Of a stretch of 59,503 nucleotides of DNA, positions 1 through 59,503 are shown piece by piece (position 1 is the first letter of the stretch; every line of letters begins with the position of its first letter). Source of the DNA: Lentisphaeria bacterium. Lineage in GTDB: Bacteria > Verrucomicrobiota > Lentisphaeria > JABSQK01. The notes under the pieces are model-generated. The model did no database searches and was not told the origin of the DNA. It saw only the letters and a list, made by a program, of their open reading frames with translations. Location: NCBI GenBank assembly GCA_013215875.1, contig JABSQK010000002.1, positions 1 to 59,503 of the forward strand, given 5' to 3'. The translations under genes and the position numbers were made by a program.

Positions 1-1
1 C

Positions 2-3000
2 AATATAGATTGTATCACTGCCGGAACCCGCATTAATCACCATGTCACTATTTGGGCCAAGGTCGGTGCTCATTACATAGACCGTATCATCGCCGGCACC
101 TGTAATAAGTGTCAAGCGTTCGATGTTGATCATCTCGCGAATTTTGAGACCGGCGCCGTATACACGCTGGACGACTTCGCCTTCATCATTTAGCTCGGCA
201 TAGACGAAGAAGACATCGCTCAAGGCTGTACCGACAATCGCAACCGAATCAAATCCTGTGCCGCCATCGATATCGACATTGGCATTTTCCATATAGATGA
301 TTGTATCAGAGTCTACTTCAGGAATACCTAGATCTGCACCTTCAGCAGCAGAGAAAATATTAGCTTGTTGAGACTCGAGTAATTGTGCTTCGCCTTCGTC
401 ATTCAATGTCAACAGTGCTTTGATAAAGAAGGTGTCATCGCCCTGATCACCATAGAGCTGAATATCTGCGGCATTGTGTGTCACTTCAAAGTAATCATCG
501 CCCTTGCCGCCATGAAATGCGGTATCTTGATAATTCACACCGTTGGTCACTTCAATCACAACGGTAATTTCACGGCCTTCGACTAGCACTGTTTCAGTGG
601 AAAGGATGCTACCGATATAGAATTCATCGTCGCCATCATCACCATAAAACTCAATCTTCATGGTTGTATCATCGGAGATAATTTTATCATCACCATCTTG
701 CGCATGGAAAGTAATTGCATCGATGGTGCTATAATTTAGAACCTGCAGGCCTTTATCATTGGGCACATCATAAGTGAAATTATCACGAATCAAATCGCTG
801 GATTCTATGGTGATAATATTTTCATTGATACTGAGAGAATCAAACAAGCCACTGTCAGTATTTAATTCGGCGAGGATACCAGCCGCGATATCGGCAATCT
901 CTGTATCTGCTTCCAGAACCGTATAGCTATATTCTTTATTATTAATTGCGAGTGTCCATACATCATTTTCTACAACTTTACCGCTGATTTCAACGAGCCA
1001 GTTATCGGTTGATATTGGCGCGGTAATATCGATCATGTTTACATTGTTTAATGATGTGACTGAAACATCCAAAAGAGCTTCAGCATCTTCGGCACTATTT
1101 ACATCGTAACCTTCGGCACCCGTTGTATGAGAAATAATTAATCCATCCTGATGAATCCCGTATTCTGTCCAACGGCTATTGGAAAAATCATTGCCATAAT
1201 CCCAGGCACGGTCATATGCCGTATCGAATTGAATAATGTCGCTGACATCTGCATCATCGCTACCAAGGTATTGAAGTGAATCAATGCCCACACCATTATT
1301 TGTATAGTTGTCTGACGGATCGTGTCCTTCGCCACCACCGACAATGTAGAGCTTGCCAAGTGATTCTGGATTTTGTACAAAGGTGAAGTCATCGCCGGAA
1401 TCTGCACCACCAATAAGTGTTACGACACCATTTTCGTCGAGTTGGCTTACGCCATTTATCAAGAACGTATCAACATCTTCTCCACCATAAACATCAACTT
1501 GTCCGGATGTAGCATCAATATTAAATGTATCATAATTAGCACCAGCATGAATGGTCGTATAGTCTGCTGACAAGCCATCAATCGTGATAAAATCAATACC
1601 GTCGCCATAAGTCAAATTGAGTGCATTGGCATTTTCATAATTAATGGCGATTTGTGTTGGTCCATTATCATTATAATTATGGGTGATTGTGTGAGTGTCT
1701 GAAGCATCATCATAATCAATGGTGCGTGCCACAGCATAGAGCGCAAAGTCATCGGCAATTAATTTCTGCTGATAGGCCAGAGAGCCTGGTGTGGAATCAT
1801 CACCATTTATGATGGCATCGGATTCCACATCGTAATAACTGGTCGCTTTCAAATTTTCAGCGCGGATCAAAGCAATTTTTGCTTTCAATAAATCAATACT
1901 TGCCGCAGCAGCACTTGCATCGGTTTCATCGAAACTCGCTGGTACGGTTAAGCTGCCATCAGATGCGATTGTCGAGAGCTGAGCCATAGTCATCTGCACA
2001 TCTGCTGCACCCGATTGGGTAATCGCTGCATGCAGATCATATATAGCATCTGTACCATTATAATAAATTGCGTAGAATGTTTCTGCATTGGCATAGAGCT
2101 CATCATAAAAGCTTTGCAGTTCATCTTGGAGATCGGTTAATTCACTACCTGTGCTGATATCTATTTCAGATTGAATACCACTAATCTGACTTTGCAAAGT
2201 TTCTATTTCTCCAAAGACCTGGGCCTGAGCATTGTTGATATCTGTAATGGTCTCATCATAGTCTACCACCAGATCGATCAATGCCTGTAATTGATCCTGG
2301 TTGGCTGCAATTGCAGCTTCATATGTCGTGAGATCGCCAGCACCGAAGTAATAGCCATTGTTGCTATCATCCACATTTAATGTGTCGATCCCTTTTATTA
2401 AAAGTATGTCGACATCATCACCAGATGCTGCAAGTTCGGCGCTGTATGCTGGCGCTTGATGATTGCGCAGCAAGTTTTGAAGCTTAGCGGCGATGACCTG
2501 ACGGGTTTCATTGCCGGTCGTTATGTAGGTATATTCAATGCCATCAATGGTCACTTCCCAAAGTTCATTCGCATCGATGGTCGTACCCGAATTGTTTCGG
2601 CTTACGGCATAGGTGCTTGTTGTCGCTATGTCACCATAATTATCATAGACCTCAATTGAGTCATCCTCTTTTACATAAGCCTTGTAGCGTTGGCCATTAA
2701 TTTTACTTTTAAAGGCGCCCAGAATATGTGCCAGTGTATCGCCTAAGGCAACCACATAAATAAATGCCGTGGTGCCATCCAATTCAAGGTTCCAAATGTC
2801 GCCGATAGACACTGCCATCGCGCCGAGATCCAATTCACTTGCATCACCTGAAACTGTTAGGGCAAGTCCCTGGTCAGCAGAATTTATTTCCAGAACCGCG
2901 CTACTGAGAACTTGCAAGCTGCCCATATCAACATTTACGATACCATCGATATTTGTGGTATCGCCTGCATTGCCAAAGTTCACCGTATCGGCAGATTCAT

Positions 3001-6000
3001 TGGTATTGATATTTGTTGTATTCGCATGCGTGCTTAGAACGGTGAGCGTATCCTGGCCATAGCCAAGACTCAAGTTTAATTCTTCAACATTGTCATATAC
3101 CACGGTCGATAACATACTGTTACTATCGAAGGTCGTGTTTGTCAGTTCATGTGACTGCAAGCCAATTTCACCGGCGGCAATAATATTAACAGTATCGGTT
3201 CCGCTACCAAGATAAAGCGTCAAAAGGTCAGACGCATTTGTACCGATGTCATCTAACTTGTATGAGCTGTTATGAATATTTACCGTATCATTGCCATTCA
3301 ATGTATAAAGATTTGTGATAATCGAAACACCATGAATGTTGACTGTATCGTCATACTCAGAGAGATAGAAATTCAATGTTTCTACAGTTTCATCATAGTT
3401 GATATTTCCACTCATTCCAAAACCTGAAATCTGTCCTTGCGACATGACACCAGTAAGTCCGATAGACGAGTAGCGTGCATCTACATTGAGTATATCCGTA
3501 TTGCTGTTGCCAATGATATTTATATCTGCAGTCATCGCTGTCAGATCGTAACTGTTGCCAACACTTCCTATATTAATCGTGTCATTTTCTGAGCCGGTAT
3601 TAATATTCAATACGGAACTTGATTGCCAAATATTGAGAGTATCGTTGCCGCCTTCAGTATTTATAGTAACTGTTCCTGCAGTCGCGCTATTCTTAAGTGT
3701 CAGTACGTCATTCGCTGCGCCACTATCGACATCTACAGTTCCAACAGTTCCTGATAAGGTGAGATCATATGTATCAACGCCACTGCCGCTGCTAATATCA
3801 ATATTGCCAATTTCATCTGATGAATCAATAACGATGTCGTTAATGCCATCACCCATGCTTACATTCAGGTAGCCAGCCTCACCGGTATTTGTCAGTGTAA
3901 AATCATCATTACCAGTTCCTGTAACAATATCAATATTACCAATTTCTGCAGAGGAATTAATATCGATGTCGTTGGTGCCGCTTCCCAGATTTGCATTCAG
4001 ATAGCCAACAGTTCCTGTGTTGATCAAAGTCAGATCGTCATTACCTGTACCTGTAACAATATCAATATTGCCAATTACATTCGAGGAATTGATATCGATG
4101 TCGTTGGTGCCATTACCCATATTTGCATTCAGATAGCCAGCAGTTCCCGTGTTGATCAAATCCAGAACGTCATTCGCACCGCCAGAAACAATATCGATAT
4201 TGCCAATCGATCCTGCTAAGGTGACGTTATAGGTATCGACGCCACTACCACCGGTAATATCAATATCGCCAATCGTGTCGTTTGAATCTAGGTTTATGGT
4301 CTGTGTACCATCACCAAGGTCTGCAGTCAAGTTGCCAATGGTGCCGATATTGGTCAAGTCTAAATTATTGGTCGCAGATCCAGCTGTAATCGTGATGTCG
4401 CCTACTTCTTTAGTCACATCAATAAGGAATGAATCTGCACCATTTCCTGCGAATATGGTAATATTTGCAGCGATACGTTCAGCCGTAGTTGCAGTTTCTT
4501 CAATGGTAAACTGGTCTGCACCATCACCACTGTAGACAATGAGGTTTGATATATCTGCATCTGCATTTATATCAAAAATATCTGCACCATTGCCTGTACT
4601 AACGGTAATTGTATCAAGCCCAAATGCATCGAGAATTGTTATGTCATCTACAGTTGTGGGTGAGGCAAATTCATTGATGCTGTAATCCGCATTTTCAATG
4701 CTGGCAAAATAAATACCATTTTCATTTGCGCCTGTAATCGCATCAAGAGTGATTTCATAATTGTCAGTACTTCCAGTTACATAGCTACTTAAAACAGTAA
4801 TCTCTGAATCAACAATTTTATTCAGACTGACATAGTATGGCAGATAGAAGCCAGCCGTATCCTGTAATGCTTTTATATCGATTACAGCTTCTTCCTGGTC
4901 ACCGGCTTTTTCGACAATAATCAATCCGTCGATAATTGGTGCTTTTATATCTGTACGCAGAACCTGACTCAAGCCTTCGACGACCAGTCTAGTGACATTT
5001 TCATCGGTGAATTCAAGCACTGCTAATTCACTATTTTTTGCAGTATCGATAAGACCTTCAGCTTCTAATTGGTTGAGATAATCTGTCCAGTTTTCGGCAC
5101 TTAGATAAACACCACCATCGAGCTCTGAACTACCTGCAACAACAGCAGGGCCAGCAGTATTGTCCGTATCATTTAAGCGACGAACAGCAACAGATTCCAA
5201 CATCTTATCGCCGTTGGCATCCACACCATAGTACGAATACGTGTAGTACGCTTTATTATAATTATCGATCTCGGCGACATAATCTTTTACGCCTTCAATT
5301 TCATTTAGTATGGATCCGTCGAGCTCTCCGATTGTGCCCTCGATGCCATCCACATTATAAGCGATTTGCAATAATGCCTGTGTGCCGCGTTCGTTGTCGA
5401 GATCATTGTCTCGCAGATCTTCAATATCTAAGCTGGCATAATCTTGGCCGAAAAGTTCACGCCCACTGTATATACCAGATTTATTATTCCAGGTTTGCGC
5501 TTCATCATAGGTCGCAGTGTCCCAGATTTCCTGGGTATATTTATAGGTCGTCGTACGATTGTTGACAATGATGTCTGTTTGGCTATAAACCTTCAGTGCT
5601 GAATCCGTCGACAAGTCATAGTTTACTTGCAAGCCTTCTTTCACAGAAACTAGTGTAAGAAAAGCTTCCAGGTCGAGCAGCGATGTTTCCAGAGAACTGG
5701 CTCCACCGATGCCATCGAGAATTAAATTGGCAAGAATCGAATCGTTCTGCAATGCATCCAATGCATCAAGTGAGAACGATGCTGTACTGGAATATTCCAG
5801 ACCGAGTAACTCATAACCTTTAGAAAGGAAATCTGTCACTGCTTGTTTGTACTCGACATCTTCAGGTTCTGCAAGTGCTGCCAGTCCATCAAGGGCACTC
5901 GCTAAATTATCGAGCTCCTCTTCAAGGGTGCGGCGTTCAGATACGACTTCTTCATCGATGGAAATAGTTACCGTATGTGAGGCAATATCATTATTTTCCA

Positions 6001-9000
6001 TTTGGTCGAGTAAGCCAAAATCAAGGTACTTATTGTCGCGCGACAAGGCACTTTGAACATCTTCGTGAGAGATGCCTGTTCCGCTCAGGTCCAATTGGCC
6101 AGTATCAAATATATAGTCCGCAAGGTTCACTGTCTGTGTGCCAATAACAATTGACGCACCACCAGCAATCTCCGCATTTACTTCAACTGAGTCATTGCCA
6201 CTACCACCACCAATACGAATCACACCCTTGATACGATTAAGGTCGTAATTTTCAGGAAGGATTTTTTCGACTATGCGTTCGGGTAAGTCATCGAAACGAT
6301 AAGCGGCGGCATCTTCATAGGTTTGGGCGCTATAGTTTACTTCGTAATTTACCAGTTCATTTTGCTCGGCATTCACTTCATAAAACATGGAGATCAAGTC
6401 CCAGAACATATCAGCACCAGCACCAGCACTGTATCCATGTGGGTGGATGCCATCGCTCTCACCATGGATATGCGCCATTCGTGATCCAGAGACATTGAGC
6501 TCCGCAGTATACATGTCTGTAAGATACAGATCCATGTCGTAGCCCCATGGGGACGTATCGATTTCTTCAGCACCTTGTATATAGTTTGAGCTTTCCTGTA
6601 TCTGGTCACCGTGCAGGAAGTCACCCCAGTTTGTGCGCGTAACAACCCAGCTTAAATATTCATTATAAAGGACCTTGTCTACAGTACGGTTCTTGGCATA
6701 AAGATTATCAGCAGGAATAATTGCTTTCAAGGTTTCCAGATTAATCGTATCGGGTAAAACGGGTGTTGGGTTTGACGGAAAATTGCGTTCCCAGTCTGCC
6801 TCACCATGATCAATGTAAGACCCATAAAGACTTTCATTGATATCGTAATTTCCGTTTTCGTTTTGATCAATCCAGTTTGCGTCCAGCAATGCATCCTCAA
6901 GGTCATCCAAGCCATAGGCATAATCCCTCGGAGTAGAACCCCAAGTATGGTAATGCGGCGCTGCCCAGTAACCAGTTCCATGAGATTCCAGGGTTTGCAG
7001 ATACGTACCATGCACAGGATTTTCGTAAGCAAATTCCACACCTTGGGCAAAGAGTTTAAGGGCTGTGGAAAAGTTCGCCTCCAACAAGCGCCAATATCGA
7101 TCTGTTGCACTACTGGTGATGTTTAATTGATCTAAAAGTTCTGTACCAACCCAGCGTTCATAGAATGCTTTAAAGGCATCTGCATTGTATGCCTTTTTCT
7201 GCAAGATTACATCGTTGTAGGTCCAGTCCTGGCTATCAACAACATCTTCTAGAAGCAATTGCTCCACCGTATAAATCGCATTCGATTCGGGATATTTCAC
7301 TTCAAATGTTTTTTGCTCTCCACCAAGAATTACCGTGTCATCACCGGAGCCCATATTGATCAACAGGTTAAGGTCCTTGCTCAATCCATAAATATAAACA
7401 GTGTCAGCACCGGCACCAGTAATCAGTGCGAGGCGTTCGATATCGACAATCTTTTCAAGCTTTAGCCCGGCACCATATAAATACTGTTGGTCATCATTGT
7501 CTGTGAAGATATAGAATTCGTCGTCCAGTGCTGTACCGGCTACGACCAGTGTATCAAAACCGGATCCGCCATAAATTTCAACACGATTATTTTGCACATA
7601 ATCAATCAAGGCATCGTCATCTGTTGATTCTATATTTCCTTCTTCGTCTCCCGCACCAGCAATAATATCACCACCGTCGACCTCTTCACCCGTTTCTTGT
7701 AGTTGTGCTTTGAGGAAGAACATATCATCGCCGGATTCACCGAAGAGACGTAATACACCTACATTGTGATTCACTTCAAAGTAGTCATCACCACTGCCAC
7801 CATAGAAATCACCATTGTAACTAACACCCGCAGTAACACCCTCAAGGCCATCAATTACTTCAATGAATCTGCCATCAATCTCTACAGATTTTGTGGCAAT
7901 TACACGACCAATAATAAAGTTGTCTGCGCCGCCATCACCGTAGACTTTTGTTGCCGCCATACTATCATCTGAAATGAATGTATCATTTCCACCACCACCG
8001 TGGATTTCGACATTTTCAACTGTGCGATCATAATAGATACGTTGGAAATCTGTCGGGTTGGAAAGCGATGCAGATAAGCGAGTTGTGGCTGCAGCATCGG
8101 CAATATCCGCCGGTCCATTTACCAACTGTTCATTGGATGTATTTTCGGTCTCTAATTCAAAGAAGTTTTCTTTATTATCGATATCTGCATCGAGCAATTC
8201 AACGCGCCATGGATTTCGGCTTGTTCCCAGGCCTGTGACAGTTACATCGCCAATTGTTGATAGATTCTCAAGTGCTGTTTCGATCTCACTTGCATTAATA
8301 TCAACTATCGAAAGGTCAGTCGATGCAGTTGTTTGAGTAAATACTTCTGCTGTAGTCTCTCCATTATATGACAATTGGAAAGTTCCGCTTTGCCCGGCAA
8401 ATAAATTAAACAGCTGAATTTCATTTATGGCATTTTCGAAGAAATCATCCAGGACGGGCTTACTATCCAATAGGCCTTCCACGAGATCTGATTTAACGCG
8501 CTCAACATACGCACGCTCAACAGCTGCTTTGGCAATTCCCTCATCCGAACTGATGAGCTTAAAGAATTTATCTTCAGCATTTTTATTCTCAGCATTTGCA
8601 GAAAGGAATTCAACCAGCCATGGGTCTTCGTCTGTGCCAGTTCCGGTGACTTCTACATCCAAGCCTGCAAGAGCCGCTTCAAGTTTTGCTTCTATATCAT
8701 CGGCTTCATCACCATCTACGATATCTGCGGTTTCTGCACCATCGTAGGTTAATGTAAAGTTTGCTGTTGTGAGGCGTTCGATAATTTGGCGGCTGGTATC
8801 CACATCGAGATGCATGGTATCTGCAGAATCATCTGCGCCCCAGATCTCAATCGTATCATTGTCTGTTGAACCGGTACCACTATCGACTACTGCTACGAGT
8901 GAGGCACCAACGATCGCTCCGCTCAAAGTCATCACATAAGTATCGCTACCCTCTGTACCGTCAAAAATTCCGCCCTTGGTAAAGTTGTTTATAGCAAAAT

Positions 9001-12000
9001 TATTTGCCGACGCACCACCATAGAGCAGGAAGTTTTCAAATAAGGACATGGTCGTTTCCAACTCTTCAATGGAAACCATCAACTCGGCATCGAGCGGATC
9101 CTCTTCTTCGCCCGCAACAAGTAAATCTGTATCCGACAAACTAAAGTTCAGGGCGCGCGCTTCAATTAATGTATCGAAACCACTGGTATCGCTAAAGGTA
9201 TCTACACCTGCACCACCGGTAATTATATCATTATCAGTACCACCGATAATTGTATCAGCATAGCCTGTACCAACGATTCTGTCATTGCCAGCGCCACCGA
9301 TCAATGTGAGATTATCAACCGCTCGGGCAGTCAGAATTTGCGACCCTTCTATTTCTGTAGAATTAGGAATGTAGCCGGCAATAATTCGGTCATCACCATC
9401 GGCACCATCAACTGCAACCACATCATAAATAATCGATTCGTTCAAACCAACTAAATCGATACCATGTATGGTAATAAACATTGTACGCTCTTCGGGATCA
9501 GTAGAGACTTCACCATCGACTAAACGCTGATGACTGACCTGAACTGTATCTGACTGACGTGATAAGATAGGATTTTCTTCTTCATCGACTTCACCTTCAT
9601 CGAGGTACTGATGGCCGACGAGGAAATAATCACCCAGGTCTCCACCGGTAACTGTTACACTGTCTTGAGTTTTATCATTTTCCCAGGTCGGATCTTCAAA
9701 CCAATCTGTCTCACCTGTTCTCTCAACTGAGCCATCACCATCTAGGTCGGCCCATACGTCTTTCTCAATCATGCGTGGAAGATTGCGCTCAATGGTACGG
9801 TATGCACTAATATAAAGGTCGGCACCCGCTGACTCATCGAGTCCAAATACAGCATGGTCATCTTCGCTGTCTACCAATACTTCATAACCACTGTCACCAA
9901 TCTGCTCAACAACTCGCATTGCAGAAGATGTTGATTCAAAAAGCACATCAAATGTTTCAAATTCATATTCAATTACAACGGGTAGCGATGGATTATAATT
10001 TTCCAGGAAAATAACTAACGGATCATTGCCAATACCACCTGTTACGGAGATATCTGCACCATTAAACCAAATATCCAATGCAGTTTCAATGTCGGCAGCA
10101 TTAACATTCGCTTCCTTGTCTGGATCAAAATCGACATGCTCAGTCAAGCTATTGTACATCAGTGTTACGCCGGTAATACCTTGTGGCAATTGCAGATATG
10201 CACTCGTTAATACATCTGCGACTGCAGCTGTTACGCCGCCACCACTATCAAATAAAAATACTGAAATATTAGAATTACCAAAGTCAAAGTAATAATTCCC
10301 GTCACCCTGGGTGATTGTCACATCACTGGCAAAGGCATTATCTATTTTTGTTTTAAGTGCGCCAAGACTAGCAATGTCTCCCGCTGCCAATGTTGTATCA
10401 AATCCCTCAAAGTAAAGAACTGTACCAGCAGCAATGTCTGATTGATCAATTGCCTGGTATGTAAGATCATCCACCTCAATTAAGTTCAGTTCGCGCTGCA
10501 TAAGCTGTATGCTGATAATTTGTTGCATAGCATAGGGACTCTCACCATCAAGATCTGCATCAATTAGAGCGATGATCCATGGCTCAGCCACTGTACCAGA
10601 ACCGGCAATCGAAACCTCTCTAATTGAGTCCATTGATTCGAGTGCGTTGCTTAATTCAGTGCGGCTCATGCCAAAACCGATTTCAACACTATCGCCAGCA
10701 TATCGAAGTTCCATATTCTCCATCCACTCATCAAGTGCTAGAGTAAAGCTGCCATCATTGCCCGTATAACCTTGGCGAACCACATCACTGGAAGCTGTTT
10801 GAATATAAGACCCTTGCGCATAGCGCTCTCCAGAAATTTCGGCAAATTCACCATCTACCAGGTCTGCTTCGATGATAACGATATGCCATGTTCCAGAACC
10901 TGTGACTATTACTTCGTTTATCTCCTGCAATGATTCCAGGGCCGTCTTTATGTCGGCAGCAGTTATACTTCCTGTGTAATTTACATCGACTCCGGAGTCA
11001 CCATAAAAAATTGTTATTGGCTCAGCTGCGACTAAATCTTGTATACCATTTAAATTTGAAAGTACTGTGGCCGTTTTATCAAAAAGCGTTGATGGCTCTT
11101 CGATATCTGCGATGACCATTTGTGTCCAGTTGCCTAAACCACCCTCTTTTAGAGTCAAAGTCACTACCCATGGAGTACCTTCTGTACCGCTACCGGTAAC
11201 GCTGACATCACTGTCTACTGTGATGCTCTCAAACTGTTCAATTGCTGTTTGCAATTGCCCCGTAGTCATACTGCCATTTATAGTGATGCTATCCTGGCCA
11301 TACCATAATAGTGCATCGGTTTCGTTCAAAAAGAAAGTCTGCACATCATTGACGAGTTGGCTTTCACCATCCAATGTCGAGCCGCTATTATCTGACCAAC
11401 GCTGTGAACCGACTTGGTTTGTTACTGTATACTCCAACTCAAAGTATTCACCAAAGCCATCATCATCGGCACTGAGAATTACAACGGTCCATGGTTCGCT
11501 GGAATTAGCGCCGGTAAAGACTTCTACATCCACAATTCCGGCGATGTTTTTCAAGGCTGTTTCCAGTTGCGCCACACGGTCCATCTCTGCTTCAGAGCTC
11601 AAGTCAAATGTAACTGAGCCGTTTGCGCCATTGTAGCTAAAATCAATGTTTGTTGCATTGTATGGAATCACCAAAGATTGTCTGCTATTTAATATCGCTG
11701 CGGCATCTTCAATCGCTGCATCTGATGTGCGGGTAATCACAAGGTTTGTAGCAAGTGCTGATCCACCCATGACAAATTCAAATAGTTCCGTTGGGCTGGT
11801 TCCTGAAAGATCAATCAACCAGGGATCACTCGTCGTTCCTGATCCACTGACCGTGGCAGTTAAAGACAAGAGACTTGAGAGACGCGATTGCAATTCTCCG
11901 GCTGTCGTTGTAGAATCAATAGCCACACCATTATTGCCATACCAAAGGATACCGTCTGTGGCAGTGGAAGGTAATGAAATAAGCTGAAAGTCGAGACTGC

Positions 12001-15000
12001 TTACTGCTTCAATATCGTCAGAGATATCGACCAGATTGGCGCTGCCATCATTATTAAACAAGTACTCAGCAGAATCATCCTGCACACGATAGAACTTATC
12101 ATAGACCCGAACATCATCGCGCTCAATCAGTGTACCAACAAAGTTCTGGTAATAATAGTGTGTCGCCAACTGTCGATAGACATTGCCCACGTCTGTAGTG
12201 GCATCGTGAAAAGTGACAATCCAAGGTTCAGCAGCTGTTCCACTACCGGTAACTGTTACATCAACAATTGCCCCTATAGATGTTTCCAAAGCTGTTTCCA
12301 CTTCGGCGGCACTCATACTTGAATTTAATTCTACGCTATTCGAACCCGTCCGCGCGTTATCGACAACTTCATCATCATAGCCGTAATAAACAGTGACGAT
12401 ATCCAAGCCATCGGCCAGGTAAATTTCTTGCACACTTTGGTCTACATAAGCACCGTCTATTTCCGATTCAGTATCTACAGAAATCAGCTCGGGACTTGCA
12501 TCTTCATTAAACAGGTAGCGGCCGCCATCTTGAATGTCATAACGGTAAAAATATTGAGCCGTCCGTACATCCGGATCGCCATCAAATGCTGTAAAGCTTA
12601 AAGAATAAACCTGCTGGTCTTTCTCCTGGTCATATTGCACCTGCCACATCGTTGCTTTTGCAGTTCCAAGAACAACATCGACATTTTGAATAGTCGTATC
12701 GAGCAAATCACCAATGATGAGTTCATCGCCTAAACTACCAAGATCGATCTTAAGCTCTTCAACTAAATCCAGATTTAGTGAGTCATCATTAATTGTGAAT
12801 GTAGCAGCAGTTCCAGAACCCGAATACTCCACACTAACTACATCGACACTGTCATTATTCGGATCGACAGTTACATCAAGAATATCATCACCAGCGCCAC
12901 CGGATATATCGAGGGTTTCGCCATATGGAATATTGGAATATATCCATTGGATGAGGTCATCTCCGCCGCCACCATCAGCAACTACCGAGCCTGTACCCGC
13001 ATCGATAATGTCATCGCCCTCTTCTCCGTATAACTCATTCGTACCGCCATTGCCAAAAATCTTATCAAAGCCATAGCCACCATATATGACATCATCGCCA
13101 TCAAAAGTTTCTTCATCGGAATCGTCACCAACAAGGAAGTCACCATGATGATTACGCAAGACAATATTCACACCATTCAGGTCAATTAAATCCGCTCTAT
13201 GTGTGCCGCCTGATTCAACTTTCAGATATAAACCAGTATCGCCATCAAGCACATATAAACCACTCCCATCGACTGTCATTGTTACCGGTAAGCCAATCTC
13301 ATTATAAAAAGCGTAGGCACTACCATCGGGCTGATAAATTTCTGAATTGCGTTTTTCACCATCTCTATTTAAGTAAAGAGAAATGCTGTACTCATCGCCA
13401 CCGTCTAAATAATCATCGCCAATTCCACCATAGATTACATCAAATCCACTTTCAGCATTATTACCGATACCACCAAATAAGCGATCACTACCAGCACCGC
13501 CCATCAAGATATCATCGCCTGTTCCGCCAAAGAATGTCAATCCAGAATAGACATAGTTTTGGCCCGATGTTTTTAAACGGTCATCACCAGCATCACCATA
13601 AATTCTGTAGCTGTCATCTGCAGCCGCGGCTAGCATGCTTGTATCAATCATAAAATAGTCATTGCCGCTACCCAGGTTGATATCCAAGCTTGTCAATAAT
13701 GCAGCTTCATCATCGCCAGTAAATGTAATGATATCATCGCCGCCTCTCAAATCTCCGGTGATCGCACTCACGGCTGCATTAATTCGTTTGAATGTATAAC
13801 GGTCGAGTTTACTACTACCATTGATGTCGATAGAATTTACATCTCTGGCCAGGAATATTTCCATGCGAAGACCGGTTGAAACAATCACAACTTCTTCATC
13901 CGGGTAAGAATCGCGCCAGCCTGCAAGCATGTCGCGCAAGGTTACTTCTTCTCCGCTGGTATAATATTCCGTATCGATACGGCCATTTACGACCATGCTT
14001 TCGAGAGTCAAGTCACTATCAATTGTAACTGCTTCGATATTAAGATTTGTTCCATGGTCACCACTGGAGATATCTGCTATTGTCAGAACGCCACCACTAA
14101 GGTTTGCTAATTCTTCTTCAGAATCAAGCACACATTCCCAGTCAAATTCAACAATCGTTTCATCGATAAAGCGTTCTTCTGCTTCAAAGAGAGTGATTTC
14201 ACTAAATCCAAGATCGATCCCGATCCATAAGAATGCTTCGAGGAAGACGTTTAGCTCACCATGCACATCAAACAAACACTCCGGCCCTTGACCAATGCGT
14301 TCGAAAAGTTCCGAACCATAAAGTTTGCCATCGCCTATCGGCAAATCATTTTCGAAGGCGGTTTCTTTGTCATTCAAATCAAATTCGATTATCGCTTCGA
14401 TACCACCGCGAACACCCGCTTCAACAAGACCACCGATTCCGAGAGATGCAGATACACCTACTGCTGCTCTAAAGCCGACTTCCGGTTCATCTTCGGGGGT
14501 ATTTTCACGGCCATGATCATCCAGATACAGTCCATTTATTAAACGCCAGCTTTCCGCTAGATCAAAATCTGTTTCCATCCATTGGCGCAAGCCACGGGTA
14601 TCGTAGCCAAAATCAAAATTAGTATAGGCGCTTATTTCACCAAAGAATCCGGCATTCAATCCAGGGAAAACCATATAGGATTGGCTGTATTCGAAGTCGA
14701 GATCCAAATCAGGCAAGTCATAATAAAATAGATCCACTTCGCCACGGCCTAATACAAAATCAAGCAATGTTGCTGGATCTTCAAGAACTGGAATGCTCCA
14801 GCGCTTTTCAGATGTGCCACTTGTTCTGCTGCTGGTACTTTTTCCATCCAAACCTTCCTGGTCTGGTCCGGCAATTGTTTCTGCATGACTGCCCATTTGG
14901 GCGGTGCGTTGGGAATCGCTTGTGGCGCCTGCCAAATCAGCATCGGACGATTCCGCATCGGGGTCGGTTGCGAAACTTTCTGTTAAATTAAATGTACCAA

Positions 15001-15925
15001 AGTTCAGTTCGCCAGCCTCTGAAAGAGAGCCAACTGTTTCTAAGAAATCGAGGGTTGCTTTTAATACGTTCAATACCTTTTTAGCAACATCTACAGTCTT
15101 CGCCGGTAAACGAAGGTAAGCCAGGTCGATCATTTGGAATTTGGTAATACCTAAATCCAATTCCATTGTTAGAAGATCAACCACAGGTTTCATTGGCATA
15201 ATAATATCACTGATTACATCAAGTGTATCACCAAGAAAACTGTCGAATACTGAGCCGATATCGAGTGTGACATCTTCAAGGATGAGTTCCGGTGCACCCA
15301 TATCAAATACAGCACCACTATCAGACGACATACTGAAATCACCCAGCACCTGATCATAGCGAATTGTCGTACTAATAGCTGGCAGGAAATCGCCGGCAAT
15401 CGTACTGACTTCGACAAAAAGATCCGCCTGTGCGGCGATGGATGCATTCATTACAAATTCAACATCTTCACCAAAAACCCAGCGGCCGTCCCCGTTACCA
15501 TCTATGATATCCAAGCCGAGGTGGCCGACAATGCGACTACCCATTAAGATATCTTCGCCATCAACATTGATCATCTGTGTATCTTCAGTGACATCTGTTA
15601 GATCGACTGCCAGGAAGCCCAATGTTGCATCAAGGCTATCGCCCACTCTTACGCCACCGGCAATATCCAGAGCAACTTCTTCACCAGCTGTATTAATACC
15701 ACTGGTATCAACAAAAGCGCCAAACTGCATACCTTCTTCATCGCTTGTATCGCCAATACCAAGGCCAATGCCCATGAGGTAGTCTATCTTGGCAAGCAAG
15801 CTTGCATCAGTACTTAAATTTAAACCGGGGATGCCAGCAGAAAAATCAATTTCTTGTTCGCCCTCGAGTAAGGTACCACCAAACATGATATTGAAGGTGA
15901 TCAATCCGGATGGGTCAAATTCAAA
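2..15925 (-). CDS. C-terminal continuation (at least 5,308 codons, runs off window edge) of the giant RTX-like surface protein, in frame after an internal TAA
   Basis: Manual translation past the TAA gives FEFDPSGLITFNIMFGGTLLEGEQEIDF. The same frame, spot-checked at about 2300, 6430, 6920 and the edge (DMVINAGSGSDTIYI), gives acidic Gly/Asp-rich RTX-like sequence. The ORF track reports no long minus-strand ORF here, consistent with no stop before the edge. Confidence 0.88.
3790..4280 (-). repeat. Intragenic tandem repeat, 132-bp (44-aa) unit, about 3.5-4 copies
   Basis: aatatcaatatt/gatattgcc recurs at about 3795, 3926, 4058 and 4190. The unit translates as IGNIDIVTGTGNDDxTLxNTGxxGYLNxxxGxGxNDIxIxSS. 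Confidence 0.8.
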
Positions 15926-18900
15926 TTAGATGTCATCGGCTGTATGGTCGGTAGCATTGAGAATTTCTGTAATTAGTTTTCCTGTGCCATCATATTGCTT
16001 GAAGCCATCCGCGTCTAGACTTGGAATGACAAATGCAAATAGTGTCGCATTTCCGCCTTCGTTCAATGAAATAAATGCAGTGTAAAGACCTTCACGAATC
16101 GCATTTAATGCCGCGTCAAAGAAGCTGGCATCGACTGTGATTGCCCATGCACCACCTGTACCGCTTACTTGAGTTTGAAAACCTGTTAGTGTTTTTACTG
16201 CAGCGGCAATGGCATTTTGCTTCTCAGTATCATCGGCCATCTCAGAGAAATTGACATTAATATCTTGTGACCCGTCACCCAAAACGATATCTGCTGTACC
16301 ATCTGCTGTTAACATATAGGATTTATCAAGCCTATCTATGCTGCCCTCTGTAGTCGTGAGCGAAGGAAGCGCTATTTCTTGAATCGTATAGCCCAGACCG
16401 CCGCTGAGATAAACCCCGGCAGACTCTCTTCCAAGTACATTTTCGCGCAAGTCATATAATGAGTCAGCTAAGCTGTCAAAGGCATCGCCACCAATTAATG
16501 GCAGCTCAATATTCGCAAATCCACCAGCCACTTCATCAACACCATCGAAGAAAGATTCCAGAGCGCCAATCACATTATTTGGATCATCCATGGCTGCGAT
16601 TAATGCAGAAACGATATCGAAGTCCATTGAAAAATCAGGTATTGAATAATTATAATCAAAGCCATCATCAAGACTGAAAGAGGCATTCATATACAAACTG
16701 TTTTCAGCGATGCCATCGCCATTGATATCTTCAGTCGTGCCGCCAACTGGCATGGATCTTAGGGGGAAATACAATGGCAGTTCTATAGAAGCAACTCCAT
16801 CAACAAATAATTCCATTTCTACCGCGTCAGCAGCAGAGCCCATCGCGCCAGAAACAGCAAACAAATCGATGCGGCCATCACCTTCAAGGTCATCAGCAAT
16901 TTCAAGCCCAAGATTCAAGTCGATGATAATTTCTCCGCCGTCACCAAACATGCCAAGGCCAAAGATTTCAAAGTAGGCACTAATGTCGGATAAGCTGGCA
17001 CTTATATCAATACTGATACCCGAAGTATCTTCCATATAGATGGTGGGTGCGGCAATATTCGTAAGGTCGACTCCGAAGCCCAATTCAAAATCAAACGCAG
17101 CATATAAGTCCAGGTCGCCCAATAGCAAATCTGCCTCAATGCCAAGCGAATCAGCCAGGTCAACAAGCTCAGTTAATGTTGGACTGTCAATATCATCTAC
17201 CCAGTCTGCTAAAGAGAAATCGAGCGCAATCGTTTTCTCAAATATTTGTTCTAAATCGATGCCGAATTCAAAAACACTGTCTGAATAATTTATATACAAC
17301 AAGTCTTCTGTAACAGTTCCAGCGCCCAACACAGTATTGAGCACATTGCGAATTTCATCATTTATTGAGGTTTCAAATTCATCGATGTTATCTATTGCGC
17401 CGCGTAAGGCTGCTATGGCATCACGAATTTCAATGAGAATATTGTGACCATCAAAAGTAAGAAGATCTTCATAGGTCATTCCCAGTAAAGGAACTTCGGC
17501 ACTCTGAGTACTGATGAGTTCATCCAAACTCCACTCAAGGGCATTGAGCAGATCTTCTAAAGAAAGCGCTTTGAATTTTATGAGCTCTGTAATATCCAGG
17601 TTTGATGGAATCAATGATGCCAGGCTGCCGAGGAATGCCGGCAAGGATGACACACTTGTAAGTGCAGGGCTCGACGCTTCCAAAACAATTGGGGCAATCT
17701 CCAGACCCGCAAAAGGTGTATTGATTTCAATGGGTAAATAAACATCAAAGTCACCGGCAATATCAAAATCGACTCCGCCAAAAATTTCACTAAATTTACC
17801 AGCGGTTAAATCGCCCGTATTCAAACTCACATCTGCGCCCAGTGATAGTCCGGCATGAAAACCAACAGCTGCATTATCCAAATCTGCATCGATAAAACCA
17901 ATGCTAACATTCATGTCGAAGGTCTTTCGTAAACGACCTTCATCGCCGCTGGATCCCAGAGCCTCTTCGAAGAATAAACGCGTCAGATTTGTTTTCTGGT
18001 CATAGCTGATAGCCGCGATAGTGAGCACGCCTTTATTCAACTCACTGCCACCAAAGTAAACGGATTCGCCGACGCTGTATTCATCGATGTAATAGCCTTC
18101 GAGGTCGGCATAATCACCATCGGTGAGCGTGCTACTTATATCAAAACCGATCACAATGTTGCCATCGCTTGTTTCATCAAGCGTTGGTGAACTCAGCAAT
18201 GTAATAATAGTAATATCAAGGACTTCATCATAAACAACTGTATTGATATCGTAACTAGCATCATTTCCTGTAGAACCACTGATACTCAAAGAGCTTGCGC
18301 CCGAAAGAATGCTCGCAGTCTGGTCGCCATCGACAGTAATCTGATCGGTGGAATCATCGACATTGACGATGGATAATTCGAGTGCTGAAATTGTACCCGT
18401 GCTGGACGCATCGAGCGTTTCAACAGTCCATAGTGTTGTCGTACCTGCATCGAACTCGATTTTCAGTACTGTTACATTGCCATCATTATTTTCGGAAGAT
18501 CCAGAAACAGTGTATGTTTTTCCGGCAGCAAACAGATCTGTTTGATCACCAGTGAGGGTGATGGCATGGCCGGCATGATTCACTGCAAATACATCAAGGG
18601 ATTGTTCTCCAAAACTTAAATCAACTTTCAGCTTCGGATTTTCCAAGAAGAAATTATCACTATCATCCAGACCAAAAACAAATTCCAGTACGACAGCACC
18701 TTCCATATCGAAATTTACCACATCATTGAATGAAAGTAAGCTGCCAATATCGATACCTGCATCTTCCAGGGCTTCAATATTAAATGTCGAAGCATCCAAC
18801 TCGAAGCTGTCTGAAAATGAAACCAGGTTTAATGTTGCTTTAAATTCATTGAGATTATCCAGTGAGTTAAATGAGAGTTGCCCCAGGCCAAATAAGTCTG

Positions 18901-21900
18901 TGGAATTGCTCTGCCCATCTAGAGCCGCAATAAGTGCATCCATCTCATCTGCAATCGCCGAACCAATATCTACACCGATATCAAGGGCTCCACCAATTGT
19001 CAGCCCAGTAAAAGGCAGTTCATATTCCAGCAGCGAATTTATTTCTGTATCGAATTCATTGAGGAATGTTTTAGCTGTTGTTAGTCCGCTTGCTAAATCA
19101 GTGATTTCGCTACCGCCAAAAGCATTATCAAGCATTGATAAATCAGCCGTTGTCCGCGTCGCAACTTCGAGAAATGGTGTCATCACATTATCTGATGGGG
19201 TTTCATCATCTGCCATTCCGAGAATATTACCAATTTCATGCTTGATCGTGGAAATTAAATCCATCGCTCCGGCAGCCGGAGCAGTACCTGGGTCGGCATG
19301 CCAGCCATAACCGGCGGCATCATCATCGATAAGAATGGTTGTACCAAGGTCGATCGCGAGGAGATAGCCATTCGTTTCATCTTGTACGAGATAGTTCTCG
19401 CCATCAGGAATTTCAAAACTGCTGAGATCGGCTATTTTAAATTGTACCAGGTCTGCAAGCAAGTCACCGAGATACCAGTCATCCATAGCCTGCTGAACGA
19501 CCGCATCTAAATCACCTTGGCTTAGGGTAGACGGGGTGCTTCCGAGAGCATCAACACGTTGTGGTGATGAGCCATCATTACCGCCAAACCACGACGATAT
19601 GTCATTTAACAGGGCTTGTTTTGATCCACCTGTATTATAATTAATCGCGTCTTCAATTGCCTCTTGAGATATATCTGTATGTATAACGATATAGTTTGCC
19701 GGGCTATCCTTTAAAGAAATGCGCACAACATTTTGGTTTTCTAATTTTTCAATTGTTAAATCACCTGGCAAGATGGCTTCGCCATTCAATGTCAACTGTG
19801 TGAAGTCCAATTTATCCGTATCGCTAAAATCAGCTAAAGTATCATTTCCGATATCAGCAAACTCGCCACTGAAGTAGAAGATATCGTCGTTACTAGAGCC
19901 AATAATTAAATCGTCGCCGCTGCCACCTTCAACACCTTCAATATTTGCCAGAGTTGTTACTGTGCCGTCTTCATCGAGCTCTTCCAAGGCAACTGTTACT
20001 GCGTTAGCATGAACAATGACTAGGTCGCCGCTTGTATTTATTATCGCTTGAAAGCCTAATTGGGCTGCATCGAGATTGGTTTTCAAAATATTGAGATCTT
20101 GTGGATTTACAATTGTGTGTAGCACGCCATCTATATCAAATCGCAAATAATCTGAACCTGTCAGGTCGCCACTGGCATAAGCATTTTTCGTATAATTCAC
20201 ATTGCTCACACTATGAACAACTGCAAAGTTACTTGCATGAGAGATCGTAATTACCCCGGATGCAACATTAACTGTGAAGCCAAGACTGGCAGCTTCGATT
20301 GCTGCCTTGATTTCACCGAGCAATCCATCAACAGTATCTGTTTCTGCAATGACCAAATCTGTTATGGCAAAAGGCGTACCATCAAGTGTTATTGTCCAAT
20401 CATCGTCATCCAGTAAATCGAGATTCGAAAAGTCCAATGTTGCCACTTTGTTAAAGTAGTTACTGGATACATCAGCTGTTGTATCCCAGACTCCGCTGGA
20501 ACTAATGCCGCTCGCTGTGCCAAGGGTATACGCATTTGATTCAGTCAAATTGATTACTGCTTCTGCACTTACACCACTTAAACTAAAGATGTCAGTACCA
20601 CCCGCACCATCGATGGTATCAGCACCACCCATGCCCAGTATTAAGTTATCAAATGCGTTACCAGTTAATTGGTCTTCTGCATCTGTACCGACAATGCCTC
20701 TGGCATTGGCTACAGCCCAATTACGTGGGTCGGCCCAGTCACCGGAATCTGGAGCACCTAATAATGTCGTGAAGATTTCGTCGAAACCCGCCAGGCGTGA
20801 GCCCGTTACCGCAGCCGCTTGGCCAAATGAGAAATCAAAATTGAAGTCGAGCCACTCAGGTCCGTCAGCCCATATGTTTTCAGTTGTGAAATCAATCGCA
20901 GAAGCGGAGAGGTTTACGATGACACCTTTGTTTTCATCGCCATCCACACGGCCATCATCGCCGGTGTACATGCTGTAATCAAGAATAAGGTTGCCACCTA
21001 CTCCCGGTTTTACTGTTCCACGAAATCCACCATCACCTTCAAAACGGATATGGGTGGTTTTTTCATCGACACCAATAAAGTTTTCGATATCTGTGGCAAT
21101 TATAAAATTCGTGAAGGCAGTCATATCTTGAATACCGAAGTCGGTGATATCAAAAATAATATCATTTGTACTGGCAATGATAACATTGGTAGAAATATCG
21201 GCAACATTTGCAAAGTCTTCGAGGAAATCTTCAATTCCTGGAATCAAACCAATAAAATCTTCAATGAAACTAAAATTCACCACTCGGACATACAAGTCGG
21301 ATGTTAATCCGGACAGGTCCAGGGTATCAAAGCCCTCGGGCATGGCAATGCCACCAAGCACTAGATCCGGCATTTCAAGAACAACACCAACTCCAACACC
21401 TATCGGGTTGTAGGTCGGTTCTTCGAATCGATATGTGTCGGCACCGGATTTACCTGCTAAGAGGGAAAAGCCTGGAAGCAGTGGCGTAATTATGAATGTA
21501 TCACCTGCGACAAAATCCATAATTGGGAACTCACCAAGAATACGTTTCATGTATTCCCAATTGCTTTCGCCTTCGTTTTTAGGATTATCTTTAAACAGAG
21601 AAATCCCCGGAACCAGCGAGCCATTACCTTGGGCTATATTTACTGCCGAACCCATGATGATGTTTATTATATTCTCCACTTCACCTGTGAAACGATTAAA
21701 TTGCCCAGATGACATATTATTCATTAGGATATGCGGGTAGGTCTCAATAACCTGTGCTGGTAATTTCAATATACTCGATAGACTAAAATGAACTTCATCC
21801 GTATAATCGATCGTATTTTGAACTCTAAAATCAGGAATTTCCTGTCTAAGAACGACGTTTATAATGAGGTCCCAGGCAAGGTGAGCATAATCTGTTCGTA

Positions 21901-24900
21901 TACCTGTTCCGCCAATAATATCGCCAGCGTATTCAGCGCCTGCTTTTACAAAAAAAGTATTGCTTTCCTGGCCACCATAAATAGTCGTATTTTGATCGAC
22001 ATTGGTAACGACAATCTTAGCAAATTTTTGTTTAGGCAGTTCACCTAAATTAATTCCTGCTATACTGACATAAGCTAAAAGGTCATTTGGCAAAAAGCGC
22101 GCCACGCGTTCTATTTCTAAACGGGTGGAACCATCGGCATTCTCAATAAATGTAAAGCTTAATTCGCGGTCAACATTGCGAAAATCAAGGACCAGATTAC
22201 CACCAACATTGTAGCTCACTGCGCCCTGAATTTTTGCCACATCATTTGCGGTCTGCCCATCGGCAGTCAGAAGTGTGAAATTCACTGCAGTACCAGTCAT
22301 CTTTGTTAATGACAGAGCCGAACTGCCATTGAAAAGCTCATTTTCGATAAATCCTTCCAGATTATCTTTGGCGATCAACTGATAGTAAATTGCATCACTA
22401 TCAGTCATTACAGATTTAATCTCGCGGGCCTTATGGAATGGTTTGAATTTGTTTGCAGTCGTTTGCGCATCATAACTGAATTGATAGTCAGTGATATCAC
22501 CAGTAAGCCGTACAATGACCCATACTTTATCAGCCAGTTCATAGCTATTAAAGGAGACGTCTGTGCCGGCTTTCAAAACCTTGAAATTTGCGTAAGCATT
22601 AAATGTTGTTTTATCGATACTGAATTTAAAGGATTTTTCAAATTCGATTTCGAATTCCAGCGCCCCAGGTGTAGTCGGAGCACCATCAGCTTTTGTCAGG
22701 GTATCCAAGGTTTCGGCGACCCATACATAGGTATTACCGCCGTCTACATTTACAGCTTTTACTACAAGTTGTTTAGCGCCATCGCTCCTCTCATTGAAAT
22801 CGTTTTTCAAAAGGTAAGTACCGACAGTGGTAAAGGTCTTGCCCACTTGTATCAAATTGCTCTGGTCGCCTACAATAACAAAGCTGCTATAAGTATCGAC
22901 TAAGTCTGTATAGACTTGCTTATCCGTCTCAACTGTAAGAACAACATTTTGCAGATTGTCAGCATCGATCGCTGCGGAAAAGGTGACAACATCGCCATCC
23001 ACACTGTTAACGGTTACTGCTTTACCATTTATCATAAAGCTCATACCTGCCGCTGTCATCACATCACTCGCACCCGCAATAGTCAGCTGTGTCGGGCTAG
23101 CGGAAAGGTATGTCGCATTGAACTGGCGAATTAAAGATACTTTATCAAATGTGAGTCCACCAATATTTTCTTTGAAAGTCAGAGTCGTTTTGTCTGAACC
23201 CCCATCATAAACAAAGTCGGCAACGTATACAGCATCAACAACGCGCTCATCGCCATTGTAAAAGTTCAGGGTATGTAATGTGAAAAGCGACAAGTCACCA
23301 CTAATTTTCAAGCTGTTATCAGCCAGGGAAATACTATCTATGTCGTAAGTTTGGGTATGGTAGAAGACATTTTCGCTTTCATAGTCAGCATTTGTCCCGA
23401 CATTAAAAGAGGTCTCATTATTGTTGATTGCCAGAGACGATGAGTCGATGTAGAGCTCTTGTTTTCTGTTTGAGAAACCAGTGTAGTACTCTATCGCTTT
23501 TTCATCGATGCCCCAATTGTCGCCAAAAATAAAGGTATTATCATCATTGTTCAAAATCATGCGGTTTATGTATTCCACGTTTTGAACATCAACAAAACTA
23601 CCGGTAACTAGGCCATTTACCGTGCCATTGGCATTTGCATCACCAGGCTCTTGGCCTGCATTGTAAGTTAATCCTGTACCACTTTTTAAATAATTATCTG
23701 AAATGACATGGGTTACTGTTCCATCCACATCGCTATAGTCGACATAGTCAGCGGTCCCTTTAGAACCCAGAATGACGTTGTCTGTAGATGCATCTACTTT
23801 ATAGGTATTTATCGCATCTTCACTGGCACCTACTTTGAGGTCCATTGCGCGTAAATCAAAGGTAATTTGCAGCTGGTTTGTATTGATGATTGTTGCAGTA
23901 AGGAATACCGCTGCATCTAATTCATCACGCAGGTCTGTTAAGGTATAGTCCGCATCAATTGTGAATGTTCCCTTAAAGGACTCGAAATCAATTGTATACT
24001 TTTTCTCAATAGCGCTGCCTTCTATATCTTCGGGAAGAAATGTTTTTGCAGGCTCAAAAATAAGCGCAAGATTTCCTGATGGGCTTTTAATTTTCAGACT
24101 ATCTACATTTGATAAATTGCTACTCGAATCCAAATCCCGTTCGAGACTAATGCCCGTATTAAATGTGAAACTCGTCACCTTGGTATCATCCAGATAATAA
24201 ACGAGCTTGGTATTTTCGCCATCACCTGAGATGTAGTGAATACCCTTATCCGATAAAGTGCCGGACATAATATCGCTAACAGTTACTTTCAAAGGGGCTT
24301 CTGCTGTAAAGATTATATCCGCCCAAACATCTGTAAGTTGATTGCCATCGGCATAAAAGAGTTGGAACGCTTGTTGATCTTCGTAAGACAGACCGGAAAT
24401 AAGTCCATTGCTAAAATTTACTGGTAAACCGGATTGTACCTGAGCACTGTCCACTGTGATTGGAGAATAGGCCTTATCGGCAACTTTTTTTCCATATTGA
24501 ATGATCACTTCTGCGCCATTCGCGACTGAAATACCCCCGGGTAAAGCCTCAAGGGATTCTATGATAAAGGTATTTTTTCCACTACCACCGATGATCCCAA
24601 AAATGTCCGTTGCGGTTAAAATTTTCCTAAAGCCAGGCAGCATGCCATGTTGCACCTTTACTGTGCCATTGCCCTGCAAGTAAAAAGTCAGGTCTTCGGA
24701 GATCGTTGAAAAATCGAGTATCGTTTCCGTGAACCCTTCCACAACTTTTCCATCAAAACTATCCAGACTGGAGAATGATACGGTGGATTTATCCTGGCCG
24801 GTACGAATGGTCGTAAACAAGTTTGTTGATGGTATAGAACCATAGAAAAGATCTGTCCCACCGCGGCTTACCTGCAAGTTTGCCCCGACAGTAAATATTA

Positions 24901-27304
24901 AATCGCCTGTCACATTGCTTAAATCGAGAATGTTATTAGTGCTCGTATCGCTAATGCTGTCATAGCGGTTGGCTAAAGCTTCATCATAATCTGTGTCGTA
25001 GAATTTAAATGTATCCTTACCCGCACCACCGATCAATGCATCTGGACCAAGGCCACCAACTAGCGTATCATCGCCCTTGCCACCCTCAAGTGTATCAGCA
25101 CCAATCCCACCATAGAGACTGTCACTGCCACCATCGCCTTTAAGTGAATCGTTTAAATCAGATCCAACAATTTCATCGTTGCCATTGCCGCCTTCCACAT
25201 TTATGATTTTATGGAAATAATCGAAAACACCTGGGGAGGTCTCTTCTCTCAAAGCGATTCGATCACCAGATTTACCACCCTTAATGGTTAATTGATTGTC
25301 ACTAAGACTCGTCAGATCATAAAATACGCGCATATCTGAGCCAGCAATAAATTGTACGTATTCATAACCAATACCCGCAAGACCATCAACGTAATCCGCT
25401 TTCACAGGTTGCTTAATTGCAGAGAAATCAATACTCACTGTATTGGTGCCTGCATCCATCAAGAGATCCTGGGCGCTAGCCTTTACAGTAAAACTCACTT
25501 CACTTGATGCATCCGTTGCATTGATCAATGCAACATTTGATATGGAAATATCGCTATCAATTGTCACCCTCTTAAAACCTGAAAGCTCAATGGCTGTTTG
25601 TGAGGTATCGACCTGGAGCTCCTCAGAAGACGTCACCGATTTCATATTATGGAAAGTAACGCCTTCCGCAGTCACAACATTTTTCGCAGCCACATCAGCC
25701 ACATCAACAAGATAAACGCCTCTCATATGCACTTTTGGCTGATAGAGAATTGGTATCGGACTTCCAGCAGTCACCGAGCTAATATTTCCAGAGATGCTCA
25801 CACTGGCAACTTTTACAATAAAATCAGACGCAGCTACATGAGTAAATTCAAACTCTTTTGCATTTGTACTAACGACCTTCGCACCTTCATATATGGTGGG
25901 CACAGACACGGAAATGGATTTATTTACACCTTTGTCGATATCGATTTCAGTGCCGCCAAACGTAAGTATTATGTCGGTCAATGCAGCCATGCCAGATATC
26001 GTCTTCGTCGTGGCACCTTGTGTTACTTTCAGGGTGATATTTGAGCCAGACTTATCGATTTCCAGTTTATCAAAGGAAAAGCTGAACGTAAGATTGGTTG
26101 CTGTTGCTGTATCGTTGGATGTCGTTACATCTGAGAAAGTATCTAAGTTGAGATTCACGGCCAGCGTTGATTCATAGCTCTCCGATTCAATTGTCTGGGC
26201 TTCAATAAGACCCGTACTATATTCCAGGTCCCAGTCTGCACCGAGTACCACGCCACCCGTCAAGTCAGTCGAGGCCGCAACATCCGCACCGGTTAATTCT
26301 GACAAGTCTTGGACAAAGTCAACGCCAGTCGCATCGCCAGCAACATTACAACCATAGAGCAAAAGGTCTGCACCTTCGCCAAGAGCAGTTGCCCAGGCAC
26401 TTAAGTCATACTCGTCCAGGTTCTCAGTATTCAGTTCTGTGTTTCCGAGCACCAACTCACCCTCAGAGCCATGAGATAAAATATGTAAAGAATTTAAGTT
26501 GCTGAAATCATTAAGGATTGTGCTTATCTGTGAAATACCATCTTTGTCCCCATCAAGAACAAAAACCATCGCATTGTTCAAACTTAAGTCATCGAGTATT
26601 GACTGATAATTTGTAATGCCTGCATCAACAATCACCACAGAGCTAACTGACGCACTACTGTCGTAAACATCATAATCCGTCTCGCCCGATAGAATGACTT
26701 CCATGTTTCCTTCGGCACTAAAGCCGGGAACAATGACTGTACCAGTACTGTTTATATCCAGGGCATCGGCAGCGTCTAGAGTGCTGTAGTCGCTGCTCTC
26801 ATCAATAATATCTGTATCAGATTTTTCGTAGTCAAGAACCAATGCACTATCATCAAGCGCAGAATTTGGATCGTTTGGACTGCCGGATAAAAGCACCCGT
26901 TCTTCGAGTTGCTCGAGGCCCTTCCACTCCTTCTCTGCCTTGCGGGCCTTCTGCTTCTTAAGTTTGCTGATCAACTTTTTTAGGGCATTTTTCTTTTTCT
27001 GGTTCTTAGGCGCTTTTGGCGATTTACGCGGACCACGAATGGATGACATGGTTTTTTCATACAGATTTGAAGCCGTTTCCTTGAAATCATCCATTCCGCG
27101 CTGGAAGACTGATCCAGGCTTGTGGTAGGGCTTGAGTTTTGGTAATATTATAAATCCAGCTGGAGCAGCGCCGAGGCGTACAAGCTCCCTGGCAGCTTTG
27201 CGGCGTGTTCGCCGGTTTGTAAGGGAAAAACGCTCAGCAACCAAATTTGCTCGGCCGCTGAAAAGTTCAAGAAATTTTAAAATAACGTCAGTAAAAGTAA
27301 GCAT
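15926..27304 (-). CDS. Giant secreted/surface protein, N-terminal 3,792 aa: basic leader, LExRxLL motif, DUF4347-like domain, RTX Ca-binding repeats, degenerate zincin-like motif
   Basis: GLEQLEERVLLSG; DUF4347-like LHILSHGSEG...DLLLYGCNVA...VAASTDLTG...DWDLE; GGxGxDxLxG nonapeptides (EGGNGNDEIVG, YGGIGADTLEGGKGDDTLVGGLGPDALIGGAGKD); GGAG Shine-Dalgarno upstream of the ATG. Confidence 0.9.
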   Translation of the reverse strand: MLTFTDVILKFLELFSGRANLVAERFSLTNRRTRRKAARELVRLGAAPAGFIILPKLKPYHKPGSVFQRGMDDFKETASNLYEKTMSSIRGPRKSPKAPKNQKKKNALKKLISKLKKQKARKAEKEWKGLEQLEERVLLSGSPNDPNSALDDSALVLDYEKSDTDIIDESSDYSTLDAADALDINSTGTVIVPGFSAEGNMEVILSGETDYDVYDSSASVSSVVIVDAGITNYQSILDDLSLNNAMVFVLDGDKDGISQISTILNDFSNLNSLHILSHGSEGELVLGNTELNTENLDEYDLSAWATALGEGADLLLYGCNVAGDATGVDFVQDLSELTGADVAASTDLTGGVVLGADWDLEYSTGLIEAQTIESESYESTLAVNLNLDTFSDVTTSNDTATATNLTFSFSFDKLEIDKSGSNITLKVTQGATTKTISGMAALTDIILTFGGTEIDIDKGVNKSISVSVPTIYEGAKVVSTNAKEFEFTHVAASDFIVKVASVSISGNISSVTAGSPIPILYQPKVHMRGVYLVDVADVAAKNVVTAEGVTFHNMKSVTSSEELQVDTSQTAIELSGFKRVTIDSDISISNVALINATDASSEVSFTVKASAQDLLMDAGTNTVSIDFSAIKQPVKADYVDGLAGIGYEYVQFIAGSDMRVFYDLTSLSDNQLTIKGGKSGDRIALREETSPGVFDYFHKIINVEGGNGNDEIVGSDLNDSLKGDGGSDSLYGGIGADTLEGGKGDDTLVGGLGPDALIGGAGKDTFKFYDTDYDEALANRYDSISDTSTNNILDLSNVTGDLIFTVGANLQVSRGGTDLFYGSIPSTNLFTTIRTGQDKSTVSFSSLDSFDGKVVEGFTETILDFSTISEDLTFYLQGNGTVKVQHGMLPGFRKILTATDIFGIIGGSGKNTFIIESLEALPGGISVANGAEVIIQYGKKVADKAYSPITVDSAQVQSGLPVNFSNGLISGLSYEDQQAFQLFYADGNQLTDVWADIIFTAEAPLKVTVSDIMSGTLSDKGIHYISGDGENTKLVYYLDDTKVTSFTFNTGISLERDLDSSSNLSNVDSLKIKSPSGNLALIFEPAKTFLPEDIEGSAIEKKYTIDFESFKGTFTIDADYTLTDLRDELDAAVFLTATIINTNQLQITFDLRAMDLKVGASEDAINTYKVDASTDNVILGSKGTADYVDYSDVDGTVTHVISDNYLKSGTGLTYNAGQEPGDANANGTVNGLVTGSFVDVQNVEYINRMILNNDDNTFIFGDNWGIDEKAIEYYTGFSNRKQELYIDSSSLAINNNETSFNVGTNADYESENVFYHTQTYDIDSISLADNSLKISGDLSLFTLHTLNFYNGDERVVDAVYVADFVYDGGSDKTTLTFKENIGGLTFDKVSLIRQFNATYLSASPTQLTIAGASDVMTAAGMSFMINGKAVTVNSVDGDVVTFSAAIDADNLQNVVLTVETDKQVYTDLVDTYSSFVIVGDQSNLIQVGKTFTTVGTYLLKNDFNERSDGAKQLVVKAVNVDGGNTYVWVAETLDTLTKADGAPTTPGALEFEIEFEKSFKFSIDKTTFNAYANFKVLKAGTDVSFNSYELADKVWVIVRLTGDITDYQFSYDAQTTANKFKPFHKAREIKSVMTDSDAIYYQLIAKDNLEGFIENELFNGSSALSLTKMTGTAVNFTLLTADGQTANDVAKIQGAVSYNVGGNLVLDFRNVDRELSFTFIENADGSTRLEIERVARFLPNDLLAYVSIAGINLGELPKQKFAKIVVTNVDQNTTIYGGQESNTFFVKAGAEYAGDIIGGTGIRTDYAHLAWDLIINVVLRQEIPDFRVQNTIDYTDEVHFSLSSILKLPAQVIETYPHILMNNMSSGQFNRFTGEVENIINIIMGSAVNIAQGNGSLVPGISLFKDNPKNEGESNWEYMKRILGEFPIMDFVAGDTFIITPLLPGFSLLAGKSGADTYRFEEPTYNPIGVGVGVVLEMPDLVLGGIAMPEGFDTLDLSGLTSDLYVRVVNFSFIEDFIGLIPGIEDFLEDFANVADISTNVIIASTNDIIFDITDFGIQDMTAFTNFIIATDIENFIGVDEKTTHIRFEGDGGFRGTVKPGVGGNLILDYSMYTGDDGRVDGDENKGVIVNLSASAIDFTTENIWADGPEWLDFNFDFSFGQAAAVTGSRLAGFDEIFTTLLGAPDSGDWADPRNWAVANARGIVGTDAEDQLTGNAFDNLILGMGGADTIDGAGGTDIFSLSGVSAEAVINLTESNAYTLGTASGISSSGVWDTTADVSSNYFNKVATLDFSNLDLLDDDDWTITLDGTPFAITDLVIAETDTVDGLLGEIKAAIEAASLGFTVNVASGVITISHASNFAVVHSVSNVNYTKNAYASGDLTGSDYLRFDIDGVLHTIVNPQDLNILKTNLDAAQLGFQAIINTSGDLVIVHANAVTVALEELDEDGTVTTLANIEGVEGGSGDDLIIGSSNDDIFYFSGEFADIGNDTLADFSDTDKLDFTQLTLNGEAILPGDLTIEKLENQNVVRISLKDSPANYIVIHTDISQEAIEDAINYNTGGSKQALLNDISSWFGGNDGSSPQRVDALGSTPSTLSQGDLDAVVQQAMDDWYLGDLLADLVQFKIADLSSFEIPDGENYLVQDETNGYLLAIDLGTTILIDDDAAGYGWHADPGTAPAAGAMDLISTIKHEIGNILGMADDETPSDNVMTPFLEVATRTTADLSMLDNAFGGSEITDLASGLTTAKTFLNEFDTEINSLLEYELPFTGLTIGGALDIGVDIGSAIADEMDALIAALDGQSNSTDLFGLGQLSFNSLDNLNEFKATLNLVSFSDSFELDASTFNIEALEDAGIDIGSLLSFNDVVNFDMEGAVVLEFVFGLDDSDNFFLENPKLKVDLSFGEQSLDVFAVNHAGHAITLTGDQTDLFAAGKTYTVSGSSENNDGNVTVLKIEFDAGTTTLWTVETLDASSTGTISALELSIVNVDDSTDQITVDGDQTASILSGASSLSISGSTGNDASYDINTVVYDEVLDITIITLLSSPTLDETSDGNIVIGFDISSTLTDGDYADLEGYYIDEYSVGESVYFGGSELNKGVLTIAAISYDQKTNLTRLFFEEALGSSGDEGRLRKTFDMNVSIGFIDADLDNAAVGFHAGLSLGADVSLNTGDLTAGKFSEIFGGVDFDIAGDFDVYLPIEINTPFAGLEIAPIVLEASSPALTSVSSLPAFLGSLASLIPSNLDITELIKFKALSLEDLLNALEWSLDELISTQSAEVPLLGMTYEDLLTFDGHNILIEIRDAIAALRGAIDNIDEFETSINDEIRNVLNTVLGAGTVTEDLLYINYSDSVFEFGIDLEQIFEKTIALDFSLADWVDDIDSPTLTELVDLADSLGIEADLLLGDLDLYAAFDFELGFGVDLTNIAAPTIYMEDTSGISIDISASLSDISAYFEIFGLGMFGDGGEIIIDLNLGLEIADDLEGDGRIDLFAVSGAMGSAADAVEMELFVDGVASIELPLYFPLRSMPVGGTTEDINGDGIAENSLYMNASFSLDDGFDYNYSIPDFSMDFDIVSALIAAMDDPNNVIGALESFFDGVDEVAGGFANIELPLIGGDAFDSLADSLYDLRENVLGRESAGVYLSGGLGYTIQEIALPSLTTTEGSIDRLDKSYMLTADGTADIVLGDGSQDINVNFSEMADDTEKQNAIAAAVKTLTGFQTQVSGTGGAWAITVDASFFDAALNAIREGLYTAFISLNEGGNATLFAFVIPSLDADGFKQYDGTGKLITEILNATDHTADDI

Positions 27305-27805
27305 TTATGTACTCCAATTCAATAAGTGTAAATGTTTTTAAAATAAATTATCCATTTTAATATCCACACCTTTTCCGCATCCGGGGGATCATACTAAGTT
27401 CGCAAACTTATTTTTCAAGCTATATAGTCTTTATAATGTATGGATTTTTTTTAACGTGCAATATTATGTCACACATCTATTGTATTTTTGCAAATAAATA
27501 CTATATGGATTCTTAATAGAGATTTCGTTTTATAGTATTTGTAAATAACTGGGATCCAAAAAAATATATGAATAAGCATGCAATTTTAAAAATCTGCAAT
27601 TAGCTCACCTATCTGTTGGTATCAGAATGGCCTTTAGTAAAAAAAACAATTAAAAATTATTGGCATTAAAATGCATAAATAGAAATTAAATCCTTAAATT
27701 TCTATTTATTCCGCCATTCCAACGGCTCAATTGGCCTGGCTTTTAAGCCGATAATGTAAATTAAAAACAATAAATTGTGATTTTGTCACAAAATGGGAGA
27801 TAAAA

Positions 27806-27834
27806 TTGACAAAGGCATGGAATCGATTTATAAT
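27806..27834 (+). promoter_or_regulatory. Consensus sigma70 promoter for the VWA gene
   Basis: TTGACA (27806-27811), 17-nt spacer, TATAAT (27829-27834), 31 nt before the ATG at 27866. Confidence 0.85.
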
Positions 27835-27865
27835 AAAAGTCTGAATAAGGGAACTCAAAAGAGCG

Positions 27866-30800
27866 ATGAACAAAAAACATCTACGCCTCCATTTGGCAAT
27901 CATAATCTGCACTGTTACTGTGCTCCTGCTCTGCTGGCAATTTGACGTGTTGGATTTCTACAGGCCTGATTGGCTTTTTGCCTTGCTTGTTCTGCCCATT
28001 TTCACCTGGATTGCCCTAAAAGGAATTGCCGGTCTACCCTCAAAAACAAATGCAATATCCACCACGGTACGGCATCTTTTGTTCATCATTATCGTTGTTG
28101 CCCTGGCGGATATTCAATTCGTGCAGAAAAACAATAATATTACGGTTTTTTACCTCATTGATTACTCGGCAAGTATTCCCGAAGCCACTCGGGATAAGGC
28201 GATAGAGTATGTCAATGCATCTTTCGCCAAGAGCGATAAAAAGGAAAATGACATGGCTGGCATTATTCTCTTTGGTGATGATGCCAGTGTCGACATTCTG
28301 CCTGTGCGTGACCTTTTCATTGAAGAATTGCATTCATTTATCAATCCGAACTATACAAATCTCCAAAATGCTGTCGATCTGGCCGCGGCGGCATTTCCCA
28401 GTAAAACTCGCAAGAAAATCATTCTGATTACCGATGGCAATCAGAACAATGGCGATATTCTCGAGGCCACCCGGGCTGCCGCCGCCGAAAACATCGAATT
28501 GGATGTTCTGGCAGTATCCTATGTAATTCAGCAAGAAGTACTTGTGGAGAAAGTGGGTCTTCCTGAAAAGCTGCACCTTAAGGAAGCATTTGATATGTCT
28601 GTGCATATCAATTCCATTCAATCCACCCCCGCAACATTGCTCATTTTTCGAAATGATGTGGAAATCATCAAGCAGGAAATTCGCTTAAAATCGGGTGAAA
28701 ATACCTTCATTCTACCCGTGCGAATCAAAACTCCAGGGTTTTACAAGTATACCGCCCGCATAGTCGCACCAAATGATACAATTGTTGAAAATAATGAAAG
28801 CTCAAATTTTGTCTATATCCAAGGTGAATCCAGAGTCCTTTTTGTTACTGAAGATGGTGATGACCATGATGTTGAGCATCTCGTGGCCATTTGCGGAGCA
28901 GAGGAATTAGAGACTAAGGTCATTGGTCCCGATGAATTTCCCGTCACTCTTGGTGAATTGCAGGCCTATGATCTGCTTGTACTGGCCAATGTTGATGCCT
29001 CTAATTTCAGCAGCAATCAAATGTTAATGGTCAAATCCTATGTCAATCAACTGCGCGGTGGTTTAATCATGCTCGGTGGTGAAAACTCTTTTGGCGCAGG
29101 GGGTTATGAATTAACACCTATCGAAGAAGTACTGCCTGTACGCATGGATATTCGCCAGAAAAAAATTATTCCCAAGGGTGCCCTGGTCATCGTTCTACAT
29201 ACCTGTGAATTTGCCAAGGGAAATTACTGGGGAAAACAAATTACCAAGGCAGCTATCGATACTGTAAATCGCCAGGATGATGTGGGTGTGCTATTCTATG
29301 GTTATCAAGGAGGGGATCAATGGCTCTTTGATCTCACATCGGCTGCAAATAAAGGCAGATTAAAAATTAAGGTCGATAAATGCAACCCTGGCGATATGCC
29401 ATCTTTTGGGCCGAGTTTCCAAATGGCAGTAAAATCGTTTGCCAAATCAGATGCAATGGTTAAGCACATGATTATCATTTCCGATGGCGATCCCGCCCGA
29501 CCAGCTCCTGCCGATGTAAAAAATCTTGCAGCAAATAACATCACTGTTTCAACCATCGGCATAAATCCACACAGTGCCCGTGATGTCGATGTATTGAAAT
29601 ACATCGCCGCTAAGACAAAAGGTCGCTTTTACAATGTAAAAGATCCGAAAACACTCCCGCAAATCTTTGTCAAAGAAGCAAAAGTTGTAAAACGCAGTCT
29701 CATTTTCAATCAGCCATTTCAACCCAAATTGACCATTAATAGTGAACTGACTAAAGGCATCCGTCAATCGGAGATACCACTGCTCCTGGCCTATGTAGCC
29801 ACCACGCCCAAAGACCGGGCACTTGTATCCATCAAATCAGACAACGAAAATGAAGATCCTATCCTGGTACAATGGCGCAGTGGCTTGGGGAAATCCGTCG
29901 CTTTCACCTCCGATGCCAGCAGCAACTGGGCAAAACACTGGATAGGATGGGCAAAATATAAAAAGATCTGGTCACAAATTATTCGCTGGACTGCCCGTAA
30001 ACGCGACAACAGTAATGTAACCATCACCAAGAAAATTATCGGCGATGAAGTTGTGATGACGATTGATGCTATCGATGAAAAGGGTAATTACATTAACTTC
30101 AATAGTATTATTGGCCGGCGGGTAGACACAAAATATAAAGGCCACAACCTGGAAGTAAAACAAACTGCACCTGGACGCTACGAAGCACGTTTCAAAATTA
30201 AAGACATGGGTGTAAATCTGGTAAATGTCGCCTACACAAATCCATTAACAAACAAGGAAGGATTTATACAAAGCGGTGTTTCCATACCCTATTCTTCTGA
30301 ATACAAAAAGCTGACAACAAATCTTCCTCTGCTCAAAAAAGTAGCCTCTATCGGAAGCAGTAAAAAAGTAATATTAAATAGTGATCCGGCACTGGCTAAC
30401 ATCTTTAGCAGTCCCTTCCCGCCGGCAATCACACCCGAACCTATTTGGGAATATTTACTCGCCGTTGCGGTGCTTATTTTTATGATGGATGTCATCGTTA
30501 GACGCGTTATTCTCAGTCGCGAAGATCTTAAAGAGGCATTTGCCGAATTACCCATGTTCCAAAAACGAAGGCGTGAGAGTGCTGAACAGGATGATACAAT
30601 GTCGGCCCTCTTGCGACGCAAAGAAGAAGTATTTAAAGAGTCTGACCAGGACTTCAAAAAATCGCTTACAGATAAAGCCGAAGCAGGTGACTATGAAAAA
30701 GTCGATGCTGTCAGCTCAGATGCGGAAACGAATAAACCAGCCTCTTATGATGACAGCAGCACCCGTGTTGAATCACACTCAAAGGACAGTGACTCTTCCG

Positions 30801-30910
30801 CAACTACCTCTTCCAGCCCTGCTTCTTCAGGAGATGATGAATCCTATACCAGTAGGCTACTGGCCGCAAAACGACGCGCCCGAAAAGACGAAGAAGAATC
30901 TAAAGAATAG
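27866..30910 (+). CDS. Membrane protein with two VWA domains and a class I glutamine amidotransferase-like (DUF1355-type) domain
   Basis: N-terminal TM helices; MIDAS DYSAS...ITDG; YDLLVLANV...GGLIMLGGENSFGAGGY..TPIEEVLPV; second VWA ending IIISDGD; C-terminal TM helix and charged tail YTSRLLAAKRRA. Confidence 0.85.
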   Translation: MNKKHLRLHLAIIICTVTVLLLCWQFDVLDFYRPDWLFALLVLPIFTWIALKGIAGLPSKTNAISTTVRHLLFIIIVVALADIQFVQKNNNITVFYLIDYSASIPEATRDKAIEYVNASFAKSDKKENDMAGIILFGDDASVDILPVRDLFIEELHSFINPNYTNLQNAVDLAAAAFPSKTRKKIILITDGNQNNGDILEATRAAAAENIELDVLAVSYVIQQEVLVEKVGLPEKLHLKEAFDMSVHINSIQSTPATLLIFRNDVEIIKQEIRLKSGENTFILPVRIKTPGFYKYTARIVAPNDTIVENNESSNFVYIQGESRVLFVTEDGDDHDVEHLVAICGAEELETKVIGPDEFPVTLGELQAYDLLVLANVDASNFSSNQMLMVKSYVNQLRGGLIMLGGENSFGAGGYELTPIEEVLPVRMDIRQKKIIPKGALVIVLHTCEFAKGNYWGKQITKAAIDTVNRQDDVGVLFYGYQGGDQWLFDLTSAANKGRLKIKVDKCNPGDMPSFGPSFQMAVKSFAKSDAMVKHMIIISDGDPARPAPADVKNLAANNITVSTIGINPHSARDVDVLKYIAAKTKGRFYNVKDPKTLPQIFVKEAKVVKRSLIFNQPFQPKLTINSELTKGIRQSEIPLLLAYVATTPKDRALVSIKSDNENEDPILVQWRSGLGKSVAFTSDASSNWAKHWIGWAKYKKIWSQIIRWTARKRDNSNVTITKKIIGDEVVMTIDAIDEKGNYINFNSIIGRRVDTKYKGHNLEVKQTAPGRYEARFKIKDMGVNLVNVAYTNPLTNKEGFIQSGVSIPYSSEYKKLTTNLPLLKKVASIGSSKKVILNSDPALANIFSSPFPPAITPEPIWEYLLAVAVLIFMMDVIVRRVILSREDLKEAFAELPMFQKRRRESAEQDDTMSALLRRKEEVFKESDQDFKKSLTDKAEAGDYEKVDAVSSDAETNKPASYDDSSTRVESHSKDSDSSATTSSSPASSGDDESYTSRLLAAKRRARKDEEESKE

Positions 30911-30929
30911 ATAGATCCCTTGTAGATCC

Positions 30930-30957
30930 TTGACAGCAAAATTCTCTATCCTATTGT
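30930..30957 (+). promoter_or_regulatory. Putative sigma70 promoter for the ceramidase-like gene
   Basis: TTGACA-N16-TATTGT in the 87-bp intergenic gap. Confidence 0.45.
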
Positions 30958-30997
30958 AGGCTCATCGTATGACAAATATTTATTAAGGTATCAAACT

Positions 30998-32362
30998 ATG
31001 ATTGAACAGGCACAGTCCTTTGACTTCGCAGGATCGATTGGCATCGCTGAAATCGACATTACCCCGCCCATCGGTATTTATAACCGCTGCTGGGGCGCAG
31101 CAACCACGTACACCGCGCAATGGATTCACATGCCGTTTTATGCCACAGTCATGGTTGTAGGCGAAACAAATCCACTCGTCATTATTGGGATGGATTCCGT
31201 TGGTGAATTTGGCACAAGAGCGAAAGAAAGTTTCTTCCAACGTATTTCCGCCACGTTAGAAATTGATGAATCACAGATACTCATTTGTGCATCGCATACC
31301 CATTCAAGCCCAATGTTGGTCGATGTGGATCCTGAATTGCCCGGAGCAGATCTGCATGCAGATTATCTTATCGAGCTATATGACAAGTTATATCTGCTGA
31401 CAATTGAAGCTGCTTCGAAGCGCCAAAAGACGTTAATACAAAGTAATTATGGAAAATGCGATCTAGCCCGAAATCGCGATTTGCTTCATGAAGGAAGCTA
31501 TGTTACAGGTTATAATCCAAGTGGCGAAGACGATGATACTTTGTTCACTGCTCGTCTGACAAACGAAGCGCAGGAAACCATCGCCGTTATTGTGAATTAT
31601 GCCTGCCATCCCACTACCCTTGCCTGGGATAATGACCAACTATCACCCGATTATATTGGTAGCCTGCGCGAAACTATTCGCAAGGAACTCAATGTCCCGA
31701 TGATCTTCATTCAAGGGTGCAGCGGCAATTTGGGTCCTGCTATTGGCTTTACCGGTGACCTGTCAATTCCAGAACGGCATGGCCGGCAACTCGGATTTGC
31801 CTCACTCTCATCACTTGAAAATATGAGCTTACCTGGAACAACCCTTGTATTAGACGAAATCAAAAAATCTGGCGCCGACCTGGCTGTCTGGAAAGAACAG
31901 CCATCAACTGCAAATGAAACTGTGCAATTCCACGCAGGTACAATACGCTGGCCGATACGTGCGGATTTGTTAAAGTCGGTTGCTATCAATAAGCTCTTGG
32001 CAGAAAATCCGGATAATGCCGATAAAGAACGGCTCAATCGTAAACTCCGCATCCGGGAAAGCATCGGCGAGGGTGATGATATGACCTTATATTATTGGGT
32101 GGCTCGCATGGGCAATATTCTCATCATTGCAAACGGAGGAGAAGCCTATTCAAAATTGCAGGTGAGCCTGCGAGCCCGGTACCCTGAGTACACAGTCATT
32201 TGTGCTAATTGTTGCAGAACCTCTTACGGCTATGTCGTTCCTGAAGAGGATTATGAAAAGCCCAATCTATATCCGGCCTGGCAAACACCATTGGCCGTTG
32301 GTATTTTCGAAGAATTATATGACCGCTGTGTGCAAAAAATCGACTCATTTATAAAAGAATAG
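30998..32362 (+). CDS. Neutral/alkaline ceramidase-like N-terminal domain hydrolase
   Basis: Family motifs DITPP, ASHTHSSP, NYACHPT, FIQGCSGN. Confidence 0.75.
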   Translation: MIEQAQSFDFAGSIGIAEIDITPPIGIYNRCWGAATTYTAQWIHMPFYATVMVVGETNPLVIIGMDSVGEFGTRAKESFFQRISATLEIDESQILICASHTHSSPMLVDVDPELPGADLHADYLIELYDKLYLLTIEAASKRQKTLIQSNYGKCDLARNRDLLHEGSYVTGYNPSGEDDDTLFTARLTNEAQETIAVIVNYACHPTTLAWDNDQLSPDYIGSLRETIRKELNVPMIFIQGCSGNLGPAIGFTGDLSIPERHGRQLGFASLSSLENMSLPGTTLVLDEIKKSGADLAVWKEQPSTANETVQFHAGTIRWPIRADLLKSVAINKLLAENPDNADKERLNRKLRIRESIGEGDDMTLYYWVARMGNILIIANGGEAYSKLQVSLRARYPEYTVICANCCRTSYGYVVPEEDYEKPNLYPAWQTPLAVGIFEELYDRCVQKIDSFIKE

Positions 32363-32376
32363 CTCATACAATTTTC

Positions 32377-34395
32377 TCAAGAAAGATTTATAGTCTTTTT
32401 TCCATCTGATGTAGTTAGTTCTAGTTTTGCTGGTTTAATTTTTTCATTCGCAGACGAATATGAAATTTTGAGTCGCATGTACTTTCCTTCATGTAGGATG
32501 ATCTTCTTAAGTACGGGTATGGAAAAATCGTTTTGGCCTTCACCACTTAATTCGATGGATTTTATTGTGGATTTACCCGCTGTTGTGCGACCAACGTATA
32601 AATATTCATTCCGTTTAAAAATGGCATCTTTTTTATCAAAGACTCTTTTTCCAAATTTTATATTTTTATCGCTAATCCATAAATCCAGTTTTTGCCATTT
32701 CCTTCTTTTATCAATCTCGGCATAATCGCCTTTGCCTTCATAAAGGTTGTACTTGGGGTCGCTGTAAAATTTTTCAGTCCCGTCCATCCGTAACATCCAT
32801 TCAAGTAACAGGCACTTTAGATGTTCGGCCTTAGCTATGATTTCTTCATTTGCACTCAAGCCATTATTTCCAACTAAATTTTTCATCTCAAAAGGGTCTG
32901 ATTCTATATCATACATCATATCAAGTTTGTTCGAATTTGCGTGTTTGGTTAACATCAGCTTGTAATTGCCTTTTCGAATCATGAAATTGGTTTCTGATCC
33001 CAATTTCCGAGTTAATTTTTTCTTGGGGTTTTTGGGTGGTTCGCGGAAATCCCATTCTGTTATCACCGCATCATCATCATAATTTTCATTCCAGTTAAGG
33101 CCTTCAATATGCCTTCTCAGGCTTTTACTGTCACTTCTATTTAAACTTGATGCGCCCAGATAATCCAGAATAGTTGCAAAGATATCCATGGTTGTCACAG
33201 AGGAATTTATTTTAAGTCCTGCTGGTATTACATCCTGGTATTTTACTATCAGAGGTACATGCGCTGATTCTTCCAAAAATCTATTTTTTCCCCGGAGTCC
33301 ATGTGCCCCTAACATTTCACCATGATCAGATGTAAAAATAATTAAGGTATTTTTTGTAAGATCTTTCTCATCAAGTTTATTCAAAATTAAACCAATGTGG
33401 TGATCTACTTCTTCACACAGAGCATAGTAAGGAACCATCCATTCCTTTACAGCACTAGAATCGCTATATTCAGCAGGTAGAGGACGTTTCTCTTTGTAAG
33501 ATGAATTTTCCAACGTGTCTTTAAAACTTGGCCCGATGAACATTTCGTGTCTACGTTCCCAGTAATAGTCAAAATACTTTCCTGTCGCAATCATCGGGGC
33601 ATGGGGACTATGAAAGGACGTTGTGAGAACAAATGGTTTGTTTCCCTGTGACAAACGTTCTATCGCTTCGACTGTTGAAGTGCCTTGGAAAAAGGAAGGT
33701 GTTTTATCTTCAGGAAGTGAATCCCTTCCCTGAGAATCTGCTTCTGAAATTCTCCTATCTTCTTGTGTATTCATTAAGGCTGTGGGTGCAGGTTCATTAA
33801 ATCGTTGGTCAATCTGAATAGGTGTATAAGGGTAACCGGAGAATTTGTTGATTCGTTGGTCTTCTTTAAGGGTGTTTGCTATCTCACCTTCAAATTGGGA
33901 CAAATACTCCCGGTATGCTCCATCATTTTTTGAGAAGAGAGGTTCATCGGTTTTCATATCGTAATAGTTGTAACTAATTACCCTTTTAGAGCCATCTTTC
34001 GTCATATAAAAGCGTTTAGGCATGTGCCACTTGCCAAAATGTTCACTGACATAGCCAAAATTTTCTACAAGAATCTGCTCAAAGGTACTCACGTTTTTAA
34101 TTTTATTTTCAAACATGGGTATCATTTTATAAACATCTTCTTGTATCAAACTGTTTGACTGCATTCCGTGTCGTTCTATCGTACAACCTGTACGGATAGA
34201 TACACGTGTTGGGGCGCATACTGCACATTGGGTATAGGCATTTTCAAACCTGGCACCTTCAAGCATGAGACGGTCCAAGTTGGGTGTACGTATTTTGGTT
34301 TTTCCCTTGTACTGTGGTAATTCGTTTTGAATCGCACCTATGGCATCAAAGCGTTGTTGGTCAGTAATGATAAAGAGTAAGTTAGGCTTGGTCAT
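32377..34395 (-). CDS. Cys-type (formylglycine) sulfatase with C-terminal extension
   Basis: KPNLLFIITDQQR, TPNLDRL, CAPTR (CxPxR), GKWH, PHAP, FTSDHGEMLG. Confidence 0.92.
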   Translation of the reverse strand: MTKPNLLFIITDQQRFDAIGAIQNELPQYKGKTKIRTPNLDRLMLEGARFENAYTQCAVCAPTRVSIRTGCTIERHGMQSNSLIQEDVYKMIPMFENKIKNVSTFEQILVENFGYVSEHFGKWHMPKRFYMTKDGSKRVISYNYYDMKTDEPLFSKNDGAYREYLSQFEGEIANTLKEDQRINKFSGYPYTPIQIDQRFNEPAPTALMNTQEDRRISEADSQGRDSLPEDKTPSFFQGTSTVEAIERLSQGNKPFVLTTSFHSPHAPMIATGKYFDYYWERRHEMFIGPSFKDTLENSSYKEKRPLPAEYSDSSAVKEWMVPYYALCEEVDHHIGLILNKLDEKDLTKNTLIIFTSDHGEMLGAHGLRGKNRFLEESAHVPLIVKYQDVIPAGLKINSSVTTMDIFATILDYLGASSLNRSDSKSLRRHIEGLNWNENYDDDAVITEWDFREPPKNPKKKLTRKLGSETNFMIRKGNYKLMLTKHANSNKLDMMYDIESDPFEMKNLVGNNGLSANEEIIAKAEHLKCLLLEWMLRMDGTEKFYSDPKYNLYEGKGDYAEIDKRRKWQKLDLWISDKNIKFGKRVFDKKDAIFKRNEYLYVGRTTAGKSTIKSIELSGEGQNDFSIPVLKKIILHEGKYMRLKISYSSANEKIKPAKLELTTSDGKKTINLS

Positions 34396-34835
34396 TAGCA
34401 GGCTAAAATTGCTCGAAACAAATTTTGAGGGTTAGATCTTCCTATTCCCATGAAAGCGCAGTATTTATTTGTATAATTCATTTAATTCCATCAGGGTATT
34501 ATATCTTGAGATACTATTTATTCAGCTTGAAATTAGTAAAATTATCACACTATAGCGCGAATGCAAAGCGTCTCCTATTAAACTAAAGGTTTGTATTCGC
34601 TACACAATTTCGATGTCGATTTTGACCAGAAAAAACCATGCCCATATCTCGTGATTTTGATTTGATTGATGCTCGTTATATGTTTATCTAACTGAGTTAA
34701 AAGCCTCGGCAGCTCCTGATTTTTGTATCTATCAATTATTAAACTTTTCGTTTTTAAGTTGTCAATTTCTCAGTGAGTGATTTATTAGAGTTACTTATTA
34801 TAAATGTAGTTTCAACATTCAAAGGTATTAATTAA

Positions 34836-35744
34836 ATGCGTTCTTTTCGTAAACGATCAAATGGTGAAAATTCAACCGCACAAGTGACCTTTGATGAGCT
34901 GCAAAAGAATGGTGTACTCCAAGAGCAAATTACAAGTGCAGATATAATGCATGTTTACGATACATTGAAAAAAGTTCCAGGCGCAGCAGACTTCGCATCT
35001 ATCAGTGGAATATTACCGAGCCTTTGTGAGAGTACTATAGATGACACATGTCCTTTATGGGGTATTATAGTTGAAACAAGAAAACATTCTTCACTCGACC
35101 ATGTTGTAAATAATTTTATTAGTAATACTAAAATTCCTATTCAGATATATCATGAAAAAAACAACCTTGACTTTATACTGTCAACACCGATTGGCAAACT
35201 TGTAGATGATGGATCCGTCCATCTTACTGAGCTCAATAGTGATGCACTTTCCAGGAGCCAATACAATGCGTTATTCTTATCAAAAAAGTTTTGGGAAAGC
35301 GTTATTGGCCGAAAGAAAATATTAGTATTTCAAACAGATGCTATTTCTTGTGAGCAATCTGACTACACAGTCAACGATTTTATGTCATATGATTGCATTG
35401 GCTCAAAATGGCGCCGCCATCGTTCGTCAGACATAATAATTGATGGAGGTAATGGTGGACTCTGCTTGAGAGATTGGGAAAAAACATACGACTGTCTTAG
35501 GAGCTTTCCCTCGGAACATTGGACTGGTGGAGAAGATAGTTACTTTGGATTTCATATAGAATTGATTGGAGGAAAAGTGGGAAAAGATACTGACTGCGCA
35601 AAATTTAGCACTCAGCATGAGTTTTTATACAAAAGTTGGGGCGCACATAAGATTAGTTGTTTAGACGAAAAAACGCAATCGGGTTTCTTCAATTATTGTG
35701 ATGATGCAAGGTTTATGTTAAAAAATGTTGATAATGTAGTTTAA
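34836..35744 (+). CDS. DUF5672-like protein (putative glycosyltransferase-related)
   Basis: FWESV...KILVFQTDA...YDCIGSKW...GGNGGLCLR...EDSYF motif series. Confidence 0.65.
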   Translation: MRSFRKRSNGENSTAQVTFDELQKNGVLQEQITSADIMHVYDTLKKVPGAADFASISGILPSLCESTIDDTCPLWGIIVETRKHSSLDHVVNNFISNTKIPIQIYHEKNNLDFILSTPIGKLVDDGSVHLTELNSDALSRSQYNALFLSKKFWESVIGRKKILVFQTDAISCEQSDYTVNDFMSYDCIGSKWRRHRSSDIIIDGGNGGLCLRDWEKTYDCLRSFPSEHWTGGEDSYFGFHIELIGGKVGKDTDCAKFSTQHEFLYKSWGAHKISCLDEKTQSGFFNYCDDARFMLKNVDNVV

Positions 35745-35762
35745 CTAATGTCTCGTGTATTT

Positions 35763-36716
35763 TTAGAGTGGGTATCCATATTTCTCCAATGGTAGATCGA
35801 GATTATCTACCAACCAGCGATGACCGACTCGAGTTGCATCGGATACTTTCTTTTTCAGTTCTTCAGGCAATACTGCTTTCGCAGGTGGACTATTTGCGTT
35901 TTCTTTTAGAGCCTTTATTCGACTCCTGTTATCACTAAATGAGTTATGAGTTCGCTTCAAAAATGATGAATTAATTTCGCGCATGTGAGCAACTTGGGCT
36001 TCCGTTAATCGTGAATGAAAATGTTCGTTCTTAGCAAGTGAGACACCAATTTCAGAATCAATGCCAACGAATTCACAAATTGATTGGTAATATGCGTTTG
36101 AATCTTGGTGCAATTCCTCAAATAGAAAGACGCCAACATTTTCTCGGCCAAGCTGCTCAACAGAGCTTTGAATGCAGGCACTATAATCCATCAAGGGATC
36201 TCTCCTTCTCCTCATCCTGCCTCTGTACCATGTCTCAATATCTGCATAGCTTTTAGAGCCCATCCAGTGATGATTCTGCGAGATAAAATTTTCTCGCAGG
36301 TTTTGCAGATATTGAGAGGGTAGCCGAGTTATGGGGTTTCGTAAAGTGATCATGAGGCGGCATTGCCCAAAGATCGTTTTGATTCTACTAAGCATTTCCT
36401 TATGGACATCATTGGTTCTGTTGCCGAGGCCTTCGAAGGATGCCACAAGAATTTGCTCCTCAGAAACCATTGGCAATAGCTTTTCTTGATAGAGTGACAA
36501 TACCGCTTTTGTATCCAAAGGCTTCTTCAGTTTCCATAGGATTGGGTTAAGAATACTGTAGCTGAGATCGCTGCTACAGAGTTTTATGTCCATTGGACCG
36601 CCAGAGGACTTTCCCAAATAGTAAACTTGAGGATGTTTATCAAAAAGCGATAATTGAAGTGTTGTTGTGCCTGTTTTAGTCAAGCCAATATGCAGTAGCA
36701 GAGTTGGCTTGTTCAA
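35763..36716 (-). CDS. Sulfotransferase-family protein (left block, TTG start)
   Basis: 5'-PSB-like loop LHIGLTKTGTTTLQ, 3'-PB-like TLRNP...SQY, VFLFEEL, C-terminal LPLEKYGYPL. Confidence 0.85.
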   Translation of the reverse strand: MNKPTLLLHIGLTKTGTTTLQLSLFDKHPQVYYLGKSSGGPMDIKLCSSDLSYSILNPILWKLKKPLDTKAVLSLYQEKLLPMVSEEQILVASFEGLGNRTNDVHKEMLSRIKTIFGQCRLMITLRNPITRLPSQYLQNLRENFISQNHHWMGSKSYADIETWYRGRMRRRRDPLMDYSACIQSSVEQLGRENVGVFLFEELHQDSNAYYQSICEFVGIDSEIGVSLAKNEHFHSRLTEAQVAHMREINSSFLKRTHNSFSDNRSRIKALKENANSPPAKAVLPEELKKKVSDATRVGHRWLVDNLDLPLEKYGYPL

Positions 36717-36776
36717 TGCTTACCTGCACAAATAATCGTCACTCTAATATGCTTCAACTCATTTCTAAACGTATTT

Positions 36777-37721
36777 TTATAGTGGGTATCCATATTTCTC
36801 CAATGGTAGATTTAAGTTTTCAACTAGCCAGCGATGACCGACTCGAGTAGCATCAGAGACCTCACGAATGAGCTGATCATTTAATACTGCTTTTGCAGGC
36901 GGACCATCTGCCTTTGCATTGAATGCTTCTTCTCGGCTTTTTGAAGAATGAAAAAACTTTGTCCACGACGAATCGATTTCACGCATGTAAGCAAGCTGTG
37001 CTTCACTCAAACGTGTATTAAAATGCTTGCCTTGAGCCAGTGATACACCCATTTCAGAATCAATGCCCATGAACTCACAAATTGATTGGTAATATGTTGT
37101 TGGCTTGTCTTTTAGATCCTCGAAAAGGAAAACGCCTACATTCTCTCGACCCAGTTTTTCAATCGAGCTGCGGATACAATCGCAGCAATTCATCAGAGTA
37201 GACGAATCCAGTTTAGCCACTCCCGTGCTGTACCATGTTTCAATATCGACATAACTACGAGAACTGAGCCGCACTTTATTCTGCCGAATAAAATATCCAC
37301 CCAAATATTGCAAGTAGAGTGAAGGCAGTAGAGACAATGGATTTCGCAGGGTGATCATGATTCGACAGCCACCAAAGATCGCTTTGATCCTATCCAGCAT
37401 TTCTACATGCAGCTCCATATCCCGGGTGCCCAGGCCTTCCCAGGAACCGACAAGAACCCGCTCCTCAGAAATCGTTGGCAGTAACTTGTCTTGAAAGAGT
37501 GATAAAGTTGCTTCGGTATCCATTGGCGATTTCAATGCCCATAGAACCGGGTCTAGAATACTGTAGGTAAGGTCATCGATACAACCTTTCTTTGTGTCAT
37601 TATCCGTGACGATCTTTCCCAAATAGTGAACTTGAGGATGATTGAGAAAAAGTGTTCGTTGTAGCGTTGCTGTCCCTGTTTTTGGCAAACCAATGTGTAA
37701 TAGTAACGTTGTATTGCTCAT
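36777..37721 (-). CDS. Sulfotransferase-family protein (left block)
   Basis: LHIGLPKTGTATLQ, TLRNP, LPLEKYGYPL. Confidence 0.85.
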   Translation of the reverse strand: MSNTTLLLHIGLPKTGTATLQRTLFLNHPQVHYLGKIVTDNDTKKGCIDDLTYSILDPVLWALKSPMDTEATLSLFQDKLLPTISEERVLVGSWEGLGTRDMELHVEMLDRIKAIFGGCRIMITLRNPLSLLPSLYLQYLGGYFIRQNKVRLSSRSYVDIETWYSTGVAKLDSSTLMNCCDCIRSSIEKLGRENVGVFLFEDLKDKPTTYYQSICEFMGIDSEMGVSLAQGKHFNTRLSEAQLAYMREIDSSWTKFFHSSKSREEAFNAKADGPPAKAVLNDQLIREVSDATRVGHRWLVENLNLPLEKYGYPL

Positions 37722-37995
37722 AGAGAATCTCCAGAAATTGAATTGCTTTTCAATCCAACAAATTCTTTTCTCAGTGGGTTTGAAAATCGTTTCTTTCCAT
37801 TCATCTGAATTCTGCCATCATCAACTCTTTCTTGCACTGTTTTTATTCCTACATTTAGCATTAATACCTATTGTATCGCTCTTTTTTGATAAAATTTATG
37901 GCTGCTTTCTATCACAGCTTAATTATATAAAGGACTTCGCATTCTCCAAGCTGAGTTTCTCAATATAATAGAAAGTTCTCGATTGAACAGAAAAG
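37722..37995 (-). pseudogene. Decayed remnant of the 3' half of the lead sulfotransferase (49153-50157)
   Basis: Collinear patches: caatccaacaaattcttttctc...ttccattcatctga (about 37750-37808) vs caatccaatgatttcctttctc...ttccattcatctga (about 49209-49266); attctccaagc..ctcaat (37941) vs 49555; attgaaca (37982) vs 49652. Confidence 0.6.
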
Positions 37996-38132
37996 TGTGT
38001 ATTTAATGAAAATCAAACTACTACATTTGAACATTAAATAAAACGACTCTCTATAAATATAATGAATCATTCATAACTACGCGGATTGCAGTAATTAAGT
38101 AAAAACTCTCTTCCAGCGATATTCCTGGCGTG

Positions 38133-38243
38133 TTTTATTTGCATTGTAACTTTCATTCTAAAGATACGGGCGTAATACTATTTCATTATGATTATAAAAA
38201 TATTTTCAAAGGCTCCATATTCGAGTTGGCATTTTTATGCTCC
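38133..38243 (+). repeat. Direct repeat of the RNase Z upstream region and first 19 codons (partner 59153-59263)
   Basis: Ungapped manual alignment, 98/111 identical, offset 21,020 bp. Confidence 0.9.
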
Positions 38244-38313
38244 TGGGCTTACGCATACTGCTGACGAGCTGCTTTTTCAGGGTCTAGTCTTCAAAACGGA
38301 TTTCCTAATCTGA
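38188..38313 (+). CDS. 41-aa leader ORF derived from the RNase Z 5' end; its stop overlaps the start of the next gene
   Basis: MIIKIFSKAPYSSWHFYAPGLTHTADELLFQGLVFKTDFLI*, with a TGATG overlap at 38311-38315. Confidence 0.45.
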   Translation: MIIKIFSKAPYSSWHFYAPGLTHTADELLFQGLVFKTDFLI

Positions 38314-39314
38314 TGATAAAACAACCGTTCGATGTCGTCATCGTTTCTGATTTTTCTGGTCCGGCTTCACGCCGATTCGAAATAATGACACTTTTTTTTC
38401 TTGCCTCGTGGCTTGAGTTCGGCGGTGATTCCCGTGATTTACCACTGCATATTGCCTGTATTGGAGACCCACCGGAGAGTGTGCGCACGCTTGGAGAGCG
38501 CTGCTCTGCACGGTTCTCAACGCATACTCCCTTGCTCTTCGGAGGATTTGCAAACAAGCTGCGAGGGTTTGAGATTCAAAGGGAAACTGATCATATCCTT
38601 TTACTGGATTCGGATATGTTGATTCTGTCAGATATAAGCGGGCTTTCAACTGCTGTCGGAAGTGATTGTATCGCTGCTGCGACTGCCAACGGACTCGGGC
38701 TGAACTCAACAGCGCGCTGGAGAGACATACACGAGTCTTTGGGGCTCGCATACCCGGATGGTCATACAATTCCTTTGAGCCTCCAGCTGGATACATATGA
38801 ATGCGCCAATTACAGGGACTGCAAACTGAATGAATTAGCACCTTATTACAATGGAGGGATCATCTATGCGCCTTGGGAAAGCAGCTTAGGCGATGTTTGG
38901 CGAGACCATCTGATTCGAATTTCTGAGATCGACCCTAAGAGATCCAGCAATCAGCCATCACTCGCGACTGCAATACACGAACTGCAATTGAAGGGTATTA
39001 AGTTCCGTTTGCTTCCCGATGAATATCATGTGAGATGGCAACACATATCGACAGGAGCTGTCAGATCGCGAGATATAAAGTTACTTCATACAATCGGCTT
39101 TGGTGGCAGGGAATCGTCAGGCGATACTGCAAAACAAGATATTAAGAAGTATCGCCTCCATACATTGAAGCAAACATTTAAACTTAGGTCCCATCGCAGT
39201 CTTCGTGAACGTCTAGCCCACTACCTGGGAATGCATATTGAGGTTCGGGAGTGGTTTTGTATTTACGATACGCTGCAACTGTTGTATACAAGCTATGTTC
39301 GCGAGCTGGAATAA
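38313..39314 (+). CDS. GT-A fold glycosyltransferase (GT8-like), paralog 1
   Basis: ANKL...ILLLDSDML (DxD), YYNGG, SNQP, EYH. Close paralog of 40900-41889. Confidence 0.7.
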   Translation: MIKQPFDVVIVSDFSGPASRRFEIMTLFFLASWLEFGGDSRDLPLHIACIGDPPESVRTLGERCSARFSTHTPLLFGGFANKLRGFEIQRETDHILLLDSDMLILSDISGLSTAVGSDCIAAATANGLGLNSTARWRDIHESLGLAYPDGHTIPLSLQLDTYECANYRDCKLNELAPYYNGGIIYAPWESSLGDVWRDHLIRISEIDPKRSSNQPSLATAIHELQLKGIKFRLLPDEYHVRWQHISTGAVRSRDIKLLHTIGFGGRESSGDTAKQDIKKYRLHTLKQTFKLRSHRSLRERLAHYLGMHIEVREWFCIYDTLQLLYTSYVRELE

Positions 39315-39590
39315 CAGGGAATTTTTACGTTGATAAATAAATCCAAGTTTATGATTTTACCATTGGTATTTCTTGGTGGGGATTTATTCCAAATTTGCTT
39401 TGAAAATAAACGAGATGGTGTATGAAATCAATTATGGGTAAACCTTCAAGCAGACGCTTGCTAAAGGGCCTTAAAGAACTGATAATATGAGAGGGAAATT
39501 TCATGAATAAATTAGAGATCAGAAACATTTCCAAGGTAAAATCAGCCGTTTCTAAACGAGAATAGTCTCCATAATTAAAAGGGATATTCA

Positions 39591-40553
39591 ATGTCCATTA
39601 CCATCGTAACTATTGCACGAAACGAGCAACGGTATCTTGAAGAGTTTTTCATTTATTATAAGGAAATATTTGGCTGTGAACAGATTCTATTTTATGATGA
39701 CTCAGATGATGATGTGCAGAAAAATATTTGTTATCATTATCGCGATTATGTGACGCATATACCCTGGCTGGGTAAGGGCCAAAATGAATCTCATAATCAC
39801 GCACTCGAGATTTGTGAAACAGAATTTATCGGCTATTTTGATTTGGATGAATTTTTGGTATTAAAAAAACATGCCTGCATTGATAAATACCTTGAAGAAG
39901 TATTTATTAAAAACAGGGCAATCGTTTTTTTCAATTGGCGGATTTTTACTTCAATGGGTTATATTTATGAACCAGATGAATTGGTAACAACCGCTTACAC
40001 ACAATGTTTACCCCAAAGTGATCCCAGGTTCTATATTTCTGAAACAAATCCAAAATGGCGACCCAATTTTACGAAAAAATATATTGTAAAGGTCTCACGC
40101 TGTGAATGGGCTGGCACTCATAAAGCAACTGTAAACGGTGACGTTTTTGAGGCAAATGAAGGAATTAATTATGATGTGGTCCAATTAAATCATTATCATA
40201 GTAAGAGCCTTAAGTCTGTTATATATAAAGATTTACTTGGTATTGATTATACAAACAAGAACAGGCAACTAATCGTTGGAAATGGCCGGCGCGATACGCC
40301 TTTTTGGCGATTACTAACTTTAAAAGTCCTAAATAATGCAGAGCAAGTTAGAGATGATTTATTACTTAAATACCATGACCAAATTAACACTGCTAAACGA
40401 ATTCATTATACGGAGAAAATTGAGTTTATGGAGGATGTTGAAAGACCAGATTTTTCACAATATAATTTAACTGATGAAGAGCAGGAAATTTGTTACCGAT
40501 GTCTATGCCAAAAGCTCGTTGCGATCCCAGATCCTGAAAGTGAGCAAGATTAA
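39591..40553 (+). CDS. Glycosyltransferase, GT2/GT92-like
   Basis: TIARNEQRYLEEF, FYDDSDD, GYFDLDEFL, FNWRIF, QLNHYHSKS. Confidence 0.75.
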   Translation: MSITIVTIARNEQRYLEEFFIYYKEIFGCEQILFYDDSDDDVQKNICYHYRDYVTHIPWLGKGQNESHNHALEICETEFIGYFDLDEFLVLKKHACIDKYLEEVFIKNRAIVFFNWRIFTSMGYIYEPDELVTTAYTQCLPQSDPRFYISETNPKWRPNFTKKYIVKVSRCEWAGTHKATVNGDVFEANEGINYDVVQLNHYHSKSLKSVIYKDLLGIDYTNKNRQLIVGNGRRDTPFWRLLTLKVLNNAEQVRDDLLLKYHDQINTAKRIHYTEKIEFMEDVERPDFSQYNLTDEEQEICYRCLCQKLVAIPDPESEQD

Positions 40554-40899
40554 TCATAAAAGTCTGAATACGGCGGATCTTTAACGCTTCGATATTCATG
40601 TATAGTCCTTGCGCAGCAGGTAAAAAGAGCTTATTGTCTGCGCTTCACGTACCAGAGTCCAGGGATTAAGATATGTGTTTAATTTAAAGTCCATTCTCCA
40701 CAGTGACCTGTGGGTTCATGGGCACCAGCTCAGGTACCAAATTGAAATTCCACCCTAGTCTAGTGTGGAATAAGCATTGGATAATAATGTCTGCCAACCT
40801 TCGTATTTATGCAACAAAGGTGTTGAGGCTCACTGCTAGCAATAAAGCAGCGGGGCCGTATCCTCATGGCAAAATCTTAACACTGGTTTTCCCAATCTG

Positions 40900-41889
40900 A
40901 TGCAAACATTCGATGTCGTCGTAGTTTCTGATTTTTCTGGTCCGGCTGCACGCCGCTTCGAAATAATGACACTTTTTTTTCTTGCCTCGTGGCTCGAATT
41001 CGGCGGTAATACCCGTGAATTACCACTACATATTGTCTGTATTGGCGAGCCACCGGAGAGTGTGCTTACTCTTGGCGAACGCTGCGGTGCAAGATTCTCA
41101 ACGCATACTCCCCTGCTCTTTGGTGGATTTGCAAATAAGCTGAGAGGTTTCGAGGTTTCGAGGGAGACGGATCACATCCTCTTGCTCGATTCGGATATGC
41201 TAATCTTGTCAGATATCAGCGAGCTGCCAACTGCCCTTGGCAGCGATTGTATGGCGGCGGCAGCTGCCAACAGTCGGGGGCGGCAAATGCATTGGAGAGA
41301 AATCCACAAGTCCTTAGGGCTGACCTACCCGAAAGACAATCTAATTCCATTGAATCTCGAGCTGGATACATTTAAGTGCGCCAAGTATAGGGATTGCAAC
41401 CGAAATGAATTAGCACCTTATTACAATGGCGGGATCGTCTATGCACCTTGGGAAAGCAGACTGGGGGATGTATGGCGCGAGCATCTGATGCGGATTTCTG
41501 AGATCGACCCTGACTGTGTCAGTAACCAACCTTCACTGGCAACTGCAATTCATGAATTGCAGTTGGCGGGTGTTCAGTTTCGATTGCTCCCTGATGAATA
41601 TCATGGCAGATGGCAACACATATCGACAGGAACTGTTCCCTCGAGAGATATAAAACTTTTTCATACGATCCGCTTTGGTCGCAGACGTTCGCCAAGTGAT
41701 ACTGCTGAACAGGATATTAAGAATTATCGCATTTATACATTGAAGGAATTATGTAAGCTTAGGGCCCATCGCAGTCTTGCTGGACGTATGGCTCACTATA
41801 TGACAATGCATGTTGAAATTCGGGATTGGTTTCGTATTTTCAAATTAATGCAACTGCTGAATGATAAGTATGTTCACGAGCTGGAATAA
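40900..41889 (+). CDS. GT-A fold glycosyltransferase (GT8-like), paralog 2
   Basis: Same motifs as 38313-39314, with long identical stretches (RRFEIMTLFFLASWLEFGG, DHILLLDSDMLILSDIS). Confidence 0.7.
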   Translation: MQTFDVVVVSDFSGPAARRFEIMTLFFLASWLEFGGNTRELPLHIVCIGEPPESVLTLGERCGARFSTHTPLLFGGFANKLRGFEVSRETDHILLLDSDMLILSDISELPTALGSDCMAAAAANSRGRQMHWREIHKSLGLTYPKDNLIPLNLELDTFKCAKYRDCNRNELAPYYNGGIVYAPWESRLGDVWREHLMRISEIDPDCVSNQPSLATAIHELQLAGVQFRLLPDEYHGRWQHISTGTVPSRDIKLFHTIRFGRRRSPSDTAEQDIKNYRIYTLKELCKLRAHRSLAGRMAHYMTMHVEIRDWFRIFKLMQLLNDKYVHELE

Positions 41890-41963
41890 ATAAGATCGTA
41901 TCGAAGTCAGGCTTTACTGTATAAGCAATTGCTTGCAAAATTAAAAATATGGCCGCTCACAAA

Positions 41964-42917
41964 TCACAGTGGATAGCCATATTTCTCCAATGGTAACTTA
42001 AGATTATCTACTAACCAGCGATGACAGTCACGAGTTTCATCTGATACCTCATCTACAAGATTATTAGGCAAAACTATTTTTGCATTGGAACTGCTAAGCT
42101 GCGCTTCCAAAGCCATTTCCCGGCGCTTAAGTGAGTACAATGAGTGTAACTTTCGCTTTAAATAGGTCGATTGCGTTTTGCGAATGTAGGCAAGTTGTGC
42201 TTCACTTAAGCGTGGATTAAAATGCTTATCCTGAGTCAGCGATACACCAATGTTAGCATCAATACCCATGAACTGGCAAATTGATTGGTAATATGCGCTT
42301 GGGTTCTCTTGAAGATCCTCAAATAGGAAAATACCAACATTCTCTCGCCCAAGCTGCTTAATTGAACTTTGGATCCAATCGGTGTAACCCAACATAGGAT
42401 CTTTAACTCTCGCTGTTCTTATCTTGTACCATAGCTCAATATCTTCATAGCATTCGTGGTCCATCCAGTCTTGATTCTCCCAGAGAAAATGTTCGAATAA
42501 GTTTTGCATGTACAAGGAAGGCAGCCGGGATAAGGGATTTCGCAGGGTGACCAAGAGTCTACAGCTACCAAAGATTGCCTTACTCCTATTCAGTATTTCT
42601 CTATGATGCTCAATTGATCTGTTACCCAGGTTTTCCCAGGACCCAACTAGAACTTGATCCTCAGGAATCTTTGGCATTAACTTATCTTGAAAGAGTGATA
42701 ATGTAGCATCCATATCCATTGGCTCATCCAGATCCCACAAAACCGGGTTAAGAATTCTGTAAGTCAGATCATCCTGACATTTTCGAATGCTCATTCCCTT
42801 GTTTGCGAATTTTCCCAAATAGTAAATTTGTGGATGCTTGCGAAATAGTGCCTTTTGCAGCGTTGATGAGCCTGTTTTAGACAAACCAAGGTGCAGTAAT
42901 AAAGCTTTATTGTTCAT
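41964..42917 (-). CDS. Sulfotransferase-family protein (main array)
   Basis: LHLGLSKTGSSTLQ, TLRNP, LPLEKYGYPL. Confidence 0.85.
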   Translation of the reverse strand: MNNKALLLHLGLSKTGSSTLQKALFRKHPQIYYLGKFANKGMSIRKCQDDLTYRILNPVLWDLDEPMDMDATLSLFQDKLMPKIPEDQVLVGSWENLGNRSIEHHREILNRSKAIFGSCRLLVTLRNPLSRLPSLYMQNLFEHFLWENQDWMDHECYEDIELWYKIRTARVKDPMLGYTDWIQSSIKQLGRENVGIFLFEDLQENPSAYYQSICQFMGIDANIGVSLTQDKHFNPRLSEAQLAYIRKTQSTYLKRKLHSLYSLKRREMALEAQLSSSNAKIVLPNNLVDEVSDETRDCHRWLVDNLKLPLEKYGYPL

Positions 42918-43000
42918 CGATTACCTGTATTTAAATGAGTATATATAGTTTTACTTTATTATGCTTAAACTTATTCGCGAATCCATAGTCCAAATTATCT

Positions 43001-43952
43001 TCACAGTGGATATCCATATTTCTCCAATGGTAAGTTTAGATTCTCCACCAACCAGCGATGTCTATCGCGACTCGCATCGGACAGCTCTTTTATCAACTGC
43101 TCAGTTAGTTCTACTTTTGCGGAGGGGCCCAACCCGGGCTTCCAACGCTTTCCTTCGACGCTGAATTGAACTATATGAGTGCAGCGCTCTACCTAATAAT
43201 GATGATTGGATTTTGCGCATGTAAGAAAGTTGCGGGTCGCTCAATCGTGGATAAAGATGTTTGCCCAGAGCCAGTGATACGCCAATTTCGGAATCAATCC
43301 CTATAAACTCACAAATAGATTGGTAATATGCTTTTGGATTTTCTTGCAACTCCTCGTATAAAAAAACGCCAACATTTTCACGCCCTAACTCATTAATAGT
43401 GTTTTTGATACACTCACTATATTTCAATAAAGCATTATTAAACCTGGACATTCTATTCTTGTACCATACCTCAATCTCAGCATAGCTTTGTGGATCCAAC
43501 CAATTATGTTTTTGCCAAAGAAAATCTTCGTGCAGATTTTGCAAGTACAAGGAAGGCATCAGGAATAAGGGATTTCTCAGGGTGATCATGATTCGACAGC
43601 CACCAAAGATCGCTTTACACCTATTCAGTGTTTCCATTTGCCTCTTTATGGGTCGGCAGCCAAGGCTTTCCCAGGAACCAACAAAAACTTGATCCTTAGA
43701 AATTGTTGGTAATAAGGTATCTTGAAAGAGGGATAAAGTCTCTTTCGTATCCATTGGCTTTTTCACGTCCCATAAAATAGGTTTAAGAATTCTATAGGTG
43801 ATATCATCGAGACAATTTTTCTTTATCTTCTTGTGCTTGACGGCCTTTCCCAAATAATGAATCTGAGGATGTCTGAGAAAAAGAGTCTCCTGAAGTGTTG
43901 TTGACGCTGTTTTTTGTAAGCCTATATGCAGATGCAAAGGTGTATTGTTCAT
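43001..43952 (-). pseudogene. Frameshifted sulfotransferase (main array); translated ORF ends at 43101
   Basis: The family C-terminus GPSAKVELTEQLIKELSDASRDRHRWLVENLNLPLEKYGYPL* lies in another frame ending at TGA 43001. The span is 952 bp versus 954 bp for its neighbours, i.e. a 2-nt deletion near 43128-43130. Confidence 0.85.
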
Positions 43953-44015
43953 CGAGATTCACCATTATTTATTATGACGTATGGTTCTCTAGAACTGAGA
44001 GAGCCAAAGGACTCT

Positions 44016-44969
44016 TTAAAGTGGGTAACCATGCGTCTCCAGGGGAAGATCGAGCTTCTCTACTAACCAGCGATGTCCATCACGACTCGCATCGGACACC
44101 TCTTTTATCAACTGCTCTGTTAGTACTACTTTTGCGGGAGGACCGCCAAGCAGTGCTTCCATCCTTTTCCTTCTACGCTCAAGGGAACTATATGAGTGCA
44201 GCATGCGTCCTAAAAGTGACGATTTCGTTTTACGCATATATGCAAGTTGGGCTTCGCTTAGTCGAGGGTTAGAATGTATGTCTTGGGTAAGTGAAACACC
44301 CATTTCGGGATCAATCCCCATGAACTCACAAATCGATTGGTAATAAGCGTTTGGGTTTTCCTGTAAATCTTCGAATAAGAAAATACCAACATTCTCTCGT
44401 CCAAGCTGCTCAATCGAGCTGCGGATACACTCAGAGTAATTGAGCAACGGATTCTTACTTATCATTTCACACTTTCTGTACCATCCCTCAATATCTTCAT
44501 AAGTTTCGGAGTCCATCCACCCATTATTTTGCCGCAGAAAATTTCCACGTAAGTTTTGTAGATATAAAGAAGGAAGTTGAATCAAGGGGTTTCGCAAGGT
44601 GATCATGATTCGACAAGCACCAAATATAGCTTTCGTTCTAGTGAGCATTTCCAGATGGTTCTCTGTCGTTTTGTGACCAAGGTTTTCCCAGGACCCCATG
44701 AGAACTCGGTCCTTAGGAACCAGAGGCAATAACGATTCATGAAAGAGTGACAATGTCGCTTCTGTATCCATTGGTTTATCCAGGTCCCACAGAACCGGAT
44801 TAAGAACTCTGTAGCTTATATCATCAAGACAAGCTTTTTGTATATGTTCATTACCGATTACTTTTCCTAAATAATGGACTTGAGGGTGTTTGAGAAAAAG
44901 TGTCTCTTGAAGTGATGTTGAGCCTGTTTTTTCCAAGCCAGTGTGTAAAAGCAACGTTGTATTATTCAT
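44016..44969 (-). CDS. Sulfotransferase-family protein (main array)
   Basis: LHTGLEKTGSTSLQ, TLRNP, LPLETHGYPL. Confidence 0.85.
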   Translation of the reverse strand: MNNTTLLLHTGLEKTGSTSLQETLFLKHPQVHYLGKVIGNEHIQKACLDDISYRVLNPVLWDLDKPMDTEATLSLFHESLLPLVPKDRVLMGSWENLGHKTTENHLEMLTRTKAIFGACRIMITLRNPLIQLPSLYLQNLRGNFLRQNNGWMDSETYEDIEGWYRKCEMISKNPLLNYSECIRSSIEQLGRENVGIFLFEDLQENPNAYYQSICEFMGIDPEMGVSLTQDIHSNPRLSEAQLAYMRKTKSSLLGRMLHSYSSLERRRKRMEALLGGPPAKVVLTEQLIKEVSDASRDGHRWLVEKLDLPLETHGYPL

Positions 44970-45047
44970 CGATTACCCACACAATAATTAAGTATAGCTG
45001 ACACTCGTGTACTTCGATTGAGAAACGAATGCACCTTTTGGAATTCT

Positions 45048-45995
45048 TTAGAGTGGATAGCCATATCTCTCCAATGGTAGATTAAGGTTCTCTACCAACC
45101 AGCGATGGCCCTCACGACTTGCATCGGATACTTTTTGTATGATATGATCAGTTAAAATTACTTTTGCAGGGGGGCCGCTTTTTTTAGCTCTCAAGGCATT
45201 TTTTCGGCTTTTGACCGAACGAAATGAATTAAGGCTTCGCTTGAAAAAAGAGGATTGAATACTATGCATGTATGTAAGTTGCTCTTCGCTCATTCGTGGA
45301 TTAACATGTTTATTTTGAGTCAATGATACCCCAATTTCGGAATCAATGCCCATGAACTCACAAATTGATTTGTAATAAGCATTTGGGTCTTCTTTTAGTT
45401 CCTCAAATAAAAAAATGCCAACATTCTCTCGCCCAAGTTGCTCTATTGAGCTTTGAATAAAATCGACGTAAGTAAATAATTTTTCATTTGACATTCGCTT
45501 GCTGAACCATGTCTCAATATCTACATAGTCATGCGAGTCAAAAATCCCCTTTTTCTGCTTCATAAAATTACCGTACAAATTTTGCAAATATAAGGAAGGC
45601 AGCCGTGATAAGGGATTTCGCAGGGTGATCATGATTCTGCAGCCACCAAAAATAGCTTGGGTTCTATTCAGCATTTCTATTTGCGCCTTTATTGCTTGGC
45701 TACCAAGGCCTTCCCAGGACCCAACAAGAATCTGATCTTCCGATACGGATGGTAATAACTTATCATGAAAAAGTGCTAAAGTCGCTTCTGTATTCATTGG
45801 TTCATCTAAATTCCACAGAATCGGATCCAGAATTCTGTAGGTAATTTCATCGAGGCACGATTTTTGTTTACTGTCATTTCCTTTAATTTTTCCTAAATAG
45901 TGGACTTGAGGATGCTTGTAAAGAAGTGTCTCTTGAAGTGTACTAGAACCTGTTTTTTCCAAGCCAACATGCAGTAGCAAAGGAGTCTCTTTCAT
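45048..45995 (-). CDS. Sulfotransferase-family protein (main array)
   Basis: LHVGLEKTGSSTLQ, TLRNP, LPLERYGYPL. Confidence 0.85.
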   Translation of the reverse strand: MKETPLLLHVGLEKTGSSTLQETLLYKHPQVHYLGKIKGNDSKQKSCLDEITYRILDPILWNLDEPMNTEATLALFHDKLLPSVSEDQILVGSWEGLGSQAIKAQIEMLNRTQAIFGGCRIMITLRNPLSRLPSLYLQNLYGNFMKQKKGIFDSHDYVDIETWFSKRMSNEKLFTYVDFIQSSIEQLGRENVGIFLFEELKEDPNAYYKSICEFMGIDSEIGVSLTQNKHVNPRMSEEQLTYMHSIQSSFFKRSLNSFRSVKSRKNALRAKKSGPPAKVILTDHIIQKVSDASREGHRWLVENLNLPLERYGYPL

Positions 45996-46058
45996 CGAGA
46001 CCCACCATTGTTTGACAAGGCGAATTGTTCACTATCACTAAGTGAGACAAGTGCTCTT

Positions 46059-47015
46059 TTAAACTGGATAACCATATTTCTCCAACGGTAGACCGAGGGT
46101 CTCTGCTAACCAGCGATGGCCATCACGACTTGTTTCGGACACCTCTTGTATCAGATGATCAGTTAAAGTTGCTTTTGCAGGGGGGCCGTTTTTTTTGTCT
46201 CTTAAGGACCTTCTTCGACTTTTATTTGTGCGCAGTGCATTCTTGCTTCGCCTTAGAAGCGACGATTGAATAGTGCGCATATAAGCAAGTTGCTCTTCAC
46301 TCAATCGTGGATTAACATGTTTGTCTTGAGCCAATGATATGCCAATTTCTGAATCAATACCCATGAATTCACAAACTGATTTGTAATAAGCTTTTGGGTT
46401 TTCTTGCAGTTCCTCAAATAGGAAAAGACCAACATTCTCTCGTCCAAGCAGCTCGATTGATCTTTGGATGCAGTAGGAATAACTCAGCAAAGGAGTCGTT
46501 GTCCTCCTCATCCTCTTTTTGTACCATATCTCAATATCTGCATAGCTTTGATATCCCATCCAGTCATTATTTTGCCAGACAAAATCTTCACGCAGGTTTT
46601 GCAGGTATAAGGAAGGCAACAGATCTAGGGGATTCCGCAGGGTGATCATGATTCGACAGTCACCAAAAATTGCCTTGCTCCGATTCAGCATTTCTATATG
46701 ATCTTTAACCGTTTTGTAAGCAAGATCTTCCCAGGACCCTACAAGAACTCGATTCTCAGAAACTGTAGGTAATAGCTCATCTTGAAAGAGAGATAAAGTC
46801 GCTTCTGTATTCATTGGATTGTTTAGGTCCCACAGAATTGGTTCCAGAATTTTGTAGGTCGTATCATCGAGACAATCTTCCTTTGTATTGTTTTTAACGC
46901 CGACAATCTTACCCAAATAGTGAACTTGTGGGTGTTTGAGAAAAAGCGCCCTTTGGAGTGTAGCTGTCCCTGTTTTAGCCAAGCCAAGGTGCAGTAGTAA
47001 AGTTGATTTATTCAT
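46059..47015 (-). CDS. Sulfotransferase-family protein (main array)
   Basis: LHLGLAKTGTATLQ, TLRNP, LPLEKYGYPV. Confidence 0.85.
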   Translation of the reverse strand: MNKSTLLLHLGLAKTGTATLQRALFLKHPQVHYLGKIVGVKNNTKEDCLDDTTYKILEPILWDLNNPMNTEATLSLFQDELLPTVSENRVLVGSWEDLAYKTVKDHIEMLNRSKAIFGDCRIMITLRNPLDLLPSLYLQNLREDFVWQNNDWMGYQSYADIEIWYKKRMRRTTTPLLSYSYCIQRSIELLGRENVGLFLFEELQENPKAYYKSVCEFMGIDSEIGISLAQDKHVNPRLSEEQLAYMRTIQSSLLRRSKNALRTNKSRRRSLRDKKNGPPAKATLTDHLIQEVSETSRDGHRWLAETLGLPLEKYGYPV

Positions 47016-47096
47016 CGATGACCTGCACAGTAAATAGTGCGTGTGTTTAATCTATTATGTTTCGCTTGATAAGCGCAAGCATTTTCAAACCTGTCT

Positions 47097-48050
47097 TTAA
47101 AGTGGATATCCATATTTCTCCAATGGTAAATCAAGCTTCTCCACTAACCAGCGATGGCCTTCACGAGATGCATTGGACACTTCTTTTATCAAATGGTCCG
47201 GTAAGACTGCTTTCGCCGATGATCCCCCCGCTCTTGCACTGAAACCCTTTCTTCGGCTCTTACGCGAGAGAAGTGCATTAAGACCTCTCTTAAAAAACGA
47301 GGAATGAATTTCGTGCATGTAAGTAACCTGCATTTCACTCAACCTTATATTAAAATGTTCGTCCTGGGTAAGTGATGCACCAATATCAGAATCAATACCC
47401 ATAAACTTGCAAATTGATTGATAATACGCTTTTGGGTTTTCTTTTAGTTCCTCAAATAGAAAAACGCCAACATTCTCTCGTCCAAGCTGCTCAATAGATT
47501 TGCGGATGCAGTCAGAATAATTAAGTAAAGAACTATTTTTTTCTGCTAAGCGCATCTTGTACCATGTCTCAATATCGATATTACTTCGATACCTCATTCT
47601 TATTTTCTGACGCCCGAGGAAATTTCCCTGCAAGTTTTGCAAGTAGAGTGACGGTATCTGAAATATGGGATTTCGCAGGGTAATCATGATTCGACAGCCT
47701 CCAAATATAGACTGAGTCCTATTCAACATTTCATGATGATGTTTAATACCTTGGCTGGCCAGACTTTCCCAGGACCCCACGAGAACCTGATCTTCAGAAA
47801 TCAATGGTAATAAGGTCTCATTCAAGAGTGATAAAGTTGATTCTGTATTCATTGGCTTCTCCAGATCCCACAATATCGATTTAAGAAGTCTATAGGTTTT
47901 ATCATCTACACACCCTCTTTTTATTGAATTGTTAACTTCGACCTTTCCTAAATAGTGAACTTGTGGATGATTGAAAAATAATGCGCGTTGCAGTGTTCTC
48001 GAACCTGTTTTTTGTAAGCCAATGTGCAGTAGCAAGCTTTTATTGCTCAT
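47097..48050 (-). CDS. Sulfotransferase-family protein (main array); start moved to ATG 48050
   Basis: MSNKSLLLHIGLQKTGSRTLQ. Starting at 48050 gives 317 aa like the paralogs. Confidence 0.85.
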   Translation of the reverse strand: MSNKSLLLHIGLQKTGSRTLQRALFFNHPQVHYLGKVEVNNSIKRGCVDDKTYRLLKSILWDLEKPMNTESTLSLLNETLLPLISEDQVLVGSWESLASQGIKHHHEMLNRTQSIFGGCRIMITLRNPIFQIPSLYLQNLQGNFLGRQKIRMRYRSNIDIETWYKMRLAEKNSSLLNYSDCIRKSIEQLGRENVGVFLFEELKENPKAYYQSICKFMGIDSDIGASLTQDEHFNIRLSEMQVTYMHEIHSSFFKRGLNALLSRKSRRKGFSARAGGSSAKAVLPDHLIKEVSNASREGHRWLVEKLDLPLEKYGYPL

Positions 48051-48199
48051 TTTTCTGATCCATTTTTTCCTTTTCAAGCTGGAGCCCCATTAGCACTACT
48101 AGATAATCTGTATATGATTTTATATCAAAACGACGGTACACCTAAATAGTCTCCAAGCGGAATAGTTCAACGTAGACATTGGGTGAGTCAAGTAGGACT

Positions 48200-49156
48200 T
48201 CAGAGTGGATATCCATATTTCTCCAATGGTAGCTTGAGGTTCTCTACTAACCAGCGATGGCCATCACGACAGGTATCGGAAACCTCTTGAACCAGACGCT
48301 CTGTCAGAACTACTTTTGCTGGGGGCCCGCTTTTTTTGGCTCTTAAAGCCTTTCTCCGACTCTTACAAACGCTAAATGAGTTACGAGTTCGTTTCAAAAA
48401 CGACGATTGAACTTCCCGCATATAAACAAGTTGGTCTTCACTCATTCTTGGATGAAGATGTTCGTCCTTAGCAAGTGATACGCCAATTTTGGAATCAATA
48501 TCCATGAACTCACATACAGATTGGTAATAGTCATTTGGGTTTTCGTGCAATTCCTCGAATAAGAAAATACCAACATTCTCTCGCCCAAGCTCTTTAATCG
48601 AGCTCTGAATACAGTCGATGTAATCCAGTAAAGGATTTTGGGTCCTTGCGATCCTCTTTCGGTACCATATCTCAATGTCGGCATAGCTTTTTGAGCTCAT
48701 CCAGTAATTATTTTGTTCGATAAAATCTTCACGCAAGTTTTGCAAGTATAAAGAAGGCAATAAAGATATTGGATTACGCAATGCAATCATGATACGACAG
48801 CCGCCAAAGATTGCCTTGCACCTGTTGAGCATTTCAATATGATCTTCAACTGTTCTATGACCAAGGTCTTCCCAGGATCCTACAATAACCTGACCCTCAG
48901 AAACTGATGGTAATAAGGACTCATTAAAAAGAGATAATGTGCTTTCTGTTTTCATAGGCTTTCCCAGATTCCACAGAATCGGATTAAGGACTTTGTAGCT
49001 TACATCATCGAGACATTTTCTTTTTGTTTTATTAGCGCTTCCAACTACCTTTCCCAAATAATGCACTTGGGGGTGTTTGAGAAAAATCGTTTCTTGAAGT
49101 GTTGATGTGGCAGTTTTAGCCAAGCCAATATGGAGCAGTAAAGGTGTTTCTTTCAT
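48200..49156 (-). CDS. Sulfotransferase-family protein (first of main array)
   Basis: LHIGLAKTATSTLQ, ALRNP; ATGA overlap with the upstream gene. Confidence 0.85.
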   Translation of the reverse strand: MKETPLLLHIGLAKTATSTLQETIFLKHPQVHYLGKVVGSANKTKRKCLDDVSYKVLNPILWNLGKPMKTESTLSLFNESLLPSVSEGQVIVGSWEDLGHRTVEDHIEMLNRCKAIFGGCRIMIALRNPISLLPSLYLQNLREDFIEQNNYWMSSKSYADIEIWYRKRIARTQNPLLDYIDCIQSSIKELGRENVGIFLFEELHENPNDYYQSVCEFMDIDSKIGVSLAKDEHLHPRMSEDQLVYMREVQSSFLKRTRNSFSVCKSRRKALRAKKSGPPAKVVLTERLVQEVSDTCRDGHRWLVENLKLPLEKYGYPL

Positions 49157-50157
49157 TGGATCTCTCTAAAATAACCATGCTTTTTTAGCTGAAGATTAAA
49201 CACCTCTTCAATCCAATGATTTCCTTTCTCGGTAGCCGTAAAAATTTTGTTTTTCCATTCATCTGACATGGGTGCTTTGGCCTTTGGGCTATCAATCATT
49301 GAGGCATTGTTGCCTTTCATGGATAGCATTTTTTTACGATTGCGCTTGTTCGCAAACCTGTATTTCAGTGATTTTATGTTGGACGTTTGAATGTTTTTTA
49401 AAGCATTGATTTGTGCCTCAGTCCATCGGCTATTGTCAACTTTTTCATCCATTAGTTTTATCCCCTCATCAGCATTGATGCTCATAGTATCGCAAATGCT
49501 CTGATAAAATTGTATTTTGTCTTCAACTAAATCTTCGAATAGAAACACCTTTATATTCTCCAAGCCAAATTGCTCAATGTAGGCTTGAAGTGTCACGGCA
49601 TATTCCAAGTGAGGTTGAATTTCTGTATATTCTGTTTCAAGCCATGCATCAATTGAACAATAGAATGGCGGGCGGCCGATTTTGTAATTCATTCCAGTAT
49701 TCTCTCTTATTAAATATTGGAAATAAGCGGATTCTAAAAGTGATATGGGGTTTCTTAATGTCATAATGATCGTTGCTTCACCAAAGAGCTGCTTCAAGTT
49801 CCGAGCCCGTATGCGTCTTTTAGCCAATGAATCTGTCGAATATGATTCCCATGACCATACAGGAAGCAGGTTCTTCTCCCTGGCTGGAGCGAGTAGCTCC
49901 TGCAGAAGTTCCTTGCATTCAGCATAATCCGGATTGAATATATCCTCATAAGCAATTTGATTCATTATTTTTTGCACCAGTTCGTTACGGCCATTCTCAA
50001 ACTTCTGATACTCCTTAAAGAGATGGCCGTCATAGCGGCCAAGATAAAAAATTTCACTATGGCAGGCAAAAAGCCGCCATTGCAATGTTTTGGTTGCTGT
50101 TTTTGGCAGGCCGATATGAATGATAGGAATTCGGGCAGTGTCTATAACCTTACTCAC
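49153..50157 (-). CDS. Divergent lead sulfotransferase-family protein
   Basis: IHIGLPKTATKTLQ, WSWE, TLRNP..LLESAY, VFLFEDL, KHGYF; GTGA overlap with the ABC gene stop. Confidence 0.85.
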   Translation of the reverse strand: MSKVIDTARIPIIHIGLPKTATKTLQWRLFACHSEIFYLGRYDGHLFKEYQKFENGRNELVQKIMNQIAYEDIFNPDYAECKELLQELLAPAREKNLLPVWSWESYSTDSLAKRRIRARNLKQLFGEATIIMTLRNPISLLESAYFQYLIRENTGMNYKIGRPPFYCSIDAWLETEYTEIQPHLEYAVTLQAYIEQFGLENIKVFLFEDLVEDKIQFYQSICDTMSINADEGIKLMDEKVDNSRWTEAQINALKNIQTSNIKSLKYRFANKRNRKKMLSMKGNNASMIDSPKAKAPMSDEWKNKIFTATEKGNHWIEEVFNLQLKKHGYFREIQ

Positions 50158-51956
50158 TTACTATAATCTTTATTTTGCTGTTCGAACATTGAACTATAAT
50201 AGCCTTCCATTAAAATTAAGTCATCATGCGTACCGTCTTCCACTATAATTCCCTCATCTATGACCAGAATTCTATCTGCTTTTCTAATCGTTGATAACTT
50301 ATGAGAGACAAAAATAACTGTTCGATCACTAGCGAAACACTTAATCGCATGAAACATTGTTTTCTCTGCCTCTGCATCCAAACTGGCGGTTGGTTCATCA
50401 AGGATCAATATGGAATCTTTTCTCGCTAATGCTCTGGTAATTGCTAATAGCTGCCATTGCCCGGTAGAGATGGTAACCTCACCATATAATCGACCTAAAT
50501 GTGTATCCATACCGCTGGGAAGGTCTTTTACAAAACCGATAATTCCAGTCTCATCTGCTAGTTTTTGAACTTTAACCGGGTCGTCTTTTAGTTTATGCCA
50601 GTCGCCAAATGCAATATTTTCCTGGACCGTAGCCTCAAATTGCACTGGGCGCTGAAAACACAAGGCGATATGATCATGTAGCCACCTTAAGGAAAGATCT
50701 TTTATATTATTTCCATCTATGTGAATTGTACCGTTGTCTGCTTCATAGAGACGCGCAATTAGCTTGATTAATGTTGTCTTACCGGCTCCATTTCTTCCAA
50801 CAATTGCAACCTTTTGTCCCGCCGGAATTTCGAGAGAAAGCTTATCGATTACAGGATGCAGGGATCCTGGGTAAGAAAATTCCAGATCTTTAAATGAAAT
50901 ATTGCCATTCAACGACTCTGGACATAAGCCCCCTTCATCAGAAATTTTCGGTTCCTCACTAAGAAACTCAAGAAGTGGAATGATTCGTAACGCTGATTCT
51001 GCACCCGAAGCTAACGATTTTGAAATCTGTGTATTGCTTTTTAAAGCACGGAAGGATGCCAGAAGAAATGCAACAATAACAGCTGCTTCAAGCATCCCAT
51101 TCTCAAACTTGTTTGCCAACCAGCTGATTACAGAAAGTAAAATAAGCAGGTAGAAAATAATCGCAGCTGTAAGTTTCAGAGTAATTGTTATTAATATTTT
51201 TTGTTTTTCCTGAATGATTTCGCGAGCAGTTGTCTCAAAGCGCCCTATCATCTCAGCTGCCAAATTCAATAACTTTGTAGACGTTACACTTGCAGAGCCA
51301 GTCAATAATGATGTATAATACCCACTCAGACGTTTACCCTCGGTTCTTTTTACGTCGATATTAAATTTCTGAAGAGAACTCAAACAACGTATTATTATGA
51401 GTGGCAGACCAGCGAGGAATAAATAGAATGCCATCAACGGACTCAGATAAAACATCAGACTAAAAAGCGAGCCTAATTGAATAAGTCCACCAGCACAAGA
51501 GAGCGCGCATTGAATGGGGCCAAATGCGCTCTTTCCTCCTGCAGCACGAAAGAGCAGATTTAGTGACTCCTTCGTCTCAAAAAAAACGAGGTCCATTCGT
51601 GAGGTTTGTTTAAATAATACTTTCTGAAGCAAAAAAGCTGTTTCTTCAGCAAGTCGAGTTCGACTAAATGCACGGATTTCTTTCAAAATAAGTTCCAGGG
51701 CCAGTAGTGCTATGGCAATCCCCATCAATAGGGGAAGAGGCTGGTCGCTAAATGGAATTTTAGTTGTGGACTTAAATTTAGCTACAATTATCCCAATTGT
51801 AGCCGTAAAGGCGACAGGGATTAACGCTTCCAGTAAAAAACACGTAATAACCGAAGCTAAGAGCTTGCCCGATGCCTGCCGTGTAATGGTGTAGGACCAA
51901 ACCACTGCTTTACGCAAATCTTTTAAAAGTGCTTTATTTATCTTAACAACAGACAT
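50154..51956 (-). CDS. ABC exporter, fused TMD-NBD (MsbA/MdlB-like)
   Basis: Multi-TM N-terminus, Walker A GRNGAGKTT, signature ISTGQWQ, Walker B ILILDEPT, H-loop VSHK. Confidence 0.92.
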   Translation of the reverse strand: MSVVKINKALLKDLRKAVVWSYTITRQASGKLLASVITCFLLEALIPVAFTATIGIIVAKFKSTTKIPFSDQPLPLLMGIAIALLALELILKEIRAFSRTRLAEETAFLLQKVLFKQTSRMDLVFFETKESLNLLFRAAGGKSAFGPIQCALSCAGGLIQLGSLFSLMFYLSPLMAFYLFLAGLPLIIIRCLSSLQKFNIDVKRTEGKRLSGYYTSLLTGSASVTSTKLLNLAAEMIGRFETTAREIIQEKQKILITITLKLTAAIIFYLLILLSVISWLANKFENGMLEAAVIVAFLLASFRALKSNTQISKSLASGAESALRIIPLLEFLSEEPKISDEGGLCPESLNGNISFKDLEFSYPGSLHPVIDKLSLEIPAGQKVAIVGRNGAGKTTLIKLIARLYEADNGTIHIDGNNIKDLSLRWLHDHIALCFQRPVQFEATVQENIAFGDWHKLKDDPVKVQKLADETGIIGFVKDLPSGMDTHLGRLYGEVTISTGQWQLLAITRALARKDSILILDEPTASLDAEAEKTMFHAIKCFASDRTVIFVSHKLSTIRKADRILVIDEGIIVEDGTHDDLILMEGYYSSMFEQQNKDYSK

Positions 51957-52367
51957 AATATTTACATGATAACTTTCGTTTAATTGCCGACGGGAAGACT
52001 GGTGAGCTACAGACTTGCCTTCAAACGGTGCAAATTCCTCATTTTATGATTCAAGCAAGATGGAACAAGCACTGGCATTTATTGCTTGCCTGGCATTTTT
52101 TACATACAGGATCATACAGTAAAAAAAGTAAATAGCAATCCTGATTCGGACTGACTATCACTAATATTTCAAGTGAGTTTCATACCCTCAGGACAGAGCC
52201 AAATATCTAAAACAAGTGGAAATTATGGCAATGCCCATATGCCATTTTTTAAAACTTTGAATGGAGCGCTTTGATATACATCCATTCTAAGTTGCAATCC
52301 GCCTTTGGACAATACTTGTATTTAAAATACTGAGTTATATCTTTCTGTTTGAATAAGATCAAAATGA

Positions 52368-53204
52368 GTGAGTGAAATCAATAAACTTCGAAAAAAACTA
52401 AAGCGCCTAAAAAGACCTATTAAAAAGTGGTATCGTAAAAAAATGCGGCCAAAAAAGGGATCGATTAACTGGTACCGTAGCATACTTGGTTTGGCCCAAA
52501 CACTCCGCTCTTTAAGGCATATTCTTTCAGGGCAATCAAAAGTTTATAAATTTAAGTGTGCAGATCTCAACTACCCTTTATTTCTTAGAATTCCGAGTAC
52601 AGATGTGACTATTTACTGGCATATATTCAAACGAAAAGAGTATGAATTTAGCATAAAAAAGGCGCCTGAATTCATTATTGATGCAGGGGCAAATATTGGT
52701 TTGGCAGCCATATTTTTTACACATAAATTTCCTAATGCGACCATTATTGCATTAGAACCAGAAACCGAAAATTTTGATTTATTGAAAAAGAATAGTGAGG
52801 GCTATTCGAATATCATCCCGTTAAAAGCAGCCCTATGGGATAGTGAAGGAACACTTAATTTATCAGACCCTGGGTCAGGAAATTGGGGGTTCAGGGTAAG
52901 TGAGGATCACAATGAATGCACGATAGATAGTACCCAAAGCGTAACTGTGAAAGGTTTAATGGAAAAATATGATAGATCGATGATTGATATTTTGAAGCTT
53001 GATATAGAAGGTGCTGAGGTAGAGGTTCTTTCTTCCTCTAAGAGCTGGCTTCCATATGTGGAAACAATAATAGTAGAATTGCATGACCGATTTAAACCAG
53101 GATGCACTAAAGCTTACCAATCTGTAAAAGTGAATTATAAGCAGAATTGGAAATGTGGTGAAAATTATTATCTCAGCAGGGGTAATATTTTTCCTTCTCT
53201 ATGA
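52368..53204 (+). CDS. FkbM-family SAM-dependent methyltransferase
   Basis: IIDAGANIG, ALEP, ILKLDIEGAE, IVELHDR. Confidence 0.88.
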   Translation: MSEINKLRKKLKRLKRPIKKWYRKKMRPKKGSINWYRSILGLAQTLRSLRHILSGQSKVYKFKCADLNYPLFLRIPSTDVTIYWHIFKRKEYEFSIKKAPEFIIDAGANIGLAAIFFTHKFPNATIIALEPETENFDLLKKNSEGYSNIIPLKAALWDSEGTLNLSDPGSGNWGFRVSEDHNECTIDSTQSVTVKGLMEKYDRSMIDILKLDIEGAEVEVLSSSKSWLPYVETIIVELHDRFKPGCTKAYQSVKVNYKQNWKCGENYYLSRGNIFPSL

Positions 53205-53416
53205 GCTGACTATTTAAGCCTGGAAAGCTATTTAGCTCCTGAACTGAAACTATAACAGTGCTCACGTCTGGATAAATCGAGGTAATTTGCATTTTCGTCA
53301 AAAAAGGGTATGGCATTCATGCTGCAAAGATTCAAAGTTTTGGAGAATATAGAGCCTTCTCTTTAATTCACCATAATTGATGAGGTAAATTGCGAAATTA
53401 GTGTTACTTTTGAGCT

Positions 53417-59503: not shown

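Follow-up and report, generated by a model that had tools for sequence, protein, structure and literature searches.

A tandem sulfotransferase array headed by an ABC half-transporter gene: a candidate system for multi-site sulfation of a lipid-linked glycan

Introduction

Heparan sulfate (HS) 3-O-sulfotransferases, which comprise seven vertebrate isoforms, and NDST are PAPS-dependent carbohydrate sulfotransferases (STs). Paralogous HS STs share a common core and place sulfate at different positions on one glycan, and in animals they work on the finished polymer as type II membrane proteins of the Golgi lumen. Among bacteria, the synechan xss cluster of Synechocystis PCC 6803 combines glycosyltransferases with PAPS-type STs, and its lipid-linked repeat is sulfated before export; the available part of that report describes two STs of distinct subfamilies and a Wzx/Wzy/PCP system (PMC8205485). 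The sulfated capsule locus of Vibrio sp. KMM 8419 holds an ABC transporter, PAPS genes and three STs scattered over an 80-gene region (PMC11641403), and a putative sulfated glycosaminoglycan-like cluster of Pontiella sulfatireligans F21 has one ST among GT2/GT4 genes (PMC7356697). These two marine bacteria thus also keep STs in polysaccharide clusters, neither with a tandem paralog array in the accessible portions of their descriptions.

Here we analyze a stretch of 59,503 nucleotides from a Lentisphaeria bacterium (hereafter the window), which encodes ten STs. In contrast to the synechan cluster, all ten belong to one family, nine of them to one clade, and they are accompanied by a half-ABC exporter in a window lacking Wzx and Wzy. 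Ten STs in one bacterial locus is rare: the characterised sulfated-glycan loci compared (xss, Vibrio and Pontiella) have one to three each in the available texts, and genomes of relatives carry one to four copies of the ST family, in agreement with the statement in a preliminary description of this DNA that bacterial glycan loci usually carry few. We consider it reasonably probable that the STs of this locus use PAPS in the cytoplasm to sulfate a lipid-linked glycan at multiple sites, and that the product then leaves by an ABC-dependent route.

Organization and integrity of the array

Inspection of the open reading frames and their alignment reveals, all on the minus strand, an ABC half-transporter gene (50154-51956, 600 aa) that heads the unit, a divergent lead ST (49153-50157, 334 aa, 33% identical to ST_a) and nine ST paralogs of ~317 aa that are 53-69% identical to one another. 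Seven of these form one block, composed of ST_i (48200-49156, 318 aa), ST_h (47097-48050, 317 aa), ST_g (46059-47015, 318 aa, closest to ST_i at 69% identity), ST_f (45048-45995, 315 aa), ST_e (44016-44969, 317 aa), ST_d (43001-43952) and ST_c (41964-42917, 317 aa). ST_b (36777-37721, 314 aa) and ST_a (35763-36716, 317 aa, TTG start) form a block of two. Comparison of ST_h with the other copies in the alignment places its start at the ATG at 48050, not at the TTG at 48077 (326 aa). The ABC stop overlaps the lead ST start by four bases (GTGA) and the lead ST stop overlaps the ST_i start by four bases (ATGA), an arrangement to be expected of translationally coupled genes. Spacers between paralogs measure 60, 63, 63, 78, 81 and 149 bp, with a c-d spacer of ~83 bp when the tail of ST_d is included. 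The 4.2-kb gap between the blocks contains three plus-strand glycosyltransferase-like genes, whose opposite orientation prevents the two ST blocks from being transcribed together.

ST_d carries a +1 frameshift at ~43125 that reduces the called ORF to 43101-43952 (283 aa); its last 42 codons, encoding the conserved C-terminus, are intact in another frame with a stop at 43001-43003. The frameshift site is covered by a single contig (run X1) at a depth of ~5. The preliminary description had drawn this layout correctly, including the strand, the two blocks, the lead gene, both overlaps and spacers of about 60-150 bp, but had listed nine paralogs of ~317 aa, where we count eight intact copies and one frameshifted. 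The plus-strand genes between the blocks and the start codons given here for ST_a and ST_h are further amendments to it. Contigs from four runs of one study match the array with 0 differences and span the a/b, c/d, d/e, f/g, g/h, i/lead and lead/ABC junctions; an assembly artefact as the source of the array is ruled out. Across the whole 5.49-Mb assembly, every copy of the ST family sits in this window.

Sulfotransferase fold and conserved motifs

All ten proteins score above the Pfam cut-off of Sulfotransfer_1 (PF00685, cut-off 22 bits) or Sulfotransfer_3 (PF13469, cut-off 27 bits). PF00685 scores are 29.4 (ST_i), 26.2 (ST_h), 37.5 (ST_g), 31.6 (ST_f), 26.9 (ST_e), 23.4 (ST_c) and 26.1 bits (ST_a), and PF13469 scores are 41.5 (lead ST), 32.2 (ST_g), 32.0 (ST_b) and 29.3 bits (ST_a). 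Against solved structures, the A1 alignment profile matched the sulfotransferase 3rnl (E 2e-11, positions 110-222). The AF2 model of ST_a (pLDDT 77.7) has the sulfotransferase fold, and Foldseek returned 78 chains at E<=1e-3, with all rows listed being sulfotransferase-fold proteins.

VIA-align comparisons with the ST_a model place 3rnl, from Alicyclobacillus acidocaldarius, first (Z 17.3). It is the top match by both sequence and structure at 19% identity, and its entry title names no substrate, so it offers no guide to function. The next closest solved folds are the HS 3-O-sulfotransferases (Z 15.6-16.9) and the NDST sulfotransferase domain (Z 14.1-15.0), aligned over ~235 residues at 14-18% identity with no sequence-level match; membership in these families is not claimed, and on this model the closeness indicates fold, not substrate. 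Lower scores were obtained for olefin-synthase/CurM STs (Z 11.9-12.7), tyrosylprotein sulfotransferases (TPST, Z 11.4), mycobacterial STF9 and glycopeptide STs (Z 10.6-11.4) and cytosolic SULTs (Z 10-11). Unlike the animal HS enzymes, the array STs are bacterial and must act in the cytoplasm, with no TM-like segment found in any of the ten. An APS-kinase domain, relevant to PAPS supply, is encoded elsewhere in the genome on contig C246.

Every one of the ten STs retains the PAPS-type motifs HxGLxKT (H9, G11, L12, K14, T15) and R126-N127-P128 without change, together with S93, E95, S134 and Y136, and the LPLEKYGYPL C-terminus is near-invariant among the paralogs. Over 99 family rows, H9, G11, K14, T15, S93, E95, R126, P128, S134 and Y136 are conserved at 94-99%.

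Expansion and divergence of the paralogs

Phylogenetic analysis groups the nine paralogs in one clade (SH-aLRT 90 in a 99-row tree; support 91/87 in a careful 27-row tree). The lead ST groups with tandem copies from the relatives G002, G010 and G012 in the family's other major clade (split 100*). Pairwise dN/dS is 0.15-0.35 with dS of 0.80-1.77 for 36 of 36 paralog pairs, those involving the frameshifted copy included. The single clade and these ratios therefore point to an old, lineage-specific expansion maintained by purifying selection, and the trees and alignments indicate that the nine paralogs were produced by tandem duplication in this lineage.

Residue types per column, scored over the nine paralogs, reveal four variable segments: aa 36-49 after YLGK (4.4), aa 95-104 (3.8), aa 140-175 after YLQ (3.7) and aa 249-290 in the basic helix (3.3), against 1.7-2.4 outside them. 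Because the cofactor and catalytic core is identical and four surface segments differ, each paralog most likely targets a different hydroxyl or sugar context. The segments may also be simply weakly constrained loops, since they vary in the wider family as well (top-residue frequency 0.30-0.36). Among 15-codon windows of the paralog alignment, none exceeds a dN/dS of 0.55, which leaves no sign of positive selection. Together with the frameshift in ST_d, these two observations would suit a redundant array, in which dosage amplification or decay has left copies that are alike or functionless. We regard such redundancy as very unlikely: eight of nine copies are intact despite a dS of 0.8-1.8, the low dN/dS extends even to the frameshifted copy, dosage copies are normally near-identical whereas these have diverged to the identities given above, and the catalogue of invariant residues holds throughout all ten. 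The preliminary proposals of sulfotransferase identity, conserved PAPS-type motifs, tandem amplification, divergence (here under purifying selection, not decay), and variability after YLGK, after YLQ and in the basic helix are all borne out by these results.

Glycan-assembly genes surrounding the array

In this marine-sediment bacterium, the export-pump gene and the ten ST genes lie within a sugar-chain assembly locus. Between the ST blocks, the product of 38313-39314 (plus strand) is a candidate GT-A-fold (GT8/GT24-like) glycosyltransferase; it has no Pfam or NCBIfam match and belongs to a family without a Pfam model. Its AF2 model (pLDDT 93.6) gave Foldseek top matches to the UGGT catalytic domain, XXYLT1, LARGE1, WbbM, LgtC and glycogenin, and two of its aspartates, D99 and D101, do not vary across 27 sequences. 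A second such candidate (40900-41889, plus strand) is 75% identical to it, and a GT2_4/GT92-like glycosyltransferase is encoded at 39591-40553 (plus strand; PF13704 36.6 and PF01697 27.4 bits, both above cut-off). On the far side of the array, an FkbM-family methyltransferase gene (52368-53204, plus strand; TIGR01444, 88.2 bits) diverges from the ABC gene. Further genes encode a GT-C (PMT_2/ArnT-like) membrane glycosyltransferase (53417-55000, plus strand; PF13231, 34.6 bits) with 11 partly overlapping TM-like segments that make up ~7 distinct hydrophobic stretches, a priming polyprenyl-phosphate glycosylphosphotransferase of WbaP/PglC type (54997-56403, plus strand; PF02397 197.9 and PF13727 64.4 bits), and two GT4 glycosyltransferases (56416-57510, plus strand, PF00534 100.8 bits; 57507-58910, minus strand, PF00534 75.2 bits). 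This gene set agrees with the glycan-locus setting suggested earlier.

Fusions link the same activities in other proteins. P0079 joins a GT4 to an ST of the array's family, P0223 and P0256 join homologs of the 38313-39314 product to Sulfotransfer_3, and in G002 and G010 a Sulfotransfer_1-GT4 fusion stands beside ST family genes.

The ABC half-transporter

The ABC protein (PF00005, 108.7 bits) combines an N-terminal membrane domain, with ~6 hydrophobic stretches in aa 28-306 (8 partly overlapping segments listed), and a nucleotide-binding domain, and is of MsbA/PglK type. The NCBIfam MsbA model covers residues 53-596 and reaches 282.7 of the 602 bits that it requires, and scores for HepA (238 bits) and PglK (141 bits, cut-off 1000) are lower and likewise under cut-off. 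Among solved structures, MsbA is the best single-chain half-transporter (E 1e-59, residues 80-594), with the two-half ABCB1/ABCB4 outscoring it (E ~1e-110). The substrate cannot be read from the sequence. Like PglK/Wzk-type flippases of lipid-linked oligosaccharides, the protein is a single-polypeptide membrane-domain-plus-ATPase half-transporter, and its neighbours (priming phosphoglycosyltransferase, GT4 and GT-C) presumably make the PglK/Wzk pathway an apt analogy. In G002, an ABC gene heads a single-strand cluster ordered ABC-ST-ST-ST-sulfatase-ST, and its product is the window ABC's best match in that genome (33% full-length, E 8.8e-94).

That bacterial NCBIfam models and half-transporter structures alike rank the lipid A flippase MsbA first raises the prospect of a lipid-anchored or small exported acceptor, such as a sulfated glycolipid, a lipo-oligosaccharide/LPS core or a glycosylated natural product, sulfated in the manner of NodH-type or mycobacterial Stf-type enzymes and exported by the MsbA-like ABC protein. 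STF9 and glycopeptide STs do occur among the fold matches, and a gene close by scores as ceramidase-like, though its 25.2 bits fall short of the 32.1-bit cut-off. We judge this acceptor unlikely, as the window has no PKS, NRPS or lipid-synthesis gene, the locus encodes at least five glycosyltransferases as well as a polyprenyl-phosphate priming transferase, ten STs require many positions and so favour an oligo- or polysaccharide, and the fusions tie the ST family to glycosyltransferases.

Proposed route of sulfation and export

The pathway outlined here for sulfation of a lipid-linked glycan is an inference as regards the acceptor, the separate specificities of the STs, the sequence of events, and what the ABC, GT-C and sulfatase proteins do. 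The glycan would be assembled on the cytoplasmic side of the membrane, attached to a polyprenyl-phosphate carrier, primed by the WbaP/PglC-type transferase and extended by the GT4, GT8-like and GT92/GT2-like enzymes. The ten soluble STs would then decorate it as cytoplasmic, PAPS-dependent carbohydrate STs, the paralogs between them adding sulfate densely and at multiple positions. Since PAPS is found in the cytoplasm, sulfation must come before export, in which the half-transporter would flip or export the lipid-linked glycan in its sulfated form. Once outside the cytoplasm, the glycan may be transferred or modified further by the neighbouring GT-C enzyme. The locus product is probably a surface or secreted glycan with unusually heavy sulfation. 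Genes for Wzx, Wzy, Wza, Wzc and Wzm/Wzt are all absent from the window and the contig stops at 59503, which leaves the export route incomplete.

On another reading, the STs act on protein, such as the giant RTX-repeat proteins encoded close by or the O-glycans that these carry, and the GT-C enzyme is a protein glycosyltransferase, PF13231 being a family of protein O-mannosyltransferase-like GT-C enzymes; the product would then be a sulfated glycoprotein or adhesin and not a free polysaccharide. Two giant RTX/DUF4347 ORFs (2-15904 and 15926-27304) share the strand of the array at a distance of 8 kb, TPST is among the fold matches, and the combination of priming transferase, GT4, half-ABC and GT-C resembles en-bloc protein glycosylation pathways. 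We find this distinctly unlikely. Four unrelated genes, encoding VWA, ceramidase-like, sulfatase and DUF5672 proteins, separate the RTX genes from the array; TPST scores 5-6 Z units below the HS enzymes; and direct cytoplasmic sulfation of a secreted protein would be unusual. No RTX gene was found among the scanned neighbours of relatives' ST clusters, although a 1438-aa Big_13 (Ig-like) protein is encoded a short way upstream in G012. A protein-borne sulfated glycan would still be compatible with sulfation of a lipid-linked glycan until the last step.

Flanking sulfatase and DUF5672 genes

A Cys-type sulfatase (32377-34395, minus strand, 672 aa; PF00884, 132 bits) carries a CAPTR motif and is leaderless, its N-terminus beginning straight in the sulfatase core without a hydrophobic segment. 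It is a possible editing or recycling partner of the STs and may trim or recycle sulfate esters. Sulfatases adjoin ST family members in three genomes with just 20-30% mutual identity, and the genome has 36 sulfatase matches, so the adjacency may be chance. The DUF5672 protein (PF18922, 78.7 bits) is encoded on the plus strand at 34836-35744.

Ten sulfotransferase genes form a minus-strand array headed by an ABC half-transporter

Inspection of the open reading frames of the 59,503-bp contig (C112, one of 876 in a 5.49-Mb assembly that is 92.7% complete and 5.1% contaminated) reveals a minus-strand unit headed by a 600-aa ABC half-transporter (50154-51956). This gene is followed by a divergent sulfotransferase (ST) of 334 aa, the lead gene (49153-50157), by seven paralogs of 315-318 aa reaching down to 41964 (ST_i to ST_c) and by two further paralogs at 36777-37721 and 35763-36716 (ST_b and ST_a). 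The 4-base overlaps claimed in a preliminary description are present, with GTGA joining the transporter and lead genes and ATGA joining lead and ST_i, and the short spacers elsewhere in the array, estimated there at about 60-150 bp, measure 60-149 bp. Approximately 15 bases 5' of the start codon are similar in most copies (GGT-A/G-ATC-TCG-ATG), so the duplicated unit took in the spacer. Identity among the paralogs is 53-69%, and between them and the lead about 33%.

An assembly artefact was ruled out. Contigs from four public runs, all belonging to one study, align to the array with 0 differences and bridge seven gene junctions, and the paralogs have no long exact repeats in common; the array is therefore real. 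All public runs in which the stretch occurs carry the label marine sediment metagenome, with no RNA run listed among them; a fifth run, labelled marine metagenome, contains only 8% of the words. No further copies were found elsewhere in the assembly, and a search of the same genome for a second copy of the locus returned close paralogs only for the sulfatase (79%, contig C334) and the ceramidase-like gene (63%, contig C875). Promoter-like sites (44 versus 52.1 +/- 7.8 in shuffles) and terminator-like sites (14 versus 13.2 +/- 4.4) give no signal either way, and no Rfam family matches the window. Scans for an invertible or slipped-strand switch returned no evidence of phase variation: the eight inverted-repeat pairs are short and imperfect (16-34 nt, 71-94% complementarity), and no tandem repeats occur within 27000-59503.

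The array proteins adopt a sulfotransferase fold with conserved PAPS-type motifs

Each of the ten genes exceeds the curated Pfam cut-off of PF00685, PF13469 or both, by small margins of 1 to 15 bits. ST_a scores 29.3 bits (cut-off 27) and 26.1 bits (cut-off 22), ST_i scores 29.4 bits (cut-off 22) and the lead scores 41.5 bits (cut-off 27), while the remaining copies pass PF00685 or PF13469 in six-frame genome searches. None of the NCBIfam models names the ten proteins. A profile built from all ten and compared with solved structures gives one convincing match, the sulfotransferase 3rnl (E 2e-11).

Structure prediction leads to the same fold. The AlphaFold (AF2) model of ST_a has a pLDDT of 77.7 and a pTM of 0.76, with low confidence at residues 150-155 and 234-278. 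Foldseek aligned this model to 78 chains at E<=1e-3, with a sulfotransferase fold in all matches listed, and VIA-align returned 143 chains at Z>=8. The VIA-align matches are 3rnl (Z 17.3), heparan-sulfate 3-O-sulfotransferases (3-OSTs; Z 15.6-16.9), the NDST sulfotransferase domain (Z 14.1-15.0), olefin-synthase and CurM domains (Z 11.9-12.7), tyrosylprotein sulfotransferases (Z 11.4) and cytosolic SULTs (Z 10-11). This ranking, obtained with a predicted model, would point to a carbohydrate acceptor as a lead and not as proof. Structural alignment to the 3-OST and NDST chains gives 14-18% identity and the PDB profile search recovers no 3-OST or NDST chain at E<=1, such that the likeness to the heparan-sulfate 3-OST/NST family is structural only.

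The 5'-phosphosulfate-binding loop of sulfotransferases is K-T/S-G-T, and the 3'-phosphate-binding motif is R...S. The PAPS-type motifs noted in the preliminary description are borne out in all ten proteins, where K14 and T15 of GLxKT(G/A)(T/S) are invariant, as are R126-N127-P128 and S134 (numbered by the alignment of the ten). Over 99 family members, H9, G11, K14, T15, S93, E95, R126, P128, S134 and Y136 are 94-99% conserved, and we take the conserved columns to be the 5'-phosphosulfate loop, the catalytic-base region and the 3'-phosphate motif. The PAPS loop begins within the first 15 residues and the ten proteins contain no hydrophobic segments, from which they are predicted to be soluble, cytoplasmic enzymes. 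PAPS can be made by this organism, since an APS-kinase domain is encoded in its genome inside a 624-codon frame. We regard the assignment of the array as sulfotransferases, with predicted transfer activity, as nearly certain.

The paralogs arose within one lineage and are held by purifying selection

An exhaustive profile search of 1.84 billion representatives returned 6,591 proteins at E<=1e-3, of which 261 reach E<=1e-30, and the ST family is thus modest in size; it is also uncharacterised. To place the array, a 99-row tree was built from the ten window proteins, nine from three relatives (G002, G010 and G012) and the gammaproteobacterial TMED1 genome, and 80 database proteins of 290-400 aa, leaving out shorter, longer and window-identical rows. 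The family falls into two clades (split 100). The tandem amplification proposed earlier holds, as the nine paralogs form one group (SH-aLRT 90 in the 99-row tree, 91/87 in a careful 27-row tree), with short internal branches of poorly resolved order. The lead belongs to the other clade, alongside tandem copies of relatives.

Pairwise Nei-Gojobori estimates place dN/dS at 0.15-0.35 for all 36 paralog pairs (dS 0.80-1.77), which is not neutral. The paralogs are old and kept by purifying selection, the frameshifted copy included. Sliding 15-codon windows give dN/dS of at most 0.55, with two windows saturated, and these pairwise and sliding-window estimates are a weak test for positive selection at dS near 1. 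Segments 36-49, 95-104, 140-175 and 249-290 vary among copies; 36-49, 140-175 and 249-290 hold the regions after YLGK, after YLQ and in the basic helix that had been singled out as variable. The same segments vary across the whole ST family, which, together with windows no higher than 0.55, makes acceptor-binding specialisation of the copies plausible and goes no further.

Copy d (ST_d, 43001-43952) contains one extra base near 43125, within a short G3C4 run (GGGCCCC). The frame shifts 42 codons before the end, and the 42-codon tail, LPLEKYGYPL included, is intact in the other frame with its stop at 43001-43003. Because the tail is still intact, the frameshift is a lesion of very recent date or else a low-depth error. 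A sequencing error is possible because only one contig, from a single run and with a depth of about 5, covers the site.

Arrays of this size are rare among the loci compared

The expectation that bacterial glycan loci carry few sulfotransferases agrees with 1-4 copies of this family in relatives and 1-3 sulfotransferases in the compared loci, as far as the available text describes them (PMC8205485, PMC11641403, PMC7356697). For this ST family as distinct from all sulfotransferase families, and in genomes other than those encoding the closest outside homologs (P0005, P0006, P0007, P0014 and P0015), four of 41 genomes (the source genome and 40 relatives) have a match at E<=1e-10: the source genome with 10 genes (11 matches, copy d giving two), G002 with 4, and G010 and G012 with 2 each. 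With at most 5 candidates scored per genome, two of 401 genomes of the same phylum match at E<=1e-30 (the source genome and G010), and two of 400 genomes from the class of the TMED1 gammaproteobacterium have a match, with one copy each and one further genome unscored. One metagenome locus carries a single copy and another carries 2. With narrow peptide patterns, 12 matches in the genome collection led to 1 locus and 195 matches in metagenomes led to 3 loci, low counts that say little.

In the accessible portions of the literature, the synechan cluster contains 2 sulfotransferases of different subfamilies together with Wzx/Wzy (PMC8205485), the Vibrio KMM 8419 capsule region contains 3 scattered among 80 genes together with an ABC transporter (PMC11641403), and the Pontiella cluster contains 1 together with GT2/GT4 genes (PMC7356697). 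'Abundant sulfotransferases' are mentioned for Trichodesmium in the same accessible text (PMC8205485). Among the papers listed by full-text searching, none describes a bacterial glycan locus with a large tandem array of sulfotransferases, and ST-rich genomes may be listed in supplementary tables. The source genome holds about ten more sulfotransferase-domain genes on other contigs. Its totals are about 20 sulfotransferase-domain genes and 36 sulfatase-domain matches, so the organism appears able both to add and to remove sulfate esters.

The nearest conceptual parallel to the array is the vertebrate 3-OST isoform family. In contrast to the window proteins, vertebrate 3-OSTs are Golgi membrane enzymes, and they are 14-18% identical to them; the resemblance is therefore one of logic and fold, not of membership.

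The transporter and glycosyltransferases suggest a link between the array and glycan export

The half-transporter combines an N-terminal multi-helix membrane domain with one ATPase domain, an arrangement of the type IV fold, full-length exporter class. PF00005 matches residues 371-524, the MsbA model aligns over residues 53-596, and about six hydrophobic stretches lie between residues 28 and 306. Scores fall below the NCBIfam equivalog cut-offs for MsbA (282.7 versus 602), HepA (238.2 versus 725) and PglK (141.4 versus 1000), and by its sequence the protein is assigned to the broad full-length ABC exporter class with no named equivalog. No Wzx, Wzy, separate Wzm permease or Wzt ATPase occurs among window ORFs of at least 120 aa, on a contig that ends at 59503 inside the locus in a genome of 876 contigs.

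Three plus-strand genes occupy the 4.2-kb gap between the ST blocks. One encodes a GT2_4/GT92-like glycosyltransferase by Pfam, and the others (38313-39314 and 40900-41889) encode 75%-identical proteins without a Pfam model, for which structure prediction indicates a GT8/GT24-like GT-A fold (pLDDT 93.6) with a DxD motif (D99 and D101 invariant). The nearest Foldseek matches are UGGT, XXYLT1, LARGE1, WbbM, LgtC and glycogenin, with E values of 7e-10 to 1e-6 for all of these except WbbM. Because there is no Pfam match, sequence does not place the pair in the GT8 family. A search found 135 homologs, and the labels of some name Gammaproteobacteria or Arenicella. Rightward of the transporter gene, the contig encodes an FkbM methyltransferase, a membrane enzyme of the GT-C (PMT_2) type, a priming phosphoglycosyltransferase of the WbaP/PglC type and two GT4 enzymes, and it ends soon afterwards. 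A DUF5672 protein and a 672-aa sulfatase lie to the left of the array.

Related arrangements occur in other genomes. Two GT8-like homologs (P0223 and P0256) are fused to a Sulfotransfer_3 domain, and P0079 is an ST-family member fused behind a GT4 domain. The G002 genome carries, on one strand, an ST_1+GT4 fusion, an ABC gene, three ST genes, a leaderless sulfatase and a further ST gene. Its ABC protein, which also matches PF00664, is that genome's best match to the window transporter (33% over full length, E 8.8e-94; the rest 1e-57 or weaker). These fusions and the G002 cluster indicate that the ABC-plus-ST module and its glycosyltransferase tie recur outside the source genome. Three metagenomic proteins (P0111, P0117 and P0135) look like ST-ST didomains, with a divergent N-terminal sulfotransferase-like domain ahead of the family domain.

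The window sulfatase (32377-34395, minus strand) carries a CAPTR motif and lacks both a leader peptide and hydrophobic segments. Leaderless Cys-type sulfatases (CxPxR, no signal peptide) adjoin ST-family genes in three unrelated genomes; the sulfatases considered are that of the window, the one on C334 of the source genome (33929-35971) and those at loci L008 (8764-10119) and L001 (10701-14588). That of G002 lies inside the ABC-ST operon. A distinct ST-associated sulfatase clade was ruled out by the 20-30% mutual identity of the neighbouring sulfatases.

A proposed route to a sulfated surface glycan

Beside the anatomy, fold, selection and context, which are observed, a mechanism can be proposed. 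A glycan would be primed on polyprenyl phosphate and lengthened by soluble glycosyltransferases. The lead and paralogs would sulfate it at many positions while it faces the cytoplasm, where PAPS is. The 4-base overlaps connect the half-transporter gene with the first two ST genes, and the half-transporter would move the sulfated lipid-linked product over the inner membrane. Once exported, this product may be a substrate of the GT-C enzyme, and sulfate may be trimmed or recycled by the cytoplasmic sulfatase. We infer the transport step, as we do the acceptor and the individual specificities. A glycan is probably the acceptor of the array enzymes, and we lean, with some reserve, towards the mechanism as a whole.

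Read jointly, in a form that we consider less likely than not to hold as a whole, the locus could be to bacteria what the 'sulfation code' of heparan sulfate is to animals. That is to say, nine regiospecific cytoplasmic carbohydrate sulfotransferases from a lineage-specific burst, an older lead and a pattern-editing cytoplasmic sulfatase might sulfate a lipid-linked oligosaccharide at as many as ten different positions, after which an ABC flippase would export it as a hypersulfated heparin-like surface glycan. If true, this would be the largest ST set among the bacterial loci compared, within the accessible text of those reports, according to which few bacterial sulfated glycans outside cyanobacteria are characterised and the substrate is known for very few bacterial polysaccharide sulfotransferases (PMC8205485, PMC7356697, PMC11641403).

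An operon-like array of ten soluble sulfotransferases would be a panel for testing loop changes against regiospecificity. The enzymes could become tools for making defined sulfated oligosaccharides enzymatically, heparin-like materials among them, and may be easier to express than Golgi enzymes because they have no membrane anchor. The locus also suggests that marine-sediment bacteria are producers, and not only degraders, of heavily sulfated polymers, which bears on the source of the sulfated organic matter eaten by sulfatase-rich bacteria. Two uncharacterised families, the ST subfamily and the Pfam-less GT8-like family, are tied by it to sulfated-glycan synthesis.

Other genes in the window

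No tie to the array was seen for the ceramidase-like, VWA/BatA-like and giant RTX genes. The ceramidase-like protein (454 aa, 30998-32362, plus strand) scores 25.2 bits against the neutral ceramidase model, below the cut-off of 32.1, and the BatA-like protein (1014 aa, 27866-30910, plus strand) contains a GATase1-like domain besides its two VWA domains. Next to the two giant minus-strand ORFs, no genes for type I secretion were seen; one ORF (2-15904, over 5301 aa) is cut off by the start of the contig and the other (15926-27304) has 3792 aa. Both contain RTX calcium-binding repeats, the second with DUF4347 in addition, and they are probably huge secreted adhesin-like proteins. Upstream of the G012 ST pair (locus L010, G012 contig C40, 587-9253), the neighbours are an FHA-domain protein and a 1438-aa Big_13 (Ig-like) protein, a context that differs from that of the window.
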